DNA of 58,100 nucleotides from a virus. Lineage: Duplodnaviria; Caudoviricetes. A program made the position numbers and the translations under genes. Positions 1 through 58,100 of the stretch are shown here, piece by piece. How positions within the stretch are numbered: the stretch's first letter is position 1; the number at the start of each line of letters is the position of its first letter. The stretch lies in IMG/VR virus record IMGVR_UViG_3300030433_000606, positions 1 to 58,100 of that record. The stretch is one strand, 5' to 3'. The notes under the pieces were generated by a model. It saw only the letters and a list, made by a program, of their open reading frames with translations, made no database searches and was not told where the DNA came from.

Positions 1-300
1 TCGGCAACCGTATGGTTGGAGGAAACGCGCGGCGCGGTGACGAACAACCCGCGACACGCGAAACACTTCGCGCCACTTGCGAAAACCGCTTTACTGCGCG
101 GCATATTGCGCCAAGCGAGCGCATCGCGAATGCTTCGCGACGCTACGGGCAAATCGCGTTAGCCGGAGTCGCGTTGTCGCGACGGCAATTTGCCCTGCTT
201 AACCGCGTGCGAAATACAGATATTTTTTTCATGGGGCCAAAAAAAAATCTCCCCCAAAAAAATCGGTATATTGAAGGGCAGAGTTGTCATCGGGCATACG

Positions 301-3300
301 ATGAGCGTATCATATGTCCGCATCGTGAAGGCTGATGAAGAGCAATCTAAGAAGCCTAAACGCAATGATGAAAGGATAATGGCAGGTTTCAATGGTCTTA
401 ACGCTCACTTGGGTAAACTTCTAGTTGACAAGTATAATGTGGCTGAAGCCGATGTGGACGAGATAGACTATTACGAACTATACAACGATATTCTATTCGC
501 GAACAATTACGCATTAGCAGACGCGATGGGGTTAGATAGAGAATCACTAGACGATAATGTAAAGACAGAAGAAGGTGATGAATTAGTTAGTTTACTAGAC
601 ACACCGATTTACACGCCTTCTGTCGCGCTTTGGATGCAAAGATTAACAGAAGCGTTTCCTAAGTTGAAGGATATTATCGCGGAAGATGAAGAAGAGAATG
701 GACCGCTGAATGATTTACTGAAACTCAATAGAGGCATTCGCTCCGACATATCGAAGTTCATTACGGCCCCTCTTGAAGAAGGTAGGGAGATAAAGAGTTC
801 TGAATTGAAAGGTATCTATAACCTACTCTCAAAAGCGAACCACCCGATTGCTGAATCTCTATACCATACCATCGGTAGCGACACTCTCGAAAAGCCAAAG
901 CGCGCGCCGCGAAAGTCAAGCGGTAGGGTGAGATTGGTTGACCCTGCTTACATACAGGAATTACAACAAGCGCGTGAAGAGCAGCAAAAAAGGGGTGATG
1001 AATATTCAGCCGATGGCAGATTCAAAGCAACATATGATGACCGAGGATTCGTTTCTGCTTCACCCAAGTATGATACTCAGAGGTTGCAAGAAGCGCGGCG
1101 AATGTATGGTGATTTATTCGATGAGACTTCTATCGAACCTACGGGTGAAGGCACACTAGCGGCTTCTAGGATGAGGTTCAATAGACCCACTACTCCGACA
1201 ATCAAGATATACAAAGACTATATCGAAAGGTTTGCTAATAATGAAAAACTCACTATACCGCAAGCATTCGATAAAATCCAAGATAAGTTCAATGACTTCA
1301 TGGTGGCCCTAACAGGAGAGAAAGCATTCGGAACATCGGGGCGCGCGGGTAAGTTTGGTGGCAGCATTGATGTCGGTCGCGCACCTAACGCTATGTCACC
1401 TTCGCTTGCAGCAGCGGCAGAAGAGTTGGGTATAGTAATCCCTAGAGATGATGCACCAAACATACCCGATGAGATTGCCGGTTATTGGATTAGACGCAAG
1501 GACCCTATGAGCGACGAAGTTCGTGATGCGGTAGCGCAAATGGACACCGATGAAGGTTTTCACTTTTCACTAAGGAACGCGATGAGAGAAGGTGGGGTCT
1601 TAGACACCGAGGCTGAAGACAAGAAGGCAGTTGTCGAAGGTGAAGGACAGGCTGCTGGAACTAAAGAAGAGCGTGAAATGCGTTCAAAAGAAGCGCGCGA
1701 AGGTGTAGGCACTCAATCGGCATTGATGACTCCCGAAGATGAACTGAAGATAATCCAAGAAGGTAATGAAAGAACGCGCAAAATCAAAGTCAATCGTGAA
1801 ACTGCTAACCTAGAATATCTTCACTCAAGCGGTAAAATTAGCGATAACGAATATCAAATGAGAAAGTTATATGGCGATTCTATATCCGCGTTTGACCCGG
1901 ATAAGATAATGGATGGTATCGAAGGTAAAGACTTCGGTAAAGGTCACCCTTTCTATGGTAAAAGCGCGGAGGAAATAGCGAAGGAAACTAACGGCTTCGT
2001 TGATAATCTAATAGGTATGGGTAGGTTAAATCACACAATTAAAAACCTTGTAATCAAAAATTACAGTGGTAATGAAACGGTGGAAGATAGACGGGCTGGT
2101 CTTAACAAGTTCAAAGAATTGAATCTATCTTCGGACGATTTCATGAACATTATGGAATACTACGAAGGAGATGGTTCACGCGCTAATCTGACAGAAGAGC
2201 AGATGAACAAATACAAAGAGTTGACGAGATTACTCGGTCAAAACGCAAACGAGGTCTTGGCAGAGTACGCGCGTCAAATGAATACACGATTGAAGCGTTT
2301 CAAAGAATTGGGTATTTCCCCTAGCAATTTCATGGAAGCCGCGCTTAGGTATGCCGGTGAAGATATGAGTGAGCAAGGTTATTCTAATGCTTTGCAATAT
2401 CTGCATAGCAGAGTTCAAGGTGGAGTTCGCGAAGGTAATCTTTCTGAGTTCGCAACAAGTAAACTATTAGGCTTCTTAGAAAAAAGAGGGAGAGCAGAAG
2501 CGAAAAACAATGAGTACCACATGAAAGTTGATGAGCAAAACAAGCGTTTCGCTAAACATCGAACTGCAATGAGGCACGCTATGGGTCCTGTCAAGGATGA
2601 TGCGGAGTTTCGCTCTAGGGGTGAGATATTCGCGCCGGAGAAGATAGACTTACCGAAGGAGTTCATCGAAAGTAACAACCACTTAATACACGACCCCGAA
2701 GAATGTCATGGATGTAATCATTCACGCTTCATGACAAGTGACGCAGAAACCGCTAGAGAAGAGTCACCCGGATTCTTTGATGGTAGGAGTAAGACCCCTT
2801 ATACGCGCAAAATGATGCAAGTGCCGATTCTAACCAAATACAAAGATAGAGAATCAAATCAAATCAAAGACTTATTTTTGATGGGTAACACTAGCACACA
2901 ACCGTCAATAGCCAACATTGCTGATTTCATATTCCCCGATGGTGGTTTTTCATATAGCGAGATGATGGAAAAAGAAGCAGCGGCAGAGAAGAGGGGTGAA
3001 AAAAGCCGTTGGGCTGATAGAACCAAAAGAAGACTTCTTAGGAAAATCAAAGAGGCAGTTGTAACAGGTAACCCAAGAGCGCAGAACATTTACAACAAGT
3101 TTGGGTTATTCAAGGAACACGATTACAGTATAGCGAGTGGCCCTGCTGGTTACAGTAACAATGAATTAATCGCTTCATCGTTTTTGTTACCTTCTGAGGA
3201 TGCTTACGATGCGCATTATGAAAACGCGCGTCTTATGACTATCAACGCGATAAGATATGAAGCGATGCTTAACGCTATGGATTTGTTACAAGAGTTATCT

Positions 3301-6300
3301 GATGGGAAGATTGCTGACGAGAAGGGTAATATGAGAAAGGTTGCTTTGTCTGCGCTCAGAAGCGAAAGTGGCAGAAGAGCCATGATAGACAGAATTGTTA
3401 AATTACCTAACAGAAACAGGAAGAGGGCTGAAAAGAATCTCAAGCGCGCACAGGATGATTTGCAGCAAACTGAGCAAGCATTCGCGCTTTATCAAGGGCT
3501 GCTAGCGCAATTAGAAGCAGATGAAGCAAAGACCAAACCGCAGAAAGTTATGGAAGATGGGGTCGAAAGAACATACCCCGGTGAATACTCATCACCTGTT
3601 CAAAAAGAGATATTGAAGAAGAGAAGAGAAGAACTGAAAGCGAAGTATGGCCCTATGCTCAAAGAGAGAAAAAAGATAGAAAAGCGCATCAAAGACAATA
3701 CAAAGCGGTTCAATGATGCTAGCCGTTCTGACATGGATTCAATCAAGAGATATGACGATTACGCGCTAGGCGCATTTATGGGTGCTGGTGGTTACATAGT
3801 TAATGCGATGCGAGATTTGCAGAAGGAAACTAAGAAGTTAGAAGGTTACAAGCGGTGGAAGCCCGAACAAAGGAAAGAGTATTTTGACAGATACATGAAG
3901 AAGAGACTATCCGAATTAATATTGCAAGTGTACCCCGAAGGTGATGATACCATCTTACAAGGTGATGAGTTTGGAAAAGTAACGCGAGATTATCAACACC
4001 AACTCAGCAATTACAAGTTAGGTAAAGTGGGTGAAATGGCTGGAACGGGTGTTAGGCACTTTACTAACAACAAGGCATTACCAAGACCAAACGACATGAA
4101 TCAACTACGCGCGCTCAGAAGATTGAAAGGGCATGAAAGCCTGTCCGTCGAAGACCAAAAAACAATTGAGAAAATAATGAAAGATGCGGATGTTGGTATG
4201 CTAGACGAAGAAGTAGCAGAGATGTTAGGATTAGACCCCGACGCTATGATAAACCATTCTTCAGCGGACCACTCTCATCATGAAAGTGGAGAAGACGAGA
4301 TGGGTATGTTGAATGAAGCAGAAATGCGCAGAAGACACCAAAACTCACATTTCACTAGAGGGGCAGAAGAGGAAATAGAGAAAGGCAATATTAGCGCGGA
4401 TTTGATTTCTAATTGGCCCGATAACGCACCGACACTATGTGGTACTTGTCACGGTCACGGTCATATCAATAGAGGCGAAGCAGCCTCTTGGGTGAAGAGT
4501 CGCGTTAGTGGTATGTCGGGTGAAGATTCAAACTCACCTAAGATGAACAAATACATCGCTGATAACATGCGACCACGCGACCACGGTTCGTGGGAATCAC
4601 ACCCTATGTATTCTGATGAAGAACATCCTATGGGAGCAGACGACCATGAGCAAATTGCTTGTCCCGATTGTGAACACGATGACCCTAATGTGATAGGCGG
4701 TAAAATATCAAACGGTTTGTGTTCTCATTGTTTCAGTAGTGGAACTCGCGACCCGGAAGATAACGATATGATTCACAATGGTTACATCGACCAAGATGGT
4801 AATTTCATAACAGGTAAGTTGCATAATCATCACACACATAGCGCAAAGCAAGATGCTATGAATCAACTATTCGCTATGCTCGCGGATTACAGGACGGGAG
4901 GAACAGAGATACCCGATTATCTGAAAGAAGTTATTCAGTCTTTCAGACCTGCTTCTATGCCTCACGAACAGTATGAGAATTGGTTGAAAACAGGCTTATA
5001 CACCAGCAAGAGAGATTTAGCAGAAGCGCGTAAGAAAGAGAAAACACGCGAACCACTTTCGTTAAGTCCGGTGTTTGAATCCGCAGATGATGAGCCGGAA
5101 ACGCCGCAGCAACAGGAACGCGCAACACTTGCCGAAGTTTTGGCTGGTGGTGGAGATGTAGGGCAGACTCTTAGAGATTTAGAAGTCCGAGAAGAACGCC
5201 CTCCTTACAAAGCACCGACAGGTTCGGGGTATGGGGCTTATTCCGGCACTATGCAAGGTAAAGTTCATACTGCATTCATGGACGCGCATATCAATAGAAT
5301 CTTAGAAGATAGGGTCGCGACATTATCAAAATATGCAAAACTAAGTGCTACGAGCAATGATGATATTGCTATGATTGATGGCTTGGTTAACGAAATCTTG
5401 AATCACCCGCACAGGAAACACGCGCATGGTGATGAAGACCACCCTATCGTGGAACCTTTGACTAAACTACAAGAATTGGCAGAAAGATATTTCGCGACTG
5501 AAAAATCAAAAAGAATGCCACTCCCAATGGGTGATGAAGGTCAATTCGGTTTCAGTCCATCAGATTATGTGGCTGGTAAAGAGTTACCAATTCAAAAGAA
5601 GGCATCACAGTTTGAGCCTAAGATATTCGCGCATGGCAGATTCATGACAACTAATGAATACTACGAAGGTCTATTTGACCCTGCGACACCACATAGGCGA
5701 CCTAAAGAGCCAACATATGCTGATATGGTAATGCATTACAGAGGCGATGATGATGCTACAAACCTTTTGTATAGAATGCAGCAAGATGATAAGTTCAAAC
5801 AGCACGAAATGGACGCAATTATGGAAGTCATCAACGACCCTAAGTTTACTGATAAAGCAACGGGTACACAAAGACCAATGAAACGCATAAACACTACCAA
5901 CATACAAAGCAAGAAACTTAACGCGTTGATGGAAGAGTTTGGTGGTAACGCGATAGAACCTACCGAAACAGGTATGACCGCTACTTGGAATGATGAGTTT
6001 TTGTCAATGTTGAAGGAGAAAGGTGTCAGCAAATCCAAATTGAAGGACACATACTTGTTTATGCGCAACGCACAGAACCAAAAACGCGGTATAGGTTCAG
6101 AACATGATTCCGCGATAAATGAGCAAATCAGACCGTTGTGGAGGGAATATGTCAAACGCATGGCACTGAAGCAATTTATTGAAGGGAAACTGAATAAGTT
6201 GGATTATCCTAACTTAAACGAAAATGTAACTGTTGCCAATTTCGCGCAATTGACAATGGATGATAATACACAACCGCAATTCTATGATGAAGCCGCTATG

Positions 6301-7032
6301 CTCGCTGGACCAAAAAATGGGGCAAGATTCACAGATGAGGAAGACATGGATAAGAAGTTGAATATGAAAGGTAAGATTACAATAGGCAAATTAGTCCTTG
6401 ACCCTCAAGATTTCAAGAATGAAGTGTTGGCTGGCGCGAATGTAGTGCCTATTATAGATAGCAATGGACGCGACACTTTACCAATTGTAGGAATAGGTTC
6501 AGATGGGAAAATGAAACCGTTGAACATTGGTGGTGGTGTTGATGAAGTAACTCCGCATATTATGCAAAGCAGAGAAACGGAGTTTACAGGTGAAGAGAAA
6601 AAGAAGTTTGACTTGCTGAAAAAGAATCTTATGTACGAAAACTACCCTAATTGGATGCGAAGAGAAGCGCGTGAAGACATATTACATGGTGACGAAAACG
6701 AAGACGGTATGGATTTCTCAGAACTAAAAAGGCTATACAAAGAAGGAGATTTGTCGCTTCCGATAATGAATAAGTTAGACGAATCTCAAATGCTTTTGCT
6801 TATGCATCACCCCGATTTGGCACTAACACCGTCTAACTATGACGAGTCCTTGAACTTCGACTTCGCACAAAAAGCGATGCATGATTACAATGCACCGATA
6901 CGAGGTACGGCGGCGGATATGGAAGCATTAAGAAGTGCAGCGGCGCAACAAGCGGAGATGCAAAGAACAGCCGCGTTGAACCAACAACAGGCAGAACAAG
7001 CACAACAGGCATCTAGGGAAACCATAGAGTGA
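301..7032 (+). CDS. Giant (~2,243 aa) hypothetical protein, possible internal virion protein
   Basis: Long ORF. ATG at 301 (MSVSYVRIVKADEE) is preferred over TTG 190 because 1-290 is compositionally non-coding-like. Charged and helical, with CxxC(xGxG) motifs near 4438-4745 and no recognisable enzyme motif. Confidence 0.8.
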   Translation: MSVSYVRIVKADEEQSKKPKRNDERIMAGFNGLNAHLGKLLVDKYNVAEADVDEIDYYELYNDILFANNYALADAMGLDRESLDDNVKTEEGDELVSLLDTPIYTPSVALWMQRLTEAFPKLKDIIAEDEEENGPLNDLLKLNRGIRSDISKFITAPLEEGREIKSSELKGIYNLLSKANHPIAESLYHTIGSDTLEKPKRAPRKSSGRVRLVDPAYIQELQQAREEQQKRGDEYSADGRFKATYDDRGFVSASPKYDTQRLQEARRMYGDLFDETSIEPTGEGTLAASRMRFNRPTTPTIKIYKDYIERFANNEKLTIPQAFDKIQDKFNDFMVALTGEKAFGTSGRAGKFGGSIDVGRAPNAMSPSLAAAAEELGIVIPRDDAPNIPDEIAGYWIRRKDPMSDEVRDAVAQMDTDEGFHFSLRNAMREGGVLDTEAEDKKAVVEGEGQAAGTKEEREMRSKEAREGVGTQSALMTPEDELKIIQEGNERTRKIKVNRETANLEYLHSSGKISDNEYQMRKLYGDSISAFDPDKIMDGIEGKDFGKGHPFYGKSAEEIAKETNGFVDNLIGMGRLNHTIKNLVIKNYSGNETVEDRRAGLNKFKELNLSSDDFMNIMEYYEGDGSRANLTEEQMNKYKELTRLLGQNANEVLAEYARQMNTRLKRFKELGISPSNFMEAALRYAGEDMSEQGYSNALQYLHSRVQGGVREGNLSEFATSKLLGFLEKRGRAEAKNNEYHMKVDEQNKRFAKHRTAMRHAMGPVKDDAEFRSRGEIFAPEKIDLPKEFIESNNHLIHDPEECHGCNHSRFMTSDAETAREESPGFFDGRSKTPYTRKMMQVPILTKYKDRESNQIKDLFLMGNTSTQPSIANIADFIFPDGGFSYSEMMEKEAAAEKRGEKSRWADRTKRRLLRKIKEAVVTGNPRAQNIYNKFGLFKEHDYSIASGPAGYSNNELIASSFLLPSEDAYDAHYENARLMTINAIRYEAMLNAMDLLQELSDGKIADEKGNMRKVALSALRSESGRRAMIDRIVKLPNRNRKRAEKNLKRAQDDLQQTEQAFALYQGLLAQLEADEAKTKPQKVMEDGVERTYPGEYSSPVQKEILKKRREELKAKYGPMLKERKKIEKRIKDNTKRFNDASRSDMDSIKRYDDYALGAFMGAGGYIVNAMRDLQKETKKLEGYKRWKPEQRKEYFDRYMKKRLSELILQVYPEGDDTILQGDEFGKVTRDYQHQLSNYKLGKVGEMAGTGVRHFTNNKALPRPNDMNQLRALRRLKGHESLSVEDQKTIEKIMKDADVGMLDEEVAEMLGLDPDAMINHSSADHSHHESGEDEMGMLNEAEMRRRHQNSHFTRGAEEEIEKGNISADLISNWPDNAPTLCGTCHGHGHINRGEAASWVKSRVSGMSGEDSNSPKMNKYIADNMRPRDHGSWESHPMYSDEEHPMGADDHEQIACPDCEHDDPNVIGGKISNGLCSHCFSSGTRDPEDNDMIHNGYIDQDGNFITGKLHNHHTHSAKQDAMNQLFAMLADYRTGGTEIPDYLKEVIQSFRPASMPHEQYENWLKTGLYTSKRDLAEARKKEKTREPLSLSPVFESADDEPETPQQQERATLAEVLAGGGDVGQTLRDLEVREERPPYKAPTGSGYGAYSGTMQGKVHTAFMDAHINRILEDRVATLSKYAKLSATSNDDIAMIDGLVNEILNHPHRKHAHGDEDHPIVEPLTKLQELAERYFATEKSKRMPLPMGDEGQFGFSPSDYVAGKELPIQKKASQFEPKIFAHGRFMTTNEYYEGLFDPATPHRRPKEPTYADMVMHYRGDDDATNLLYRMQQDDKFKQHEMDAIMEVINDPKFTDKATGTQRPMKRINTTNIQSKKLNALMEEFGGNAIEPTETGMTATWNDEFLSMLKEKGVSKSKLKDTYLFMRNAQNQKRGIGSEHDSAINEQIRPLWREYVKRMALKQFIEGKLNKLDYPNLNENVTVANFAQLTMDDNTQPQFYDEAAMLAGPKNGARFTDEEDMDKKLNMKGKITIGKLVLDPQDFKNEVLAGANVVPIIDSNGRDTLPIVGIGSDGKMKPLNIGGGVDEVTPHIMQSRETEFTGEEKKKFDLLKKNLMYENYPNWMRREAREDILHGDENEDGMDFSELKRLYKEGDLSLPIMNKLDESQMLLLMHHPDLALTPSNYDESLNFDFAQKAMHDYNAPIRGTAADMEALRSAAAQQAEMQRTAALNQQQAEQAQQASRETIE

Positions 7033-7109
7033 TTCTCGATAATATCATTTTATTATGATAATTAGAATAATATATATTATTATGATAATAATACGAGAAT
7101 ATCGAGAAT
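7032..7109. repeat. AT-rich element with nested inverted and direct repeats
   Basis: 10-bp IR ATTCTCGATA (7032-7041) / TATCGAGAAT (7100-7109); 16-bp palindrome AATAATATATATTATT (7066-7081); 13-bp direct repeat TTATTATGATAAT (7050-7062, 7077-7089). Confidence 0.85.
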
Positions 7110-7177
7110 GAGGTGAATGATTCTGAGCAATCGTTATTTACCAATCGCGAACACGAATATCAAGGAGGTCCCTTGCG

Positions 7178-7702
7178 ATGCAAGGCAACAGGTCACAAAA
7201 CAACACAGATGAATTGAGGATTTTAGGACTAATATCATTCGTAAGCGTACTCGTAGGATGCGCGATTGCGGTATTTGATGCTGGTCTATGGCTCAAGTCA
7301 GCAGATACTTACACAAACGCGATAACATACACAATGGGCGCGTTTACATTACAAGGTATGTCGTATTTCATTTACAAAATGTTAGCGCAAGACGGTATGG
7401 ACCAACGCGCTGTCATATCTAATATGCAGAAAAACATGACGCGGCAGATGCAAAACCAACAAATGCGTTTCGCACAGGCTCAAATGGAAATGGAAATCAA
7501 AAAACAAGAGGTTGCTTTCGCTAAACAGATGGAAGAATTAGAAAAAGACCCCGAAGTTCAACAATATCTAGGGCTAATGGGGATGAATGATAGTGATGAA
7601 ATACCGCAACACAAAGCAGACTCCAAAAAGTCACTCAATTTAGGTGCAGGTGGCAGAGAGAGAAACCCCGATGGCACTTACAAGAAGACCAAAAAGGAGT
7701 GA
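7178..7702 (+). CDS. Membrane protein (2 TM segments plus Q/M-rich coiled coil)
   Basis: GGAGG RBS; hydrophobic segments ILGLISFVSVLVGCAIAVF and AITYTMGAFTLQGMSYFIY, then a heptad-like Q/M/E-rich region. Confidence 0.8.
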   Translation: MQGNRSQNNTDELRILGLISFVSVLVGCAIAVFDAGLWLKSADTYTNAITYTMGAFTLQGMSYFIYKMLAQDGMDQRAVISNMQKNMTRQMQNQQMRFAQAQMEMEIKKQEVAFAKQMEELEKDPEVQQYLGLMGMNDSDEIPQHKADSKKSLNLGAGGRERNPDGTYKKTKKE

Positions 7703-7706
7703 TTTG

Positions 7707-7943
7707 ATGGGTTGGTTATTCAAAACCCCAAGCGATGACGCTACCGAAGCAACATTACGCGCATTACACACACAAAACACCTTAGATACTTACTATGAGC
7801 GCGGAAGAGCATTGATATTTTGTGTCGTGACAGGTGTTGTAACTGCTTTAACGGTTTCATATCTTGAATTACAGACAGATGTTAGCCTTTGGGAGAACAC
7901 TGTTGAGTGGTTTTACAACAAAATACGCGGATGGGTGGGTTAA
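7707..7943 (+). CDS. Small single-TM membrane protein (78 aa)
   Basis: GGAGTGA RBS before ATG 7707 (track start 7644 overlaps the upstream gene); TM segment ALIFCVVTGVVTALTVSYL. Confidence 0.75.
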   Translation: MGWLFKTPSDDATEATLRALHTQNTLDTYYERGRALIFCVVTGVVTALTVSYLELQTDVSLWENTVEWFYNKIRGWVG

Positions 7944-8666
7944 TTGGTCGGTACATTCGCCGGTAGTGCGCTTATGGGTGCAGTTGTGTATGGTCGTGAA
8001 CTTTACAACTTCATCAAACCGCGCAGAATCGGCGTTTATGGTCCAACACAAGTCGGAAAAACCACATTAGACCAATTTATGCGCACTCCGGGCGAAATGG
8101 ATGACATAGAAGAGCGCACTATGCACCCAAAAAGGCTAATCGGCGGTGGATATGTGCTACCAAAGGCTACGAGAAAGAGATTGAGGTGGCAAGGAGAGAA
8201 AAGAGTGGTGCATTCTGCTGATATTGGCGGTCAACAACGCTTTTGGAACCTATGGATTGACGATATGGTCGATAGACAGGTTGAAATTGTCATTTTTATG
8301 ACAGATACGCGTGTTTTGAGGGGAAATGGAGCGCAAATTATCGACGCGGTAGGCGGTTTTGAGTATCTTGTTGATGCTTTAATCAATAAAAGGTGGAAAT
8401 ATCGCTCTTTGAAGTCAAGATTGAAGGGTAAACGATACTCGCCTAAGCAAATATGGCTTGTAGCGAACAAAGCGGACGAATGGTGGGACGAAAACGCTAA
8501 CATATTGTGGCAATCTAACCGTTTGCGTGAACATAAAGTGTTTGATGCACACCGTCCAGCCATGCGAAGGCTACAAAAAGCGGGTATTCCGTGTCGCGTT
8601 AGCATGATGGCGACCAAAATCGGCTGGAATGTCGAAAAAACTATGATTGAAATGCTAAGTTGGTGA
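7944..8666 (+). CDS. Small Ras-superfamily (Arf/Sar-like) GTPase
   Basis: G1 GPTQVGKT, G3 DIGGQ followed by RFWNLW (cf. Arf DVGGQxxxRxLW), strand IVIFMTD, G4 NKAD, G5-like MATK; hydrophobic N-terminal helix. Confidence 0.85.
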   Translation: MVGTFAGSALMGAVVYGRELYNFIKPRRIGVYGPTQVGKTTLDQFMRTPGEMDDIEERTMHPKRLIGGGYVLPKATRKRLRWQGEKRVVHSADIGGQQRFWNLWIDDMVDRQVEIVIFMTDTRVLRGNGAQIIDAVGGFEYLVDALINKRWKYRSLKSRLKGKRYSPKQIWLVANKADEWWDENANILWQSNRLREHKVFDAHRPAMRRLQKAGIPCRVSMMATKIGWNVEKTMIEMLSW

Positions 8667-8670
8667 TGAA

Positions 8671-9555
8671 ATGCTTGGAAAAACACCCCAAAATGACCTA
8701 TTACACCTTGCCGCACAGACACAAATGAGCCTTGCACAGATGCAACAACAGGCATCTGCACAGGCTGCTATGACCAATGCGAGTCAACATATACAGGTTC
8801 CACAGGTCAATTTTTACCCTTCTAAGCACCCAAACCCCAAAAAAGCGCGTAAAAAGGACATAAAACAGGCATATAAGTTGCTGAAACCGACAAAAAGGTC
8901 TATTTTTTCGCCTCGCAGGTGGTTATTTGGTGGCAAATACAGATATAACACGAATACTATGAGATGTGTTATTGATGGAGCCGATATTGAGAATCTTATC
9001 CGCGTAGCGGGTAATATTTACGACCAAATCATTGATGAGGAAACAGGACAGTCATTATGGGACATATATTTCAAAAATCCTGTTACCGGAGAAGTTGAAG
9101 CCTTTGTAGCACGCGAAAATGTCACAAGTGGGCGTAAAATGCGCGGCACTTACTGCCCCGAACACTTACATTTGTATCATTTGCTCACAAAATGGGAAAA
9201 AGAAGAAGAAGCGGAAGAAGAAGCGGAAACAGGAACGCTGAAAGCGAAATTGAGAAAAGGAGTTTCGCTAGTTGCGGTTCCTGTCAACTCAATTAAGAAA
9301 AAAGACAACACTCCACCAATATTAGCGAAATATGAGCCATTTTTCCAAATGCTCAAGCAAGATAATATTCCAATCACTCATATGACGAATGTCGCAACGG
9401 GTATGAACGACTTAGTGGTAGTTGTTTTTGATATGCGTCAATTCCATGCAGGTAATAACGGCAGATTGCTATTTGATGCTCTCGCAATTAACGAAATGCA
9501 GCAAAAAGTTGAACCTATGCCTTTACCACAACAACAAAATGAGGGAAGCGCGTGA
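8671..9555 (+). CDS. Hypothetical protein in GTPase operon
   Basis: GGTGA RBS, 294-aa ORF, Q-rich N-terminus, CVIDG...YCPEH possible metal site. Confidence 0.75.
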   Translation: MLGKTPQNDLLHLAAQTQMSLAQMQQQASAQAAMTNASQHIQVPQVNFYPSKHPNPKKARKKDIKQAYKLLKPTKRSIFSPRRWLFGGKYRYNTNTMRCVIDGADIENLIRVAGNIYDQIIDEETGQSLWDIYFKNPVTGEVEAFVARENVTSGRKMRGTYCPEHLHLYHLLTKWEKEEEAEEEAETGTLKAKLRKGVSLVAVPVNSIKKKDNTPPILAKYEPFFQMLKQDNIPITHMTNVATGMNDLVVVVFDMRQFHAGNNGRLLFDALAINEMQQKVEPMPLPQQQNEGSA

Positions 9556-9564
9556 GGTGGTAAC

Positions 9565-10143
9565 ATGGTGTGGCCTTTTAACAGTAATAATCAGCAACAA
9601 CCACAACAAAACGGCGCGTTAAATCTTGGTTTGAGCAATGGTCAACAACAAGTACCAGCGCAAGGGCAACAATGGGGTCAACAACAGTATGGATTCCAAT
9701 ATCAAGCACCGCCTACCGAAATGGAGATTCTTTCTGCTATGATTACATCAAATCCTATGATTGATAAGTGGTTATCTGAGAATAATGGTGCTAATATGAA
9801 CATGCTCATCTCACTTTTGAGCAGTCTTGTCGCGGTATCTGTAAACACAATGCTTGCTAATGCGCGTCTAGTCGAAGATGGTGATGGGTATAAGTTCGAT
9901 TTTAGCGCGGTGCAGGGTATGCCGACCGCTGATAGCGTCACGATGGCGCAAACTCAGATTCTTAACGCGTCATCAAACAATGTTCAGCAGAAAACTATGC
10001 AATTTCAACAAATGGTACAAGTTGCAAACCAAAGTGTGATGCAGAACATGTTGAACGACGCGATGGCTGACCCCGGTATGATGCAAAGTGTAGGTCAAGG
10101 CGCAGGTTCATTCCTTCGCTCGGTTATGACAGGAGGACGATGA
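9565..10143 (+). CDS. Q/N/M-rich hypothetical protein
   Basis: GAGGTGG RBS; low-complexity Q/G-rich N-terminus and a hydrophobic helix LISLLSSLVAVSV. Confidence 0.75.
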   Translation: MVWPFNSNNQQQPQQNGALNLGLSNGQQQVPAQGQQWGQQQYGFQYQAPPTEMEILSAMITSNPMIDKWLSENNGANMNMLISLLSSLVAVSVNTMLANARLVEDGDGYKFDFSAVQGMPTADSVTMAQTQILNASSNNVQQKTMQFQQMVQVANQSVMQNMLNDAMADPGMMQSVGQGAGSFLRSVMTGGR

Positions 10144-10144
10144 T

Positions 10145-10378
10145 ATGGATATGACTTCTTTCTATTCAGCAGTTAGTGATATGACTAATTTGCGCAAATC
10201 AGTGATAGTTGACATGATAATGGTGCAATTAATCTCATTGACAGTAGGTTGTTTCCTTATCTTAGTGTTTTCGGGGCCGGATATGAACTCCACTACGCTT
10301 AGTTGGATTATAGGCTCACTATTCGTTTGTTTTACTGCTACCGGCATCGTCTATCGCAGACTCGCTAGTCAAGGGTAA
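10145..10378 (+). CDS. Small 2-TM membrane protein (holin-like topology)
   Basis: GGAGGA RBS; two hydrophobic segments and a basic C-terminus (YRRLASQG). Confidence 0.7.
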   Translation: MDMTSFYSAVSDMTNLRKSVIVDMIMVQLISLTVGCFLILVFSGPDMNSTTLSWIIGSLFVCFTATGIVYRRLASQG

Positions 10379-10630
10379 TTTCCATTTACCGATAGGACAT
10401 TCGCTATTTTTGAGCATACTCTTGGTTTTCAAAAAGCAACCGCATAATCCACACCTTTTGTGTTGTCTTTCGGGGCAACTTTGGCAAATCCATAGCCTCC
10501 GCTGCCTCTCTTTCATATCAGCGCGTTGATTAGTAATCAAATCAGCAGCGGCGCGCGAAAGACTCTTCGCAGTCCCTATTGACATAGGAACTCCGCCCAC
10601 TTTTGGTGCGCGCTGTAAGCGTTTTCGCAT
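10319..10630 (-). CDS. Small Cys-rich zinc-binding protein (DUF6171-like from memory)
   Basis: RLWICQSCP...CGLCGCFLKTK...CPIGKW is a pattern common in marine phage proteins; the only credible minus-strand gene. Confidence 0.7.
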   Translation of the reverse strand: MRKRLQRAPKVGGVPMSIGTAKSLSRAAADLITNQRADMKERQRRLWICQSCPERQHKRCGLCGCFLKTKSMLKNSECPIGKWKLPLTSESAIDDAGSSKTNE

Positions 10631-10668
10631 GGAAAAGGTTCTTTTGCCACCACTACATGGTCTTTGCT

Positions 10669-11337
10669 ATGGCGGAGCGTATAACTAGGGCATCCTGTAA
10701 GTTCTGTCAAGACCCCGACCGCGATAGCGTTGAAGAATTGATGAAAGCAGGTATTATGTCTGCTAAGGAATTGGATAAACAACGAAATTGGCGCGAAGGA
10801 ACTGCTGATAGACACTTTAGGAACCACATGGGCGAGTATCACATGTCGAGTAACAGTGATTGCGCCTTTTGCACTTCACCTAAACGCGAATCACTTGAGA
10901 TGGCGTATTTCAATGGTGGTATGACTAGCCAACAGATAGCAGAAGATTTGCAGATACCGGAATCCACGGTGTATCATCATATTAGACATCATCTCAAACC
11001 TATCGTGCAAAAGGGTGCAGCGGACCTAATTATTGTTGAAGCAGGTCAAGAGATGGATGCCTTGCGGAATAATTTATCGCGAATCAATGGTGAATTAGGT
11101 CATTTCCTTGACGATGCTGACCGTAATGACCCTCAGTATGTGCGTAACATTGTATCGCTACACAAAGAAGTGCGTGAAACGGTAAAAGACATTATGCGCG
11201 TCCAAGAGCGTGCTGCTGGAACTACTAATGAGAACATGACCGCACAGACAATAAACATCCTCAAAGTCGAATTAGCGAAGGAGTCACCCGAAGTTTGGGC
11301 TAGACTACGCGGTAAACTGATAGGAGATGATGCTTGA
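10669..11337 (+). CDS. Putative terminase small subunit / DNA-binding protein with tandem Zn-HTH repeats
   Basis: Two repeats of CxxC-HTH-HxxxH (CKFC...RHFRNH; CAFC...HHIRHH) followed by a coiled coil; lies upstream of TerL. ATG 10669 chosen to avoid overlap with the divergent gene. Confidence 0.55.
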   Translation: MAERITRASCKFCQDPDRDSVEELMKAGIMSAKELDKQRNWREGTADRHFRNHMGEYHMSSNSDCAFCTSPKRESLEMAYFNGGMTSQQIAEDLQIPESTVYHHIRHHLKPIVQKGAADLIIVEAGQEMDALRNNLSRINGELGHFLDDADRNDPQYVRNIVSLHKEVRETVKDIMRVQERAAGTTNENMTAQTINILKVELAKESPEVWARLRGKLIGDDA

Positions 11338-12602
11338 TGGTTGGTGGTCCCGAAGGTAGCACCGCTGGACTGCGATTCAATCCTCGACAAAGTGCTGAAG
11401 AGTTGGAAGACGATTCTAGCGTTGGTCGCGAAGATTCAGAAGAGCGTGCCAAGCATGAGGCTAAGAAGCGCGAAGAACAGGAAAAGCGTGCTAAAAAATT
11501 GCATGGTATTCAACACATGAAAATCAAAATCCCTCAGAAAAACCCCGAAGATGAGGAAGATAGTCAAGTGAAACAACAGGCTGAACTTGCTCAAATGACA
11601 GGACAGGTCGGTCAAAACGAGGCTAACGCAGGTGGTAATCCAAATGCTAGCGGATTAGGTTCTAACATTCTTTTGTCAACAACAGATTACATTGACGATG
11701 CGTTTGAGATGATTCGCAAAAAGAAGAATGAGCCGAAATATGATACAGACAAACCACAGAAAACCACTACTATTGAAACTGTAAGAGCGCGCGAAAGAGC
11801 AAAAACAGGGAAGAAGCGTAAAGCGAAAAAGAATGTTAGAGTCGAGTCCATCAAAAGGAGAAGAAGGAAGAAGGGTAGCGGTGTGCCACTGAAAGCGGGG
11901 AATGTACGCCAACCCGGAATTGCTGCTACTATGTCTGCGGCTCGCGCACCTTATGCTTCATTCGGTGGAGGTTACACTTACAGGCAAAGAACCGCGCCTG
12001 TAAGACTCACCACTTCAACAGGGCGTTCTAGGGCAAAAGCCTCCTATGAGAATCCTAGAGAGCGTGAAGCAGAAGCGATGAGGCAGCAACAAAGGCAGAA
12101 TCAGCCAACACAGGATGTAACACCGCCTATCCCAACAGTCACCCCTACTGCAAGAATACCACGCGCGGTTAGAGGGTCAAGAGATTCTAAGCCACATAAA
12201 AAGGCTACTAGGCAACCAAGAACTGCGGCAACACCGGGTGGTGCTGAAGCCGCGAAGGACATATCCCTTGCTGGTGGTCGTGCTTCTGCTATGGCCGCTG
12301 GTGGTATCGGCTCAAGCGATTCAATTCTTGCGTCTGAAGAGTTTATCAGAAAGGGCAAGTTGAACCAACGCGATAAGATAGAATATCGTCAATTGATAGA
12401 CCAACTCAACCATCTATTGCGTCGATTGATGCGTAAAGAGGATAAGTCGATGCAGGGTGCTGATGAGAAATCGTCACCTAACTCATCGGGTGGCCTTTCA
12501 TCTAATCCAACAGGGGCTACTGATGTGGACCCCGATGATGATGCTACACGATGGGGCGCACATCCTTATGACTTGTATGTAAGACGAGGTGGTATAGGTT
12601 GA
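11334..12602 (+). CDS. Low-complexity protein with acidic and highly basic segments
   Basis: 422-aa ORF with overlapping start/stop; K/R-rich centre (KRRRRKKG). Confidence 0.7.
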   Translation: MMVGGPEGSTAGLRFNPRQSAEELEDDSSVGREDSEERAKHEAKKREEQEKRAKKLHGIQHMKIKIPQKNPEDEEDSQVKQQAELAQMTGQVGQNEANAGGNPNASGLGSNILLSTTDYIDDAFEMIRKKKNEPKYDTDKPQKTTTIETVRARERAKTGKKRKAKKNVRVESIKRRRRKKGSGVPLKAGNVRQPGIAATMSAARAPYASFGGGYTYRQRTAPVRLTTSTGRSRAKASYENPREREAEAMRQQQRQNQPTQDVTPPIPTVTPTARIPRAVRGSRDSKPHKKATRQPRTAATPGGAEAAKDISLAGGRASAMAAGGIGSSDSILASEEFIRKGKLNQRDKIEYRQLIDQLNHLLRRLMRKEDKSMQGADEKSSPNSSGGLSSNPTGATDVDPDDDATRWGAHPYDLYVRRGGIG

Positions 12603-13081
12603 AACAGGATTGGTGGGTTTTGTTAAAAGCGCGTGGCGCGCCTAAAAGAAGGGAAGAGTTGCGGAGAATAGCCGATACATTTTACGATGATGAGGAACCA
12701 TCATACAGCGAGAAAAGACTTGCGACATTAGCGCGACATTCTGATGAGTTGGCGCAAACGATTGGTGAACAGACAGGTAAACCCGCGCACAAATACAAAG
12801 ATAAGGTGCAAGTCGTAGCGAGAGAAGGTTACGACACTCCGCAATTCAAAGATAATGTGGCGAGAGTTACTTATCAAAGAGAAAGAAGGCCGAGTCCGGG
12901 TAACAAAAATGATAATCCGTGGAGTGAAGACGGAATTAAAGATATACGCTTCTTAGGTGACGCTCGTAATCCATATTCTAAGTATGATGAACTGAGTCAA
13001 ATAATGCCGAAAGAGCCGGAATACAATCTTGAAGATGACGAAGAGTTCCTTGAAAATATGAGAAGGATGGGGTTAGATTGA
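12599..13081 (+). CDS. Hypothetical protein with W-x-x-L-K leader
   Basis: TTGA coupling on both sides; begins MKQDWWVLLKA. Confidence 0.7.
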   Translation: MKQDWWVLLKARGAPKRREELRRIADTFYDDEEPSYSEKRLATLARHSDELAQTIGEQTGKPAHKYKDKVQVVAREGYDTPQFKDNVARVTYQRERRPSPGNKNDNPWSEDGIKDIRFLGDARNPYSKYDELSQIMPKEPEYNLEDDEEFLENMRRMGLD

Positions 13082-14910
13082 GCGATATAATTCTCAAGGG
13101 TAAGGGTGTTTGGTATCACGATGTCGAGGGTAAGTATGGTCCGCCGGGTAAGCACCACGCCATGTCATTTCCACCGCGACATTCAGACCACACCAAGCAC
13201 AGTCATTTCCACATCAACAGTTTAACAGGTGAACTGTTTGATAATTTGAGCGAAAGAGTGTTGAATAAATGGCCTATGGAAATCGCTGCTAACATAGTCG
13301 CTTCTGATATGATGAAGAATGGTTACAAAGACGAAAGCGGTGCGCAAAGATACCCTGCTAGTGAAGGTAGCGCGCAAAGATTAGCAAGAGATTTTTTTAA
13401 CGAAGCAACAATGATGTTCAACGCGACAAAAAGAAGTTCGGGGGATGATTTCAATATTTTACCACTCCCTTTCGGCAGAGATGGTAGTTTACATTCTGAA
13501 TACAAAAACAATCACTATGGCGGTCATCAAGGTCGTCGCGTGCCTACATCAGAAAGAACCGTGAGAACTAATGATGGTAAGTTGATTAACAACCATGCGC
13601 GAAATGAAGCACATCCAACATTAGGTCAACACCTTGAATCAGCCGCGCTTCACGCTGATAAGGAACTCAGAGAAGTGTTCAAGAAAAGAAATGTGCAAAC
13701 TTCAATAGGCGCGAAACAGAATGTAATTGAACCCGGTCAAATTACTGACGGGTTAACTTACAGAGTTACTTCAAATGAGAAAGACCCTACACAACCGGGT
13801 CGCACTAAAATGACGCGTGATTCAAAAAGATTACACGGAGAAAGTGCTGCGTATGGCAAGATAACGCCTATGGATATTGTTTCAGTTTTACCAAATGACT
13901 TCTTCGTACCTTCATCATCGGGAAACATGTCAACAAGAATTATGAATCAACTAATGGAGAGAGGTTACGACCAACCAACCGCGAGAGCGATGGCTCGCGC
14001 ACCTGTTAATCAATTACTATTCGGTAGCGGTAAAGACGGTAGGGCATCGGGTTTGCGAAAAGTCATGAAAAACATGAGAGCCGCGTTACAGATAGAAAAC
14101 CCCGAAGTGAATGACATCTATTTAGACCACAAAAGCCATGTCGCTTCAGATGTAGGTGATGATGATAACGGGAGAACTAATGCTACTATTGAAATCTTGG
14201 CTATGTTGAAAACTGCTGAAACATTAGGTATAGATATGAACGCTATGTCAATGTTCCCGACTGCACCAAAGAGTGTTGTTAGTGGATGGAAAGATGTCGC
14301 GTTAACAAGTGGTGGTAAGCAGATTGACTTAGACGCGCTAGGTAGCGTGGACCAAAGACACTTCATGCACGACAATTATAGCGAAGAGACAGACCACTTA
14401 CATCAATCATTCCCCGATTATCTTAGCGGTGGTAGCACGACTGATATGTCACAGAAACCAAAGCCTGTCGCGGAAGACCCAATGAGTGACTTACCACCAA
14501 CAGTTTCAACTCAAGAACCGTTAGCACAAGACCCACTAGGGCCTCTAGGCGGTAGTGCTAATGTGCAGGGTGCGTATGAGCAGCCTTCATTTAGTTACGA
14601 CCCTAATCTCGGTTTTTCTCCCGGTGACTTTGATTTCAGATATTCAGATGATGACCCGATGGGTGTTATCGCGACCATAATGGAACGCGTGCAGTTGCAC
14701 GACGCGGGTGGTTCTTTGATTACAAAGTTCGACCCAAACGATTCTTACGATATGCAAAAATTAAGTCAAGAAGTAGGCATGTCGAGTATTGATGTGCGCG
14801 CTATCGCGATGAGTGTAGGAGATTGGGCTATTATAGCGAAATCCTTTAACACTACACATGATGTGGTTCGCGCTATCAAGAGGTCTTGCGGGGGCATCAT
14901 TTATGGTTGA
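13078..14910 (+). CDS. Hypothetical protein (610 aa), possible head-associated
   Basis: Long ORF beginning MSDIILKG. Confidence 0.75.
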   Translation: MSDIILKGKGVWYHDVEGKYGPPGKHHAMSFPPRHSDHTKHSHFHINSLTGELFDNLSERVLNKWPMEIAANIVASDMMKNGYKDESGAQRYPASEGSAQRLARDFFNEATMMFNATKRSSGDDFNILPLPFGRDGSLHSEYKNNHYGGHQGRRVPTSERTVRTNDGKLINNHARNEAHPTLGQHLESAALHADKELREVFKKRNVQTSIGAKQNVIEPGQITDGLTYRVTSNEKDPTQPGRTKMTRDSKRLHGESAAYGKITPMDIVSVLPNDFFVPSSSGNMSTRIMNQLMERGYDQPTARAMARAPVNQLLFGSGKDGRASGLRKVMKNMRAALQIENPEVNDIYLDHKSHVASDVGDDDNGRTNATIEILAMLKTAETLGIDMNAMSMFPTAPKSVVSGWKDVALTSGGKQIDLDALGSVDQRHFMHDNYSEETDHLHQSFPDYLSGGSTTDMSQKPKPVAEDPMSDLPPTVSTQEPLAQDPLGPLGGSANVQGAYEQPSFSYDPNLGFSPGDFDFRYSDDDPMGVIATIMERVQLHDAGGSLITKFDPNDSYDMQKLSQEVGMSSIDVRAIAMSVGDWAIIAKSFNTTHDVVRAIKRSCGGIIYG

Positions 14911-16570
14911 AATGTGGGAATTAGAATGGAATAGTAGTATGATGCAACACGGTGTTGACATGGGTACTATGGAGTTTATCTTCGCGAAAGGTGGCACACT
15001 GAAAGATTTCAATTATGTTATGTTAGATACTAATGATGACACTTGGGAACCGCTTATCAAGGCTGTCGCGGAACGCGAAAACTCCCATCCCGACATTATC
15101 CGTAAGAATGTTCCGGGTGTTCCTGCTAATGCCGCACCGGGCTTTTTTGGAGTACCCGATACTTACAGACCCGCTGTTCAAATGCAAATGAACCCCGTTG
15201 ACGGTCATAATTATACTGTTGCGGCGCAAAACAGAAAACAAGCGCGAGAATTACTTGCTGCGCAAAGAGTTGCGGAAGCAGACCGAAGATTGTATAATGC
15301 ACAACAAGCAGGTGAAAGACCGAGGATTCGCGACTTAGCACAAACAGGTCAAAAAGGCGCGGCACTAGGGCAAGGACTCAAAGATGTTGGTAACATAGGG
15401 CTTGGTTTGGCTGCTGGTGGCGCGTATGGATTAGGTTCTGCTTTGGGTATGACTCAAGGAGGTCGCGAAGCATATGGCAAGTTTGGTCGAGGTGTTGTTG
15501 ACGCTGGTAAGGCTGCTGGTGGTTATTTAGCGCGGAAGTTCCCCGGTGTCAAAGATAGAATGGGTCGCTTCATGCAAGGCATCAAGGCAGCACCGGGTGC
15601 GTTCAAAGATTACATGGGCGAGAGAAGAGATTTGAGAGAAGGGCGCGCTAGAAGAGAGTTATTAGAAAGCGGTGCTAGCAGACGACAAGATTACAGCAAC
15701 AGGATGGTTCCCGGCTCTGAAGGTTACGACCAACAAATGAAGAATTACGATAGAGGTATGATGCAAAGATACTTCCCCGATGGTTTACCTAAATACCCCG
15801 AAGGTCATGAGAAGGCGGGTCAAACGATGACTGTTGATGATGCTTTGCGAAGTGAGATTTCTGATATTGGTACACAACAAGCCAATCGCAGAGGATTCCG
15901 CGGCGCGCTTAGGGATAGGATGGACCCCGGAGTTGATGTATCAGTGGAAGGAATTGATATTGATGAACCACTAGCAGGTGTCTCTGACCCTATGCTCGAT
16001 GCTGATGCAACACCACCCGAAGCCGAAGAAGCACCAAGCAGCGTGACATTCACATCCAAACCCGAAGAAGAAGCACCGCCGGAAACTCAAGCAGGGCCAC
16101 CTACACCTGTTGAACCGGATGTAGCCGAAGTTACTGAGCCGGAGATGGATGACCCTGCTATCGCTTTTGGTGATGAAATGGCTGGATTAGCAGGTTACAA
16201 ATCCGGTGGTTCGCGTAGGAAAGCCGCAGAAATAGCGCGAGGTATGTTCGATAACAAACCCGCGAGTTACGAAGAAATTGTAGCAGCAACAGGTAAAGCA
16301 GGTTATAGGTCGAAGTTAGCAAACGCGATTGCGGAATATCACGGTATATCGCCAACACAAGCCGTACAAGTAGTACAAGCAGCGGATGCGGGCAATCCAC
16401 AAGCGCAAGAGGTTGTCGAAGAGGCGGCTAACAAATCACCAATATCATTTGAGTCTAAGCCCGATGACGATGACGATGAAGACCCTGTTGGTGCTGGATT
16501 GATGGAGTTGTCCGAAGATAAGCACCACGCGAGTTGGGATTCGCTATTGAAAGGGTTGAACATAAGGTGA
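14903..16570 (+). CDS. Hypothetical protein, G/A-rich middle and acidic P-rich tail
   Basis: ATG 14903 (MVEMWELEW); ends ASWDSLLKGLNIR. Confidence 0.75.
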   Translation: MVEMWELEWNSSMMQHGVDMGTMEFIFAKGGTLKDFNYVMLDTNDDTWEPLIKAVAERENSHPDIIRKNVPGVPANAAPGFFGVPDTYRPAVQMQMNPVDGHNYTVAAQNRKQARELLAAQRVAEADRRLYNAQQAGERPRIRDLAQTGQKGAALGQGLKDVGNIGLGLAAGGAYGLGSALGMTQGGREAYGKFGRGVVDAGKAAGGYLARKFPGVKDRMGRFMQGIKAAPGAFKDYMGERRDLREGRARRELLESGASRRQDYSNRMVPGSEGYDQQMKNYDRGMMQRYFPDGLPKYPEGHEKAGQTMTVDDALRSEISDIGTQQANRRGFRGALRDRMDPGVDVSVEGIDIDEPLAGVSDPMLDADATPPEAEEAPSSVTFTSKPEEEAPPETQAGPPTPVEPDVAEVTEPEMDDPAIAFGDEMAGLAGYKSGGSRRKAAEIARGMFDNKPASYEEIVAATGKAGYRSKLANAIAEYHGISPTQAVQVVQAADAGNPQAQEVVEEAANKSPISFESKPDDDDDEDPVGAGLMELSEDKHHASWDSLLKGLNIR

Positions 16571-16574
16571 TTGT

Positions 16575-17975
16575 GTGCAGCAATTATCCCTTGAAGCAAT
16601 CGAAGAAATCGACTTTGAAGTAGCGAAGCGTGACTTCAAGTTCTTCTTTGAAGAGATTCTTGGGTTTCAATTATCACACCACCACGAAAGATGGTATAAC
16701 AATCTTGAGAAACGCAAGCGATATTGTGTAAAAGCAGCGCGTGACCACGGTAAGTCAACGCTGTTTCTCGGCTATATGCTATGGAAAACTGCATTCAATC
16801 CAAAGACCAAAGCAGTATTGATTTCACACAGTCTGCATCAGTCTATACACCACATGCGAACACTGAATGATTTAATCGACGGTGTGCCATTCCTTGCTAA
16901 AATGAAGAAGCCGGATAGTTGGTCTAAAACATTCTTCGGTTTTTCTAATGGTTCTAACATTAGCGCGAAATCAGTGGGTGGTGCTATTCGTGGTATTCAC
17001 CCCGATTTGATTCTTTGCGACGACATTCTGTGGGGTACTACCGATACAGAACTTGCTCGCGTTGCATCGTGGTTTTACGAAGTTCTCGTACCGACACTTC
17101 ACCACACATCTAAACTGATGATAGTTGGTACACCGTTTACACCTACTGACCTTTACACTGAACTAGAAAGTCGTGACGGTTATCTTGTTGAAACATATCC
17201 CGCGATAAACGCTCAAGGTGTAGCACTATGGCCGGAGCGATGGGACCTAGAATCATTGGATGCGCGCAGGGCAGATATGCCAGCGATTGCGTTTGCTCGC
17301 GAATATCTGTGTGAACCAATGGACGATGTATCAAGTCTATTCCCTTCAACTATCCTACAAGCCGCGAAAGATAGTACACTCAAAATTATTGAGCGTGAAG
17401 TTGGTGACCCCGACGACCAATACTTCATCGGTTGGGACCCTGCTATTTCGAGTGACCGCGCAGCAGACTACACAGTTATGGTAGTGCTTCGTCGCCCATC
17501 CACTAACCCCGAATTGCTTGAATTAGTTCATGCTGTGCGCCGTAAGAATATGGACTTCCGCACACAAATCATGGAGATTCAGCGTTTGAATGCAAAGTTC
17601 AATCCCGATGTAATTGAACTTGAGGCTAACAACTTCCAGCGTGTTTTCGCGACTGAATTACGCGCTGATACTGACCTTCCTATCAAGACATTCATTTCCA
17701 CACGCCAACGCCGTGAGTCGCTTCTCATGGGTTTGGTGTTACGCTTTGAGAAAGAGCAGATTCGTTTGCCGTGGGGAGATGACCGTTCACGCACGCTCAT
17801 GTCTGAACTTGAGCGAGAATTGCTTATGTTCGGTATGAGTAAGAAGGGTCGCCTTGATAGCATTGGGCGACACGATGACTTTGCTATCGCGTTAGCGTTA
17901 GCACATTGGGCTACTACCGAGTTCCGCGAGCGCATTGTGGACTTAGACGAAGTTATGGCGGGGTTGTTAGATTGA
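16575..17975 (+). CDS. terL: Terminase large subunit
   Basis: Walker A AARDHGKST, Walker B LILCDD, coupling motif VGTP, RNase H-like nuclease IGWDPA and C-terminal HDD; AGGTGA RBS. Confidence 0.95.
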   Translation: MQQLSLEAIEEIDFEVAKRDFKFFFEEILGFQLSHHHERWYNNLEKRKRYCVKAARDHGKSTLFLGYMLWKTAFNPKTKAVLISHSLHQSIHHMRTLNDLIDGVPFLAKMKKPDSWSKTFFGFSNGSNISAKSVGGAIRGIHPDLILCDDILWGTTDTELARVASWFYEVLVPTLHHTSKLMIVGTPFTPTDLYTELESRDGYLVETYPAINAQGVALWPERWDLESLDARRADMPAIAFAREYLCEPMDDVSSLFPSTILQAAKDSTLKIIEREVGDPDDQYFIGWDPAISSDRAADYTVMVVLRRPSTNPELLELVHAVRRKNMDFRTQIMEIQRLNAKFNPDVIELEANNFQRVFATELRADTDLPIKTFISTRQRRESLLMGLVLRFEKEQIRLPWGDDRSRTLMSELERELLMFGMSKKGRLDSIGRHDDFAIALALAHWATTEFRERIVDLDEVMAGLLD

Positions 17976-18247
17976 GCGATTGGTGGGTTGTTCTAAAAGA
18001 GGGGCGCGAAGTTCAATGCCCTAAATGTAAACGCATGTTTTATGGTGAAAATGCTTTACAGAACCACCATTGCATAGATGCTAACACAGATTACAGTCAA
18101 GAATTAACACCCCAAGAAAATACAGATATGTATGATTTTTTGGGTAAGTTTGGTTTGAATGTTACACAAGGTGATGAAAGTTGTCCCGCGTGTAAAGGCA
18201 AAGGAATGATAGAGGGTGACCCTTGTCCTCTTTGTAGGGGTGGTTGA
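17972..18247 (+). CDS. Small zinc-finger protein with leader MSDWWVVLK
   Basis: TTG 17972 overlaps the terL stop; CPKC...HHC and DnaJ-like CPACKGKG...CPLCRGG. Confidence 0.7.
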   Translation: MSDWWVVLKEGREVQCPKCKRMFYGENALQNHHCIDANTDYSQELTPQENTDMYDFLGKFGLNVTQGDESCPACKGKGMIEGDPCPLCRGG

Positions 18248-18248
18248 A

Positions 18249-18449
18249 ATGACTGATTGTAATTGTGAGTTTTGTGTAGGTACTGAAGCGGCTTTTGGTT
18301 ATCTTGAGAAGAAGTTATGTCCGGCTGGTAAAGCAGCAGCGAAGCGTAAGTTCAAAGTTTATCCAAGCGCGTATGCAAATGGTTGGGCTGTTCAATACTG
18401 TCGCGGCAAGTTCCGTGGTAAAAAGAAGAAGGGAGGCAAGAAGAAGTGA
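18249..18449 (+). CDS. Small basic protein (KRKFKVYPSAYAN family)
   Basis: ATG 18249 with GGTGG RBS; motif CPAGKAAAKRKFKVYPSAYANGWAVQYC recalled from marine phage proteins; K-rich tail. Confidence 0.7.
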   Translation: MTDCNCEFCVGTEAAFGYLEKKLCPAGKAAAKRKFKVYPSAYANGWAVQYCRGKFRGKKKKGGKKK

Positions 18450-19195
18450 ATCCTTTCAAAAAAGCGTGGGATATAATCAAGAATATCATTGAAGATGAAC
18501 ACCACCCGGCTCATAATGTCCCCATTGCGTATGATATGCATGGTAATCCTATCAAGCCACATACCGACGAGTTTACGAGAACTATGGCGGATGTAGGTAA
18601 CAACTGCCCGTATTGTGATGAGGGTCAAATATTGCATAGATGGGATGGCGCAGAGGGATGTACGCAAGAAGATTGTATCGCCAATACACCGGATGTAATG
18701 CAGTCGCGTACTGATAGACCTATGGGTAGGAATGGTGACTTTGTACCTGCGCGGATTAAAGAAGTGGGTAAAGTTTATCCAACTAAAACCAAATCAAGAA
18801 TAGTTGACCCATTAGAAGGTGTGCAATTTTTAGATGAGAATATGCGCAATGATGAAAGGAATCAACCTTATGTTGAAATCACTCCGAATGTTAGACAGGA
18901 TAATATTGTTCAACGATTAGGGTACAAAGATGAGATGCCTCCTAGTTACGCGTATGGTCCGGGTCACCCCGACCTTCGCGCCGGAGAAGAAATGAAAGTT
19001 CTTGAAGATGCGTGGGCTTTGATGAAAGCCAAGAAGGACGCACCTAATTACAGAAAAGCCACAGGCTCAAAGAAGTGTGGTAACTGTAAAGCGTGGGATG
19101 ATTCTGCGACAGATGACCCAAAGACGGGTTATTGTAAGTGGTATGATTTCAATTGCCACGAAGATTATACTTGTGATGCATGGGCTGGTAATTGA
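18446..19195 (+). CDS. Two-module protein with two leaders and a C-terminal HiPIP-like Cys domain
   Basis: MNPFKKAWDIIK at start; internal GGAG plus ATG 18992 (MKVLEDAWALMK) followed by CGNC..W..GYC..C..TCDAW. Confidence 0.7.
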   Translation: MNPFKKAWDIIKNIIEDEHHPAHNVPIAYDMHGNPIKPHTDEFTRTMADVGNNCPYCDEGQILHRWDGAEGCTQEDCIANTPDVMQSRTDRPMGRNGDFVPARIKEVGKVYPTKTKSRIVDPLEGVQFLDENMRNDERNQPYVEITPNVRQDNIVQRLGYKDEMPPSYAYGPGHPDLRAGEEMKVLEDAWALMKAKKDAPNYRKATGSKKCGNCKAWDDSATDDPKTGYCKWYDFNCHEDYTCDAWAGN

Positions 19196-19869
19196 TGGTG
19201 GAAAAGAATCTGAACCGTTGGTTCAAGGAGAAGTGGGTGGATGTTTCCCGCAAAAACAAGGATGGGTCACATCCTCCGTGTGGGCGAAGCAAAGCCAAGA
19301 CTTCTTCAAAGGGTTATCCAAAATGTCGTCCATCTGTCAAAGTGTCAAGTAAAACTCCAAAGACATCCGGCTCTATGTCGGAAGGTCAAAAGCGCGCGGC
19401 TACAAAACGAAAACGCAGTAAAAAACAAGGAGTGGGCGGTAAGCCGACGGTGGTGAAGATGGAATACGAATACATAGAACATGAGCCAATAACGGCAGAA
19501 GAATTAGCAATGATGACGGATGACGACATCGCGAAACAAGTAACATTTTGTTCGTGCTGCTCTCCGTTTGACATAGCAACTACTGTGCTAAAAGCAAAGA
19601 AGAAGAGTAAACCATTTCATGGTTACAATCCTAACAAGCACAGTCGAAAAGGTGGTCTAAACGCTAAAGGTCGTGCTGCTGCAAAGCGTAAGACAGGCGC
19701 GAATCTGAAACCACCTGTTACAACTAAACCTAGCAAACTCAAACCCGGCGGTAAAAAAGCCAAAAGACGCAAATCATTTTGTGCGCGGATGAGTGGTGTT
19801 AAAGGACCGACTTCTAAGAAGGGTAAACTAACACCGAAAGGTGCAGCACTGAAGAGGTGGAATTGTTGA
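19192..19869 (+). CDS. Highly basic two-module protein (DUF5872-/DUF6321-like from memory)
   Basis: LNRWFKEKWVDV...CGRS...YPKCRP module and GGLNAKGR...RRKSFCARM...KRWNC module, separated by an acidic linker. Confidence 0.7.
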   Translation: MMVEKNLNRWFKEKWVDVSRKNKDGSHPPCGRSKAKTSSKGYPKCRPSVKVSSKTPKTSGSMSEGQKRAATKRKRSKKQGVGGKPTVVKMEYEYIEHEPITAEELAMMTDDDIAKQVTFCSCCSPFDIATTVLKAKKKSKPFHGYNPNKHSRKGGLNAKGRAAAKRKTGANLKPPVTTKPSKLKPGGKKAKRRKSFCARMSGVKGPTSKKGKLTPKGAALKRWNC

Positions 19870-19877
19870 GTGAAATA

Positions 19878-19937
19878 GAAGGGGTTTACAAAGGATGTTG
19901 TTACACAACATTTGAATTATACCCCTTCGGTTTTTGT
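19878..19937 (+). terminator. Stem-loop followed by T-tract (terminator or structured RNA)
   Basis: GAAGGGGT (19878-19885) / ACCCCTTC (19921-19928) encloses ATGTTGT/ACAACAT (19895-19911), followed by GGTTTTTG, in an intergenic gap. Confidence 0.5.
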
Positions 19938-19983
19938 AAGAAGTGTTGGATTGAAAACGGACAACCACAGGTGATGGTGTTAG

Positions 19984-21375
19984 ATGGTTGAAATACATTC
20001 TTTTTCTGAAATACTGTCGAACAGTATATTGAAAAACACCATACAAGGACCTTCATTTGGTGATGCACCTAGACCCGCGGCTCAAGGTCAAGGAGAAGCA
20101 AACGCTAATCCTACTCCACCCGAAAATAATCAAGATGGTGAGAAAAAGGAAGAGGATAAGATAAAGCAAATAGTTCAACAACAACTCAACCGTTCTCTCC
20201 CCGATGGTGGTTGGTTTCAGTCGATGTTTGGCCGCGGTGCTGGTGACTTAGTTAAGGATTTGAGAATGGCTCGTCGTGAACATAAGGACATGCGCGACGC
20301 TATTGATTATGCTATTGATGCTATCCGTATCGCGAAGAAGCAAGAGGTGGAAGCAACTCTTCAATCAATCGAATGGATTGGTAAGCACGAAGGCACTGTC
20401 CGCAATTTAGGTATTAGCGAGCGCGACTTACAAGCGTTGAGAAAACATGGTAACAATCGCCAATACGCGCTAAGAAGAGCGTGCGTCCAATGGGAGAAGG
20501 CTAATGATACCATTAGCAAACTGTTGCTACTTGAAGGAGATTTCAATGATGAGCAAAGACAGATGTGGGTTGATGCACAACAAATCAAAAAGAATGCGAA
20601 AAAAGAATGGAAAAACGCTTTGCATTCAGTTGATAATATCAAAAAGACAGACGCTATTCATCTAACAAAGGCGGTACAAATACTTGAATCGCGTGGCCCA
20701 TTACCTTCTTCTGAGATTTTCGCTAACATGACGGGTGCTAGAAATCTTTCAAGTTCAAAATTGAGTGCGCTTCTCAAGATGCATGGTGTTGAATATGACA
20801 TTGAGCGCATCGGTAAATCGTGGGGTATCATTAGAGATGATACGGTCATTTTCAAAGATGTGTGGGCTTACGCCGCTGGTTTCCTAGACGCTGATGGTTA
20901 TATCACTATCACAAAGCGTCTTGAACCGCGGGCAGGTTTTATCGCCACAGGTGAAAGAGGTAAGATGCATTGTGAACATTTACACAAGGCTCTTGGGTGT
21001 GGTGTATTACAGACTGATTTGAAGATTCACAAGAATAGCAGAAGGACTCAACACAGGTTACAATTTTACAGTCAAGATGATTTGCGCAAACTGATGAAGG
21101 GAATCAAACCACATTTGCGAATGAAAAAAGGACAGGCTGATGCAGTCCTAGAACTTCTTGATTTGCGCGGTCGTAAAACTGATATTATCAAATCACGCCG
21201 TGATGAATTGTTTCGCATTGTTAAGTGGTTGAATTGGAAAGATGTGCCGGATAAGCGCGAAGAATTACTGAAGGAGTGGAACATTGATGAAGCGGGAGTG
21301 CTTGCGATGTTTAATCGGGACGGCGAAACCCTTCGTCTTGTTGACGACGCTAACCGACTTGTGGAGATGATATAA
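19984..21375 (+). CDS. LAGLIDADG endonuclease-domain protein with N-terminal helical and wHTH-like regions
   Basis: WAYAAGFLDADGYITI motif; upstream AVQILESRGPLPSSEIF...KLSALLK resembles a winged helix. Confidence 0.8.
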   Translation: MVEIHSFSEILSNSILKNTIQGPSFGDAPRPAAQGQGEANANPTPPENNQDGEKKEEDKIKQIVQQQLNRSLPDGGWFQSMFGRGAGDLVKDLRMARREHKDMRDAIDYAIDAIRIAKKQEVEATLQSIEWIGKHEGTVRNLGISERDLQALRKHGNNRQYALRRACVQWEKANDTISKLLLLEGDFNDEQRQMWVDAQQIKKNAKKEWKNALHSVDNIKKTDAIHLTKAVQILESRGPLPSSEIFANMTGARNLSSSKLSALLKMHGVEYDIERIGKSWGIIRDDTVIFKDVWAYAAGFLDADGYITITKRLEPRAGFIATGERGKMHCEHLHKALGCGVLQTDLKIHKNSRRTQHRLQFYSQDDLRKLMKGIKPHLRMKKGQADAVLELLDLRGRKTDIIKSRRDELFRIVKWLNWKDVPDKREELLKEWNIDEAGVLAMFNRDGETLRLVDDANRLVEMI

Positions 21376-23213
21376 TGGCAGAGGAAAAAGGATTGGTAGG
21401 GCGTTTTCTGAGTTCGCTAAGTAAACCGTTCAGAAGGCGTTCAACACCCGAACCTATGATGCCGTTATGGAAAACGGGCATACAAGAACCTGTTCTCGTA
21501 CAAGGCGTTTCAATACCTGCACTTTACGCGACTGTTCAAGAGTCTATTATTTTACGAACTACAATTAACACCCTATGTCAAGAAATCTTCAGACGCGGTT
21601 ACTATTGGGAAAAGAAATATCACAAGAAATGCACAAACTGCGAAGAAGAATATCAACATGATACTGTTACTCAATGTCGCATCTGTGGTAATGAAGAGTT
21701 CGATAGCCCGGACGCAGACCAAATCATGTACCCGCGTTGGTTGCTAAAACAACGCAATAGCATGGACCAATCATTCATCGAGATAATGAAAGAGATAGAA
21801 TGGGATTTGGATATTGTTGATGACGCGTTCTTGTTACTAATCAAAGAATATTTCATTGACCCCGATAGTGGTGAAATAGAGTTCTTCCGAGTCAAAGAGT
21901 TAGTGCGTGGTGACCCTACATTCATGCGCATTGTTGCTGACAAAGCAGGTAAGCGCGGTGGCAGATACCTTTTGTGTCCTATTCATCGTGACAAAACTTA
22001 TCCTCATAACCGCGAGCATAAGAAGTGCGAAGTGTGTTCTCTCCCTCTCCAAGATGTTCATTACATCAATACTGCTGGTAGTGGTAAAACGCAATACTAC
22101 ATTGACGGTGAAGTGTTACACTTGTCTAAGTTCAATCCAACTAAACTGTATGGGCGTTCTCCTGTCGCTAGTATGTGGAGGCAAGCACAGTCTCTTACTG
22201 CGATGGATAATTACATCTATCTTGCATATCAAAAGCGAAGAATCCCACGCGGTGTACTCGCTATTACTACTGATAATATCCAATCGACCGCTTCATTTTG
22301 GAAAGGCGCGGAAGAGAAGATGGAACGCGACCCGCACTATATACCAAAGGTTGGTGTTGAATCTTCATCGGGTCGTGGTAAAGTTGAGTTCGTGCGCTTC
22401 ATGGATAGCCTTGATGAGATGCAGTACGCACAAGTCCGCGATGAGATAAGAATGCGTATAGCGGCTTTCTATGGTGTTTCTAATGTGTTTATGATGGATG
22501 CCGGTAAATCCGGTGGATTGAATAACGAAGGTATGCAGATACTTGTTACTAATCGAGCAGTTGAGTCGGGACAAAAGTTGTATTCACGCGAATTATTCCC
22601 TCGCCTGTTAGAGCAAATGGGTGTTGAAGATTGGTGTTTGACACTATATCCGAATGAAGAAGAAGATGAAATTACACGACTAAGACGCGATGAGCAAGAA
22701 GTGAACATTGCACAAAGAATGCAAGCACTTGGATTCCAACCGGAATTGACAGAAGACGCTGGTCGCGATATACGATTTGTTTACAAGAAACCCGACCCGC
22801 AAGCAGCCATGATGCAACAGGCTGGTGGCGCGGGCGGAATGCCTATGCCACCGGGCGGCGGAATGCCGATGGGTGGCGGTATGACTCCACCTATGCCGCC
22901 GGGGGGCGGCTTACCTCCACAGGGTGCGGGCGCGATGATGCCACCGGGAGTTGGGGCTTCTCCTAGCGGCGGAGCGTCGCCCGGTGGTGGTACACCGATT
23001 ATGATGATGGAAAAAGCAGTAGGGTTGGGTGAAGGAACGGGGCAACGCGATAATGGACCTGCGCCTATTAGTTCTGAAACTCATCAATCCGGCGCGCCTT
23101 CATCCAAAAAGAACCAACGCGGTGCTAAAAAATCACCACTAGAAGAAGCACTTGATAGCATTCAAGCCGCGAAAGACCCTACTTCCAAGCAAAAAGAAAG
23201 TGGTTTCCAATAG
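21375..23213 (+). CDS. Portal protein
   Basis: EVLHLSKFNPTKLYGRSPV, IPRGVL and RIAAFYGVSNVFM motifs typical of HK97-like portals; position after terL. Confidence 0.9.
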   Translation: MAEEKGLVGRFLSSLSKPFRRRSTPEPMMPLWKTGIQEPVLVQGVSIPALYATVQESIILRTTINTLCQEIFRRGYYWEKKYHKKCTNCEEEYQHDTVTQCRICGNEEFDSPDADQIMYPRWLLKQRNSMDQSFIEIMKEIEWDLDIVDDAFLLLIKEYFIDPDSGEIEFFRVKELVRGDPTFMRIVADKAGKRGGRYLLCPIHRDKTYPHNREHKKCEVCSLPLQDVHYINTAGSGKTQYYIDGEVLHLSKFNPTKLYGRSPVASMWRQAQSLTAMDNYIYLAYQKRRIPRGVLAITTDNIQSTASFWKGAEEKMERDPHYIPKVGVESSSGRGKVEFVRFMDSLDEMQYAQVRDEIRMRIAAFYGVSNVFMMDAGKSGGLNNEGMQILVTNRAVESGQKLYSRELFPRLLEQMGVEDWCLTLYPNEEEDEITRLRRDEQEVNIAQRMQALGFQPELTEDAGRDIRFVYKKPDPQAAMMQQAGGAGGMPMPPGGGMPMGGGMTPPMPPGGGLPPQGAGAMMPPGVGASPSGGASPGGGTPIMMMEKAVGLGEGTGQRDNGPAPISSETHQSGAPSSKKNQRGAKKSPLEEALDSIQAAKDPTSKQKESGFQ

Positions 23214-23250
23214 CGATACCTTCAAGAGTTGAGCAGTAATGGGCTTACTT

Positions 23251-23595
23251 ATGAGCGACCTACTCAACAAGATGGACCCGATGGTTCGTAAACTTGAATC
23301 TGCTTTGTCTGAGTTCAAGATTGCACTTGCAAATAACGACCTTGTATCAGCAGAACAATTCTTACGCAGCATTCAAAGTAACGCTGATTATCTCGCTGAT
23401 GATGTCACCGCGATTTACAAGTCACAAAACGGTGATGACAGAATCATGGGTGTCAACGATAGATTCGCGGGTGGCTTCCCTGTTGCTCAATTTAACAGTA
23501 CACAGGGAGTTATCGCGAAGTCCGAAGATAGACCAATGGGTTACATTGGACCGGACAGAATTGGTAGCCACTTCAAGAAGCAAGGACAGGTGTGA
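23251..23595 (+). CDS. Hypothetical head-module protein
   Basis: ORF (start 23239 or 23251) with an N-terminal coiled coil. Confidence 0.65.
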   Translation: MSDLLNKMDPMVRKLESALSEFKIALANNDLVSAEQFLRSIQSNADYLADDVTAIYKSQNGDDRIMGVNDRFAGGFPVAQFNSTQGVIAKSEDRPMGYIGPDRIGSHFKKQGQV

Positions 23596-23942
23596 GCGTG
23601 TCAGAAGAAACTGATGCTATGGTTCTAATGAAAGCACTCATTAGTAAAATGGAATCAATGGATGCTGAGATTGTATCTATGCGTAAGAGTATAGATACAC
23701 CGGAGTTACTACTCAAGCGCGCAGGTTTTGTGCGTGCAAAAACACCCGCTAACGAAGATGTTTGGGGTGACCCACTTCGCGGTGACCGTGAAGATGTCAT
23801 TAGTAAAGCGGCTGCTGCTATTGACGATGCGGGTATGAGTATGCCATCATCAAACGAAGAATGGCATGATATGTCATGGGAAGAGATTCACGCTATGGCT
23901 AACACCGCAGCAGAAGTTGAAGGAAGGAGGATAGACCAATGA
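23592..23942 (+). CDS. Putative accessory scaffolding protein
   Basis: Coiled-coil N-terminus; C-terminal MSWEEIH motif matches the MSWDDVH end of the protease-scaffold. Confidence 0.6.
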   Translation: MSVSEETDAMVLMKALISKMESMDAEIVSMRKSIDTPELLLKRAGFVRAKTPANEDVWGDPLRGDREDVISKAAAAIDDAGMSMPSSNEEWHDMSWEEIHAMANTAAEVEGRRIDQ

Positions 23943-24289
23943 AACCAATGAAGGTTGAAGCAGGGCAGCACGCCCCCGATGTTGATGAGATAATTGAAAA
24001 AGCAAATGACATCATCGAAAAGGTTGACAAGGAAACAAAGGAGTTCGGCTCAGAACACGCTGATTTGTTTGCTAATGTTACAGGTAGCGAACCTGTACGC
24101 ACAGGATATTATGACACCAACCAAAGACGAATTGAAGTTAAGGATGTTCCAAAAACCAAACCTAAGAAGGAAGAAGTTAAGTTAACTCCTATCGGTTACC
24201 CATACCCCTTAGAAGCGCGCGAAAACAAGAAGGGTGACCCATCCGATAAGAACCCGGAATCAGCATACAATCTCACAGACTTCCTATGA
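23939..24289 (+). CDS. Hypothetical head-module protein
   Basis: GGAGGA RBS, ATGA overlap, charged 116-aa ORF. Confidence 0.7.
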   Translation: MKPMKVEAGQHAPDVDEIIEKANDIIEKVDKETKEFGSEHADLFANVTGSEPVRTGYYDTNQRRIEVKDVPKTKPKKEEVKLTPIGYPYPLEARENKKGDPSDKNPESAYNLTDFL

Positions 24290-24300
24290 GGTGATGATGT

Positions 24301-27300
24301 GTGCGCGAAGATGCCTTTGAATATCATCACAGAGTTTGTGATGAGTTTGTAAAAGCAGTATTCAATAATCAAGACGCACGCGATGAAGCCGTCAATGTCT
24401 TGTTGAGTTGTAACAACTTAGAGAATCAAGGTTACACGCGTATATTCCTCAAGAATGAAGCGGAAGAATATATTGAAGGCAGAATGAAACCTACACTAGA
24501 GTTTAACAAACTACCCGCTAGTGAACAGGCGAAAATATTCTCAACTAAGGACACTCGCAGCGAACCTGCGCCTTCACGCCATCATCGCATGAAGCCTCAA
24601 ATTAAGAATGAGGATTTGATAAGAGCGATAGAGCAAGATGATGTTAACGCATTTGACACTATGATTCGTCGCGCAGCGGGTTGGAGGCACGACTCTGTAC
24701 CTAATACTAAGGATAAGGGTCTGAATATTATAGGCGACCATTCAAAGTTCAGAGCAGTAAATATGTTTCCTCCGCGCGATGGAGATGTTTCATATGGTGA
24801 GATACCACTTTTCCAAAAGTTAACGCGCTACCTATACAAAGATGGTATGAGTAATGCGAAAAGACTCAATGACGCGATGGTGAAATTATCTAAGAGTATG
24901 TCACCGGAATTGAAGCAGCAGCACATATTCAGTACATGGAATGGAAACAATGTTAACATGATGAAATTGTTTGAAAGAGGCCGTAATGATTTCAAAGAGT
25001 ATTACAAAGAGAGATACGATGTCAATGACCTTCCAAGCAATATCGCTCAACAATTAGATTTACACTTTATGAGAGTCAAGAATTGGGAGAATGAAGGGTT
25101 ACCACGCGATGTGGTGATGGATAATCTGTTTGATGATAACGGTCAACCTATCCGTTCTAGTAAAGATGACTCGCCTGTCGGCAAACTGAGAAAGTTGGCA
25201 GATAAGTACAATAGCAGAAGTCAAAAACCCTTGATAGGTCAAAATAACTTTGGTCGCGTTGGTATAGACCCGTATCGTTTAGGTATAGCCATGTTACCTT
25301 ATGATAACATTTATCAAATACAGAAATGGATGTTGACGGGTGCTGGTGTTCAAGAAGACGGCTCAATCAATGACTCTGTTATCAACAAGATTCTAGGTCC
25401 AAACGCGAGAGGTTACATGGCTCATCATGCTTATCTGATGGATAACATGTTAAACACTATTTACGCGGGTGGTGCTGATAAAAGAGGTATGAGTCAAACG
25501 ATTGGTAACCGTTATCTCAAAGATAAGAAGACTCGGTTGATGACTGAGATAGAGCAAGAGAAAGAGCGTAAGATAGAGCAAATGAAAGAGAATAATTTCC
25601 CGCGTGCGGTGGAATCTTCTATTGTTTCTGTACTCAATAATTATGATTTGGAATCTATTGCTGAAAAGTTTGCTGAAGAGAATAACATGTTTTTCATCAA
25701 TGAAGGTGGTAAATACCCGCACATCAAAAGCGACTTAGTTGGCTCTATGTTAGAAATGAATAATGATTTGCCGGACATGAAAGAATTAGTGAAAAGTGGA
25801 TTCTTTGATGAAGACCAACTCGACGAGATAATCAATGGTATTGCTAACGACTATGCGCGCACAGAGTTCAGTAAACATTTACGCGAATCAATAAATGGTT
25901 ACATTTACACTCATGGTTGTGATGATGATTGGGATATGCAGAAAAAACCCAAACTATCATTATCGCCTCTAGGTATAGTCATGGAAGGTGTAGGTTATCA
26001 CGGTAACTTAGATGGTGAATCAAACGACTTCGCGCGTGCTTACGAAGAAGCGTTTGAAGATATTTACTTCGCACCGTTGTCAACAGTCAATTTCGCTCAA
26101 ACAAATAGAAGTGAGAGAACGGGTAAAGGCTCAAATGTAACACAAGAGAGAATCAATGAGTTTGACCCCGATAAGGACATCGACGGTCAAATCAGAGTTG
26201 ACTTATCAACCGCGCTTCAAGCAAGTAATTACAGACCCGAAGAGCAAGATGCTATGTTAGCAAGTTACGATGCTGGTAACACAGTCAAACTTGAGATGAC
26301 GCGCGGTGATATGAGTTTGGATGAGATAGCAGAAAGAAGTCTTGGCTTTGACCCTAACAAGCAAGATGATGAAGAAGAGCAAAAAACGGGTGTTGACGCG
26401 ATTGAATCTTTCATGGAGGGTATGCCTTCTCCTAGAACACCAGCGACTAGAGGACTCAACTCATTCTATATGGCACACTCTAGCAATTTGCAATGGAATA
26501 TGGATGACTTGGTAGGGTGGACGAGTCTTGATAATATACCGTTAGACGCTACTTCAGTCGCGTTAGATACACCAATGTTTGGTTTGAGAAAGAAGCGCAT
26601 CAATTCTTTTGACACAGGTGCAGACCAATTGTTACACACTAGATGGATGTCAGATAACGACAATGATGATAGATTACTAACACATCATAGATATGATTTG
26701 ACACAACAGGATAAACTGTTGATTGATGCATTGATGATGGGCGCGCACGACCCGCTTCACATCGAAGATTCTGAATCCATGAAACGATTCTTAGAAGCAA
26801 TAGACCCCGATAACAAGGATAGGTTATCATCTGTGTCGCATAATAATCACAATGATTTGATTGGTTATGGTGGCAGAAGTGGTAGGGATTTGAGAGAAGA
26901 AGTGTTGAGTGGCGCGACGCAGACACCGGACACAAAGTATGCTATCTATGACGCGCAAGATTATGAAGAATACAAACGAAACTTCCATGACTTCTTGAAA
27001 AAAGATATTCCGTATTCACCACCCGTCGCTTTAGTCGGTCAAGAGAATGGTATAGCGACTAGAGGCAGGTTGCTGCAAGAATTGAAAAACAAAGACCAAG
27101 CGTTTCAAGAAGCGACAACCACTAGAGAAAAAGGTTTGCGCGAAGATGAGTTACGCAAATTGTTAGGTATGGATGGAGGTCAACAAGCCGAACACGGCAA
27201 AATAGTTGCTTATCACAAATACGAAGATGAAGACGGTACTACACAGGTTCAACCATTAGTCATAGGCCCAAGCCCTAGTTACATATCTTCTTTGGATGAA

Positions 27301-30285
27301 GCACATTTGAGTCAAATGGTGGTGATGGCTAAAATCAGTGGCAATGAGATGCAACAGGAGATGTTAGAGAAGAAGTTGATGGGGTTACGCGAAGTTCACG
27401 AAGGCGGTCCTATGTCACTCAATTATCACGAAAAGCGTCTAAACAATGTGGCTGATACACACAACGCGGTGAAAAAAGTGTTTGACGCTTTGCGACCTGT
27501 TATTGAAAAAGTGTACCCCGGTGTATTCGAGGGAGATAACGCGTGGGATGCTACCGCATATACCGCAAGGATGGCTGAATATATCTGCGCGCTATCACCT
27601 AGACAAAGAGGTCTATTGTTTAGTGGAAAAGAGAATATTAGTGTCGGCGGTAAAAAAATGTCTTTTGACCTAAACACTGAACAGGTGGAAGATTTGATGC
27701 ATTTGAAAACTCAGCGTAAAACACATCAGCAAAACACAAGTGTCGCGAGAGAAATGAAGCATAGTCATTTCGGTGGAGTGCAACCTAAAGGTCATGCGAT
27801 GTTATCTAAACTAGCAGAAAGCAATGAATACATGACTTCGGAAGATAGAAGAATATTCGATGAAGTAATCAGTAATGTCAAGGAGGCGGCGAGTGAGCAA
27901 GGCATTAGTTTTGAAGATGCTTTTGCTGCGCGATATTATCCACATAGCGCGGTTGATAGAAAACCCATAGTCGATACGCCAAAAAATAGACGAAGACAGG
28001 CAACCCACGATATGATTAGGTTAAAGCACAGACAAGGCAATTTCATGCACAATGACGGTGGCACATACCATGACGGTCGAGAGTTTGGATTGTTACACGG
28101 TGGCCCTTCGGTCACAACAAAGAAGGGTAAACCAATCAGCATGGGTAAAGAGCGCGAGATTATTTTTCAAATGCTGAAGCATGGATTAGAGGAAACAAGA
28201 ATGGGTAGTGATGTATCATTACAAAACGCGCCTCTTTGGAACAAATCAGTTTTGCGTAAAAATATGACTGCTAAACAATCAATGAACTTCAACAAACCTA
28301 ACCAATGGAAAAAGATTGGTCTTACGCTCGCTAGTCCTACAACAACTGCGATGAAAACCAAGTTGGGTGGTGAAGATGAAGATAAGTCAATGGGGGGTAT
28401 GGATTTCAATAATGCTCAACCAATGCCGCTTTACACAAGTCGCGATAAGAAGTTCCACTATGGCACTGTTATCAAACCACCATTCGTCATTAACACCGAA
28501 GCATTAGCAGACGGTAACTTGTACTTAGAAGATGATGACGCGCATACATACAACACACCACCGAAGGCTATGAAGGCATACATGCCGAGGAATGCCATGA
28601 TTCATCTTAACCCTAACTTGAAACCACTTGATGCTACTAATCCAAATAACACTGTTCAATACACTAACTTTGAAAGTGAACCAAACCCTAACATGCGTAT
28701 AGGTCAAAGCGCGAATAGAGCAATGGGTGCTGCTGAACAAGGTGGTGTCAATGTTAACGATGAAAGCCTATTCCATTATTCTGATATTGACTTAGCGTTA
28801 GATGATACACTCATTATGAAAGATGACGGTAAACCACAACCTGTCAAGTTCATGCATCGCATCTTCGACTTAGAAGACATGCAGCATTTGCGCGGATTTA
28901 CAGGAGATTGGGTGATTAGTCTATACCCTCAAGGTGAGCATGTCATCGCAACTAAAAAGGGTAAAAAACTGAGTGCTTACAGTACAGAAGGAGAAGTGAA
29001 ATTAGATGATGATATTTTGGCGGAAGTGGAGAAAGTGTACGAGAAAGACTTCACGGTACACGCGATTCTTCATGATGGAGTAATGACAGTTATTGATTTA
29101 CTGAAAACGGCTGATGAAGATACACACAACATGCCGACCAAAGATAGAATCAGACACCTACGCGCTCAGTATGAGTCGAGTGAACATATCAAGATGCCCG
29201 AACCTATCAACACTAAGCGTAGTGATGATGAAGGGTTGAAGGTCGCAATTGATGGATTGAGAAATGAAAACAACATGGATATTCTTTTGCGCGATGCTAA
29301 CGCTACATACATGAAAGGTGAACCGCGACATCCGAAGTGGGTGTTACTCAGCAAAGAGAAAATGGTTGATGTAATCATTGTGTCGCGTAACGGCAAGAAT
29401 TACTCAGTCGGTGTTGGTCCACTAATGTTCCCCGAAAATTATGGCAAGCGCGCACAACAAGTTGGCGATGAACATTACATGAATGTAGGTAGTGCGAAAG
29501 GACCACGCGGTTTGAAAGTCGGTGACTTCGCTACTATCCGATGCACAGGAGTTAGTGCATCTAAAGGTGACAATCCTGTGTATAGAGTGCGTTCAGCGAA
29601 GATAACAGACAATGAGCCACTTGCTGCTGATAGTGTTGAAACATTAGCAATCATGTCCGGCGACCACCATGTTCCTCAACAAGTCAATATGAAGAAGGGC
29701 AAAATCACTATTCTATTCCCTGCGTTTGATGATGAAGTAATCTGCAAAACGCGCGAAGAAGAAGGTGTATGGATGGTTGAACCGCAATCTTCTGTATGGG
29801 GCAATGAATATCTTGTCAAGTTAGCACACGACCAAGAACCATATTGGGAGTTGAAAGCCGCGTGGTTGTTGAAAGAGAAACCCGAAGATGAGCCGGAGTA
29901 TGATGAAGTTGACCCCGAACCGCCAGCAGGTCATTCCAAGAAGCCAAAGAAGGTTCTTGAAGAAGAAGAAGAAGTCATCAAGCGCGGGCTTGAATTAGTT
30001 GAGCGCGGATTAGAACATCTTGCTAAAGAGAAAATCACAAGCACAGGTGTTCAAGGTCTAGGTCTTGATTACGCGGGTGCTGATGTCGAGTCACCGCGAG
30101 GCCCAACAGAAAATATTCGCGACGACACCATGCCCGATTTCGACCCACAAGCGAGAAAGGATGACGAAGTTAAACCGGCTAAGGGTAAGAGAACCAAGCG
30201 ACTGCGTTCCACTGAAGGCGAAACTGCTACATTAGAAGATGATGGCGTTATCGCGATTGAAAACAGTTCCTTTGATATACAATGA
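24301..30285 (+). CDS. Giant (1,994 aa) protein with a C-terminal degenerate ATP-dependent DNA ligase-like domain
   Basis: GAGGTGA RBS; approx. 28820-29660 shows ligase-like motif order (WVISLYPQGEH, VIDLL, DRIRHLR, ILLRDANATYMKGEPRHPKW, OB-fold VDVIIV). Confidence 0.75.
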   Translation: MREDAFEYHHRVCDEFVKAVFNNQDARDEAVNVLLSCNNLENQGYTRIFLKNEAEEYIEGRMKPTLEFNKLPASEQAKIFSTKDTRSEPAPSRHHRMKPQIKNEDLIRAIEQDDVNAFDTMIRRAAGWRHDSVPNTKDKGLNIIGDHSKFRAVNMFPPRDGDVSYGEIPLFQKLTRYLYKDGMSNAKRLNDAMVKLSKSMSPELKQQHIFSTWNGNNVNMMKLFERGRNDFKEYYKERYDVNDLPSNIAQQLDLHFMRVKNWENEGLPRDVVMDNLFDDNGQPIRSSKDDSPVGKLRKLADKYNSRSQKPLIGQNNFGRVGIDPYRLGIAMLPYDNIYQIQKWMLTGAGVQEDGSINDSVINKILGPNARGYMAHHAYLMDNMLNTIYAGGADKRGMSQTIGNRYLKDKKTRLMTEIEQEKERKIEQMKENNFPRAVESSIVSVLNNYDLESIAEKFAEENNMFFINEGGKYPHIKSDLVGSMLEMNNDLPDMKELVKSGFFDEDQLDEIINGIANDYARTEFSKHLRESINGYIYTHGCDDDWDMQKKPKLSLSPLGIVMEGVGYHGNLDGESNDFARAYEEAFEDIYFAPLSTVNFAQTNRSERTGKGSNVTQERINEFDPDKDIDGQIRVDLSTALQASNYRPEEQDAMLASYDAGNTVKLEMTRGDMSLDEIAERSLGFDPNKQDDEEEQKTGVDAIESFMEGMPSPRTPATRGLNSFYMAHSSNLQWNMDDLVGWTSLDNIPLDATSVALDTPMFGLRKKRINSFDTGADQLLHTRWMSDNDNDDRLLTHHRYDLTQQDKLLIDALMMGAHDPLHIEDSESMKRFLEAIDPDNKDRLSSVSHNNHNDLIGYGGRSGRDLREEVLSGATQTPDTKYAIYDAQDYEEYKRNFHDFLKKDIPYSPPVALVGQENGIATRGRLLQELKNKDQAFQEATTTREKGLREDELRKLLGMDGGQQAEHGKIVAYHKYEDEDGTTQVQPLVIGPSPSYISSLDEAHLSQMVVMAKISGNEMQQEMLEKKLMGLREVHEGGPMSLNYHEKRLNNVADTHNAVKKVFDALRPVIEKVYPGVFEGDNAWDATAYTARMAEYICALSPRQRGLLFSGKENISVGGKKMSFDLNTEQVEDLMHLKTQRKTHQQNTSVAREMKHSHFGGVQPKGHAMLSKLAESNEYMTSEDRRIFDEVISNVKEAASEQGISFEDAFAARYYPHSAVDRKPIVDTPKNRRRQATHDMIRLKHRQGNFMHNDGGTYHDGREFGLLHGGPSVTTKKGKPISMGKEREIIFQMLKHGLEETRMGSDVSLQNAPLWNKSVLRKNMTAKQSMNFNKPNQWKKIGLTLASPTTTAMKTKLGGEDEDKSMGGMDFNNAQPMPLYTSRDKKFHYGTVIKPPFVINTEALADGNLYLEDDDAHTYNTPPKAMKAYMPRNAMIHLNPNLKPLDATNPNNTVQYTNFESEPNPNMRIGQSANRAMGAAEQGGVNVNDESLFHYSDIDLALDDTLIMKDDGKPQPVKFMHRIFDLEDMQHLRGFTGDWVISLYPQGEHVIATKKGKKLSAYSTEGEVKLDDDILAEVEKVYEKDFTVHAILHDGVMTVIDLLKTADEDTHNMPTKDRIRHLRAQYESSEHIKMPEPINTKRSDDEGLKVAIDGLRNENNMDILLRDANATYMKGEPRHPKWVLLSKEKMVDVIIVSRNGKNYSVGVGPLMFPENYGKRAQQVGDEHYMNVGSAKGPRGLKVGDFATIRCTGVSASKGDNPVYRVRSAKITDNEPLAADSVETLAIMSGDHHVPQQVNMKKGKITILFPAFDDEVICKTREEEGVWMVEPQSSVWGNEYLVKLAHDQEPYWELKAAWLLKEKPEDEPEYDEVDPEPPAGHSKKPKKVLEEEEEVIKRGLELVERGLEHLAKEKITSTGVQGLGLDYAGADVESPRGPTENIRDDTMPDFDPQARKDDEVKPAKGKRTKRLRSTEGETATLEDDGVIAIENSSFDIQ

Positions 30286-30303
30286 GAATTGTCGCGAAGA
30301 GCA

Positions 30304-31743
30304 ATGGCGATTCTCGCAGCACCGAGTATTTCATCCGACCCTGTTATTTTGAAGGGTATTGGTGATGACCTTGTTGTTGCAGGTTACGCTTCCGTCGAAA
30401 TGGTTGACAAGCAGGGTGACTTAATCACTCGTAGTGCTTTGAAAGATGCTTTTGGCAAGTTTATGAAAGCAGATGGATTCCGCAATGTTCAACTCGCACA
30501 CTCCAATATACAGGTAGGAACTGTAATTCCTTCTTACACGGACTCATCCGGCAGAATGTGGAAGTCCGAAGTTGATGACACAGGTATGTTTGTTGTCATC
30601 AAACTAAGAGGCGACATAGAGAAGGCACGCGAAGTGGCTTCTGAAATCCGAAAGGGCAACCTTCGGTCGTTCTCAATAGGCGGTCAAGCCTTTGAGCGCG
30701 TCAATAAGAGCGACCAAACTCGCGGAGATTACCGCGAGATTCGTCGTATGGAACTCCATGAGGTTACAATTTGTGAGAAAGGGATTAACCCCGAAGCACA
30801 GTTTCGTATTCTCAAGGAAGATAATGGTGATACCATGACGAACACAATGACTGAATTGCAAAGCGTCCTTGAGCGTCTATCTAAGAAATTAGACGATAAG
30901 GATGACAAGAAAGACAATGAAGAGAAGGATGCGGCAATGGATGTTGACGACTCCAAGAAGAAAAAGGATAACGAAGAGAAGGATGCGGGCGATTTGGGTC
31001 CATTAGACCCGGATGACGACGGCAAACCCGGACCTTTCGATAAACCTAAGAAAACTCCACGCGACGAAGAAGAAGATGATGACGAGTCGATGGAAGACAT
31101 GATGTACGGTGAGGACATGACAAACAAAGCAGACGATATGATAACAACAGACTATCTTGCTTGGTTGGAGCAAACCGCTAAGGGTGCTGGTTTTGACCCA
31201 CTAGCGGCTCGCGACCACTTCAGCAAGGGATATGGACCGGGCGAATCCGCCTTCGATATGAGAGGACAGGGTTCACTTGAAGGTGCAGGTGAAGACGACT
31301 CCGGCAAGAGGCCGCAACCAAACTTTGGTTCCGCACCTACCGGAAACAAGAATGTCATTAAGGGAGATTACCTTAATGCATCCAATGTTTCACCTAGCGA
31401 AATTGAAGCAGCATATGAAGTATTCAAGGCTGCGGCACAAGAGCAGAACTTCAAGGCTGACCTAAACAACCACTTTACCGAGAGATTCCTAAAAGAATCT
31501 AAGGCTGAAGCAGATGCAATCGCGAAGCAGAACTTCGATTCTCGCGGACCACTTGTTGAATTGCAGAAAGCAGTATTAGCACTTAACGAGAGGATTGACA
31601 ATGTTTCATCCTCTTCTGAAACTATCGCAAAGTCCGCTGGACGCGCGACAGTAACTATTCCCGAAACCGCTGAACTAGCAAACATGTCATGGGACGATGT
31701 TCACAGACTTGCTGGCAAAGCGTTGAACGGAGGTGACATCTGA
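30304..31743 (+). CDS. Prohead (maturation) protease, HK97 family, fused to a scaffolding domain
   Basis: VAGYASVEMVDKQGDLI, QLAHS (His), RSFSIGG (Ser), LHEVTIC; acidic/coiled-coil C-terminal half; directly upstream of the capsid gene. Confidence 0.9.
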   Translation: MAILAAPSISSDPVILKGIGDDLVVAGYASVEMVDKQGDLITRSALKDAFGKFMKADGFRNVQLAHSNIQVGTVIPSYTDSSGRMWKSEVDDTGMFVVIKLRGDIEKAREVASEIRKGNLRSFSIGGQAFERVNKSDQTRGDYREIRRMELHEVTICEKGINPEAQFRILKEDNGDTMTNTMTELQSVLERLSKKLDDKDDKKDNEEKDAAMDVDDSKKKKDNEEKDAGDLGPLDPDDDGKPGPFDKPKKTPRDEEEDDDESMEDMMYGEDMTNKADDMITTDYLAWLEQTAKGAGFDPLAARDHFSKGYGPGESAFDMRGQGSLEGAGEDDSGKRPQPNFGSAPTGNKNVIKGDYLNASNVSPSEIEAAYEVFKAAAQEQNFKADLNNHFTERFLKESKAEADAIAKQNFDSRGPLVELQKAVLALNERIDNVSSSSETIAKSAGRATVTIPETAELANMSWDDVHRLAGKALNGGDI

Positions 31744-32882
31744 TGGCACGAAACTATGTACGAACAGTTCAAGACATGGAGAGATACTACTACGGTGGGG
31801 CATCCCAAACAGGCTACACATATGGCGCAGGTGACATTCTGAAGGCAGACGCGCCTTTGATGTCAACTACCGCTGGAACATACCAAGCGATTTACGGACG
31901 AAAGGTTTGGTCGCAGTTGAACCAAGAGTTCAATGCGTTCAGCATTCTTCCTAAGAAGCCGTGGGAGCGAAGTGGTTGGAGAATCCTAACCGAGCGCGCT
32001 TCCTTCACTAAGGGTGGCGGTATTGCTGAGAACGGTACACTACCGGACACCAGCAGACCGGAGTTCCTACATGTTGCAGCAAAGCCAAAGACTGTTGCTC
32101 ACACCTTCGACCTATCCGAAGTTAGCATGTTCCTATCCGACAAGGATGACGGACTTGGTGATGTTAGGCAGGTTCTAAAAGAGGAAATGGGTAAGCATCA
32201 CGCGGAGCATATCAACAGAATGCTTCTTGAAGATGTTGACACTCCTGTCGGTAACGACTTTGAATCTCTTGACAGACTAACTTCTGACCCGGATAAGATG
32301 ACAACAGGTACAGGCCATGTAAGCGCAACCACTGACCACGACATCTATTCTATCACTCGCGACGGTAGTGCAGCATTCCACAGTGCTGAAGTCGATGTCG
32401 CAAGTTCTAACAGAAACTTGTCATTGAATCAAATGGATGGATTATTCCAACAACTATGGACCCGTGGTGGTAACCCGAAGGTTATGCTAACAGGGTATGA
32501 CACACTAATGCGTGTTCAGCAACTACTACAATCTCAGCAGAGATTCATGGATAGCAAGCGCGTAACCCCAACATACAACGGTGTGAAGGGTGTACCGGGT
32601 CTTGAGGCTGGATTCATTGTAGCAACATACAACGGTGTTCCAATGATTCCAACAAAGGACATGCCGGACGAGGGTGCAAGCACTCTATCGCGTATCTATT
32701 ACTTAGACACAGATTACTTGTGGTTCCAAACCGCAATTCCAACACAATACTTTGAAAGTGGTATTGAAACAGGTGACCCATTCGCGATTAACCGTCTAGG
32801 ACAAGAGGGGCTTTACAGAACTATGGGAGAACTATGGTGTTCTTTCTTTGGTGCTAGTGGTAGCATTCGCGACTTACAATGA
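31743..32882 (+). CDS. Major capsid protein (HK97 fold)
   Basis: GGAGGTGA RBS, 379 aa, after the protease; GGGIAENGTLP, EHINRMLL..D and YNGVPMIP patterns. Confidence 0.9.
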   Translation: MARNYVRTVQDMERYYYGGASQTGYTYGAGDILKADAPLMSTTAGTYQAIYGRKVWSQLNQEFNAFSILPKKPWERSGWRILTERASFTKGGGIAENGTLPDTSRPEFLHVAAKPKTVAHTFDLSEVSMFLSDKDDGLGDVRQVLKEEMGKHHAEHINRMLLEDVDTPVGNDFESLDRLTSDPDKMTTGTGHVSATTDHDIYSITRDGSAAFHSAEVDVASSNRNLSLNQMDGLFQQLWTRGGNPKVMLTGYDTLMRVQQLLQSQQRFMDSKRVTPTYNGVKGVPGLEAGFIVATYNGVPMIPTKDMPDEGASTLSRIYYLDTDYLWFQTAIPTQYFESGIETGDPFAINRLGQEGLYRTMGELWCSFFGASGSIRDLQ

Positions 32883-32893
32883 GGTGATGAAGA

Positions 32894-33301
32894 ATGGCAG
32901 CAGCAACACACAGAGGAATTACTTACACAACAAGCGCAAGTGCAACAATCTCAGTTGATTTGGACCTACCCCTGCAAGCAGGTGTGGACCAAGACGACAC
33001 AACATGGTTGACATCCTATCCGGGTGCTTTGACTTCGTTTGAGCCGCGACAAACTGACGGTGCAAACAGAATGCAACCACGATTGGTGTGCTTAACACTA
33101 GGTGCATTGGCAGAAGCAGAAACTATCACACTAAGTGGTGGCGCGAATGCTATTTTATCGTGCATAGGACACAGCAAGGACGCGACAGCAAACTTAGCAT
33201 TGAGTTTTAGCGGTCTTGTAGTCACAGCAGATTGTGAAGCAACAGCAGACGGAACTACTAACGACACAGCCAACGCAACAATTTGGCTACTTGTAGCATA
33301 A
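32894..33301 (+). CDS. Putative capsid decoration/structural protein
   Basis: GAGGTGA RBS; A/T-rich beta-type composition; follows the capsid gene. Confidence 0.6.
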   Translation: MAAATHRGITYTTSASATISVDLDLPLQAGVDQDDTTWLTSYPGALTSFEPRQTDGANRMQPRLVCLTLGALAEAETITLSGGANAILSCIGHSKDATANLALSFSGLVVTADCEATADGTTNDTANATIWLLVA

Positions 33302-33302
33302 G

Positions 33303-33686
33303 GTGGTTAAATTGCCTACTATAACCTACAAAGGCCCGCGCCGAACAGGTGCAAACATGGGTCGCTTAGGTTGGTGGATTTGGGGGCAATCGCGGGAGGT
33401 TTCTGCCGAATGGTTAGAAGCCAACCGCGTTGCCGTCGATGGCCCGGAGTTCGTAATCGAAGGACACAGTTTTGAAGAACTAACTAACGATGAAGGCAAT
33501 GATGGAATCCCCGACATGGGCTGGACTAAGGGTGACATTTTAGCATGGATGGAGGATAATGATGTTGATGGGGCATCTTCTCTATCCACCAAGAAGAAAT
33601 TACTTGGCGCGATTGAAGCACACCTTAACCCTCCCGAAGAATCTATTAACGAGGCAGAAGAAGCAGATAACACAGGAGATGAATGA
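33303..33686 (+). CDS. Hypothetical protein with a C-terminal HeH/SAP-like helix pair
   Basis: GWTKGDILAWMEDNDV...STKKKLLGAI; start could be 33303 or TTG 33311-region alternative not resolved. Confidence 0.6.
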   Translation: MVKLPTITYKGPRRTGANMGRLGWWIWGQSREVSAEWLEANRVAVDGPEFVIEGHSFEELTNDEGNDGIPDMGWTKGDILAWMEDNDVDGASSLSTKKKLLGAIEAHLNPPEESINEAEEADNTGDE

Positions 33687-33940
33687 TTATGGCATTTGTA
33701 AGCGATAACAGACCACACACACTCGGAGATTTGATTGTAATTACAGGAACGATAGCAAGTGGCGACACAAGCGTTGAATTGAGCGAGTTCCTTAGTGAAG
33801 TTCTAATGGTGACAGCAGTTGCAAACTCGGCAAACGATGAACCTTTATCAGCCGCTATTGACACAACTTCGGCAACCAAAGTTCGTTTTGGCAACCCCGG
33901 TGCAAACGGTGGCCGCTTGATGGTCTTTGGCAAGAGATGA
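33683..33940 (+). CDS. Small putative structural protein
   Basis: GGAGA RBS, 85 aa, beta-rich composition. Confidence 0.65.
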   Translation: MIMAFVSDNRPHTLGDLIVITGTIASGDTSVELSEFLSEVLMVTAVANSANDEPLSAAIDTTSATKVRFGNPGANGGRLMVFGKR

Positions 33941-33951
33941 GGTGATTCACC

Positions 33952-34125
33952 TTGTCCGATACTAAGGTGTTTGAGTTTACACCCGAACAAGGGTGTGAAA
34001 CAGGCGCGAGCGTTGCGGGCGGCGTTCAGAAAGTTCTCGACGATTACACTAACGGTAAGGCAGTTGAAGGAATCACTTCTTACATGTTACAAGGTAATCT
34101 ATATGTTGTAGTCGTCACCACATGA
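33952..34125 (+). CDS. Small hypothetical protein (57 aa, not in ORF track)
   Basis: GAGGTGA RBS then TTG; MSDTKVFEFTPEQG...LYVVVVTT fills the gap exactly. Confidence 0.7.
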   Translation: MSDTKVFEFTPEQGCETGASVAGGVQKVLDDYTNGKAVEGITSYMLQGNLYVVVVTT

Positions 34126-34136
34126 GGGTGAGCGAC

Positions 34137-34403
34137 ATGGACTTGAAAGAACTGAAACGGCTTGAAAAGCAAGGCTGGAAGAAGGCCGAAGAGTCAATGG
34201 TTAAGACCGATGAGCGCGACAAACTCAAAGGTGTAATGAAGCGTCAAAATATGAAGACGCGCAACATCCGCGATATTGTCAACATCGGTAGTGGTACGCG
34301 TTGTCGCTTCTGCGGTATGCTTCACTTCTGTTATCTTGAAAGATGCGGGGCTTGTAAGAAGCCTATGCATTACAATCTCGCGAAAACCGAAGAGGTGATT
34401 TGA
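34137..34403 (+). CDS. Zinc-ribbon protein
   Basis: GGGTGA RBS before ATG 34137; CRFCG...CGAC. Confidence 0.7.
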   Translation: MDLKELKRLEKQGWKKAEESMVKTDERDKLKGVMKRQNMKTRNIRDIVNIGSGTRCRFCGMLHFCYLERCGACKKPMHYNLAKTEEVI

Positions 34404-34753
34404 TGAGTGTGTTTGAGAAAGCGTGGCGAATACTGAAAATGACACCCGAAGAGATGGAGGCCGCGGGCTTCCATGAAGCGGCTGCTCAGATGCGTCAAAT
34501 GCAAGAAGAAGAAGCACGAATCAGACAACAAACTCAAGCCACAGCACCACAGATGACACCACAGATTCAAGCAAATTACCAAGACCAAATTGACTTGAAA
34601 AGGCAGAAAGAGTTGGATGCACAACAGATTCGTCGAGTCACAAGTGGTGGCAGAATCAATAGCAGAGAGGCTAAAGAGTTGCTGCAAGCGTATAGAAAGA
34701 AGTATGGTGAAGACCCTCCAAGAGTGTCTAAAACATTAAGGAGGCGTTCATAG
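34403..34753 (+). CDS. Leader-bearing hypothetical protein (MSVFEKAWRILK)
   Basis: GAGGTGA RBS, TGATG overlap, Q-rich. Confidence 0.7.
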   Translation: MSVFEKAWRILKMTPEEMEAAGFHEAAAQMRQMQEEEARIRQQTQATAPQMTPQIQANYQDQIDLKRQKELDAQQIRRVTSGGRINSREAKELLQAYRKKYGEDPPRVSKTLRRRS

Positions 34754-36333
34754 TGCCAACAGTGTTTCAGACAGGAGAGCGTGAAGGGCGACCATTATTC
34801 CCCGACCGTATATATTACACATCCGCGCAAAAAGTTGCAGACATTTTACAGATACCATTCCCCGACCCTATACCGTTAGCCGCTAACGATGGTTCGACTT
34901 ATGTTGACATAGCACCAGCAGATTACAGATTAGTAGGATTTGAAGTAGGTGATAAGATTGAGATTACCAGCGATGCCGAAATGGGTGAAGAGCGAACTAT
35001 TACAAGCATTGCTCGCGCTTCCGGTAATGTTCGTTTATCTTTTAGTGGTGCGTTAACAGGAACTTACACTACCGCGCAAAACGCAGATGTTCAGAATCTT
35101 CAATCGTTCACTAACGGTAAACGCAAGGGTGTTACCAAAGCACAGGTTGAAACACTGATTAAGCGTACACAAGACAAGATTGACAACTTAACAAACAACT
35201 CTTGGCGACCTATGTTGCAAACCGCTGAGTATCTTAACTTCGATACTTACAAACCATATCGTCGTCGCTATTACACAGATTATGTTGGTTCAGTTCCTTT
35301 GATGTTCCGTAACGCGCAGCAGATACTTCGCTTAGAAATATGGCAAGGTCAAGACTATCGCGAAATTGCTGCGGCTGAAATACGCTTGAAGATTTCAGAC
35401 TTCACTCAGATAACTGCTGATACAGACAAACTGTTTCTATGCCCCGGCGGTGGCGGTGTAGCAACATTGACTGCTGGTGATGGGAACTCTAAGTTTCGCG
35501 CGCAGTTCGATAATGTAAGCACAGCGCAACAATTAGCAGACCTAATCAACAAAGATGCGCGCAAAGGCAAAAATGCAATTGCGTTCAGTCCATCATTTTC
35601 ATTTGAAGATGTGACCGAAACTGATGGCACTATAACTGCTAATGTTCATCATGAGTTCATGGCATCCGCTAACGCAGACTACGGCGGCGGTCAATTGAAG
35701 ATTACTTCTATGCGCCGTGGTGAAGCAGGTGAAAACGCTACTTACGCTTGCACATCATCCGGTGTTACATTCTCCGGTGCTACTGATACTAGCACCACGG
35801 TTTCATCAGCAACCGCTACTACTATCACTGTTGCTGATGTCACAGGGCTTGCACCATACGGTATCATCAATATCGGTAGCACATATGGTTATTACACAAG
35901 TATCACAGGTACTACTCTAAACGGTGTCACTGACTTAGAAGGTGACATTAGCGCAGCAGCAACAAATGGCGCGACAGTGAATCAGAAGAAGTTCAAGATA
36001 GATTATGTTGGTACGACCACAGGTGACGAGGCTCGCCTTCGCGATTGGTGGGCTGACTATGACTTGGGTGTGATTTACTTCAACAACTCATACCCCTATT
36101 TCTCATGGAACGCGGTCAAGGTATCGTATGTCTATGGTGAGAGATATGTTGAGAAAGCGATTGAAGATATATGCACCAAGTTGGTTGCAATGGACTTGAT
36201 ACTGTCTGATGACCGAAGCGTGCTACTACCCGAAGGAACACAGAATGTTGACTTGGGTAGTAAGTATCAACTATTCAAAGCGCAGGTGGCTGAAACACTA
36301 CCGCGCTATACAGAAGTAATGACGGTGTTGTGA
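34753..36333 (+). CDS. Head-tail adaptor/neck protein with inserted beta domains
   Basis: LIKRTQDKIDNLT and VKVSYVYG...AIEDICTKLVA, characteristic of gp6/gp15-like connectors. Confidence 0.65.
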   Translation: MPTVFQTGEREGRPLFPDRIYYTSAQKVADILQIPFPDPIPLAANDGSTYVDIAPADYRLVGFEVGDKIEITSDAEMGEERTITSIARASGNVRLSFSGALTGTYTTAQNADVQNLQSFTNGKRKGVTKAQVETLIKRTQDKIDNLTNNSWRPMLQTAEYLNFDTYKPYRRRYYTDYVGSVPLMFRNAQQILRLEIWQGQDYREIAAAEIRLKISDFTQITADTDKLFLCPGGGGVATLTAGDGNSKFRAQFDNVSTAQQLADLINKDARKGKNAIAFSPSFSFEDVTETDGTITANVHHEFMASANADYGGGQLKITSMRRGEAGENATYACTSSGVTFSGATDTSTTVSSATATTITVADVTGLAPYGIINIGSTYGYYTSITGTTLNGVTDLEGDISAAATNGATVNQKKFKIDYVGTTTGDEARLRDWWADYDLGVIYFNNSYPYFSWNAVKVSYVYGERYVEKAIEDICTKLVAMDLILSDDRSVLLPEGTQNVDLGSKYQLFKAQVAETLPRYTEVMTVL

Positions 36334-36337
36334 TAAT

Positions 36338-36658
36338 ATGAACCCAATGAAAGAAGCATGGAACCTTTTGAAAGGTATGAATCCGATGGATGACCCACGA
36401 ATACAGGCGCATAGACATATACCTGCTACTGTTAGTGCTGTGAATACAACTCGGAGTCGAGTGAGGCGGGGGATGAAACCCGGAGATATAGTTTATCAAC
36501 AACAAGTAAAACGCGAGCGTCGTCCCTCCGCCGGCCCACCGAAGTATGGAGGGTATCAAACAAACGCTCCTTTGACACAAACGCGACGGTTTAAGCATAC
36601 AGGCCGCGAAGGACCTGCGAATGTTCTTACACAACTAGGCGAAGATAAGTTTGAGTGA
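36338..36658 (+). CDS. Leader-bearing basic protein (MNPMKEAWNLLK)
   Basis: R-rich 106-aa ORF between neck genes. Confidence 0.7.
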   Translation: MNPMKEAWNLLKGMNPMDDPRIQAHRHIPATVSAVNTTRSRVRRGMKPGDIVYQQQVKRERRPSAGPPKYGGYQTNAPLTQTRRFKHTGREGPANVLTQLGEDKFE

Positions 36659-36935
36659 TACTATGAAAGACATAATCAAGAAGAGTATCGGCAAGGCTCT
36701 CCATGAGCCTATCATGCAAGCACGCGAGAATAGCGTGTTTACTGATAAAGGTCGAATCTTCCTTGATGCAGCAGCGTCTTTGTATGGCGCAGCGGTTGAC
36801 ATGCAGGGTAACATCATTGACGCGAAAGGTAAGAAGATGGACGAGTCCGACCCTCTTTACCAAACCATAGTCTCTAGCGCAAAAAAGCAAGCGCGCGCTC
36901 AATCATCAATAGGTGGTGGTTTGATTGGCCCTTGA
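36651..36935 (+). CDS. Hypothetical protein
   Basis: 94-aa ORF coupled to its neighbours. Confidence 0.6.
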   Translation: MSDTMKDIIKKSIGKALHEPIMQARENSVFTDKGRIFLDAAASLYGAAVDMQGNIIDAKGKKMDESDPLYQTIVSSAKKQARAQSSIGGGLIGP

Positions 36936-37365
36936 GTCTGTTGAATTGATTAAGAAGATTCTCAGCGATGGTTGGAATCGTGGCAACACGGACCAACGCA
37001 CACCCATCATTGATGATATAACAACTGTCGAAGCGGCTCGCGGTAAGCGTCTTGACCTTACTAGTAAAGATGCTATACTACTTTACGAAACAGTTCACAA
37101 CGAAGAGCAGCCCGAAGTATTCTATGATTTCGTCCACACGCGAATCAACATAACCGTTGATGCGCGAACTATGAGAGGGAGGTCACATCTTATGAAAATG
37201 GAAGACGAAGTTCGCAGAATCGTACACAGTAAAAGAAAAGGCGACGCGGAGAACTTCGACCGATTACTCTATAAGATGAGGACTGACCTTTCAGACCGGA
37301 CGAAGAGGCTGCACAGGATGACCTTCCAAGTGGAAATCGTTATCTTTAGCGAACTCATAGCATAG
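36925..37365 (+). CDS. Putative tail terminator/completion protein
   Basis: 146 aa, immediately upstream of the tail tube gene; alpha/beta pattern (INITVDART...FQVEIV). Confidence 0.55.
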   Translation: MALESVELIKKILSDGWNRGNTDQRTPIIDDITTVEAARGKRLDLTSKDAILLYETVHNEEQPEVFYDFVHTRINITVDARTMRGRSHLMKMEDEVRRIVHSKRKGDAENFDRLLYKMRTDLSDRTKRLHRMTFQVEIVIFSELIA

Positions 37366-37384
37366 AATAAGCGGAGAGAATAAC

Positions 37385-39316
37385 ATGGTATCGACAGTGT
37401 ATAAGGGTGACTTGAGCGAAGTAACATTCGGTAAAGAATGTGGTTTGGTTCTCGCGCATGGTGGTTTCGGTGGACTTCAATTTGCAGTTGATGGAAGCGA
37501 CCGCAACAAAATAAACTTCAGCGGCGCGTCTGAGGGATTCTTCGACTCCGGTTCTAACTTACGCTATCCAAAAGGTATGCTTGTTGGTTCTGAACTTCGC
37601 ATCATTGGTAGTGGTTCATTCAATCTTGACGACTACGCGACCACAGGTAACACTTACACAATTGTTGAAAATAGAGGAACTACTATCATTCTTGACCGTG
37701 ATTTGAAAGAAGCGTTAGGCACTTCTTCAAACAGCGGTGATGAGTTACTAATTCAAACTCTTGGAACACCAACAATCGACACAGGTATGACATATCACGC
37801 TAACGCTGCTTCAGCGGACGAATCAGTTCTTACAGACCAATTCATCGGTCTTGCTGCAACTGTTGCGCTACCGGAAACCAAAGTCGAAGTTAGACGCTCA
37901 CACATTGTAGGAGTGGGTCGCGATGTTGTCATTCAAGAGCCACAAAGATTCTCTAACGAAGGTGGCTCAATTGAAACTATGATGAATAGTGCGCGCTGGT
38001 TATACTACTCACTTGGTCGCGAAGTTATTGATGTTCCAAGTACAACTATGACCGACCCAACATATACTGCTCTCACTGATATTTCTGCTGGTGACACTTA
38101 CATTGGTTACACAGGCACACTCGCAAATCTCGCAGCAGGTGATTATGTCATTGTTGTTGACAGTACGGCCACACCATTCCCGAAAGACACCAACGCCGCT
38201 TCCTCTAAAGAATGGGGTGCTAATGGTCTTGGTATTGATATGGAAAATGCGGAGCGTAATGAAATCCGTCAAGTCCTATACATTGACACCACTCTAAGAA
38301 GAATACACCTTGAGGAACCACTACACTTCAGCCATGCTGCAAGCAGTTCTTCGCTCAAAGCAGTCAAATATGACGCAGCCTCTTCTAATGGCTCACCACA
38401 CTTTGACACTACCGCCGCTACATATGGAACTATCACCAACAGGCAATCGCGTTTACTTTTCTCCGGTGCAACACTACCAACATTCTCGATTGAATCAAGT
38501 ATTAGAAACAGGAATGTCGGTTCCTTCAACGCTAACTCCACTGATGCTCTAGCAAATGAAGCAGCACCCGGTAGTGCATCCGATAGCAAACAACTTACGC
38601 GCGTTTGGAAAGGGTGCAAAGTCAAGGACTTCTCTCTTGCGGCTGATGCAGATGCAGAAGTCAAGTTGACTGTAAACTTCGACGCGCTTTACTGCTACAC
38701 TGATACAGGCCGTCTTGAAAACTCAAACAAGGGTGACCGATACACCGCGCATCGCATGTTTGAGAACACCGGCAATGGTGTTGTTGAGAGAAAGAAGGCT
38801 GGAATCGCGCCTAACACAGAAAAGCCATTCTTCTTTTACAACGGTCAAATCAGTTCTTTTGGAATCAACATCGCGCAAGTTACTAACTTCTCTCTGAGTG
38901 GTAATAACAACTCAGAAGCAATCTATACTATTCGCGGTAACAGTCAAGCAGAAACCCGCAACACCGCTGGTGATTCACTTGAGCAGATACCATTCGGTGG
39001 TTCACGCAACGCTAGTCTCATGATTGAGAAAACAATGGAGTATGAACTATCAATGACTGTGATAGCCTCCGACCCTCTTATTTGGCATGAGTTCCGCAGT
39101 AACCGCACACACGATTTCAGCGAACCTATCACACTTACTTTGACAAAGGCTGGTGCAGGTAACAACCGCGAAGAAGTAATCATTGTAGTTGATGATTACA
39201 TCATCACAGAAGCACCTTTGCCTATACCGGAAGACAAGGGTGTAATCAAGAGTGAACTCAAGATTATGCCAAAGCATGTTCGCGTAATTTCACATGACGC
39301 GTTCTTCCATATGTGA
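37385..39316 (+). CDS. Major tail tube protein with inserted domains
   Basis: LPTFSIES...RVWKGCKVKDFSL...VKLTVNF and FFFYNGQI...VTNFSLSGNNN tube-type motifs; position upstream of chaperone and tape measure. Confidence 0.7.
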   Translation: MVSTVYKGDLSEVTFGKECGLVLAHGGFGGLQFAVDGSDRNKINFSGASEGFFDSGSNLRYPKGMLVGSELRIIGSGSFNLDDYATTGNTYTIVENRGTTIILDRDLKEALGTSSNSGDELLIQTLGTPTIDTGMTYHANAASADESVLTDQFIGLAATVALPETKVEVRRSHIVGVGRDVVIQEPQRFSNEGGSIETMMNSARWLYYSLGREVIDVPSTTMTDPTYTALTDISAGDTYIGYTGTLANLAAGDYVIVVDSTATPFPKDTNAASSKEWGANGLGIDMENAERNEIRQVLYIDTTLRRIHLEEPLHFSHAASSSSLKAVKYDAASSNGSPHFDTTAATYGTITNRQSRLLFSGATLPTFSIESSIRNRNVGSFNANSTDALANEAAPGSASDSKQLTRVWKGCKVKDFSLAADADAEVKLTVNFDALYCYTDTGRLENSNKGDRYTAHRMFENTGNGVVERKKAGIAPNTEKPFFFYNGQISSFGINIAQVTNFSLSGNNNSEAIYTIRGNSQAETRNTAGDSLEQIPFGGSRNASLMIEKTMEYELSMTVIASDPLIWHEFRSNRTHDFSEPITLTLTKAGAGNNREEVIIVVDDYIITEAPLPIPEDKGVIKSELKIMPKHVRVISHDAFFHM

Positions 39317-39325
39317 GGTGATTGA

Positions 39326-40024
39326 ATGAATCCGATGAATGAAGCATGGTTGTTACTAAAAGAGAATGTCGCGACAACACACACTGAATACAACGACCAT
39401 ATGCCGGAAATTAAACCACACCCTGCGGCTGTATCATATGCTCAAAAACCTATGAGGGCTATGGCTCCCGGTCAAGAAGGTACACTAATGAATGTTGGAG
39501 GCGCGCAAAAACCAAACGCGCCACCTATGATGGGTCAAGGTCAAGGTCCATTACCGGGGCGTAAGATACAACTTATGCCGCGACCTAAACCGCCACAAGG
39601 CACATCGAAAACAGTGAATATGCAACAACTTGGATTAGACCCGGACATGGGTAAGCCCGGTAAAAGAAGTGGGCGAGAGATGATGGACTTTGAAGAAATT
39701 ATGGACACCGCTGAAGACGCGGGTAAACATATTTACCAACACAACGCGCGTGAGTTGGAACGCTCAAAGGATAGATTTAGAGGTCTTCCTCGTTCTGTAC
39801 GCGAGGCTAACTTAGGTAATCGTGAAACCGGCATAGGTGATAACATGGGCTTCCACACAGGCGAAGGAACGCTGGTTCCTGTTGTGCAACCGTTAGGAGA
39901 TTTAGACCAATTAGACCGATTAGACCCTGCTACAAAACGAAGCAGAATGGCTAATAGACCTAAACCCGACCATATGGAAAAACTGAACTTAAAGAGAGAA
40001 TTAGAAAGGAAGGGTAAAAGATGA
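39326..40024 (+). CDS. Leader-bearing hypothetical protein (MNPMNEAWLLLK)
   Basis: GAGGTGA RBS; P/G/M-rich, probably disordered. Confidence 0.7.
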   Translation: MNPMNEAWLLLKENVATTHTEYNDHMPEIKPHPAAVSYAQKPMRAMAPGQEGTLMNVGGAQKPNAPPMMGQGQGPLPGRKIQLMPRPKPPQGTSKTVNMQQLGLDPDMGKPGKRSGREMMDFEEIMDTAEDAGKHIYQHNARELERSKDRFRGLPRSVREANLGNRETGIGDNMGFHTGEGTLVPVVQPLGDLDQLDRLDPATKRSRMANRPKPDHMEKLNLKRELERKGKR

Positions 40025-40161
40025 ATCCGTTTAGAGAAAGTTGGGGAGAATTATTGAAGGGAAGTATGTGCAAAGGCGATGACTGTAAAGGTTGTCGCGG
40101 TTGCAAAGCGTGTTCCGAATGCAAAGGCAAAGGCTCAACTTGTGAGAAATCGGGGTGTTAA
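40021..40161 (+). CDS. Leader-bearing 46-aa Cys-rich metallothionein-like peptide (not in ORF track)
   Basis: ATGA overlap; MNPFRESWGELLKGSMCKGDDCKGCRGCKACSECKGKGSTCEKSGC, 8 Cys. Confidence 0.75.
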   Translation: MNPFRESWGELLKGSMCKGDDCKGCRGCKACSECKGKGSTCEKSGC

Positions 40162-40163
40162 TT

Positions 40164-40499
40164 ATGAACCCTATGAATGAGGCATGGACTTTGCTGAAAG
40201 GCAAGATGTCAAACATAGACCTTATCGCGCGTGAATCTAAATCTATACAAGAAGCAATGGAATCAATGAAAGAAGATTTTCCCGACATGAGTGATGAAGA
40301 GGCAATGAACATGCTTATGCAAGCAAGCAAAGCACATTCCTTAGACAAAAACCGTCCACCCGACAATTACATGGGGTTACTAGGTGATGCACCGGAGTTC
40401 GCTAATGTTGACAGTTCAGAACAGGATATGATGAGGCTAATGCCGAACACCAATCTAGTACACCAATCCGGTAACTTACCAAAAGGAGATGATGAATGA
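40164..40499 (+). CDS. Leader-bearing acidic protein (MNPMNEAWTLLK)
   Basis: GGGGTG RBS, ATG 40164. Confidence 0.7.
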   Translation: MNPMNEAWTLLKGKMSNIDLIARESKSIQEAMESMKEDFPDMSDEEAMNMLMQASKAHSLDKNRPPDNYMGLLGDAPEFANVDSSEQDMMRLMPNTNLVHQSGNLPKGDDE

Positions 40500-40906
40500 T
40501 GAGAAAAAGTATGCACATTGGAGGCCACAGACCATTGAGAATGCGCGCGGTAGCAGAAAACACTTTTGTTACTGATGAGATATTCAACCCCGAAGCCGCG
40601 AAAACAGACGGCAACCCATTCCCAACAACGCCCCTTGAAGCAGAGGGGGCGACAGATTACGAGTCCATGACAGTTGAAGAACTGAAAGCCCTATTAAGAG
40701 CGCGAGGTTTGGAAGTCACAGGCAAGAAGGCGGAACTCATTACCCGCCTAACCGAAGCCGATACCCCCTCAGAAGAGGCAGTTGAAGCCGAGGATGTTGA
40801 ACCCTCAGAAGAGGCTGCAACAAGTGATGAGGGAGTAAGTGAAGACAATGGTGAAGATAGCCGAACTGAACAGCCTCTTGGTGAAGAGCCAAGCGGAGAT
40901 GCATGA
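40496..40906 (+). CDS. SAP-domain protein
   Basis: YESMTVEELKALLRARGLEVTGKKAELITRL is a canonical SAP motif; acidic tail with a repeated PSEEA. Confidence 0.8.
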   Translation: MMRKSMHIGGHRPLRMRAVAENTFVTDEIFNPEAAKTDGNPFPTTPLEAEGATDYESMTVEELKALLRARGLEVTGKKAELITRLTEADTPSEEAVEAEDVEPSEEAATSDEGVSEDNGEDSRTEQPLGEEPSGDA

Positions 40907-41201
40907 AATTGAGACAGGTGAGAATGAAATCTTGAAGGTTTGGGTGAAGGAATTATCCTTTATGCAAATGCAAGATGCAATCAAATCTTTCGTAAACATA
41001 GGCGCAAACGCGTCTGTGGATATTGACCTAGCAGCATATTGGAAATATATGTTCGCGGAAGCAATAGAAAGAACCGAGCCTAGACTATCTATACCACAGA
41101 TGTTATCACTACGCTCAGATGTAGCACTCAAGATAACTGCGCTATTGCCGCAGCCACAGGATTTGCTTGCTAACCCTTTAGTGGATGGGGCGAGCGAATA
41201 G
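40848..41201 (+). CDS. Tail assembly chaperone (gpG-like)
   Basis: Position before the tape measure; ends with a slippery site. Confidence 0.7.
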   Translation: MVKIAELNSLLVKSQAEMHEIETGENEILKVWVKELSFMQMQDAIKSFVNIGANASVDIDLAAYWKYMFAEAIERTEPRLSIPQMLSLRSDVALKITALLPQPQDLLANPLVDGASE

Positions 41202-41461
41202 AAGAAGCATACGATTTCTTTCGCGCGCCAACTAACAACATAGAGTTGGGGCTTCAAGCCTCGGCCTATTTTGTCGCGAAACATTATGGGATAAGCATTG
41301 AAGAGGTATGGAATATGAGCATGGAAGCATTTGAGCAATCCATCATTTGGGCTAGTGCCGCTGAGAAACACAAGGCTGATGAAATGCAGAAAATGACCGA
41401 TGGTGCAAAAAGCAAGTCACGCGTAGGCTCGACACATGGGCCGATGCCATTCAGTAATTAG
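41174..41461 (+). CDS. -1 frameshift extension of the tail chaperone (gpGT-like)
   Basis: C CCT TTA heptamer at 41174-41180; the -1 frame is closed by TAA at 41171-41173 and open from 41174 to 41461. Confidence 0.8.
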   Translation, partial: PFSGWGERIEEAYDFFRAPTNNIELGLQASAYFVAKHYGISIEEVWNMSMEAFEQSIIWASAAEKHKADEMQKMTDGAKSKSRVGSTHGPMPFSN

Positions 41462-41469
41462 GTGATTAA

Positions 41470-43182
41470 ATGTCAGATGTCGCCAAACTCAATGATGAAA
41501 CCAGCAAACTGCTGAAGCAGTTAGAAATGCTTGGTATAGTCAATCAAGGTGCTACTAAGCAAATGGGTTTATTTGAGAAGCAACAACTGAAAGTAACCAC
41601 CGCGTTAAGAGCATCCCCTATTGCACAAATGATTAAGACCGCGCAAGGATGGATGGGTGCTACTAAGAATGTCATCAAGATAACGGCGATGAATACAACC
41701 ATGAGCAAAGAACAGAAAAAAGAGCATCGTAAAGGAATGTCAGTGATGCAGAAGTTTACCGCGAGTCTAATTTCAATGGGAGTGGCACAGAAGTTTAGTA
41801 ATAAAATGTTGAAGTTAAGTAACGGTTTATTCTCTAAACTATTGATTAGTGTATTCTCACTTGTCAGCATATTCTTAATTGTAGGATTCGCGCTTGCTGC
41901 TTTATCTGTTGCATTTGAAGGCGCGAATAGCCCTATTCTCGATTTAACAGAGGGTCTAGGTCCTTTACATGACGCGATGCAGGGGTTGGTATTTGTCATA
42001 TCCGGTGAAGGCGATGAAGGCGGTCTATCAACTGCGTTTGATGTTTTGACCGCTGCTATGGTCGCGGGAACTATCGCTGCAATCGCTTTCGGTACTGCTA
42101 TGGGTGCATTAACCGCTTCACTGATAATAGTCGCAGGTGTATTCCGTGGCGTGCAATTAGCGACAGGTGATACCGAATTAGCGATGGTGGTCGCAATCGC
42201 CACAACAGCCGCGCTTACCGGAGGTTTACTTGTATTGAAAGCGACGGCCATAGCCACCGCTACCGGACTAAAGGCTGCTACGATTACGGCGACAGGTGCT
42301 TTCCTTGCTTCATTTGGTTTCATTCTTGCTGGTGCGATGGGATTGTACGCGTGGGTTACAGGTGCGGCTGATGGTTTCAAGGGGTTACTACTCGGTGTGT
42401 TAAGCGCGCTTGCTATATTTGTTGGTTTAGCGATTCTTAGTGTCGGTATAATCCCTGCGGCTATCATCGCGTTTGCTGCTTTCGTAGTTGCGGGTATTAT
42501 CAAGTATTGGGATGTGATTGTCGGCATTCTTACGGGAGCATATCATTGGGTTTTGAAAGGATTAGCACTCATAGGATATACGGTCGTAGGAATGCTCGCT
42601 AGTATTGCTTCGCTTGTTATTGGTACGATAGTGGGGCTGATAACATTCGTTGTTGGTGCAATAGTAACATTCTTTTTGACATTATACAATATCGGTGTGT
42701 CATTTTACAGAAATATAATACTTGGTGGAAACAACTTCATAGCCTTTTTCAAAAGCATACCCGGTGCTATCGCAGATGGATTTGAAGATGGATTCAAAAA
42801 GATATTCAACAGTGTCATTAAGATATACAACAGGTTCGCGAAAAAGATGACTTTCAAGATTCCCGATTGGGTTCCGTATATCGGAGGCGATGAATGGAAA
42901 TTACCTAGAATCCCAAAACTAGCAAAAGGTGGTATTGTTAATTCAGCAACACTTGCAATGATTGGCGAAGATGGGCCGGAAGCCGTAGTTCCTCTTAACC
43001 GAAAGAATAACCCGGCGGGTATAGGTCTTGGTGGTGGTGGTGCTACAACTATCAACATCAATGTTGGCGGAGTCACAGATAGAACCGATAAGCGCGCACT
43101 TGCAAGAGAGATTGGTGATTTGATAAGAGCCGAGATGGACCGCGGTGGTCGCTCACATGGTAACAGGAGGTCGGGTGTATGA
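41470..43182 (+). CDS. Tape measure protein
   Basis: A/G/I/L-rich hydrophobic helices; C-terminal IPKLAKGGIV...MIGEDGPEAVVPL motif typical of tape measures. Confidence 0.85.
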   Translation: MSDVAKLNDETSKLLKQLEMLGIVNQGATKQMGLFEKQQLKVTTALRASPIAQMIKTAQGWMGATKNVIKITAMNTTMSKEQKKEHRKGMSVMQKFTASLISMGVAQKFSNKMLKLSNGLFSKLLISVFSLVSIFLIVGFALAALSVAFEGANSPILDLTEGLGPLHDAMQGLVFVISGEGDEGGLSTAFDVLTAAMVAGTIAAIAFGTAMGALTASLIIVAGVFRGVQLATGDTELAMVVAIATTAALTGGLLVLKATAIATATGLKAATITATGAFLASFGFILAGAMGLYAWVTGAADGFKGLLLGVLSALAIFVGLAILSVGIIPAAIIAFAAFVVAGIIKYWDVIVGILTGAYHWVLKGLALIGYTVVGMLASIASLVIGTIVGLITFVVGAIVTFFLTLYNIGVSFYRNIILGGNNFIAFFKSIPGAIADGFEDGFKKIFNSVIKIYNRFAKKMTFKIPDWVPYIGGDEWKLPRIPKLAKGGIVNSATLAMIGEDGPEAVVPLNRKNNPAGIGLGGGGATTININVGGVTDRTDKRALAREIGDLIRAEMDRGGRSHGNRRSGV

Positions 43183-44333
43183 CAAAGGTTAGATTAATTC
43201 GTAACGACGGCTCGGTGCTAACTCTCGACGCTACACAATACAGTCTTAACATAACAAGAAGCGTTCCTATCCTTCCTGTGCCAATCGTGGGTGAAAGAAG
43301 TGCGGTTGATTTGAATATGGTTGCTGCTGATTTCAAGATAGATGTAATATTAGCAGATGACGATTGTGCCTCAAGTGTTTTTGGCGCGACTGCTGCTGTC
43401 GCAAGTGTTGACTTTAGCGCGCTAGCAAACAATGATGGTGGTGTTCATTCACCTTACATGACGGGTGGTGGAACTGTAACAGTTAGTGATTTGAATGACA
43501 ACTATTTTGAAATTGAATCAACATACACAGGTGAAAATACAACTCGCGCACCAATAAGAATCAAGTTCGATAGTAGCACCGCTTCACATTCTGCTTCTGC
43601 TAGTCCACCAACCGTAACAGTTGGTGTTCAAGGTATAACCACAGATGCCGCGTTAGCAGCCGCAGTTAAAACTGCATGTGAAGCAGCAAACTTTAGCCCG
43701 CGACAGGTAAGCACAACAGGCACAACTTTCAGTAGTGCATTCACAATCACATTGTCTGAAGGCGTGAATGACCCTAGTGGTACATCCTCAAGATTGATTT
43801 TTACACAAGTCGATAAGGGTTCGGGAGGTAATAGTGGCACTCCGACATTCAACAAGAACTTCACACCTTACATTCCGTTATACGAAGAATGCGGCGGAGG
43901 CGTTGACAAGTCATGTCGTAGCGCGGGTGACAAGTTACAAGACCTAATCGCGTATGTTGGTAACGCGAGCATTCTTGGTGCAACAGGTTCATTAGTCGGT
44001 GGTGAAATACCAATAGATGGTAGTCTTTTAGAAGAGCAAACTTCTGATTACATAATCGGAATACAGATACCATACAACTCATTGTTAACTAGCACATCCG
44101 CTAACGATGACTACATAGAGCGTAACTTGATTATAGTAACAGGGAGAAAGGACGCTAATCAACAAGACGCAGCAGCAAACAATCTTGGTGTGGATGTTGT
44201 GTTTGACCCAACCGATAAATACACAGGTATTGCTGGAACTGTGGTCGCTATGTCATTCAATTACATTGCTGGTGAAAATGTATATGAGGGTTCTTTGACC
44301 TTCATGCCAATAGATTTGATTACAGGGACATGA
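43179..44333 (+). CDS. Putative distal tail (Dit-like)/baseplate hub protein
   Basis: Follows the tape measure; S/T/G-rich beta composition. Confidence 0.55.
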   Translation: MTKVRLIRNDGSVLTLDATQYSLNITRSVPILPVPIVGERSAVDLNMVAADFKIDVILADDDCASSVFGATAAVASVDFSALANNDGGVHSPYMTGGGTVTVSDLNDNYFEIESTYTGENTTRAPIRIKFDSSTASHSASASPPTVTVGVQGITTDAALAAAVKTACEAANFSPRQVSTTGTTFSSAFTITLSEGVNDPSGTSSRLIFTQVDKGSGGNSGTPTFNKNFTPYIPLYEECGGGVDKSCRSAGDKLQDLIAYVGNASILGATGSLVGGEIPIDGSLLEEQTSDYIIGIQIPYNSLLTSTSANDDYIERNLIIVTGRKDANQQDAAANNLGVDVVFDPTDKYTGIAGTVVAMSFNYIAGENVYEGSLTFMPIDLITGT

Positions 44334-44337
44334 TATT

Positions 44338-47300
44338 ATGGCAGTTATAGGGCAAACAAGTCATGCATTGTTTTTCAACGGTGTTAGCGATAGCGTTGTT
44401 TGCCCTCAAGGTAATTTTATTCAAACGGGTCACAAGCGAGTATTGAACGGTAGCGTTGCGCGCTCATCCGCCCCTGTGTTACAAGATGGTGACGGGCATA
44501 GGTTTTCTAATAACAGAAATCAAACATTGAACAGGTTTACTGTCGAAGCGTGGGTATCACCGGATTGCGGTGGTGTTATCGCGAGCAAAGAAGGATTGTT
44601 TGAACTACGCATGGGAACAGTGAACGCGCCGGGTGTTGCATCATTCAAGGTTGAAATCACAAACGGTGTTACTGTAATCGCTTCAACTGCTAACAACTAC
44701 CCTACTGCTGCTGGCTCTTTCGTAGCAAGCAATGTCGGTTATAACATAGGTCAACGCGAACTGTACCACATATCGGGAGAGTTCAACGGCGAGCAAGTTA
44801 AGTTGTATATCAACGGTGAATTGATGGCATCGCAAAAACTCAACAAAAAATATGCTTGCAGCATGAATGACAAAGACTTGTTCATCGGTGGCAAAGGCGG
44901 AGAATATCGTGGTTACATAGAAAGTGTTCATTGGAAGAATGAAGTATCAAGCATTGAATCTCGCGCTAAACCATTCATGCTATCCACTAGCACAATAGGT
45001 CTTTGGCGTTTTGAAGAACCTGTTGATGTGGATGATACGGTCTTCAAAATAACATCTGATGTAACCGCGGGTGATACAACAATCACAATAGGTGCTACTC
45101 AATGTCAATCATTGTATGAGTTAGTTAGTGGTAAATCAGAAACACTAGCAAGCAATTACACACTAGAAAGTCTCGGCAACTATCAAGTGGCTAACGCTGC
45201 ACATAGTGGTGGCGCACAAGTAATCAGTGTCGCACACACTCCTTACAACATTCTAATCAACCCTACGGCTACCGACATAATGACAGGTATAGCAAACAGT
45301 TCACCACCGGAGAGAGTTAGACTGAAAGCAATTAACACAAACGGTACAATCACCGTTGACAGTATTCATCTTGATTTCACAGTATCTTCGGACACAGGTT
45401 CGCGCGGTGTGCTACATTCAAGAACTGCTTTCAATTCAACTAACAATCTTGCTAATGATTCAACAATGGTTTTGATACGCTCGGACTTACTGATTGACAC
45501 TATATCGGGTAAACCGTTTCAAAGACTAGGCACAGGTAGTCAAGCCATTGATAGAACGGGTGCTATGATTATTGACGAAAGCCCGAATGAGTTTCACGGC
45601 TTTATGTATTCGCGCAGCATGTCTGTCAATTCAAACAACTTTGACCCTGCTAGTTGGACTATTGCAGACCGTTTCAAATCGGGTCACACAGGTAGGCATT
45701 TTTACAGTCACAAAGAAGGTCATCCATATCTAAGGATGTTACCGCCAATACATGAGCAAGAAGTTACTAGAACCATTGATGGTGTTTCTGATGACGCGCT
45801 TGTAACATTCGCAGGAAGTTATCTTGGTTTGAAAGATATGCTACCAATCAATAGTAAAGTCGCAATCACTCATACTACCATCGACGCGAAAATAAAAAAG
45901 GTTACAACATCTGCTACAACAAACGGTTTAGTGCGCAACGGTCTTGCGTCACACGATGCTCACCGTGATGGTGTTATTGCTATATCCGTTGATGACATTC
46001 AACCCTTCTTGTTGAAGGGTGGTGGAGTTGGTGTTAGTTCAACATCTGATTCACAATACAAAAAACACTTGACACCGGAAACCGAGTCGCGTGTTGCTAT
46101 TCTTGAAGTGTCGGGTTTGACCGCTGGTTATGTTGAGGTCCACTACAACGCAGTTGACCTAACAGGAGGGAAAATGGGATTATCAAACCCGGCACTTCTC
46201 ATTACAAAGACCGTACCGGACGGTGGTTGTTTGTTAGACGGTAAGCGTGTAGCCGCGCACATCGCTGATGCTGTTGGTGCTAACGCGACAATACACGCAC
46301 CCGGTGGTGTAATTGTTGTTAGCCCCGAAGATATAGGAAACGCGAATGTAGCATTAAAACCACACCATCTAGTAGGTGACAACACAGGTGGAATCGAGTA
46401 CGAAGAAGATTTAGATGAATCTTTGATACCGTCCAATTATTCACCACGCAACACAGGTGATGAACCTAACAAACCACCGCAAGGAGTTGGCACTACTGTT
46501 CACCCCTCGTCTTATCACAAATTGCATTTACAACCCGCTGAGAGAAGTCAAAGCGACCCACCTGTAAATGAAGCACCAAAATACTACCAAGAGTCTGCTC
46601 AATTCGCATCACAGAAAGGTGGTGCGTTTGAAATGTTTGACATTATTGATAATGACAAAGATGGTGATTCATACATATTCATAGTTCAACCAAGCAAGCG
46701 CGAAAGAACAATGCAATTGTCAAGAGTCACACCTTTCAGTGTTGATTCTAGCGACCCAACACATTTCACCATCGAATACATTCAATCAAATGTTCGCATC
46801 AAATCTATGCAGATAAATGATACAGGCGCGGGCCGTTATGTCGTAATGGAAGGTAAAGGTTTGATGAGTGATGTTGCAGACCAAACTGTTTCATACAGTG
46901 GTGACGGTAGTCGCGATTCACACATTGTAAAAGAGATACAACCCGGCGCACCTGTTGTATCTGTAACACTTGGTGGTCCGGGTCAAGGCGCAGTCAACAC
47001 AAAACCATCGTGGGACCCTTCACCGTTGTCACGCGTTGGTTGGAATACGCGACACGCTTGCGCAGTCGAAGTTAAAGAAATTGATACGACGAATAGAACT
47101 ATCACTGTTCAACCGTTAAACAATCAAGGTGATGGTCTTAGTTCATGGGGTGCATATTGTTTCCCCGCAACAGGAACCGTGTATTTGACAAACGGTTCTA
47201 GTGCTAAATATACAAGCAGAAGCGGCACTCAATTTACTTTCCCTAACGCAAGTGGTGGTAATTCACCTAATTACAAAGTGGGTGGTTCATTTGCTGGCGC

Positions 47301-50300
47301 ATTCTCGACTTGGGTTACAGATAGCAGACTTGAAGAAGGAGATGTATTATTATTAGATGACGAGTTTGACTCTTCATCTATATGTGACGATGGAACCACC
47401 GTTAACGATAGGCTATTCCAATCAATCAGTTCAGTTCAGCACGATTATCAATTAGGCACACAATATGCAAGCACACGCGCGCTTGTTGAAATACCACTTT
47501 TCCCTCAACAATTTTTTGAAGACCGCGAAAAAGGAGTATTCCCCGGCCCCGATAATAGTATGAAACTACACCTTGATGCTACACTAACCGCGCAAGCATG
47601 GAACCCTTCTCCTGTTGGTCGCCGCGCACCAAACTTACCTGCTAAAGATTACGAAGCATTCGGTCAATATCAATACAGTTTAACCAACAACGACACAATT
47701 ACTTTTTCGGTCAAAAGATTTGATAGACAAGGTACTAACGCTAGATTGTATGTAAATGAACCCGATGCGGTCTTGAAAAGATGTTTACCCGAATCTGAGT
47801 TTACTACTTCAGCGGGTGCTGTAAAAGGTGTGATAGCACAAAGGGCTAGAAGAATAATTCTAGGCAATGGTGAATGGTGTTATTACTCATACGCTGGTGG
47901 GACTTATATTGATTTAAGCACAACTGATACTCATTATAGCGAGAACTTTTTTGCCTCTCTCGGTGGTAAGTTTACAATCTCTCCAATGCCGGATAGAACA
48001 GGTTTTCCATTAGCAAGCGACATTGATTATCCTACCGCGGCCCAAGAATATCGTCGCCCGTTTTACTATGACCGTGGTAGCGTAATGACACAAGGTGGCA
48101 ATCTTGATTACGGTTTGCGACAATATGTTAGCGCGGTTGAGTTTAAGGCTGGACCAACTGCTAACCCACACTTACCGAGAATCAAATCAAAAAATGCAGT
48201 TCTTGAATTAATTCTTGTTGACCCCACTTACAGTGGAACAGGTCAACGATTCTTCTTCAAGGGTGATTTACCGAAGGGTCATTTACCAACTAATTATGAG
48301 TTTGCTGCAATAAATGAAGCAACGGGTCGAAAATACTCAATCACTTACACAGGTGGTAATCGGTTTGTAATAGTGGCACACCCAATACTTGACTCAACTG
48401 CTCCATCATTGAGTGTGGGTGCGCGTCTTACAGTTCTCGGTATTTATTCAAAAGTCGCGACAACACTACCACTCAAACTTGAAGATGGTATAGCAAACGC
48501 AACATGGAACAACCCTTACTGTCCGGGTGGTTTGCGTTATGGTGACACTATTTGGATGAATATGCACTACACTAACCCTCATGCAATAGAAGGGTTGTTC
48601 GGAAAATCACGCGGTGTGTTAAACGAATATGAAGTTTGGAAAGGTTTCAATGGCGGCAAGGGAGAATTAGGTAACGAGGCTAGAGATACACTACCTCTTG
48701 AAAACTTCTTGATAGGCGACACTTGTCTTGAAACCGCACGAAACTTTGTGCAACATCTCAATAAAACAATCGAATTGAATTGGACCGAACTCGGACACAC
48801 TACATCCGCGCCTGTTGTTGCTTATCTTGACCCTTATCTTAGCACCGAAACACATGCTCGCGTATTGTTATACGATGTCGCACATGATAGAGAGTTTATC
48901 GCATTCCACGATTTACACATGCAAGTTCAAACTAGCGCGACTACGCCAACTATCAACGGTCTTGATGTAGCAGCAGGTTTCAAAACTCAACGCAAGGATA
49001 AAGCAACAACGATAGGAGAAACCACTCAAGCAATCGGAGGCGTGAATTACAACATTATAGACAGTGAAGGTAAGTCACAATTCATTGAAGGCGCGTATGC
49101 TCACAAGGCATGGTATTTGATGGATGAAAGTTTCTTGACTACAAGTGGTGTAGCGACAAGCAAATACAATAGAAAGGGCAGACAGATTGAACATTACATT
49201 AAGTTTGGCGAGGAAACCGACCAATTCGGTCAAGGTCGCGTATCACAATCAACAGTGTCTTCATCAGCCGCAGCAATCAGACACGCTGAAACCATGCCTA
49301 ACGCAGAATCAGAAAAAGTAATTGACGGCACATTTGGCGCGCATCAATTCAACGCTACATTCTTTGATACACCCGATGGAACACGCGTTATATCAGCATT
49401 CCTTTGTCTGAAAGGTAAGCGTGCAACTAACAACGATTTATCATCCTATACTAATGAACCACAGTTACAACACTTACCGCATTGGACTGACATGGATTTC
49501 GTAAGAAGATTAACAATAGACATGGGTGAAATCGGATTGCGTGAAGGTGTCACCGACATCCAAGCAGCGGCTAAAGAAGTAGTACGAATTATCAATCAAG
49601 GTGGCGCGTTAAACGGTCGTAGTAGTCAACGCAGACCTTCAGACCAATACGCAGGTGAAGGTGAAAGATTTGATATTAACAGACGCGCAGTTTCAACAGG
49701 AGGCGCAGACACAGAAGAACCCACTGATGCCACCGCTGCTCATCTTCACGCAGACTTTGCGGTAACAGGTTCAACACATGACCCTGCATCATTTTGGATG
49801 GATGACGCATTTACTTCATTCGACCGTGGTTCTCACATGGGATATGTTCGCGCACACATCGGTAGGGTTGTTGAAGATTCAGAAGGCAATGAAGGGTTTA
49901 GTATAATTATTCATAGTACAGTACCGGGCGCAACAGGTCGAAACTTCTGTGTATGGCTTGATAATAGCAAAGGACAGGCTGAATACAAGCCTCAATTTTT
50001 GATAGGGCATGGTGGAAGGTTCCGCAACTTCTTTTGCGCACCACCCGAAATAACCGGAGAAAACATGCATCCGGCTCCTATGCCAATCGACAAAAACGGA
50101 AAACCGTTTGCGCCAATTACTACTTTGCGCGAATATGTAGCATTAGATGAAGCAAGTGATGAGTTCTTTACCAACATGCATTTAGGTCACGCGAGTAATT
50201 TTAACACAACAATAGACGGTGAAGATTCACCAAACAGTGGCGCAACAACAGGTCGCAACTCTAACACAGGTGCTATGGAATCATTTGAAGACGGAGGACA

Positions 50301-53300
50301 GAAGTTCACTATCAGAGAAGGTTTACAGAAAGGAACTCGCGCTAGAGCAAGAATAAACTTTGGTGGTATTGTTGCTGCTGGTGTACCGGGATTCGCGCCG
50401 GATGCTGGTAAGTGGGGCTTTGGCGAAGAAGGTAAAAGTAAAGGAAGGTTTCATTCAATATACGGTGGGAATCTTAGTGCTAGTGATGATTATTACAACA
50501 AATACCACCCTTATGTTCCTTCTTCAGAAGTTGATGATGGTGCAGTAGGCACTCAAACATTGTATGGATTAAAAATGGTGGACCATCGAGGCAAGTCACA
50601 CATCATTAGATATGTGTATAGACGCGCAGGGGAGTCTTTTTCGCACAAAAACTCTGTCATGCCTAAGACTATTGATGAAGAGATTATGATTCATTTCGAT
50701 GATAGAGATATAGCACAAGGTGGGTTTACGATTGGTGCAAACATGTGGGGTCAAGGACCCGCGGGTACACCTTTCTATTACACAGGTTCAGACGAAAACA
50801 ATGAATGGAAGGGTAACACATGGAGAGGTGTTCATACACCAAATGTTGGTTACGCAGTAACAATTGATACAGACACTACCGCAAAAACAGGCAGCACATA
50901 TAATAATCCTAACACTTTGATTCTTGATAATGGTTCGGGTGTTGGTTATTACAACAACGGAATATGGCACGATGTACCGGATGTTGATGATGTTCTAGGT
51001 TGGATGGGTTTCCCTAAAACTAATGGTTTGATATGGTTAGCGATTCCAAACGCACACAATCAATATGGTGATGTCGGAGTTGTCTTTAGTTACACTTGGC
51101 GAACCGCGGTTGGTCGAACAGGTCAACAAAAGTTCTTTGGTTTGGAAGGTATAGATGCTGATGATATGGATAATTGGTTTGTTGGTGCGGCATATATGGG
51201 TCCAACAAGTGTTAGCAATCAAAACGCTCCTGTGATTATTAGCCCACACTTAAATCAAACAACCATAGTAACAGACGAGTTAATTGCTGCTGCTACTGCA
51301 TACGCGTTTACTATTGACCCTAACGAAGAAGACCAATACTTTGATTGTAGCAATATGCGCGCACCGGACGGAAGAACATACGGTGAAATACTTGGTGATA
51401 ATGCTGCTACTGCGGTTAAGATAACTACATTTAACACGAAAAAAGAAGTTATTCCGTTGAAAGATTTGTTTGATGTATCTTTAAGTCGCGATTGGGGATT
51501 ACAAGCAAGCACCGCCGAAGCCACAGATGTTGATACCCCTACCGTGGGTAGTGGAGGTCAATTCGGTGGAAGACAAGGCGCATTCCAAGAATTAGACGGG
51601 TTGAACATAGACGCTGGATATTTACCATACACGCTACTAAACATATCAACTAAGTATAGAGGTGCTAATGCTAACACCGCAACACCTGTTCTAATCAACC
51701 AAGCAAATAATGTAGTCAATCTTGATAATTGGCAACAACATCTTCGCGGAGAATTATACACAAGATATGAAGGCGACCATATAACACCTGCTATTGAATC
51801 TCATACACATCGCATTCCATCACAAACAGGAGGTTCTGCTTACCCTAGTGGTACTGAATACACTACTTATCAAGTTCAAGTATATGACCCACATCACTTT
51901 GCTATTCTTGGTCGTCAACACGCGTGGCAGTTACAACATATTAGCGGAGGAACCAACCTTAACCAAGAAACGGTGGCAACTGAGTTCAATGGTGCTATTG
52001 ACGGTTCGTGGAGTGAGTTCAAAAAGATGGATATTAATGAAGATACATACTTGTATTGCGCGGCATTAACACCAATAACGAACCCAACTAACAAAGGAGA
52101 AAGATTAGTTGCTTGGCATCACGACGACAGCAAGGGTGATTTCAAAGACATTCTTGCCACCGAAGTTATAATGCAACCATTTAAGTTTGAAAATGACATT
52201 CAAGGTATTCGTTTAGCCGGTAACCACAAAGGAAACCCGATTCTATATTTTAGAGGCGCGCAAGATAGTATAGACCATCATGTACCGCTTTACTTTGGTG
52301 GTGGTTTCAGTGGTGTAGTTATGGATATTAATGACGGTTCGCGCGTTGATTATTCAACTCACAACAAACATCCTTACGCGAAAGGGCCGACAGGAAGTGC
52401 GGGGTTGCAAGATGTTGGTGAAAAGATGGGAGCATACGCGCTTCTTGACACTACTGCATTGTTTGCTATGTTCCCTGCTACTATACTTTGCAATCAACAT
52501 CGTGGAGAAGCAACACCACCATTTGCAAATCAAGATGCTATACTGAACCCCGACCTTGATGGTAACCAAGATAATCAAAACATACCGAATGCTACATACA
52601 CCAATGTTAAAACTGCTAAACCGATACCTGTAATTCTCCGTTTTGCTCACCCATACGCTAGATACACTGATTCAGAAAACAGTGTCGCGTATGTTATCTT
52701 TGGTCCGGGTCAAGCAGTTCCTAAGCATTGGAGTGGTGAAAGTGGATTAGTAACTGCTTCGACAGAACCTTCTGCTAAGTGGACCGCTGCTTGGAAAAAA
52801 TACTGTTCTCAAGATGGCGCAACAGGAAGTACATACAATCAAGGAAATGAATCGGGTTATTTCCTACCCAACGAATTAAGCAATGGTGAATTGGTTAGCG
52901 GTGCTAATCAGTTTTTACCACCAACTGACGGTTACGGCGCGAGAAATACATTCCCGTACAACGCGTTTAGACATTGGGAACCATCTTATGGTTCTCCTAA
53001 CACAGAGTTCAACCAAACTTCTTCAGTTGAAGCAAGGTATGTGTCTAGTCATTATTGGCACTACAATAGTGCAAGTAAAGACAATGCTAACAGTTACGCG
53101 CATCCATTTTCATTCTATAATGCAGCCGCAAGATTCTCTTCAGCGATAACTGATTTTTCACTAGACAAATTGATTTTCCATCTTGACGGAGGATATACTG
53201 CTGGTGGTTCTTGGTTTGATAACAGTGTACGAAAAAACCCACCACACCCTGTAACTGCTAGATTAATTGATGCTACTAACGCCACTGTTAGTTACATTGA

Positions 53301-56300
53301 CAGGCTTGGTCTAAACGCAACTATGTTCCGCGTTGGTTCGCAGGTTCTTACAGATTACGACCATGACTTAGACGCAGCAGTACCCGATGATGTGTTTTTG
53401 ATAGACGCAACCCGTTGTCAAAATAGCGAAGAGTTAGGTGCAGTCATTGCTTCTGCAATTAATACATGGCCGGGTCGTTCTAACCTAAAGGCTCTCGGTG
53501 GTTCATTTTTACCGTCGTTCCAAGACGCGCAAAGACAAGACCGTTACGGTTGGATAGACATGGGTCTGCTTACCGCGTATGATTCCACAAACGGTATTGT
53601 TTCGATAGGAACTGATTTGCCATTAACATTGCCGGAAAATGGTTGGCTTAGAGTAAGTAACGGCACTGAATCATTATACGGTTATTATTCACATTACGAT
53701 TTCAAAAAATCGTCAATCAGCGCAGTCGGAAGAAGTTTCATACTTGGTGCTAATTTCTCAACAGGAACTACTATGTTAGAAGATGCTACAACTAACGCAC
53801 AAAGAAGCGCAGTAACAGGAAGCGGTCACAAAGTGTTTGTTTGGTCTAAAGCAGGTAATCTAAGATGGGATAACGGATTCCAAAACGCAACCGATAGTAC
53901 GCGTTCAACATCAGCAATAGTGAGAGGAAGTACAACTCAAATGTCTAATGGACCATTCGACCATTTCGCGACCACACAAGTTCACTTTAGCGGTGTAGTT
54001 GATGCAATAGATAGAACACGCGCGGTTGGAGCAGTTGGTTGGCATGGTGAAAGATATTCTTATCTAAACAGTCTAACAGTTGATAGTAACAAAGTAGCAG
54101 CAGGTCTTGGACCGTGGCATCCGATGTTAGGATTTACACCATACGGGGCAGCAACTTCGTGTCATAACCCTAAATCTATTGAATGGGTTCTCAAAGAAAA
54201 CTCTAACCCCGATGGTGGAGAAGCCGAATGGATTCCAAAAACGACCACACACGACGCAATAGGATTACATCAGCGTCACTTTGTAGTCATATCTTACGAA
54301 GGTGATTTACCAATCATAGCAAAAGCAACGCGAAACGGACAACAGGCGTGTGGTGATATGCTATCTCTCAAATGGAGTAGTGGTGCTGGAACTGCACAAG
54401 GTGGTACTGTTACCGCGTATCACAATGAAAGATTCAACAATGACCGTTACAATGCGGAGTCAAACGCTGGTCCACATGTTGAAGCAATGTTTGATACAAC
54501 AATAACAACTCCTACCGATGATGATGCTAATACTAGATTGTGGACTCACGCAGCATCAACAAGTGTTGCGCAAATGGAAACTTGCTTATTCCCAACCGGC
54601 GATTTGTTTTACGATAAAACCCAAAACAAAAACAAACCTCTCTATCCAAACGACGCTATGTTTGATTCAGAAAGTCATACTTTTGAAAATGTAGGGTATA
54701 GTTCATATTCAGCACATAGAGATGGAATATACAGTTATTGGAAAACAAGAAACGCAGCACGCAACTTCTTTACTGAGCATGTTGTTTGGAAGAGAATGAG
54801 TGGTGGAAACCTTACACTACCTGCTCAAAACGCGCGTGGACTTGGTTCTATACCGTGGCAAGTACACAAGGTTGGTAGTGAATACATTAGGTTTGGAGAA
54901 ACAATATACGGTAATGTTCGATTTTCATTTGAAACAACTAACGCGGCTATGTTCCCAATTATTCAAGCGCAAGAATTAGCGCACCCTGCGTTAGCAGAAG
55001 AACATCCATACGAAATACGAAACGCTTTGATTATACCTAACGAAGAGTTGCAATTCAAAGAGATGATGGTTGTCGATGATACAGGTCAAGAACATGTCAT
55101 AGAAGGCGGGTCACCGCTTGGTGTAATTATACGCGACTATGAACTTGTGCATGACCGAGAAAATGAAGGTCTTGCACCTGCGTTAGCAGGTTCCGGTGTA
55201 TCACCTAACATGAAAATACAGTTACCAAATCACGATGAAATACCCGGTAACATACTTGTACGCGCAGGTTTTGACAGGTTACAAGCATATCAGCACGAAA
55301 CATTAGGTAGTGGTGGTTTACAACACCCTAGTCAACCTGTTAGCAATGTTGCTACCGCGTTTGAGTCTAGTGCTGATAGACCTAAGACAGAACCGTATTG
55401 GGAACAAGAAGGTTACGAACATATCAATCAGAATCCAAATAATTTCCCCGATAGTAATAACAGTCTGCAATCAAGGAACATACTAGAAACATCATATGAA
55501 CCACATGACCGCGCATTGTATTTCCATATAACCAAGATGGGTTACACACACACCGAGCGTGAACCATTACGAATTATTGGCAACACTATGACGCTTAACC
55601 AACTTACGGTTGCGTCTGTTGGTACTAACACTATCACCGCTAACACAGCCATTACTGCTGATATTTGGAAACAAGACCCGACACCGGACGGACGATACTT
55701 CTTGTCAATCAACGGTACGATTGCTTCTTTCAAGGATGTAAGTGGAAGTAATTTCACAGAAGTTGTGTTTGCACCGGATTTCAAATGGTCTGCTGGTGAC
55801 AGTATCAAACCGTCGTTCTATATCCCCGCTGGTTCAACAAGGCAGTTTGCTGCACGCCGATTGCGCGACCACGCAGAAGTAAGCGGTAACAGCCCGGACA
55901 AACCTCACACAGATTGGGTTGGTGCTAACAATAGTAAGAGTCCAGCGATTGAAGTTCGCGCGGCTAACAAACTTACACCAATGCCACTACCGCGTATGGG
56001 TCACCACTATGTTATGCCAACTATGGCTACGCTACCGGGTCATCTTGCTCACCCTCAATATCAGCAGATATACGATGTCTCCCGTTCATGTCATGGTGCT
56101 ACTGATTACGATACAGAAAAGACTATTCCAAATCCTCTTCTTTGGTTCTCCGGCCCTACCGCGCCTAACCCACCAAGTGATATTCATGGTGATGGTTTCA
56201 CACTTCTTACAGAAACCAAATTGCGATTTGACGGCTACGGTATAGCAGATGATAGCGCGTCTTGTAATGCTGCGGGAGGGCATCGCATTCAACTTGAAAG

Positions 56301-58100
56301 TGGTACTAACTACAACACACAATGGCACTTCCCCGACCCTGCGGAAGTTGGTGCATATCAGATTGTTATACAACCAAACCTGTTCAGTAAGCAATTCATG
56401 GGTAACAATGCAAACACAGTATTTACTTCAACTGATGCACCGGAAGACCCAAGTGGAACTAATACTACTAAACAAACTCTCACCGACCAAATCTTTGCTA
56501 CGGTAGTTGCACTACAAGCAGGTGACCTCATACTATCAGAAGCAACTATGGCTGATGTGCGCGGTTGTGAAATATACATCAATGAGATTATTCTTGACCT
56601 AGACCCATCAACGCGAGAACAATTTACTAACATTCCAATGTTAGGGTTAAACAACCCGTTTGGTGTCAACGCTTCATCATCCGGTGCATTTACGCGTCGC
56701 AGTATGCCGTACCACCCGAATATGTTCCATCGTTCAACTCCGGGTCACACTGTTACTGTGCCGTGGTGGAGTACCGCTTTCGCATCTTCTAGTATATTCA
56801 ACGCGGTTACTGCTCCGTGGAAAGGCACAGAAATATATCATCCCGATGACTACTACATGTTCTGTCGTTCAACACTTGGTGCGGTAGGAGTACAAACTAC
56901 TATGCTTGGTTACCCATCTCACTACCTTGATGTTTACACTGAGTATTTAGTATCACTAGAACCTACTGCGATTGTTGAACATTGGGATAGTGGAAACAGT
57001 AAACTGTATGTGCGCAACAATACATTATTCCCGCTTGTTGGTGCTAAATATTACGACCAACAACTTGTTTTGATTGATGAAGACGGTATTGAACAAACGG
57101 CAACATATACCGATAGAGGCTATATCAGTGGTGTTGGTGCAGACGGGCCGGTTGTATTCGACGGTGTAACCGCAGTAACAAGTGGGTGGTCTTCTGCTGC
57201 TACCGCAGCGGCTACCGCTAATGACACACTTCGTGTCAAAACAAAGTATAACACAATGTCATCATCAGAAATATACGCTAACTCAGAAGCAAGTGTTGCT
57301 ACTCGAAACTTACCACAGTTGTTGTCCGGTACGCGCGATACTAATTCTTTACACTTACCGGACGCTTATCTTTGTATGTGGCATTACAATCTCGGTCGCC
57401 CGATGACTTGGTTCTCTGATAGCAGAACCAACAAAGGTGACGCAGCAGCAGATTTGAAACCGTATAATCATGCACCCGAACATTATGAAATGATACACTA
57501 TCATGAGTTTAGTTATGTTATGAGTGATGGCCCATTCAAGTTCCGTATGAAATCATGGGAAGGTCCCGGTGACGGATTAACCGACACTTACCCCGATTCT
57601 AATTACACTAACCAAGCAGGTGCAGACGGTAAAACTCGCAAGTATAACTTAGGAGCATTTTGGCCGGGAGGACATCGCTTTGGTGCGCAGATGAGTTCAT
57701 TGACATCTTATGGAACTGCTGCGCCGGGATGGAGAAACAAGTGGGATGACCCTAACATCAAACAAGTTAGTGATGCAAAAGGTCTAACAGTTACAAACGC
57801 TGATGTTGAAACTATGACTGAAACAATTGCTAGTGTATCAAGCACTAAAAAACAAGCCGGTTGGGGTTACAGAGTATCAGTAAGACAACCATACAACAGA
57901 CCGCGTTGGGCTATTAAAAGCAATCAAGCGTTGCGCGACCCTCATGCATATTATCACTACCACGCTGAAGGACCATTCATCAGCAATGAAACTGTTACTA
58001 CACGCACAAACACACAGACAGATAACGGTAACACAACTCCTACTACAACAACAAACCCGTCATATGTTGGAATTATTGAAAGACAAACAAACGCTTCTGC
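44338..58100 (+). CDS. Giant tail/adhesin protein, >4,580 aa, truncated by window end, with an N-terminal LamG/ConA-like domain
   Basis: ATG 44338 (MAVIGQTSHALFFNGVSD...FTVEAWVSP...LYHISGEFNGEQVKLYING...LFIGG...YRGYIESV). The frame reads open wherever checked, and its absence from the ORF track is consistent with no stop before the end. Confidence 0.85.
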   Translation, partial: MAVIGQTSHALFFNGVSDSVVCPQGNFIQTGHKRVLNGSVARSSAPVLQDGDGHRFSNNRNQTLNRFTVEAWVSPDCGGVIASKEGLFELRMGTVNAPGVASFKVEITNGVTVIASTANNYPTAAGSFVASNVGYNIGQRELYHISGEFNGEQVKLYINGELMASQKLNKKYACSMNDKDLFIGGKGGEYRGYIESVHWKNEVSSIESRAKPFMLSTSTIGLWRFEEPVDVDDTVFKITSDVTAGDTTITIGATQCQSLYELVSGKSETLASNYTLESLGNYQVANAAHSGGAQVISVAHTPYNILINPTATDIMTGIANSSPPERVRLKAINTNGTITVDSIHLDFTVSSDTGSRGVLHSRTAFNSTNNLANDSTMVLIRSDLLIDTISGKPFQRLGTGSQAIDRTGAMIIDESPNEFHGFMYSRSMSVNSNNFDPASWTIADRFKSGHTGRHFYSHKEGHPYLRMLPPIHEQEVTRTIDGVSDDALVTFAGSYLGLKDMLPINSKVAITHTTIDAKIKKVTTSATTNGLVRNGLASHDAHRDGVIAISVDDIQPFLLKGGGVGVSSTSDSQYKKHLTPETESRVAILEVSGLTAGYVEVHYNAVDLTGGKMGLSNPALLITKTVPDGGCLLDGKRVAAHIADAVGANATIHAPGGVIVVSPEDIGNANVALKPHHLVGDNTGGIEYEEDLDESLIPSNYSPRNTGDEPNKPPQGVGTTVHPSSYHKLHLQPAERSQSDPPVNEAPKYYQESAQFASQKGGAFEMFDIIDNDKDGDSYIFIVQPSKRERTMQLSRVTPFSVDSSDPTHFTIEYIQSNVRIKSMQINDTGAGRYVVMEGKGLMSDVADQTVSYSGDGSRDSHIVKEIQPGAPVVSVTLGGPGQGAVNTKPSWDPSPLSRVGWNTRHACAVEVKEIDTTNRTITVQPLNNQGDGLSSWGAYCFPATGTVYLTNGSSAKYTSRSGTQFTFPNASGGNSPNYKVGGSFAGAFSTWVTDSRLEEGDVLLLDDEFDSSSICDDGTTVNDRLFQSISSVQHDYQLGTQYASTRALVEIPLFPQQFFEDREKGVFPGPDNSMKLHLDATLTAQAWNPSPVGRRAPNLPAKDYEAFGQYQYSLTNNDTITFSVKRFDRQGTNARLYVNEPDAVLKRCLPESEFTTSAGAVKGVIAQRARRIILGNGEWCYYSYAGGTYIDLSTTDTHYSENFFASLGGKFTISPMPDRTGFPLASDIDYPTAAQEYRRPFYYDRGSVMTQGGNLDYGLRQYVSAVEFKAGPTANPHLPRIKSKNAVLELILVDPTYSGTGQRFFFKGDLPKGHLPTNYEFAAINEATGRKYSITYTGGNRFVIVAHPILDSTAPSLSVGARLTVLGIYSKVATTLPLKLEDGIANATWNNPYCPGGLRYGDTIWMNMHYTNPHAIEGLFGKSRGVLNEYEVWKGFNGGKGELGNEARDTLPLENFLIGDTCLETARNFVQHLNKTIELNWTELGHTTSAPVVAYLDPYLSTETHARVLLYDVAHDREFIAFHDLHMQVQTSATTPTINGLDVAAGFKTQRKDKATTIGETTQAIGGVNYNIIDSEGKSQFIEGAYAHKAWYLMDESFLTTSGVATSKYNRKGRQIEHYIKFGEETDQFGQGRVSQSTVSSSAAAIRHAETMPNAESEKVIDGTFGAHQFNATFFDTPDGTRVISAFLCLKGKRATNNDLSSYTNEPQLQHLPHWTDMDFVRRLTIDMGEIGLREGVTDIQAAAKEVVRIINQGGALNGRSSQRRPSDQYAGEGERFDINRRAVSTGGADTEEPTDATAAHLHADFAVTGSTHDPASFWMDDAFTSFDRGSHMGYVRAHIGRVVEDSEGNEGFSIIIHSTVPGATGRNFCVWLDNSKGQAEYKPQFLIGHGGRFRNFFCAPPEITGENMHPAPMPIDKNGKPFAPITTLREYVALDEASDEFFTNMHLGHASNFNTTIDGEDSPNSGATTGRNSNTGAMESFEDGGQKFTIREGLQKGTRARARINFGGIVAAGVPGFAPDAGKWGFGEEGKSKGRFHSIYGGNLSASDDYYNKYHPYVPSSEVDDGAVGTQTLYGLKMVDHRGKSHIIRYVYRRAGESFSHKNSVMPKTIDEEIMIHFDDRDIAQGGFTIGANMWGQGPAGTPFYYTGSDENNEWKGNTWRGVHTPNVGYAVTIDTDTTAKTGSTYNNPNTLILDNGSGVGYYNNGIWHDVPDVDDVLGWMGFPKTNGLIWLAIPNAHNQYGDVGVVFSYTWRTAVGRTGQQKFFGLEGIDADDMDNWFVGAAYMGPTSVSNQNAPVIISPHLNQTTIVTDELIAAATAYAFTIDPNEEDQYFDCSNMRAPDGRTYGEILGDNAATAVKITTFNTKKEVIPLKDLFDVSLSRDWGLQASTAEATDVDTPTVGSGGQFGGRQGAFQELDGLNIDAGYLPYTLLNISTKYRGANANTATPVLINQANNVVNLDNWQQHLRGELYTRYEGDHITPAIESHTHRIPSQTGGSAYPSGTEYTTYQVQVYDPHHFAILGRQHAWQLQHISGGTNLNQETVATEFNGAIDGSWSEFKKMDINEDTYLYCAALTPITNPTNKGERLVAWHHDDSKGDFKDILATEVIMQPFKFENDIQGIRLAGNHKGNPILYFRGAQDSIDHHVPLYFGGGFSGVVMDINDGSRVDYSTHNKHPYAKGPTGSAGLQDVGEKMGAYALLDTTALFAMFPATILCNQHRGEATPPFANQDAILNPDLDGNQDNQNIPNATYTNVKTAKPIPVILRFAHPYARYTDSENSVAYVIFGPGQAVPKHWSGESGLVTASTEPSAKWTAAWKKYCSQDGATGSTYNQGNESGYFLPNELSNGELVSGANQFLPPTDGYGARNTFPYNAFRHWEPSYGSPNTEFNQTSSVEARYVSSHYWHYNSASKDNANSYAHPFSFYNAAARFSSAITDFSLDKLIFHLDGGYTAGGSWFDNSVRKNPPHPVTARLIDATNATVSYIDRLGLNATMFRVGSQVLTDYDHDLDAAVPDDVFLIDATRCQNSEELGAVIASAINTWPGRSNLKALGGSFLPSFQDAQRQDRYGWIDMGLLTAYDSTNGIVSIGTDLPLTLPENGWLRVSNGTESLYGYYSHYDFKKSSISAVGRSFILGANFSTGTTMLEDATTNAQRSAVTGSGHKVFVWSKAGNLRWDNGFQNATDSTRSTSAIVRGSTTQMSNGPFDHFATTQVHFSGVVDAIDRTRAVGAVGWHGERYSYLNSLTVDSNKVAAGLGPWHPMLGFTPYGAATSCHNPKSIEWVLKENSNPDGGEAEWIPKTTTHDAIGLHQRHFVVISYEGDLPIIAKATRNGQQACGDMLSLKWSSGAGTAQGGTVTAYHNERFNNDRYNAESNAGPHVEAMFDTTITTPTDDDANTRLWTHAASTSVAQMETCLFPTGDLFYDKTQNKNKPLYPNDAMFDSESHTFENVGYSSYSAHRDGIYSYWKTRNAARNFFTEHVVWKRMSGGNLTLPAQNARGLGSIPWQVHKVGSEYIRFGETIYGNVRFSFETTNAAMFPIIQAQELAHPALAEEHPYEIRNALIIPNEELQFKEMMVVDDTGQEHVIEGGSPLGVIIRDYELVHDRENEGLAPALAGSGVSPNMKIQLPNHDEIPGNILVRAGFDRLQAYQHETLGSGGLQHPSQPVSNVATAFESSADRPKTEPYWEQEGYEHINQNPNNFPDSNNSLQSRNILETSYEPHDRALYFHITKMGYTHTEREPLRIIGNTMTLNQLTVASVGTNTITANTAITADIWKQDPTPDGRYFLSINGTIASFKDVSGSNFTEVVFAPDFKWSAGDSIKPSFYIPAGSTRQFAARRLRDHAEVSGNSPDKPHTDWVGANNSKSPAIEVRAANKLTPMPLPRMGHHYVMPTMATLPGHLAHPQYQQIYDVSRSCHGATDYDTEKTIPNPLLWFSGPTAPNPPSDIHGDGFTLLTETKLRFDGYGIADDSASCNAAGGHRIQLESGTNYNTQWHFPDPAEVGAYQIVIQPNLFSKQFMGNNANTVFTSTDAPEDPSGTNTTKQTLTDQIFATVVALQAGDLILSEATMADVRGCEIYINEIILDLDPSTREQFTNIPMLGLNNPFGVNASSSGAFTRRSMPYHPNMFHRSTPGHTVTVPWWSTAFASSSIFNAVTAPWKGTEIYHPDDYYMFCRSTLGAVGVQTTMLGYPSHYLDVYTEYLVSLEPTAIVEHWDSGNSKLYVRNNTLFPLVGAKYYDQQLVLIDEDGIEQTATYTDRGYISGVGADGPVVFDGVTAVTSGWSSAATAAATANDTLRVKTKYNTMSSSEIYANSEASVATRNLPQLLSGTRDTNSLHLPDAYLCMWHYNLGRPMTWFSDSRTNKGDAAADLKPYNHAPEHYEMIHYHEFSYVMSDGPFKFRMKSWEGPGDGLTDTYPDSNYTNQAGADGKTRKYNLGAFWPGGHRFGAQMSSLTSYGTAAPGWRNKWDDPNIKQVSDAKGLTVTNADVETMTETIASVSSTKKQAGWGYRVSVRQPYNRPRWAIKSNQALRDPHAYYHYHAEGPFISNETVTTRTNTQTDNGNTTPTTTTNPSYVGIIERQTNAS

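Follow-up and report, generated by a model that had tools for sequence, protein, structure and literature searches.

Gene content and affiliation of the locus

The stretch of DNA analyzed here, referred to as the window, comprises 58,100 nt (IMGVR_UViG_3300030433_000606, positions 1-58,100), with a coding share of 94% and a GC content of 0.443. Searches with Pfam and PHROG revealed a head-tail module, and all the genes described below lie on the + strand. The module includes the terminase large subunit (16575..17975; Pfam Terminase_6N/6C, PHROG 38 with E 1.8e-60), the portal protein (21375..23213; PHROG 18178, E 1.1e-71), the prohead serine protease (30289..31743; Pfam Peptidase_S78) and the major capsid protein (31743..32882; PHROG 24667, E 6.5e-59). 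A 463-aa protein encoded upstream of the portal gene (19984..21375) contains an HNH-endonuclease-like stretch (PHROG 5046, E 1.1e-10), and the capsid gene is followed by genes for a tail tube-like protein (37385..39316; Pfam Phage_tube_2) and a tape-measure-like protein (41470..43182; PHROG 15478 and 1535). In addition, there are three giant ORFs, in which no methyltransferase domains were found even at E <= 5. The first (190..7032, 2280 aa) has neither a family match nor methyltransferase motif IV, and among the relatives its homologue was found in G001 only (29%), with none in G002, G003 or the SAG virus. The second (24301..30285, 1994 aa), located between the portal and head protease genes, has no family match. 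The third (44338..58098, more than 4587 aa) carries an N-terminal Laminin_G_3 domain and is open at the window end; its counterpart in G001 has 5109 aa.

Judging from its genes, the window is a piece of a magrovirus, i.e. of a tailed dsDNA virus of Marine Group II (Poseidoniales) archaea, and represents roughly half (~56%) of the genome. In tblastn searches the capsid protein matched archaeal tailed viruses only (11 of 11 records), with the best match at 34.4% to HCTV-1, and the magrovirus major capsid protein is described in Philosof 2017 (PMC5434244) as ~33% similar to haloarchaeal siphovirus ones only. A single-cell genome of Poseidoniales includes a 106-kb contig with a relative whose capsid protein is 64% identical, and the probable assignment of the host to Poseidoniales rests on this one genome; three other capsid matches come from MAGs bearing the labels Parvibaculum (two contigs) and Flavobacteriaceae. 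Megablast against 50,697 phage records returned no match, so there is no near-identical isolated phage among them. An origin from a gut phage, suggested by the best isolate match of the terminase (Bacteroides phage DAC16, 27.5%), was dropped after the capsid search, and halophilic proteins were rejected on the grounds of ordinary isoelectric points.

Relatives of the window were collected by the major capsid protein. The fullest of them, G001 (102.9 kb, 98% complete, capsid 93% identical to that of the window), encodes PolB, an RFC-like AAA+ ATPase, a chaperonin and a DnaQ-like exonuclease, while MCM, primase and RadA were undetected in it by Pfam at E <= 1e-4. The archaeal-type replication module is absent from the window, which is a 56% fragment; magroviruses are reported to possess their own replisome, with a near-complete module of this type (PolB, clamp, RFC, primase, MCM, RadA, ligase; PMC5434244). 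The genome of another relative, G002, is 106.9 kb long and has direct terminal repeats, and no terminal repeat was found in the window. Philosof 2017 (PMC5434244) gives 65-100 kb and terminal redundancy for magrovirus genomes.

Words absent from the window and its relatives

An earlier note, made by eye from the letters, had seen neither GATC nor AGCT in this DNA and had described CCWGR and YCWGG as apparently avoided. Direct counts bear this out: GATC and AGCT are both at 0 in 58,100 nt, and CCWGG, CCWGA and TCWGG are all at 0, hence so are CCWGR and YCWGG. The avoidance is stronger than first described, as ACGT, a word missing from the earlier list, is also at 0, together with ten pentamers (CCAGG, CCTGG, CCAGA, TCTGG, CCTGA, TCAGG, CCAGT, ACTGG, CCCAG and CTGGG; 24-58 of each in the shuffles introduced below) and likewise GTAGA/TCTAC. 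Base composition alone predicts 216 occurrences each of GATC, AGCT and ACGT, and a maximal-order Markov model predicts 95-215. As a codon null we used 200 synonymous-codon shuffles preserving every protein and the codon usage, which yielded 193±11, 208±12 and 144±9, respectively; with zeros observed against 144-208, the ratios are far from 1 after the codon correction as well. Among the palindromic hexamers 42 of 64 are missing (shuffle mean 0.3, maximum 3), and 339 hexamers in total are missing from the + strand (shuffle mean 6.5, maximum 15). Minimal absent hexamer pairs number 54; 30 of these are palindromic, and the non-palindromic ones form degenerate sets, e.g. RAATTY, CTRYAG, CCWWGG, GGYRCC, RGCGCY, CYCGRG and GWGCWC, which we take to resemble known enzyme sites.

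The purge acts on duplex DNA: for every asymmetric absent word the reverse complement is also at 0, and in intergenic DNA GATC is at 0 against 12.6 expected. Purging would have proceeded almost wholly via the context-dependent choice of synonymous codons, and the proteins presumably stay conserved because it works in this manner. The codon preferences that had been picked out by eye hold without exception. Asp is written GAC before codons starting with C in 169 of 169 cases (32% elsewhere), Pro is CCC or CCG before GA. and GG. codons in 174 of 174 cases, and Ser is AGY, TCC or TCG before GG. codons in all 105.

The relatives share some of these absences and differ in others. GATC and AGCT are both at 0 in 80 of 80 IMG/VR loci, whereas ACGT, GTAC, TCGA, CTAG, CCGG, CCWGG, CGCG and many hexamer families have been gained or lost between close relatives; a capsid tree of 58 rows requires at least 10 switches between absence and presence for ACGT, 9 for GTAC, 11 for TCGA and 10 for CTAG. 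In G001 six tetramers are missing over 103 kb, with ~400 expected for each. The purge of GATC and AGCT in every close relative fits ancient, near-universal targets in the host order, while the words that come and go between close relatives fit patchy, strain-level restriction repertoires.

The hosts are themselves poor in AGCT (observed/expected 0.13-0.41 in 20 of 20 sampled Poseidoniales stretches) and exhibit no general depletion of GATC (0.19-1.65). According to Hiraoka 2022 (PMC8919816), GATC is methylated in nearly all archaeal MAGs, AGCT is weakly modified across Poseidoniia, and CGCG and GTAC are methylated in marine Euryarchaeota MAGs. One methyltransferase, PF01555, is widely conserved among Poseidoniales (88 of 151 genomes), and further ones are patchy (PF00145 in 32 of 151, the D12 class in 24 of 151). 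At both loci inspected the PF01555 gene is flanked by genes for phosphoglycerate kinase and an M24 peptidase, and this methyltransferase looks orphan because no nuclease gene adjoins it. The DpnII family and the MutH/Sau3AI family were each found in 0 of 151 sampled Poseidoniales genomes, counts that are limited by mostly incomplete MAGs and by the fact that restriction enzymes are often missed by family models.

On the viral side, a Dam-like gene and retained GATC go together, although the numbers are small: all three contigs with a D12 Dam-like gene retain GATC at 0.5-0.6 of expectation, and none of five GATC-free records has such a gene. Haloarchaeal viruses are reported to follow the same pattern, with GATC frequent (6.5-11 per kb) in the presence of a methyltransferase and otherwise absent (Liu 2021, PMC8651126). 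PF01555, PF02086 and PF00145 have no match in the window or G001, and no ORF of either combines methyltransferase motif IV with motif I. Purging would therefore be the main protection of these two, given that a DNA methyltransferase was found neither in the window nor in its fullest relative.

We propose that the oligonucleotide bias represents restriction-site avoidance in a magrovirus, in which CGCG is at the same time kept frequent and evenly distributed (estimated probability about 0.78). The purge would be the footprint of long selection against the words at which unmodified DNA is cleaved by host nucleases, and we infer that host restriction enzymes do the cutting. The earlier suggestion that the avoided words are host restriction or methylation targets is well supported by the Type II-like palindromes, by the purge in both orientations and in intergenic DNA, by the differences between relatives, by the AGCT-poor hosts and by the reported modification of GATC, AGCT, CGCG and GTAC (PMC8919816); on the other hand, a host nuclease of matching specificity was not found among the 151 genomes.

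A virus that destroyed host DNA at GATC and AGCT with a nuclease of its own would likewise have to be free of both words. It is consistent with such a scenario that the words purged in all relatives coincide with the ones whose modification is reported for the host group at large (PMC8919816) and that these viruses encode HNH, PD-(D/E)XK and ERCC4 nucleases; some archaeal viruses are also said to carry restriction enzymes, possibly directed against host DNA (Liu 2021, PMC8651126). However, the nucleases in question are ordinary packaging and recombination enzymes, the depletion of AGCT in all 20 host samples points to cutting on the host side, the retention of GATC by the Dam-encoding relatives fits protection from a host enzyme, and the fast mosaic of the other words fits host repertoires; a viral nuclease is thus an improbable cause. 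Even less credible is the idea that the GATC purge reflects escape from MutH-like methyl-directed nicking rather than from a restriction enzyme. The wide methylation of GATC in the hosts (PMC8919816), the orphan appearance of the conserved PF01555 methyltransferase and the precedent of phiX174 (PMC5014478) would agree with it, but the lack of MutH family members in the 151 host genomes does not, and AGCT, ACGT and the other purged words are left unexplained. A technical artefact arising in library preparation or in assembly was rejected, nothing having been found in its favor, and we give it practically no weight: 80 contigs with many IMG/VR sample numbers and a single-cell assembly show identical absences, the long ORFs are intact, and different relatives are without different words.

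Frequency and spacing of CGCG

The abundance of CGCG despite moderate GC, also noticed by eye, amounts to 478 sites, compared to 138 expected from composition, 354 from the Markov model and 242±11 from the codon shuffles (z = 21); codon usage alone was accordingly discarded as the cause. The avoidance itself adds 11-47% to the expected count, according to which null is used. If absent words are forbidden, codon swaps give 268 instead of 242, Gibbs resampling raises the expectation for the window from 228 to 294 and from 146 to 206, and for G001 from 774 to 982, and shuffles forbidding all 312 absent hexamers give 257-294. Relative to shuffles honouring every absent word, CGCG is in 1.6-1.8-fold excess and is the top outlier by far (z = 18). 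With the codon usage of a CGCG-poor relative plus the constraints, one would expect only 206 sites in the window and 433 in G001 (1072 observed), whereas over its own codon usage plus constraints G001 shows only a 1.09-fold excess (1072 vs 982). About a third of the excess in the window is a side effect of avoidance, and the remainder looks selected.

The excess is present in every frame (observed/expected 152/91 in frame 0, 81/24 in frame 1 and 205/86 in frame 2) as well as outside the ORFs used (40 vs 8 expected, 13 of the 40 inside the hot spot described below), which argues against a cause at the level of translation; a cause at the level of RNA may apply, since CGCG is palindromic. Several further candidates were rejected. 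Very-short-patch-like repair should deplete the deamination products, which is not the case (TGCG 0.82, CGCA 1.06, CGTG 1.09 and CACG 0.98 vs constrained shuffles). CGCG does not shield overlapping purged words, as only 11 of 367 survivors overlap it, under the background of 5.5-7%. A UV-driven preference for alternating purines and pyrimidines is contradicted by ACAC and GTGT, which are merely 1.27-1.31-fold enriched, and by TGTG, which is low under the Markov model. An extended motif is not apparent either, with no flank consensus apart from a weak G at -1, and all four palindromic hexamers NCGCGN are present, compared to the 42 of 64 palindromic hexamers that are absent.

CGCG sites are distributed with a mean spacing of 121 bp and long-range repulsion, and they form no clumps. 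Their dispersion index of 0.42-0.55 (0.89-1.8 in 12 nulls of equal CGCG total) is the lowest among 160 common tetramers; it becomes 0.75-0.92 if a hot spot of 13 sites in 210 nt is included. This hot spot (1..210), with ~5x the density of the window, lies upstream of the 2280-aa gene, and T/A tracts with short inverted repeats follow it (213-272). A matching hot spot of 19 sites in 500 nt is found in G001 upstream of the homologous gene. The only periodicity detected is the 3-nt coding period, hence a helical or nucleosome-like arrangement was dismissed. In 20 CGCG-rich relatives the median dispersion is 0.58 vs 1.15, replicates that share common ancestry and the same genome region, and a second CGCG-rich clade is without even spacing (L053 and L061 at 1.15). 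In 13 of 14 relatives CGCG positions exceed tetramers as a whole in conservation, and in 10 of these the margin is at least 0.05.

Across the tree, CGCG occurs in two states, an enrichment of 2-3.6-fold and a low to zero level, with only four switches between them, and the hosts are CGCG-poor (observed/expected 0.17-0.72 in 20 of 20 samples). The relative L038 also lacks the three tetramers missing from the window and yet has CGCG at 0.24 of expectation. In the contig L155, CGCG is absent and AGCT is the most enriched and most evenly spread tetramer. No gene exclusive to the CGCG-rich genomes could be singled out, the genomes being few and clade-specific ORFs many.

We lean slightly towards the view that selection acts directly on CGCG in the DNA itself, in which case the word could serve as a mark throughout the genome, recognised by a protein with affinity for a 4-bp palindrome, with a methyl mark or a replication function as the likeliest putative uses. 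The earlier proposal of positive selection for CGCG holds up in its statistical part, i.e. under the codon and avoidance controls, in the even spacing and in the conserved positions, while the uses put forward with it (methyl mark, self-recognition, packaging, replication) are putative; the methyltransferase that a methylated mark would call for was found neither in the window nor in the 98%-complete G001. A more speculative generalization is that each lineage of marine archaeal tailed viruses keeps one evenly spaced 4-bp palindrome as a dense, genome-wide mark (CGCG here, possibly AGCT in L155) while purging nearly all others; the reader of such a mark could be a viral or a host protein acting via methylation, priming or junction cutting.

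Alternatively, CGCG could be a safe, unrestricted word that passively collects CpG and GpC from the purges of ACGT, TCGA, CCGG, GGCC and AGCT and from a drift towards GCG and CGC codons, on the premise that CGCG and GCGC are the few G+C-rich palindromes never restricted in the hosts of this clade. We regard this as possible, but not as the better account. It explains the rise of the expectation under the absent-word constraints, the small residual in G001, the mild enrichment of the single-step products (ACGC 1.16, GCGT 1.23) and the tendency of the CGCG-rich lineages to be those with most purged tetramers. It does not explain the residual in the window or the low yield of the constraints with CGCG-poor usage, and it is at odds with L038, where an equal purge of three tetramers comes with little CGCG. 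It would, moreover, predict Poisson or clumped spacing, contrary to the low dispersion, and no extra conservation of positions. Turning to selection on CGCG itself, methylation by a host methyltransferase or by an unrecognised viral family, so that an even methylated carpet acts as a self-like mark or shield, is a somewhat weaker candidate. Type II methyltransferases typically act on 4-bp palindromes, marine Euryarchaeota MAGs are reported to have methylated CGCG (PMC8919816), and there is a parallel in halovirus GATC, described as frequent or absent depending on the methyltransferase (PMC8651126); the two-state distribution on the tree and the presence of all NCGCGN palindromes also agree. 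The absence of the three methyltransferase families and of motif IV with motif I from the window and G001 argues against it, as do the scarcity of CGCG among the survivors of depleted words and the fact that enrichment has no known benefit beyond tolerance. Finally, it is conceivable, though rather unlikely and purely inferential, that CGCG functions in viral replication as a primase start or a site of a junction-resolving nuclease, required on both strands at regular intervals. Magroviruses are reported to encode a replisome with a primase (PMC5434244). The mean spacing of the sites, their long-range repulsion and their lack of clumps would suit such a role, as would a trait fixed at the clade level and opposed to host composition. 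In archaea, Okazaki fragments measure roughly 100-150 nt. On the other hand, primases usually read trinucleotides and would need no enrichment, primase or resolvase specificity is known for none of these viruses, and the flanks provide no extended or asymmetric consensus.

Implications and comparison with known systems

Marine Group II archaea are some of the most numerous microbes of the ocean and are not cultivable. If the bias is indeed restriction-site avoidance, magrovirus genomes constitute a readable record of the words that their host cells cut. The entire host group appears to target GATC and AGCT, and about eight further words and many hexamer families that vary between close relatives imply a rich, fast-changing restriction arsenal, for which no matching nuclease is annotated in these hosts. 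The purge patterns could thus provide a handle, based on sequence alone, for pairing viruses with host strains. CGCG would add a second layer, as a word seemingly held frequent and even against the host composition, and a palindrome mark, if true, would amount to a novel type of self-identity signal written into the sequence of viral DNA. A text-term search of the main magrovirus papers returned no mention of restriction, GATC, palindromes or methyltransferases, and in a term search of the literature magrovirus was not paired with restriction or GATC-type words among the matches listed.

Restriction-site avoidance is a known strategy, reportedly described for the genomes of prokaryotic viruses by Sharp in 1986, and here it is extreme. 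Sites are reported to be eliminated completely or almost so in about one in ten viral genomes (Rusinov et al. 2018, PMC6286503), and the present case resembles the avoidance described there in that short, Type II-like palindromes are purged completely or nearly so from a lytic dsDNA virus. It differs in scale, comprising three tetramers, six pentamer pairs and 42 of 64 palindromic hexamers in the window and six tetramers over 103 kb in a relative, and in the combination of two words purged in all relatives with a fast-changing mosaic of the rest. A second parallel is that of the haloarchaeal tailed viruses (PMC8651126), which belong to the same virus class, have a related capsid lineage (34% to HCTV-1) and obey the same methylate-or-purge rule for GATC, the methyltransferase in their case being a phiCh1-like Dam enzyme. 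In contrast to them, the frequent word in the magrovirus is CGCG, no methyltransferase was found, the spacing is even and the hosts are poor in the word.

Counter-selection of GATC in enterobacterial phages is said to have been described by Deschavanne and Radman in 1991, and for phiX174 and enterobacterial phages it has been attributed to Dam/MutH (PMC5014478). As in phiX174, GATC is wholly absent from the window and the host methylates it; unlike in phiX174, the MutH family was found in none of the 151 host genomes and many further words are purged. Chi sets a different kind of precedent: this over-represented, genome-wide signal word has an orientation, is asymmetric and shows enrichment in the genome of the host. 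CGCG departs from it in being palindromic, depleted in the host and without a known reader. With Chi it would share the feature of a short word kept frequent throughout the genome, where selection acts on density rather than on single sites.

Gene content and affiliation of the window

The window (58,100 bases, G+C 44.3%) carries all its long ORFs on the + strand and encodes a terminase, a portal, a prohead protease, an HK97-type capsid protein, and tube and tape-measure proteins. Three giant ORFs lie on the same strand: two without a family match (2280 aa at 190-7032 and 1994 aa at 24301-30285) and one of more than 4587 aa (44338-58098), in which a Laminin_G_3 domain is the sole match. The + strand shows a strong purine excess (A 31.4% vs T 24.3%, G 24.1% vs C 20.3%) and the cumulative GC skew climbs over the first 44 kb and then levels off, a course consistent with transcription of the structural arm in one direction.

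The completeness of the window is rated at 56%, and no near-identical phage record was found. The capsid protein matches archaeal tailed viruses only (11 of 11 records; best 34%, Haloarcula virus HCTV-1), a pattern that passages of Philosof et al. 2017 (PMC5434244) give for magroviruses. A 106-kb contig from a single-cell genome of the Poseidoniales (Marine Group II archaea, the presumed hosts) contains a relative whose capsid is 64% identical; three weaker capsid links, to MAGs labelled Parvibaculum and Flavobacteriaceae, are probably binning noise. A 103-kb relative, G001 (capsid 93%, completeness 98%), has genes on its other arm for PolB, an RFC-like ATPase, a chaperonin, a DnaQ-like exonuclease and repair nucleases. 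It is also the only one with a homologue of the 2280-aa ORF (29%), none being found in the single-cell virus or in G002 and G003, two further relatives represented by whole genomes.

Words missing from the window and its relatives

The earlier note, made by eye, held that GATC, AGCT, CCWGG, CCWGA and TCWGG are avoided. Direct counting finds none of them in the window, and ACGT, which that note did not list, is likewise absent. Base composition predicts 216 copies each of GATC, AGCT and ACGT, and maximal-order Markov models predict 95-215. Codon usage, for which the note had wanted a correction, does not account for the deficit: 200 synonymous-codon shuffles that keep the proteins and the overall codon usage of the coding 94% of the window yield 193±11 GATC, 208±12 AGCT and 144±9 ACGT, where none is observed. 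The same shuffles predict 24-58 copies of each of ten missing pentamers built on CCAG/CTGG and CCTG/CAGG, and 55 and 38 copies of the missing pair GTAGA and TCTAC. Altogether, the + strand lacks 339 hexamers (shuffle mean 6.5, maximum 15), including 42 of the 64 palindromic ones (shuffle mean 0.3). The minimal absent words are three palindromic tetramers, six pairs of pentamers and 54 of hexamers; 30 of the hexamer pairs are palindromic (about 3% by chance), and the non-palindromic words are missing in both orientations. The non-palindromic missing hexamers group as degenerate sets, e.g. RAATTY, CTRYAG, CCWWGG, GGYRCC, RGCGCY, CYCGRG and GWGCWC, which we take to resemble known Type II specificities. 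Context-dependent synonymous choice carries out the purge, as the note had described: Asp is GAC in 169 of 169 cases ahead of a codon starting with C, Pro is CCC or CCG in 174 of 174 ahead of GA. or GG., and Ser is AGY, TCC or TCG in 105 of 105 ahead of GG. Intergenic DNA is purged as well, with 0 GATC against 12.6 expected.

All 80 IMG/VR loci found by capsid protein (74-100% capsid identity, G+C 0.43-0.58) lack both GATC and AGCT. On a capsid tree of 58 rows (the window and loci of at least 8 kb, with 27 of 84 loci left off), AGCT is absent from 58 rows, GATC from 57 and CCWGG from 48. ACGT, GTAC, TCGA and CTAG are absent from 31, 25, 18 and 35 rows, having switched state at least 10, 9, 11 and 10 times, respectively. 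Whole genomes repeat this pattern along their full length: G001 lacks ACGT, AGCT, CTAG, GATC, GTAC and TCGA (about 400 expected of each), G002 (a complete genome ending in terminal repeats) has no AGCT or GATC, and G003 lacks AGCT, GATC and CCWGG. Among relatives L001-L080 with capsids at least 90% identical to that of the window, G+C spans 43% to 58%; within L001-L080, proteins remain more than 85% identical even where nucleotide identity is as low as about 70-76%, which suggests that synonymous sites are near saturation and shaped lineage by lineage.

We propose, with a probability of about 0.8, that the absences reflect restriction-site avoidance, a known viral strategy (Rusinov 2018, PMC6286503) that would here be carried to an extreme degree. 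The purge is also informative about an uncultured host group. The three main magrovirus papers make no mention of restriction, GATC, palindromes or methyltransferases, and two of them contain no methyl- term at all; among the papers listed by our literature search, none pairs magrovirus with restriction, GATC, palindrome or methylation terms. As far as these searches show, the new element is the enrichment of CGCG together with its even spacing.

Excess and spacing of CGCG

The abundance of CGCG seen by eye is borne out by 478 copies in the window, against 138 expected from base composition, 354 from the Markov model and 242±11 from the codon shuffles (z = 21), so that codon usage alone was rejected as its source. 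One alternative regards CGCG as a passive sink, a safe word that accumulates as others are purged. Codon swapping under a ban on all 312 hexamers that neither strand contains does raise the expectation, to 257-288 in three runs and 268±11 in a longer one, and Gibbs resampling with the forbidden words and the window's own codon usage raises it to 294 (206 with the codon usage of the CGCG-poor G003). For G001, with 1072 copies, the corresponding expectations are 982 and 433. Avoidance thus adds 11-47%, depending on the null, and not the entire excess; as a sole source it was rejected, since with the window's own usage the nulls give 257-294. In the longer run CGCG is the strongest outlier among 256 tetramers (ratio 1.78, z = 18), the next palindrome being GCGC (1.46). 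The excess extends to all three frames (152 vs 91, 81 vs 24 and 205 vs 86 expected) and to sequence outside the ORFs used (40 vs 8).

Thirteen of these 40 sites form a hot spot at 1-210, directly upstream of the 2280-aa gene and followed, up to 272, by T7/A9/A7 tracts with short inverted repeats. Its counterpart in G001 (19 CGCG in 500 nt at about 101,900-102,400) adjoins the contig end and a CGCG-poor left arm. The region may act as an origin of replication, in packaging or in regulation.

Elsewhere the sites are evenly spread. With the first 250-1000 nt excluded, the dispersion index is 0.42-0.48 for bins of 1 kb, 0.46-0.65 for 500 nt and 0.34-0.55 for 2 kb (0.75-0.92 with the hot spot kept in). 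None of 160 common tetramers has a lower value in any of the three bin sizes, and the index falls below every one of 12 null samples (0.89-1.8 at 1 kb) in which proteins, codon usage, forbidden words and CGCG total were kept constant. The chi-square lower-tail p for the evenness is 1.4e-4. Mutual repulsion of sites is seen at 3-20 nt and, in weak form, as far as about 340 nt, and their sole periodicity is 3 nt. Across 20 relatives that are rich in CGCG, at least 12 kb long and of shared ancestry and genome region, the median dispersion is 0.58 vs 1.15 for common tetramers, and CGCG ranks first in evenness in four loci and among the top ten in 12; a second CGCG-rich clade (L053 and L061, both 1.15) lacks even spacing. 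Conservation of position is higher for CGCG than for tetramers overall in 13 of the 14 relatives aligned, with a margin of at least 0.05 in ten (62% vs 36% against locus L048). Of the 58 rows of the capsid tree, 34 are rich in CGCG, 20 are low and four lack it, with only four state changes, which makes CGCG a slow trait of whole clades, in contrast to the purged words.

We lean towards CGCG as a genome-wide mark under direct selection and favour this over the passive sink, which we regard as unlikely. The positive selection asserted by the earlier note stands in statistical terms, insofar as the excess goes beyond both codon and avoidance nulls; no methyltransferase was found in the window or G001. 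As to the use of such a mark, methylation is a rather doubtful guess and a replication function a still more doubtful one, both fitting the anatomy. No deamination-repair signature was seen, and survivors of the depleted words do not cluster on CGCG.

Evenly spread palindromes may occur elsewhere. In L155 (IMGVR_UViG_3300025151_000102, 1-20975), a marine viral contig that encodes a D12 methyltransferase homologue, AGCT is the most over-represented tetramer (160 vs 80 expected, 2.0-fold) and the most evenly spaced (0.24, rank 1 of 171), although dispersion this low also arises by chance for other words in 20-kb loci; CGCG is absent (49 expected), and ACGT and CTAG occur twice and once. The contig mirrors the window's pattern with another word, as a lead only. 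In the relative L049 (1-17255), TGCA (O/E 1.55) has the lowest dispersion, 0.23, of 163 common tetramers, a value that a short locus might give by chance or that may mark another such palindrome.

Host enzymes and the fate of GATC

In 20 Poseidoniales genome stretches, AGCT (O/E 0.13-0.41) and CGCG (0.17-0.72) are depleted throughout, while CTAG ranges from 0.00 to 1.05 and GATC from 0.19 to 1.65. CTAG is almost missing from several of these samples (0.00-0.15); TCGA is in excess in many (O/E up to 2.9), yet some of their presumed viruses purge it fully. For Pacific samples, Hiraoka et al. 2022 (PMC8919816) report methylated GATC in nearly all archaeal MAGs, weakly modified AGCT across Poseidoniia, methylated CGCG in Euryarchaeota and methylated GTAC in a single Euryarchaeota MAG.

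None of 151 sampled host genomes yielded a member of the DpnII or the MutH/Sau3AI nuclease family, which counts against a simple story. The search for host methyltransferases suggested by the earlier note did recover enzymes. The widely conserved one is a beta-class PF01555 enzyme (88 of 151 genomes, about 165-184 bits), while the C5 and D12 classes are patchy (32 and 24 of 151). At both loci inspected (L150, 5363-6319, from G008; L151, 5393-6385, from G007), the PF01555 gene is flanked by phosphoglycerate kinase and an M24 peptidase; because no nuclease gene adjoins it there, it looks like an orphan, a further point against a simple story. Its nearest solved relatives gave no specificity; the enzyme may be responsible for the methylation that published work reports throughout the order. 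With no matching host nuclease family found and the other methyltransferases patchy, we can only infer the nucleases that drive the purge.

Among the viruses, five GATC-free records yielded neither a D12 Dam-like gene nor PF01555, and a C5-methylase fragment in G002 only. In the single-cell virus contig, AGCT and CCWGG are missing and GATC occurs half as often as expected; the contig has a gene for a D12 Dam-like methyltransferase. GATC is likewise retained in the two IMG/VR contigs where a homologue of this enzyme was found. The same rule, by which GATC is either methylated or purged, appears in passages of Liu et al. 2021 (PMC8651126) on haloarchaeal tailed viruses.

Follow-up and report, generated by a model that had tools for sequence, protein, structure and literature searches.

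The capsid targeting sequence (CTS) of bacteriophage T4 occurs only at N-termini, where gp21 removes it by cutting after Glu. Encapsulins capture cargo through a short C- or N-terminal peptide, which binds the lumenal face of their HK97-fold shell and is not removed. In staphylococcal phage 80alpha, the capsid and scaffold N-termini are cut by the host protease Prp; several assembly proteins of this phage have in common an N-terminal motif, lost in the course of assembly, that copies a host ribosomal-protein propeptide. According to a section of PMC3012670, the T4 internal proteins form a diverse set in which only the CTS is conserved. For phage P1, passages of PMC9024508 report that 30 N-terminal residues are enough to target DarB to the capsid, and that this signal (~30 residues or fewer) suffices to load an HK97-type head with a reporter as well as with a large anti-restriction protein; the Dar proteins are located at the inner face of the capsid (PMC12810830).

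Here we describe a 12-residue peptide tag, M-N-P-M-x-x-A-W-x-L-L-K, which is found on dozens of unrelated, fast-changing small proteins and of which we found no published description. Its carriers belong to a magrovirus-like virus and its relatives. Magroviruses are tailed viruses of marine group II archaea and are abundant in the ocean.

Results

The window, by which we mean the whole stretch of 58,100 nucleotides analysed, comprises the late (structural) arm, and only this arm, of a tailed archaeal virus of magrovirus-like type. Its major capsid protein (MCP) is 33.4-34.4% identical to those of HCTV-1, HVTV-1 and HCTV-5, with nothing closer among deposited phages, in line with the 33% identity between magrovirus and haloarchaeal siphovirus MCPs given in a part of PMC5434244. 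A magrovirus genome would be expected to reach about 100 kb and to combine a structural block with an archaeal-type replication block. A relative of 106.9 kb with terminal repeats (G001), whose MCP is 82% identical to that of the window, encodes DNA polymerase B, SF2/SNF2 helicases and a chaperonin in its other arm. Four genes of the window are referred to below:

16575-17975, + strand: large terminase (TerL), Pfam Terminase_6N/6C; context gene
21375-23213, + strand: probable portal protein, Pfam Phage_portal at 36.9 bits, just below the Pfam cut-off of 39.1; context gene
30289-31743, + strand: S78 prohead protease with a fused helical scaffold domain, Pfam PF04586 at 38.5 bits against a cut-off of 21
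31743-32882, + strand: MCP of HK97/SU10 type, Pfam PF17236

The AlphaFold model of the 30289-31743 protein has a protease fold at approximately residues 19-161, and its best PDB match is T4 gp21 (5jbl, E 4.9e-4), followed by herpesvirus proteases. Both the profile score above cut-off and this assemblin-like fold place it in the S78 family.

A preliminary description of this DNA had listed nine W-containing copies of the tag, all of which lie in the sequence where it had placed them: six canonical ([M]-N-P-[MFLI]-x-x-[AS]-W-x-x-L-K), two degenerate (D-W-W-V-L-K) and one internal. The C-terminal copy that it listed among the variants is also present.

12599-12628, + strand: degenerate tag (M)KQDWWVLLK, N-terminus of the ORF at 12599-13081 (160 aa); below the profile threshold
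16529-16567, + strand: C-terminal copy ASWDSLLKGLNIR* of the 570-aa protein at 14858-16570, directly upstream of TerL
17972-17998, + strand: degenerate tag (M)SDWWVVLK, N-terminus of the 91-aa zinc-finger protein at 17972-18247
18446-18481, + strand: tag (M)NPFKKAWDIIK, N-terminus of the 249-aa Cys-rich protein at 18446-19195 (GTG start); 11.9 bits
18992-19027, + strand: internal second copy MKVLEDAWALMK, residue 183 of the same 249-aa protein; weak, 4.4 bits
34403-34438, + strand: tag MSVFEKAWRILK, N-terminus of the 116-aa protein at 34403-34753; profile match
36338-36373, + strand: tag MNPMKEAWNLLK, N-terminus of the basic 106-aa protein at 36338-36658; 19.5 bits
39326-39361, + strand: tag MNPMNEAWLLLK, N-terminus of the 232-aa protein at 39326-40024; 20.9 bits
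40021-40059, + strand: tag variant MNPFRESWGELLK, in which an additional residue follows W, on the 46-aa Cys-rich mini-protein at 40021-40161; 8.5 bits
40164-40199, + strand: tag MNPMNEAWTLLK, N-terminus of the acidic 111-aa protein at 40164-40499; 24.6 bits

The TTG starts at 12599 and 17972 overlap the stop of the upstream gene (TTGA) and of TerL, respectively. Two W-less variants that had also been proposed, DDAFEMIRK (11688-11720) and EAAFGYLEK (18279-18311), find no support: the profile does not detect them, and the former is conserved only in the closest relative.

Chance origin of the motif is excluded. As had been predicted, W-x-x-[LIVM]-K is commoner at N-termini than in shuffled controls, occurring within the first 16 residues of five of the 39 called + strand genes, against 0.09 expected, a number reached by 0/2000 residue shuffles; five is an undercount, since the crude gene caller missed 36338 and 40021. 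The tag profile gives five window matches at or above 10 bits, and at this threshold 306 matches, against one in shuffled sequence, across the 2.13 Mb of the window and related loci. SD-like sequences (GGTG/GAGG/GGAG/AGGT) lie 4-18 nt upstream in 83/104 instances with a start codon at -7, compared with 12/57 other tag instances and 520/3000 random in-frame positions; judged by these signals, the starts of the tagged ORFs are real.

The fuller consensus is [M/G/S]-[N/E]-P-[M/I/L/F]-[D/E/N]-x-A-W-x-[L/V/F/I]-L-K, in which the near-invariance of P, [AS], W and [LIVM]K arises partly by construction, because the regular expression that seeded the profile fixes them. The tag is a portable short linear motif, an amphipathic helix of ~10 residues started by Asn/Glu-Pro. 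Its hydrophobic positions are -4, -1, 0, +2 and +3, with Pro at -5 and, in 25% of instances, at +7; a Pro three residues past the Lys often ends the helix. In the model of the 34403 protein, the tag folds as a short helix (residues 3-11), which stops ahead of Pro15. Across 152 distinct DNA instances, codons vary freely for Pro (CCA 65, CCG 43, CCT 30, CCC 9) and Ala (GCA 63, GCT 46, GCG 31), and all six Leu codons are used, so that the tag is conserved at the peptide level and, by this codon evidence, is under peptide-level selection.

BLAST clustering of 155 tagged ORFs, with the motif masked, yielded 76 clusters, of which 49 are singletons; the tag is thus carried by no fewer than 76 unrelated families of proteins, in line with the variable cargos that a profile scan of related contigs had been expected to reveal. 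No tagged protein reaches Pfam's own cut-off or has a PHROG match, so that predicted functions offer no clue to the role of the tag, and the claim that the sequences downstream of the tag are unrelated is borne out by Pfam, PHROGs and clustering alike. The 17972-18247 protein has a weak, sub-threshold DnaJ CXXCXGXG match (22.9 bits against a Pfam cut-off of 32.7), and the 39326-40024 protein is probably disordered, as predicted by an Atlas model with pLDDT 0.47. Tagged proteins are mostly small, most being 100-940 aa, and have a median fraction of disorder-promoting residues of 0.59, against 0.51 in eight core proteins.

The tagged genes are a variable accessory set that turns over rapidly. 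Each of three slots that separate conserved structural genes contains 0-3 tagged genes, and their content differs even among relatives with MCPs at least 90% identical. The slot at g34753..g36925 is filled in 17/42 loci, whereas 21 have only a gap of 253-289 bp there, with no gene; the 36338 gene sits in a slot that many relatives leave empty. Two cargo families have eight and 11 homologues, compared with 1610 for the MCP, and the 40164-40499 protein has only eight in 5.8 billion proteins. The 40021 family recurs in the slot between tube and tape measure protein (TMP) of relatives, where it is in some cases joined to the upstream protein, the tag being retained at the joint.

Three whole relatives have 25 tag matches in the structural arm; the one match in their other arm is spurious, lying within a 25-residue frame. 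The tag is thus confined to the late arm, largely to hypervariable slots between conserved head and tail genes, and tagged genes also occur in the tail part of the module (the tube-to-TMP slots) and beyond the giant tail gene. An unbiased pattern scan of IMG/VR placed 63/96 matches directly after a start codon, and the plausible matches lie in magrovirus contigs. Among 185,579 cellular genomes, a narrow pattern gave 15 matches, of which only two look real, both of them mis-binned virus fragments; no host-genome copy was found with this pattern. The motif is also absent from the 41-kb structural region of HVTV-1, the closest cultured relative, so that no experimental system carries it. On the evidence of these scans, the tag is specific to this virus lineage.

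The preliminary description had presented the tag as an N-terminal leader, removed after its Lys. The position holds for 142 of 185 distinct contexts and fails for the 15 C-terminal and 28 internal ones. Only 0-7 residues follow the C-terminal copies, and leader removal after Lys therefore cannot be the general mechanism. One 747-aa protein has three copies, the most in any protein, and several have copies at both termini; most tagged proteins are single-copy, and internal copies sit at the joints of fused modules.

The S78 protease-scaffold is a candidate receptor for the tag and/or a candidate processing enzyme. One element of its linker is strongly conserved:

30784-30816, + strand: INPEAQFRILK, protease-scaffold linker; 8/11 residues invariant in an alignment of 22 sequences

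This element lies in the linker region of residues 164-186, where pLDDT is below 50. By eye only, it looks tag-like (N-P-x-x-x-aromatic-R-[IL]-L-K); the tag profile does not detect it. Alignment of the MCP reveals an invariant L-K-A-D at residues 33-36, inside G-D-I-L-K-A-D-A-P. Both the protease linker and the MCP have conserved hydrophobic-Leu-Lys sites, and cleavage after the tag Lys is only weakly suggested. At its C-terminus the scaffold has a conserved peptide of its own, M-S-W-D-D-V-H-R-L-A, which does not resemble the tag; the tag therefore probably bypasses the scaffold's capsid-binding site.

Discussion

Magroviruses attach the tag to many unrelated accessory proteins of their late, virion-building arm. 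The reading that we tentatively favour is that it docks these proteins on one common viral partner during assembly, most likely the procapsid interior, for packaging. The partner would be either the protease-scaffold or the capsid protein, and the docked proteins would be packaged and delivered with the DNA, like T4 internal proteins, P1 DarB and encapsulin cargo. N-terminal and internal tags may be cleaved by the S78 protease behind their terminal Leu-Lys; docking itself could not depend on a free N-terminus or on cleavage. Capsid loading is our leading guess for the role of the tag, made by analogy; the machinery adjoining the tagged genes includes an HK97-type MCP and the S78 protease with its fused scaffold.

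A stronger form of this proposal, possible but on the doubtful side, is a plug-and-play cargo system in which any protein that gains the 12-residue, Pro-capped Trp helix enters the procapsid and is delivered to the archaeal host. Recruitment would be by the protease-scaffold or the capsid lumen, with the tag at either end of the protein or inside it. If this were true, the hypervariable tagged genes would encode an arsenal of proteins that are injected for counter-defence or takeover, the tag would be the first capsid-loading code in archaeal viruses, and it would offer a ready-made means of loading HK97-type shells.

It is somewhat unlikely that the tag docks instead to a common partner other than the capsid interior, bringing late accessory proteins to the assembly site or to a host target without packaging them. 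Candidates for such a partner include a tail, baseplate or terminase component, conserved late proteins, the viral chaperonin or a host protein. Besides those near head genes, some tagged genes occupy slots in the tail module or lie past the giant tail gene; in 4/4 genomes compared, the gene immediately preceding TerL ends in a tag copy; and the scaffold's capsid-binding-like peptide is a different motif. These observations would fit a partner outside the capsid. To our knowledge, however, tail or fibre anchors are whole domains, unlike a 12-residue helix, and the lack of host-genome copies under the narrow pattern gives no sign of host-motif mimicry. A chaperonin is encoded by relatives, both in our own scan and in the relevant part of PMC5434244, but by only 12/26 magroviruses in that same part.

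Mutual binding of the tags, or their binding to a multivalent hub, such that tagged, largely disordered proteins co-assemble into a body or condensate, is improbable. Such a structure might form within the head, as an inner body, or in the cell, as an assembly compartment. Proteins with two or three copies, the enrichment in disorder-promoting residues and the low pLDDT of the 39326 model would be expected of co-assembly, yet most tagged proteins have a single copy and a 9-residue helix is short for self-association.

We attach little probability to the tag serving mainly for recognition and cleavage by the S78 prohead protease (a cut following hydrophobic-Leu-Lys), with docking amounting to enzyme-substrate binding and the tag marking propeptides and polyprotein joints. 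A passage of PMC10275583 states that the related HK97 protease cuts after Lys103. Conserved hydrophobic-hydrophobic-Lys tripeptides occur in the protease-scaffold linker (FRILK) and the N-terminal region of the MCP (DILK), with a weaker NVIK in a low-confidence stretch of the scaffold, and internal tag copies lie at module joints. Against this, C-terminal copies would lose almost nothing to such a cut, twelve conserved helical residues far exceed the usual need of a protease site, and the protease-scaffold contains four such tripeptides (by eye) against ~2 expected (a rough estimate by hand), which is not above expectation.

Membrane-targeting amphipathic helices are known from MinD and FtsA, and a short, amphipathic helix with Trp and Lys at either terminus could in principle bring late proteins to the cell membrane as a site of assembly or egress. 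Membrane-binding helices accept wide sequence variation, whereas the near-invariant Pro, Ala, Trp, Leu and Lys of the tag (in part a product of the seed) over at least 76 families point to stereospecific recognition; the tag helix is also short and often has an acidic residue, which makes this role very improbable. An export or peptide-modification leader of double-glycine bacteriocin or RiPP type, at least on the Cys-rich mini-proteins, is scarcely credible: a conserved leader does recur with hypervariable Cys-rich cores of 36-56 aa (the 40021 family), but most tagged proteins are of 100-940 aa, copies are also internal and C-terminal, and the scan of 30 window ORFs revealed no recognisable transporter or modifying enzyme.

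Docking on a procapsid partner, our preferred reading, can be set against the known systems. Unlike the 80alpha motif, the magrovirus tag has no host copies that we could find, and its carriers are more numerous and more diverse. The P1 signal is described for one protein, with stepwise loading via DarA/Hdf, whereas the tag is common to 5-15 proteins per genome. The T4-like pattern invoked in the preliminary description stands in part. As far as the cited section on T4 goes, the likeness to the CTS of IPI-III lies in a short peptide common to unrelated, hypervariable accessory proteins (here 155 ORFs in 76 clusters), beside an HK97-type capsid module with prohead protease and scaffold. The restriction to N-termini does not carry over: the magrovirus tag is also C-terminal or internal, and any cut would follow Lys. 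The host is an archaeon and the protease belongs to S78, not to the T4 gp21 family, though the folds match; T4 packages its CTS proteins, and packaging would be a candidate fate of the magrovirus ones. Encapsulin peptides are extended and Gly/Leu-rich, in contrast to the Trp-containing helix of the tag, and the encapsulins themselves are DNA-free compartments of the cell, unlike the magrovirus capsid, whose MCP is only a candidate tag binder. What the tag has in common with encapsulin cargo peptides is a short terminal peptide on diverse cargo together with an HK97-fold shell, encoded here by the SU10/HK97-type MCP gene in the same arm.

The window is the late arm of a magrovirus-like virus

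The window is the entire 58.1 kb record and codes almost wholly on the + strand. Pfam searches assigned the following genes.

Window genes assigned with Pfam
16575-17975, + strand, large terminase (TerL)
21375-23213, + strand, probable portal (36.9 bits, slightly below the cut-off of 39.1)
30289-31743, + strand, S78 prohead protease fused to a scaffold, 484 aa
31743-32882, + strand, major capsid protein (MCP), SU10/HK97-type
37385-39316, tail-tube-like protein

The AlphaFold model of the protease protein displays a folded domain (residues ~19-161) followed by long, scaffold-like helices, and a PDB search with this model gave T4 gp21 and herpesvirus assemblins as best matches. The MCP shares 33-34% identity with its counterparts in the haloarchaeal siphoviruses HCTV-1, HVTV-1 and HCTV-5, with no closer match among deposited phages, the same pattern that Philosof et al. 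2017 give for magroviruses in excerpts of their paper (PMC5434244). By the same account, magroviruses rank with the most abundant viruses of archaea in ocean surface waters, and most of their genes lack an assigned function. Close MCP relatives are encoded on more than 600 IMG/VR stretches. Three long relatives, G001 (106.9 kb, with terminal repeats), G002 (102.9 kb) and G003 (91 kb), share the gene order of the window in one arm and carry a second arm of opposite orientation, which in G001 codes for DNA polymerase B, SF2 and SNF2 helicases and a chaperonin. Gene content, MCP identity and the gene order shared with one arm of these relatives thus identify the window as the late arm, devoted to morphogenesis, of a magrovirus-like virus.

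Two further proteins were recorded in these genomes. A conserved 463-aa protein between TerL and portal (19984-21375), without a Pfam match, contains a LAGLIDADG-like stretch, GFLDADGYITI, identified by eye. In the replication arm of G001, a 447-aa protein (L085:17329-18669) combines a GmrSD N-terminal domain with an HNH domain; nucleases of the GmrSD/HNH type serve host defence against modified phage DNA.

Unrelated small proteins share a short peptide tag

The tag, M-N-P-M-x-x-A-W-x-L-L-K, is found on the following window genes, and every W-containing instance listed in the preliminary description is present at the position reported for it.

Copies of the tag in the window
18446, 34403, 36338, 39326, 40021 and 40164, + strand, six canonical N-terminal copies
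12599 and 17972, + strand, two degenerate copies, D-W-W-V-(L)-L-K
18992, + strand, internal copy
16529-16567, + strand, C-terminal copy

The 40021 copy has one additional residue after W, whilst 12599 and 17972 use TTG starts, each overlapping the preceding stop as TTGA. Of the 39 called + strand genes, 5 have W-x-x-[LIVM]-K within their first 16 residues, where 0.09 would be expected, and none of 2000 shuffles of the window genes reached 5, so that the motif is enriched at N-termini over shuffled controls. Two W-less "variants" proposed at the same time were not counted, because the motif profile detects neither and, for the first, conservation does not extend beyond the nearest relative.

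A profile built from 143 regex-defined instances was applied to every stop-to-stop frame in 2.13 Mb of sequence, comprising the window, the fetched loci and the three whole relatives. It returned 306 matches of at least 10 bits, compared to 1 in residue-shuffled frames of these 2.13 Mb; together with the N-terminal shuffles, this rules out a chance origin, and the scan of related genomes revealed the many variable cargos that the preliminary description anticipated. Contexts were de-duplicated on a 37-residue window, because the locus sets from the MCP and pattern searches overlap. Matches below 10 bits were excluded from the contexts, and those below 12 bits from the consensus, clustering, codon, ORF and SD counts. 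The resulting consensus reads M (55%), G or S; N (68%); P; M (63%), L, I or F; D, E or N; x; A; W; x; L, V, F or I; L; K, and one instance in four has a further Pro at +7. The near-invariance of P, [AS], W and [LIVM]K is partly built in, since these were fixed in the seed regex; a looser scan gave the same picture.

Conservation is at the level of the peptide. Across 152 distinct DNA instances, Pro, Ala, Leu and Lys take all synonymous codons in roughly genomic proportions, and because all synonymous codons are used at conserved residues, a recombination site or boundary, a promoter and other DNA or RNA elements at gene starts are excluded.

The 185 distinct contexts, a count that (like the 155 tagged ORFs below) still includes three "KRAANPMWAAW" contexts and one other, apparently unrelated, comprise 142 N-terminal copies, 15 C-terminal ones, in which 0-7 residues follow the motif, and 28 internal ones. 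The tag is thus N-terminal, as first proposed, in 142 cases, and lies elsewhere in the other 15 and 28. An SD-like sequence lies upstream of 83 of 104 copies with a start codon at -7, compared to 12 of 57 other copies and 17% of random in-frame positions; the N-terminal copies are true starts. A translation-start artefact is ruled out because copies also occur internally and at C-termini, where they display a longer upstream pattern, hydrophobic-x-[R/K/T]-[G/S]-[N/E/D]-P-M, as in ...I-F-R-R-G-N-P-M-D-I-A-W-R-L-L-K. The clearest C-terminal copies are found on magrovirus fragments (L098, L102, L142, L147 and L152) with tandem zinc-finger genes, whose products contain paired Cys-x-x-C (DnaJ-type CxxCxGxG by eye) and each end ...F-x-R-[GS]-N-P-M-D-I-A-W-R-L-L-K-H-[GD]*.

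The tag is specific to magroviruses and to their structural arm

IMG/VR was scanned with a degenerate pattern and no homology criterion, and 80 of 95 stretches were examined. These 80 listed loci contain 96 pattern matches, 63 directly after a start codon and about a dozen apparently due to chance, and 56 of the 80 encode homologues of window proteins. Five records seemed unrelated, of which three encode a magrovirus MCP and two are fragments, 35% and 43% complete. A slightly narrower pattern yielded 15 matches in 185,579 prokaryotic species (one genome each), approximately the chance expectation; only 2 of the 15 are real, both being magrovirus fragments binned into MAGs, and host mimicry was rejected on this result. 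Nothing resembling the tag was found in the 41-kb structural region of HVTV-1, a cultured relative. Magrovirus fragments L194 and L206 sit in MAGs labelled Methanobacteriota and Parvibaculum, and public records give MCP copies the bacterial names Luminiphilus, Phenylobacterium and Alteromonadaceae; such labels are likely mis-binning.

A single tag occurs on 5-15 genes per genome and in at least 76 protein families. In G001, G002 and G003, 25 profile matches lie in the structural arm, and the other arm holds a single match, of 10.6 bits, in a 25-residue frame. The structural arms account for 66% of these sequences; by hand arithmetic, finding 25 of 25 there would have a probability of ~3e-5 if the spread were uniform.

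Tagged proteins are diverse and accessory

With the motif masked, the 155 tagged ORFs (at least 12 bits) fell into 76 BLAST clusters, 49 of them singletons, which bears out the claim that the tagged proteins are otherwise unrelated. The 148 complete tagged ORFs span 36-941 aa (median ~140) and range from strongly acidic to strongly basic, 27 having two or more CxxC pairs. Searches of the cargo against Pfam and PHROGs gave weak sub-threshold zinc-finger matches only and none above cut-offs, and a PDB sequence search with the tag alignment found no match up to E = 10. The 39326 protein is essentially disordered in its Atlas model, and an Atlas search with this protein returned nothing usable. 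In 5.8 billion proteins, two cargo families are represented by 8 and 11 homologues, compared to 1610 for the MCP. Fusions of neighbouring tagged genes retain the tag at the joint. The gene directly upstream of TerL has a C-terminal copy in all 4 of 4 genomes, and its product is fast-evolving, with 33% identity between window and G002 as compared to 96% for TerL.

Between conserved structural genes there are three slots with 0-3 tagged genes each, and the content of these slots varies among relatives with MCPs at least 90% identical, some of these loci being near-duplicates. Tagged genes are therefore accessory.

Occupancy of the slots
MCP to gene g34753, at least one tagged gene in 35 of 55 loci (one doubtful)
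Gene g34753 to gene g36925, at least one tagged gene in 17 of 42 loci, 21 others having an empty gap of 253-289 bp
Tail tube to tape measure protein (TMP), at least one tagged gene in 18 of 21 loci

The domains DUF5872 and DUF6321 occur in a very basic protein (window 19192-19869 and 18216-18449; loci L103, L104 and L148) that is untagged in the window, and relatives in its family begin with the tag; the tag therefore comes and goes within one family. An untagged 136-aa SAP-domain (DNA-binding) protein (40496-40906) lies among the tagged genes between tail tube and tape measure. P0133, a homologue of the 34403-34753 protein, is without exactly six tag-core residues, K-A-W-R-I-L, and is otherwise 91% identical, reflecting either tag loss or an assembly error. 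The window also has giant ORFs at 190-7032 (2280 aa), 24301-30285 (1994 aa) and 44338-58098 (>4587 aa, past the window end), the first two of which gave no match in a Pfam scan; in place of the 2280-aa ORF, G001 and G003 encode several smaller tagged proteins.

The tag may dock cargo onto a partner in virion assembly

Hydrophobic positions -4, -1, 0 and +2/+3 fall on one helix face, with Pro starting and often ending the helix, and the model of the 34403 protein has a helix at residues 3-11, broken before Pro15. As modelled, the anatomy of the tag is that of a helix-in-groove docking motif. Its presence at either end of or inside unrelated proteins, in late genes only and in one lineage, points to one common assembly-time partner; the tag would dock cargo onto this single partner, present during virion assembly. 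We infer that the procapsid interior is the leading candidate, by analogy, given the HK97-type shell, the protease-scaffold fusion and the description of T4 internal proteins. Complex predictions of the tag alignment (A1) with the MCP (A2) and protease-scaffold (A3), run without controls, scored 0.00 for both, with a tag pLDDT <50, a result that weighs on neither side of the binding question. Of the capsid-targeting interpretation in the preliminary description, a tag common to variable cargo, set among capsid-assembly genes, stands and the N-terminal-only leader does not; capsid loading and cleavage are putative, and the procapsid is a candidate partner.

Instead of the procapsid interior, the tag may bind another hub, such as the tail, the terminase, a late protein without assigned function, a chaperonin or a host factor. 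The scaffold C-terminal peptide, M-S-W-D-D-V-H-R-L-A, is a different motif, and on this sequence comparison the tag probably uses another site or partner than that peptide. The latter belongs to a second shared peptide, M-S-W-[DE]-[DE]-[IV]-H-x-[LM]-A, located in the window at the C-terminus of the protease-scaffold (31684-31740) and at 23871-23939, near the C-terminus of a 116-aa protein (23592-23942) downstream of the portal. Exactly these two proteins carry it in 3 of 4 genomes, the small protein of G001 having M-D-W-S-D-I-H. This second peptide is probably the end with which two scaffold-like proteins bind the capsid.

As a further alternative to docking on a single partner, tags might bind one another or assemble multivalently to build a protein body; multiple copies per protein do occur, with three in a 747-aa G003 protein and a copy at each terminus in several others. 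The hydrophobic face could also be that of a membrane-binding helix. Were the tag purely a protease site, cleavage would be its function. Cleavage after the tag Lys is possible: conserved hydrophobic-Leu-Lys sites lie near the MCP N-terminus (GDILK-ADAP) and in a low-confidence protease-scaffold linker, INPEAQFRILK (30784-30816), 8 of whose 11 residues are invariant in 22 protease-scaffold sequences, and excerpts of PMC10275583 describe the HK97 protease, related to S78, as cutting K103/S104. C-terminal copies, however, make cleavage dispensable for the main function of the tag. The linker, tag-like by eye, may be a self-cleavage or docking site; it was rejected as a tag copy, being undetected by the motif profile, and remains a lead. 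A last alternative, an export or modification leader, fits poorly with the copies at C-termini and inside proteins.

Comparison with known systems

One tag puts a large part of magrovirus dark matter into a single functional class and offers a direct experimental handle on these proteins. If it loads the capsid, T4-style delivery of diverse pre-made proteins would extend to archaeal viruses under a different code, and the tag would provide a compact signal, effective irrespective of position, with which proteins could be packed into HK97-fold shells. Should its partner be another hub, the tag still delineates a network, hitherto overlooked, for assembly or host takeover. The article text of the magrovirus papers searched (excerpts of PMC5434244, and PMC10160649 and PMC11706807) contains no description of the tag, PMC11706807 using "motif" for HTH only, and a full-text literature search with tag strings found no relevant paper.

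On the docking-tag reading, the closest in function would be the T4 capsid targeting sequence (CTS), the signal of P1 DarB and the cargo peptides of encapsulins. T4 internal proteins are described in excerpts of PMC3012670 as diverse and hypervariable, with the targeting peptide alone in common; P1 DarB is loaded via an N-terminal signal, according to excerpts of PMC9024508, and the inside of the capsid is lined with Dar proteins (PMC12810830). Whilst the T4-type CTS is strictly N-terminal, the magrovirus tag is also C-terminal and internal.
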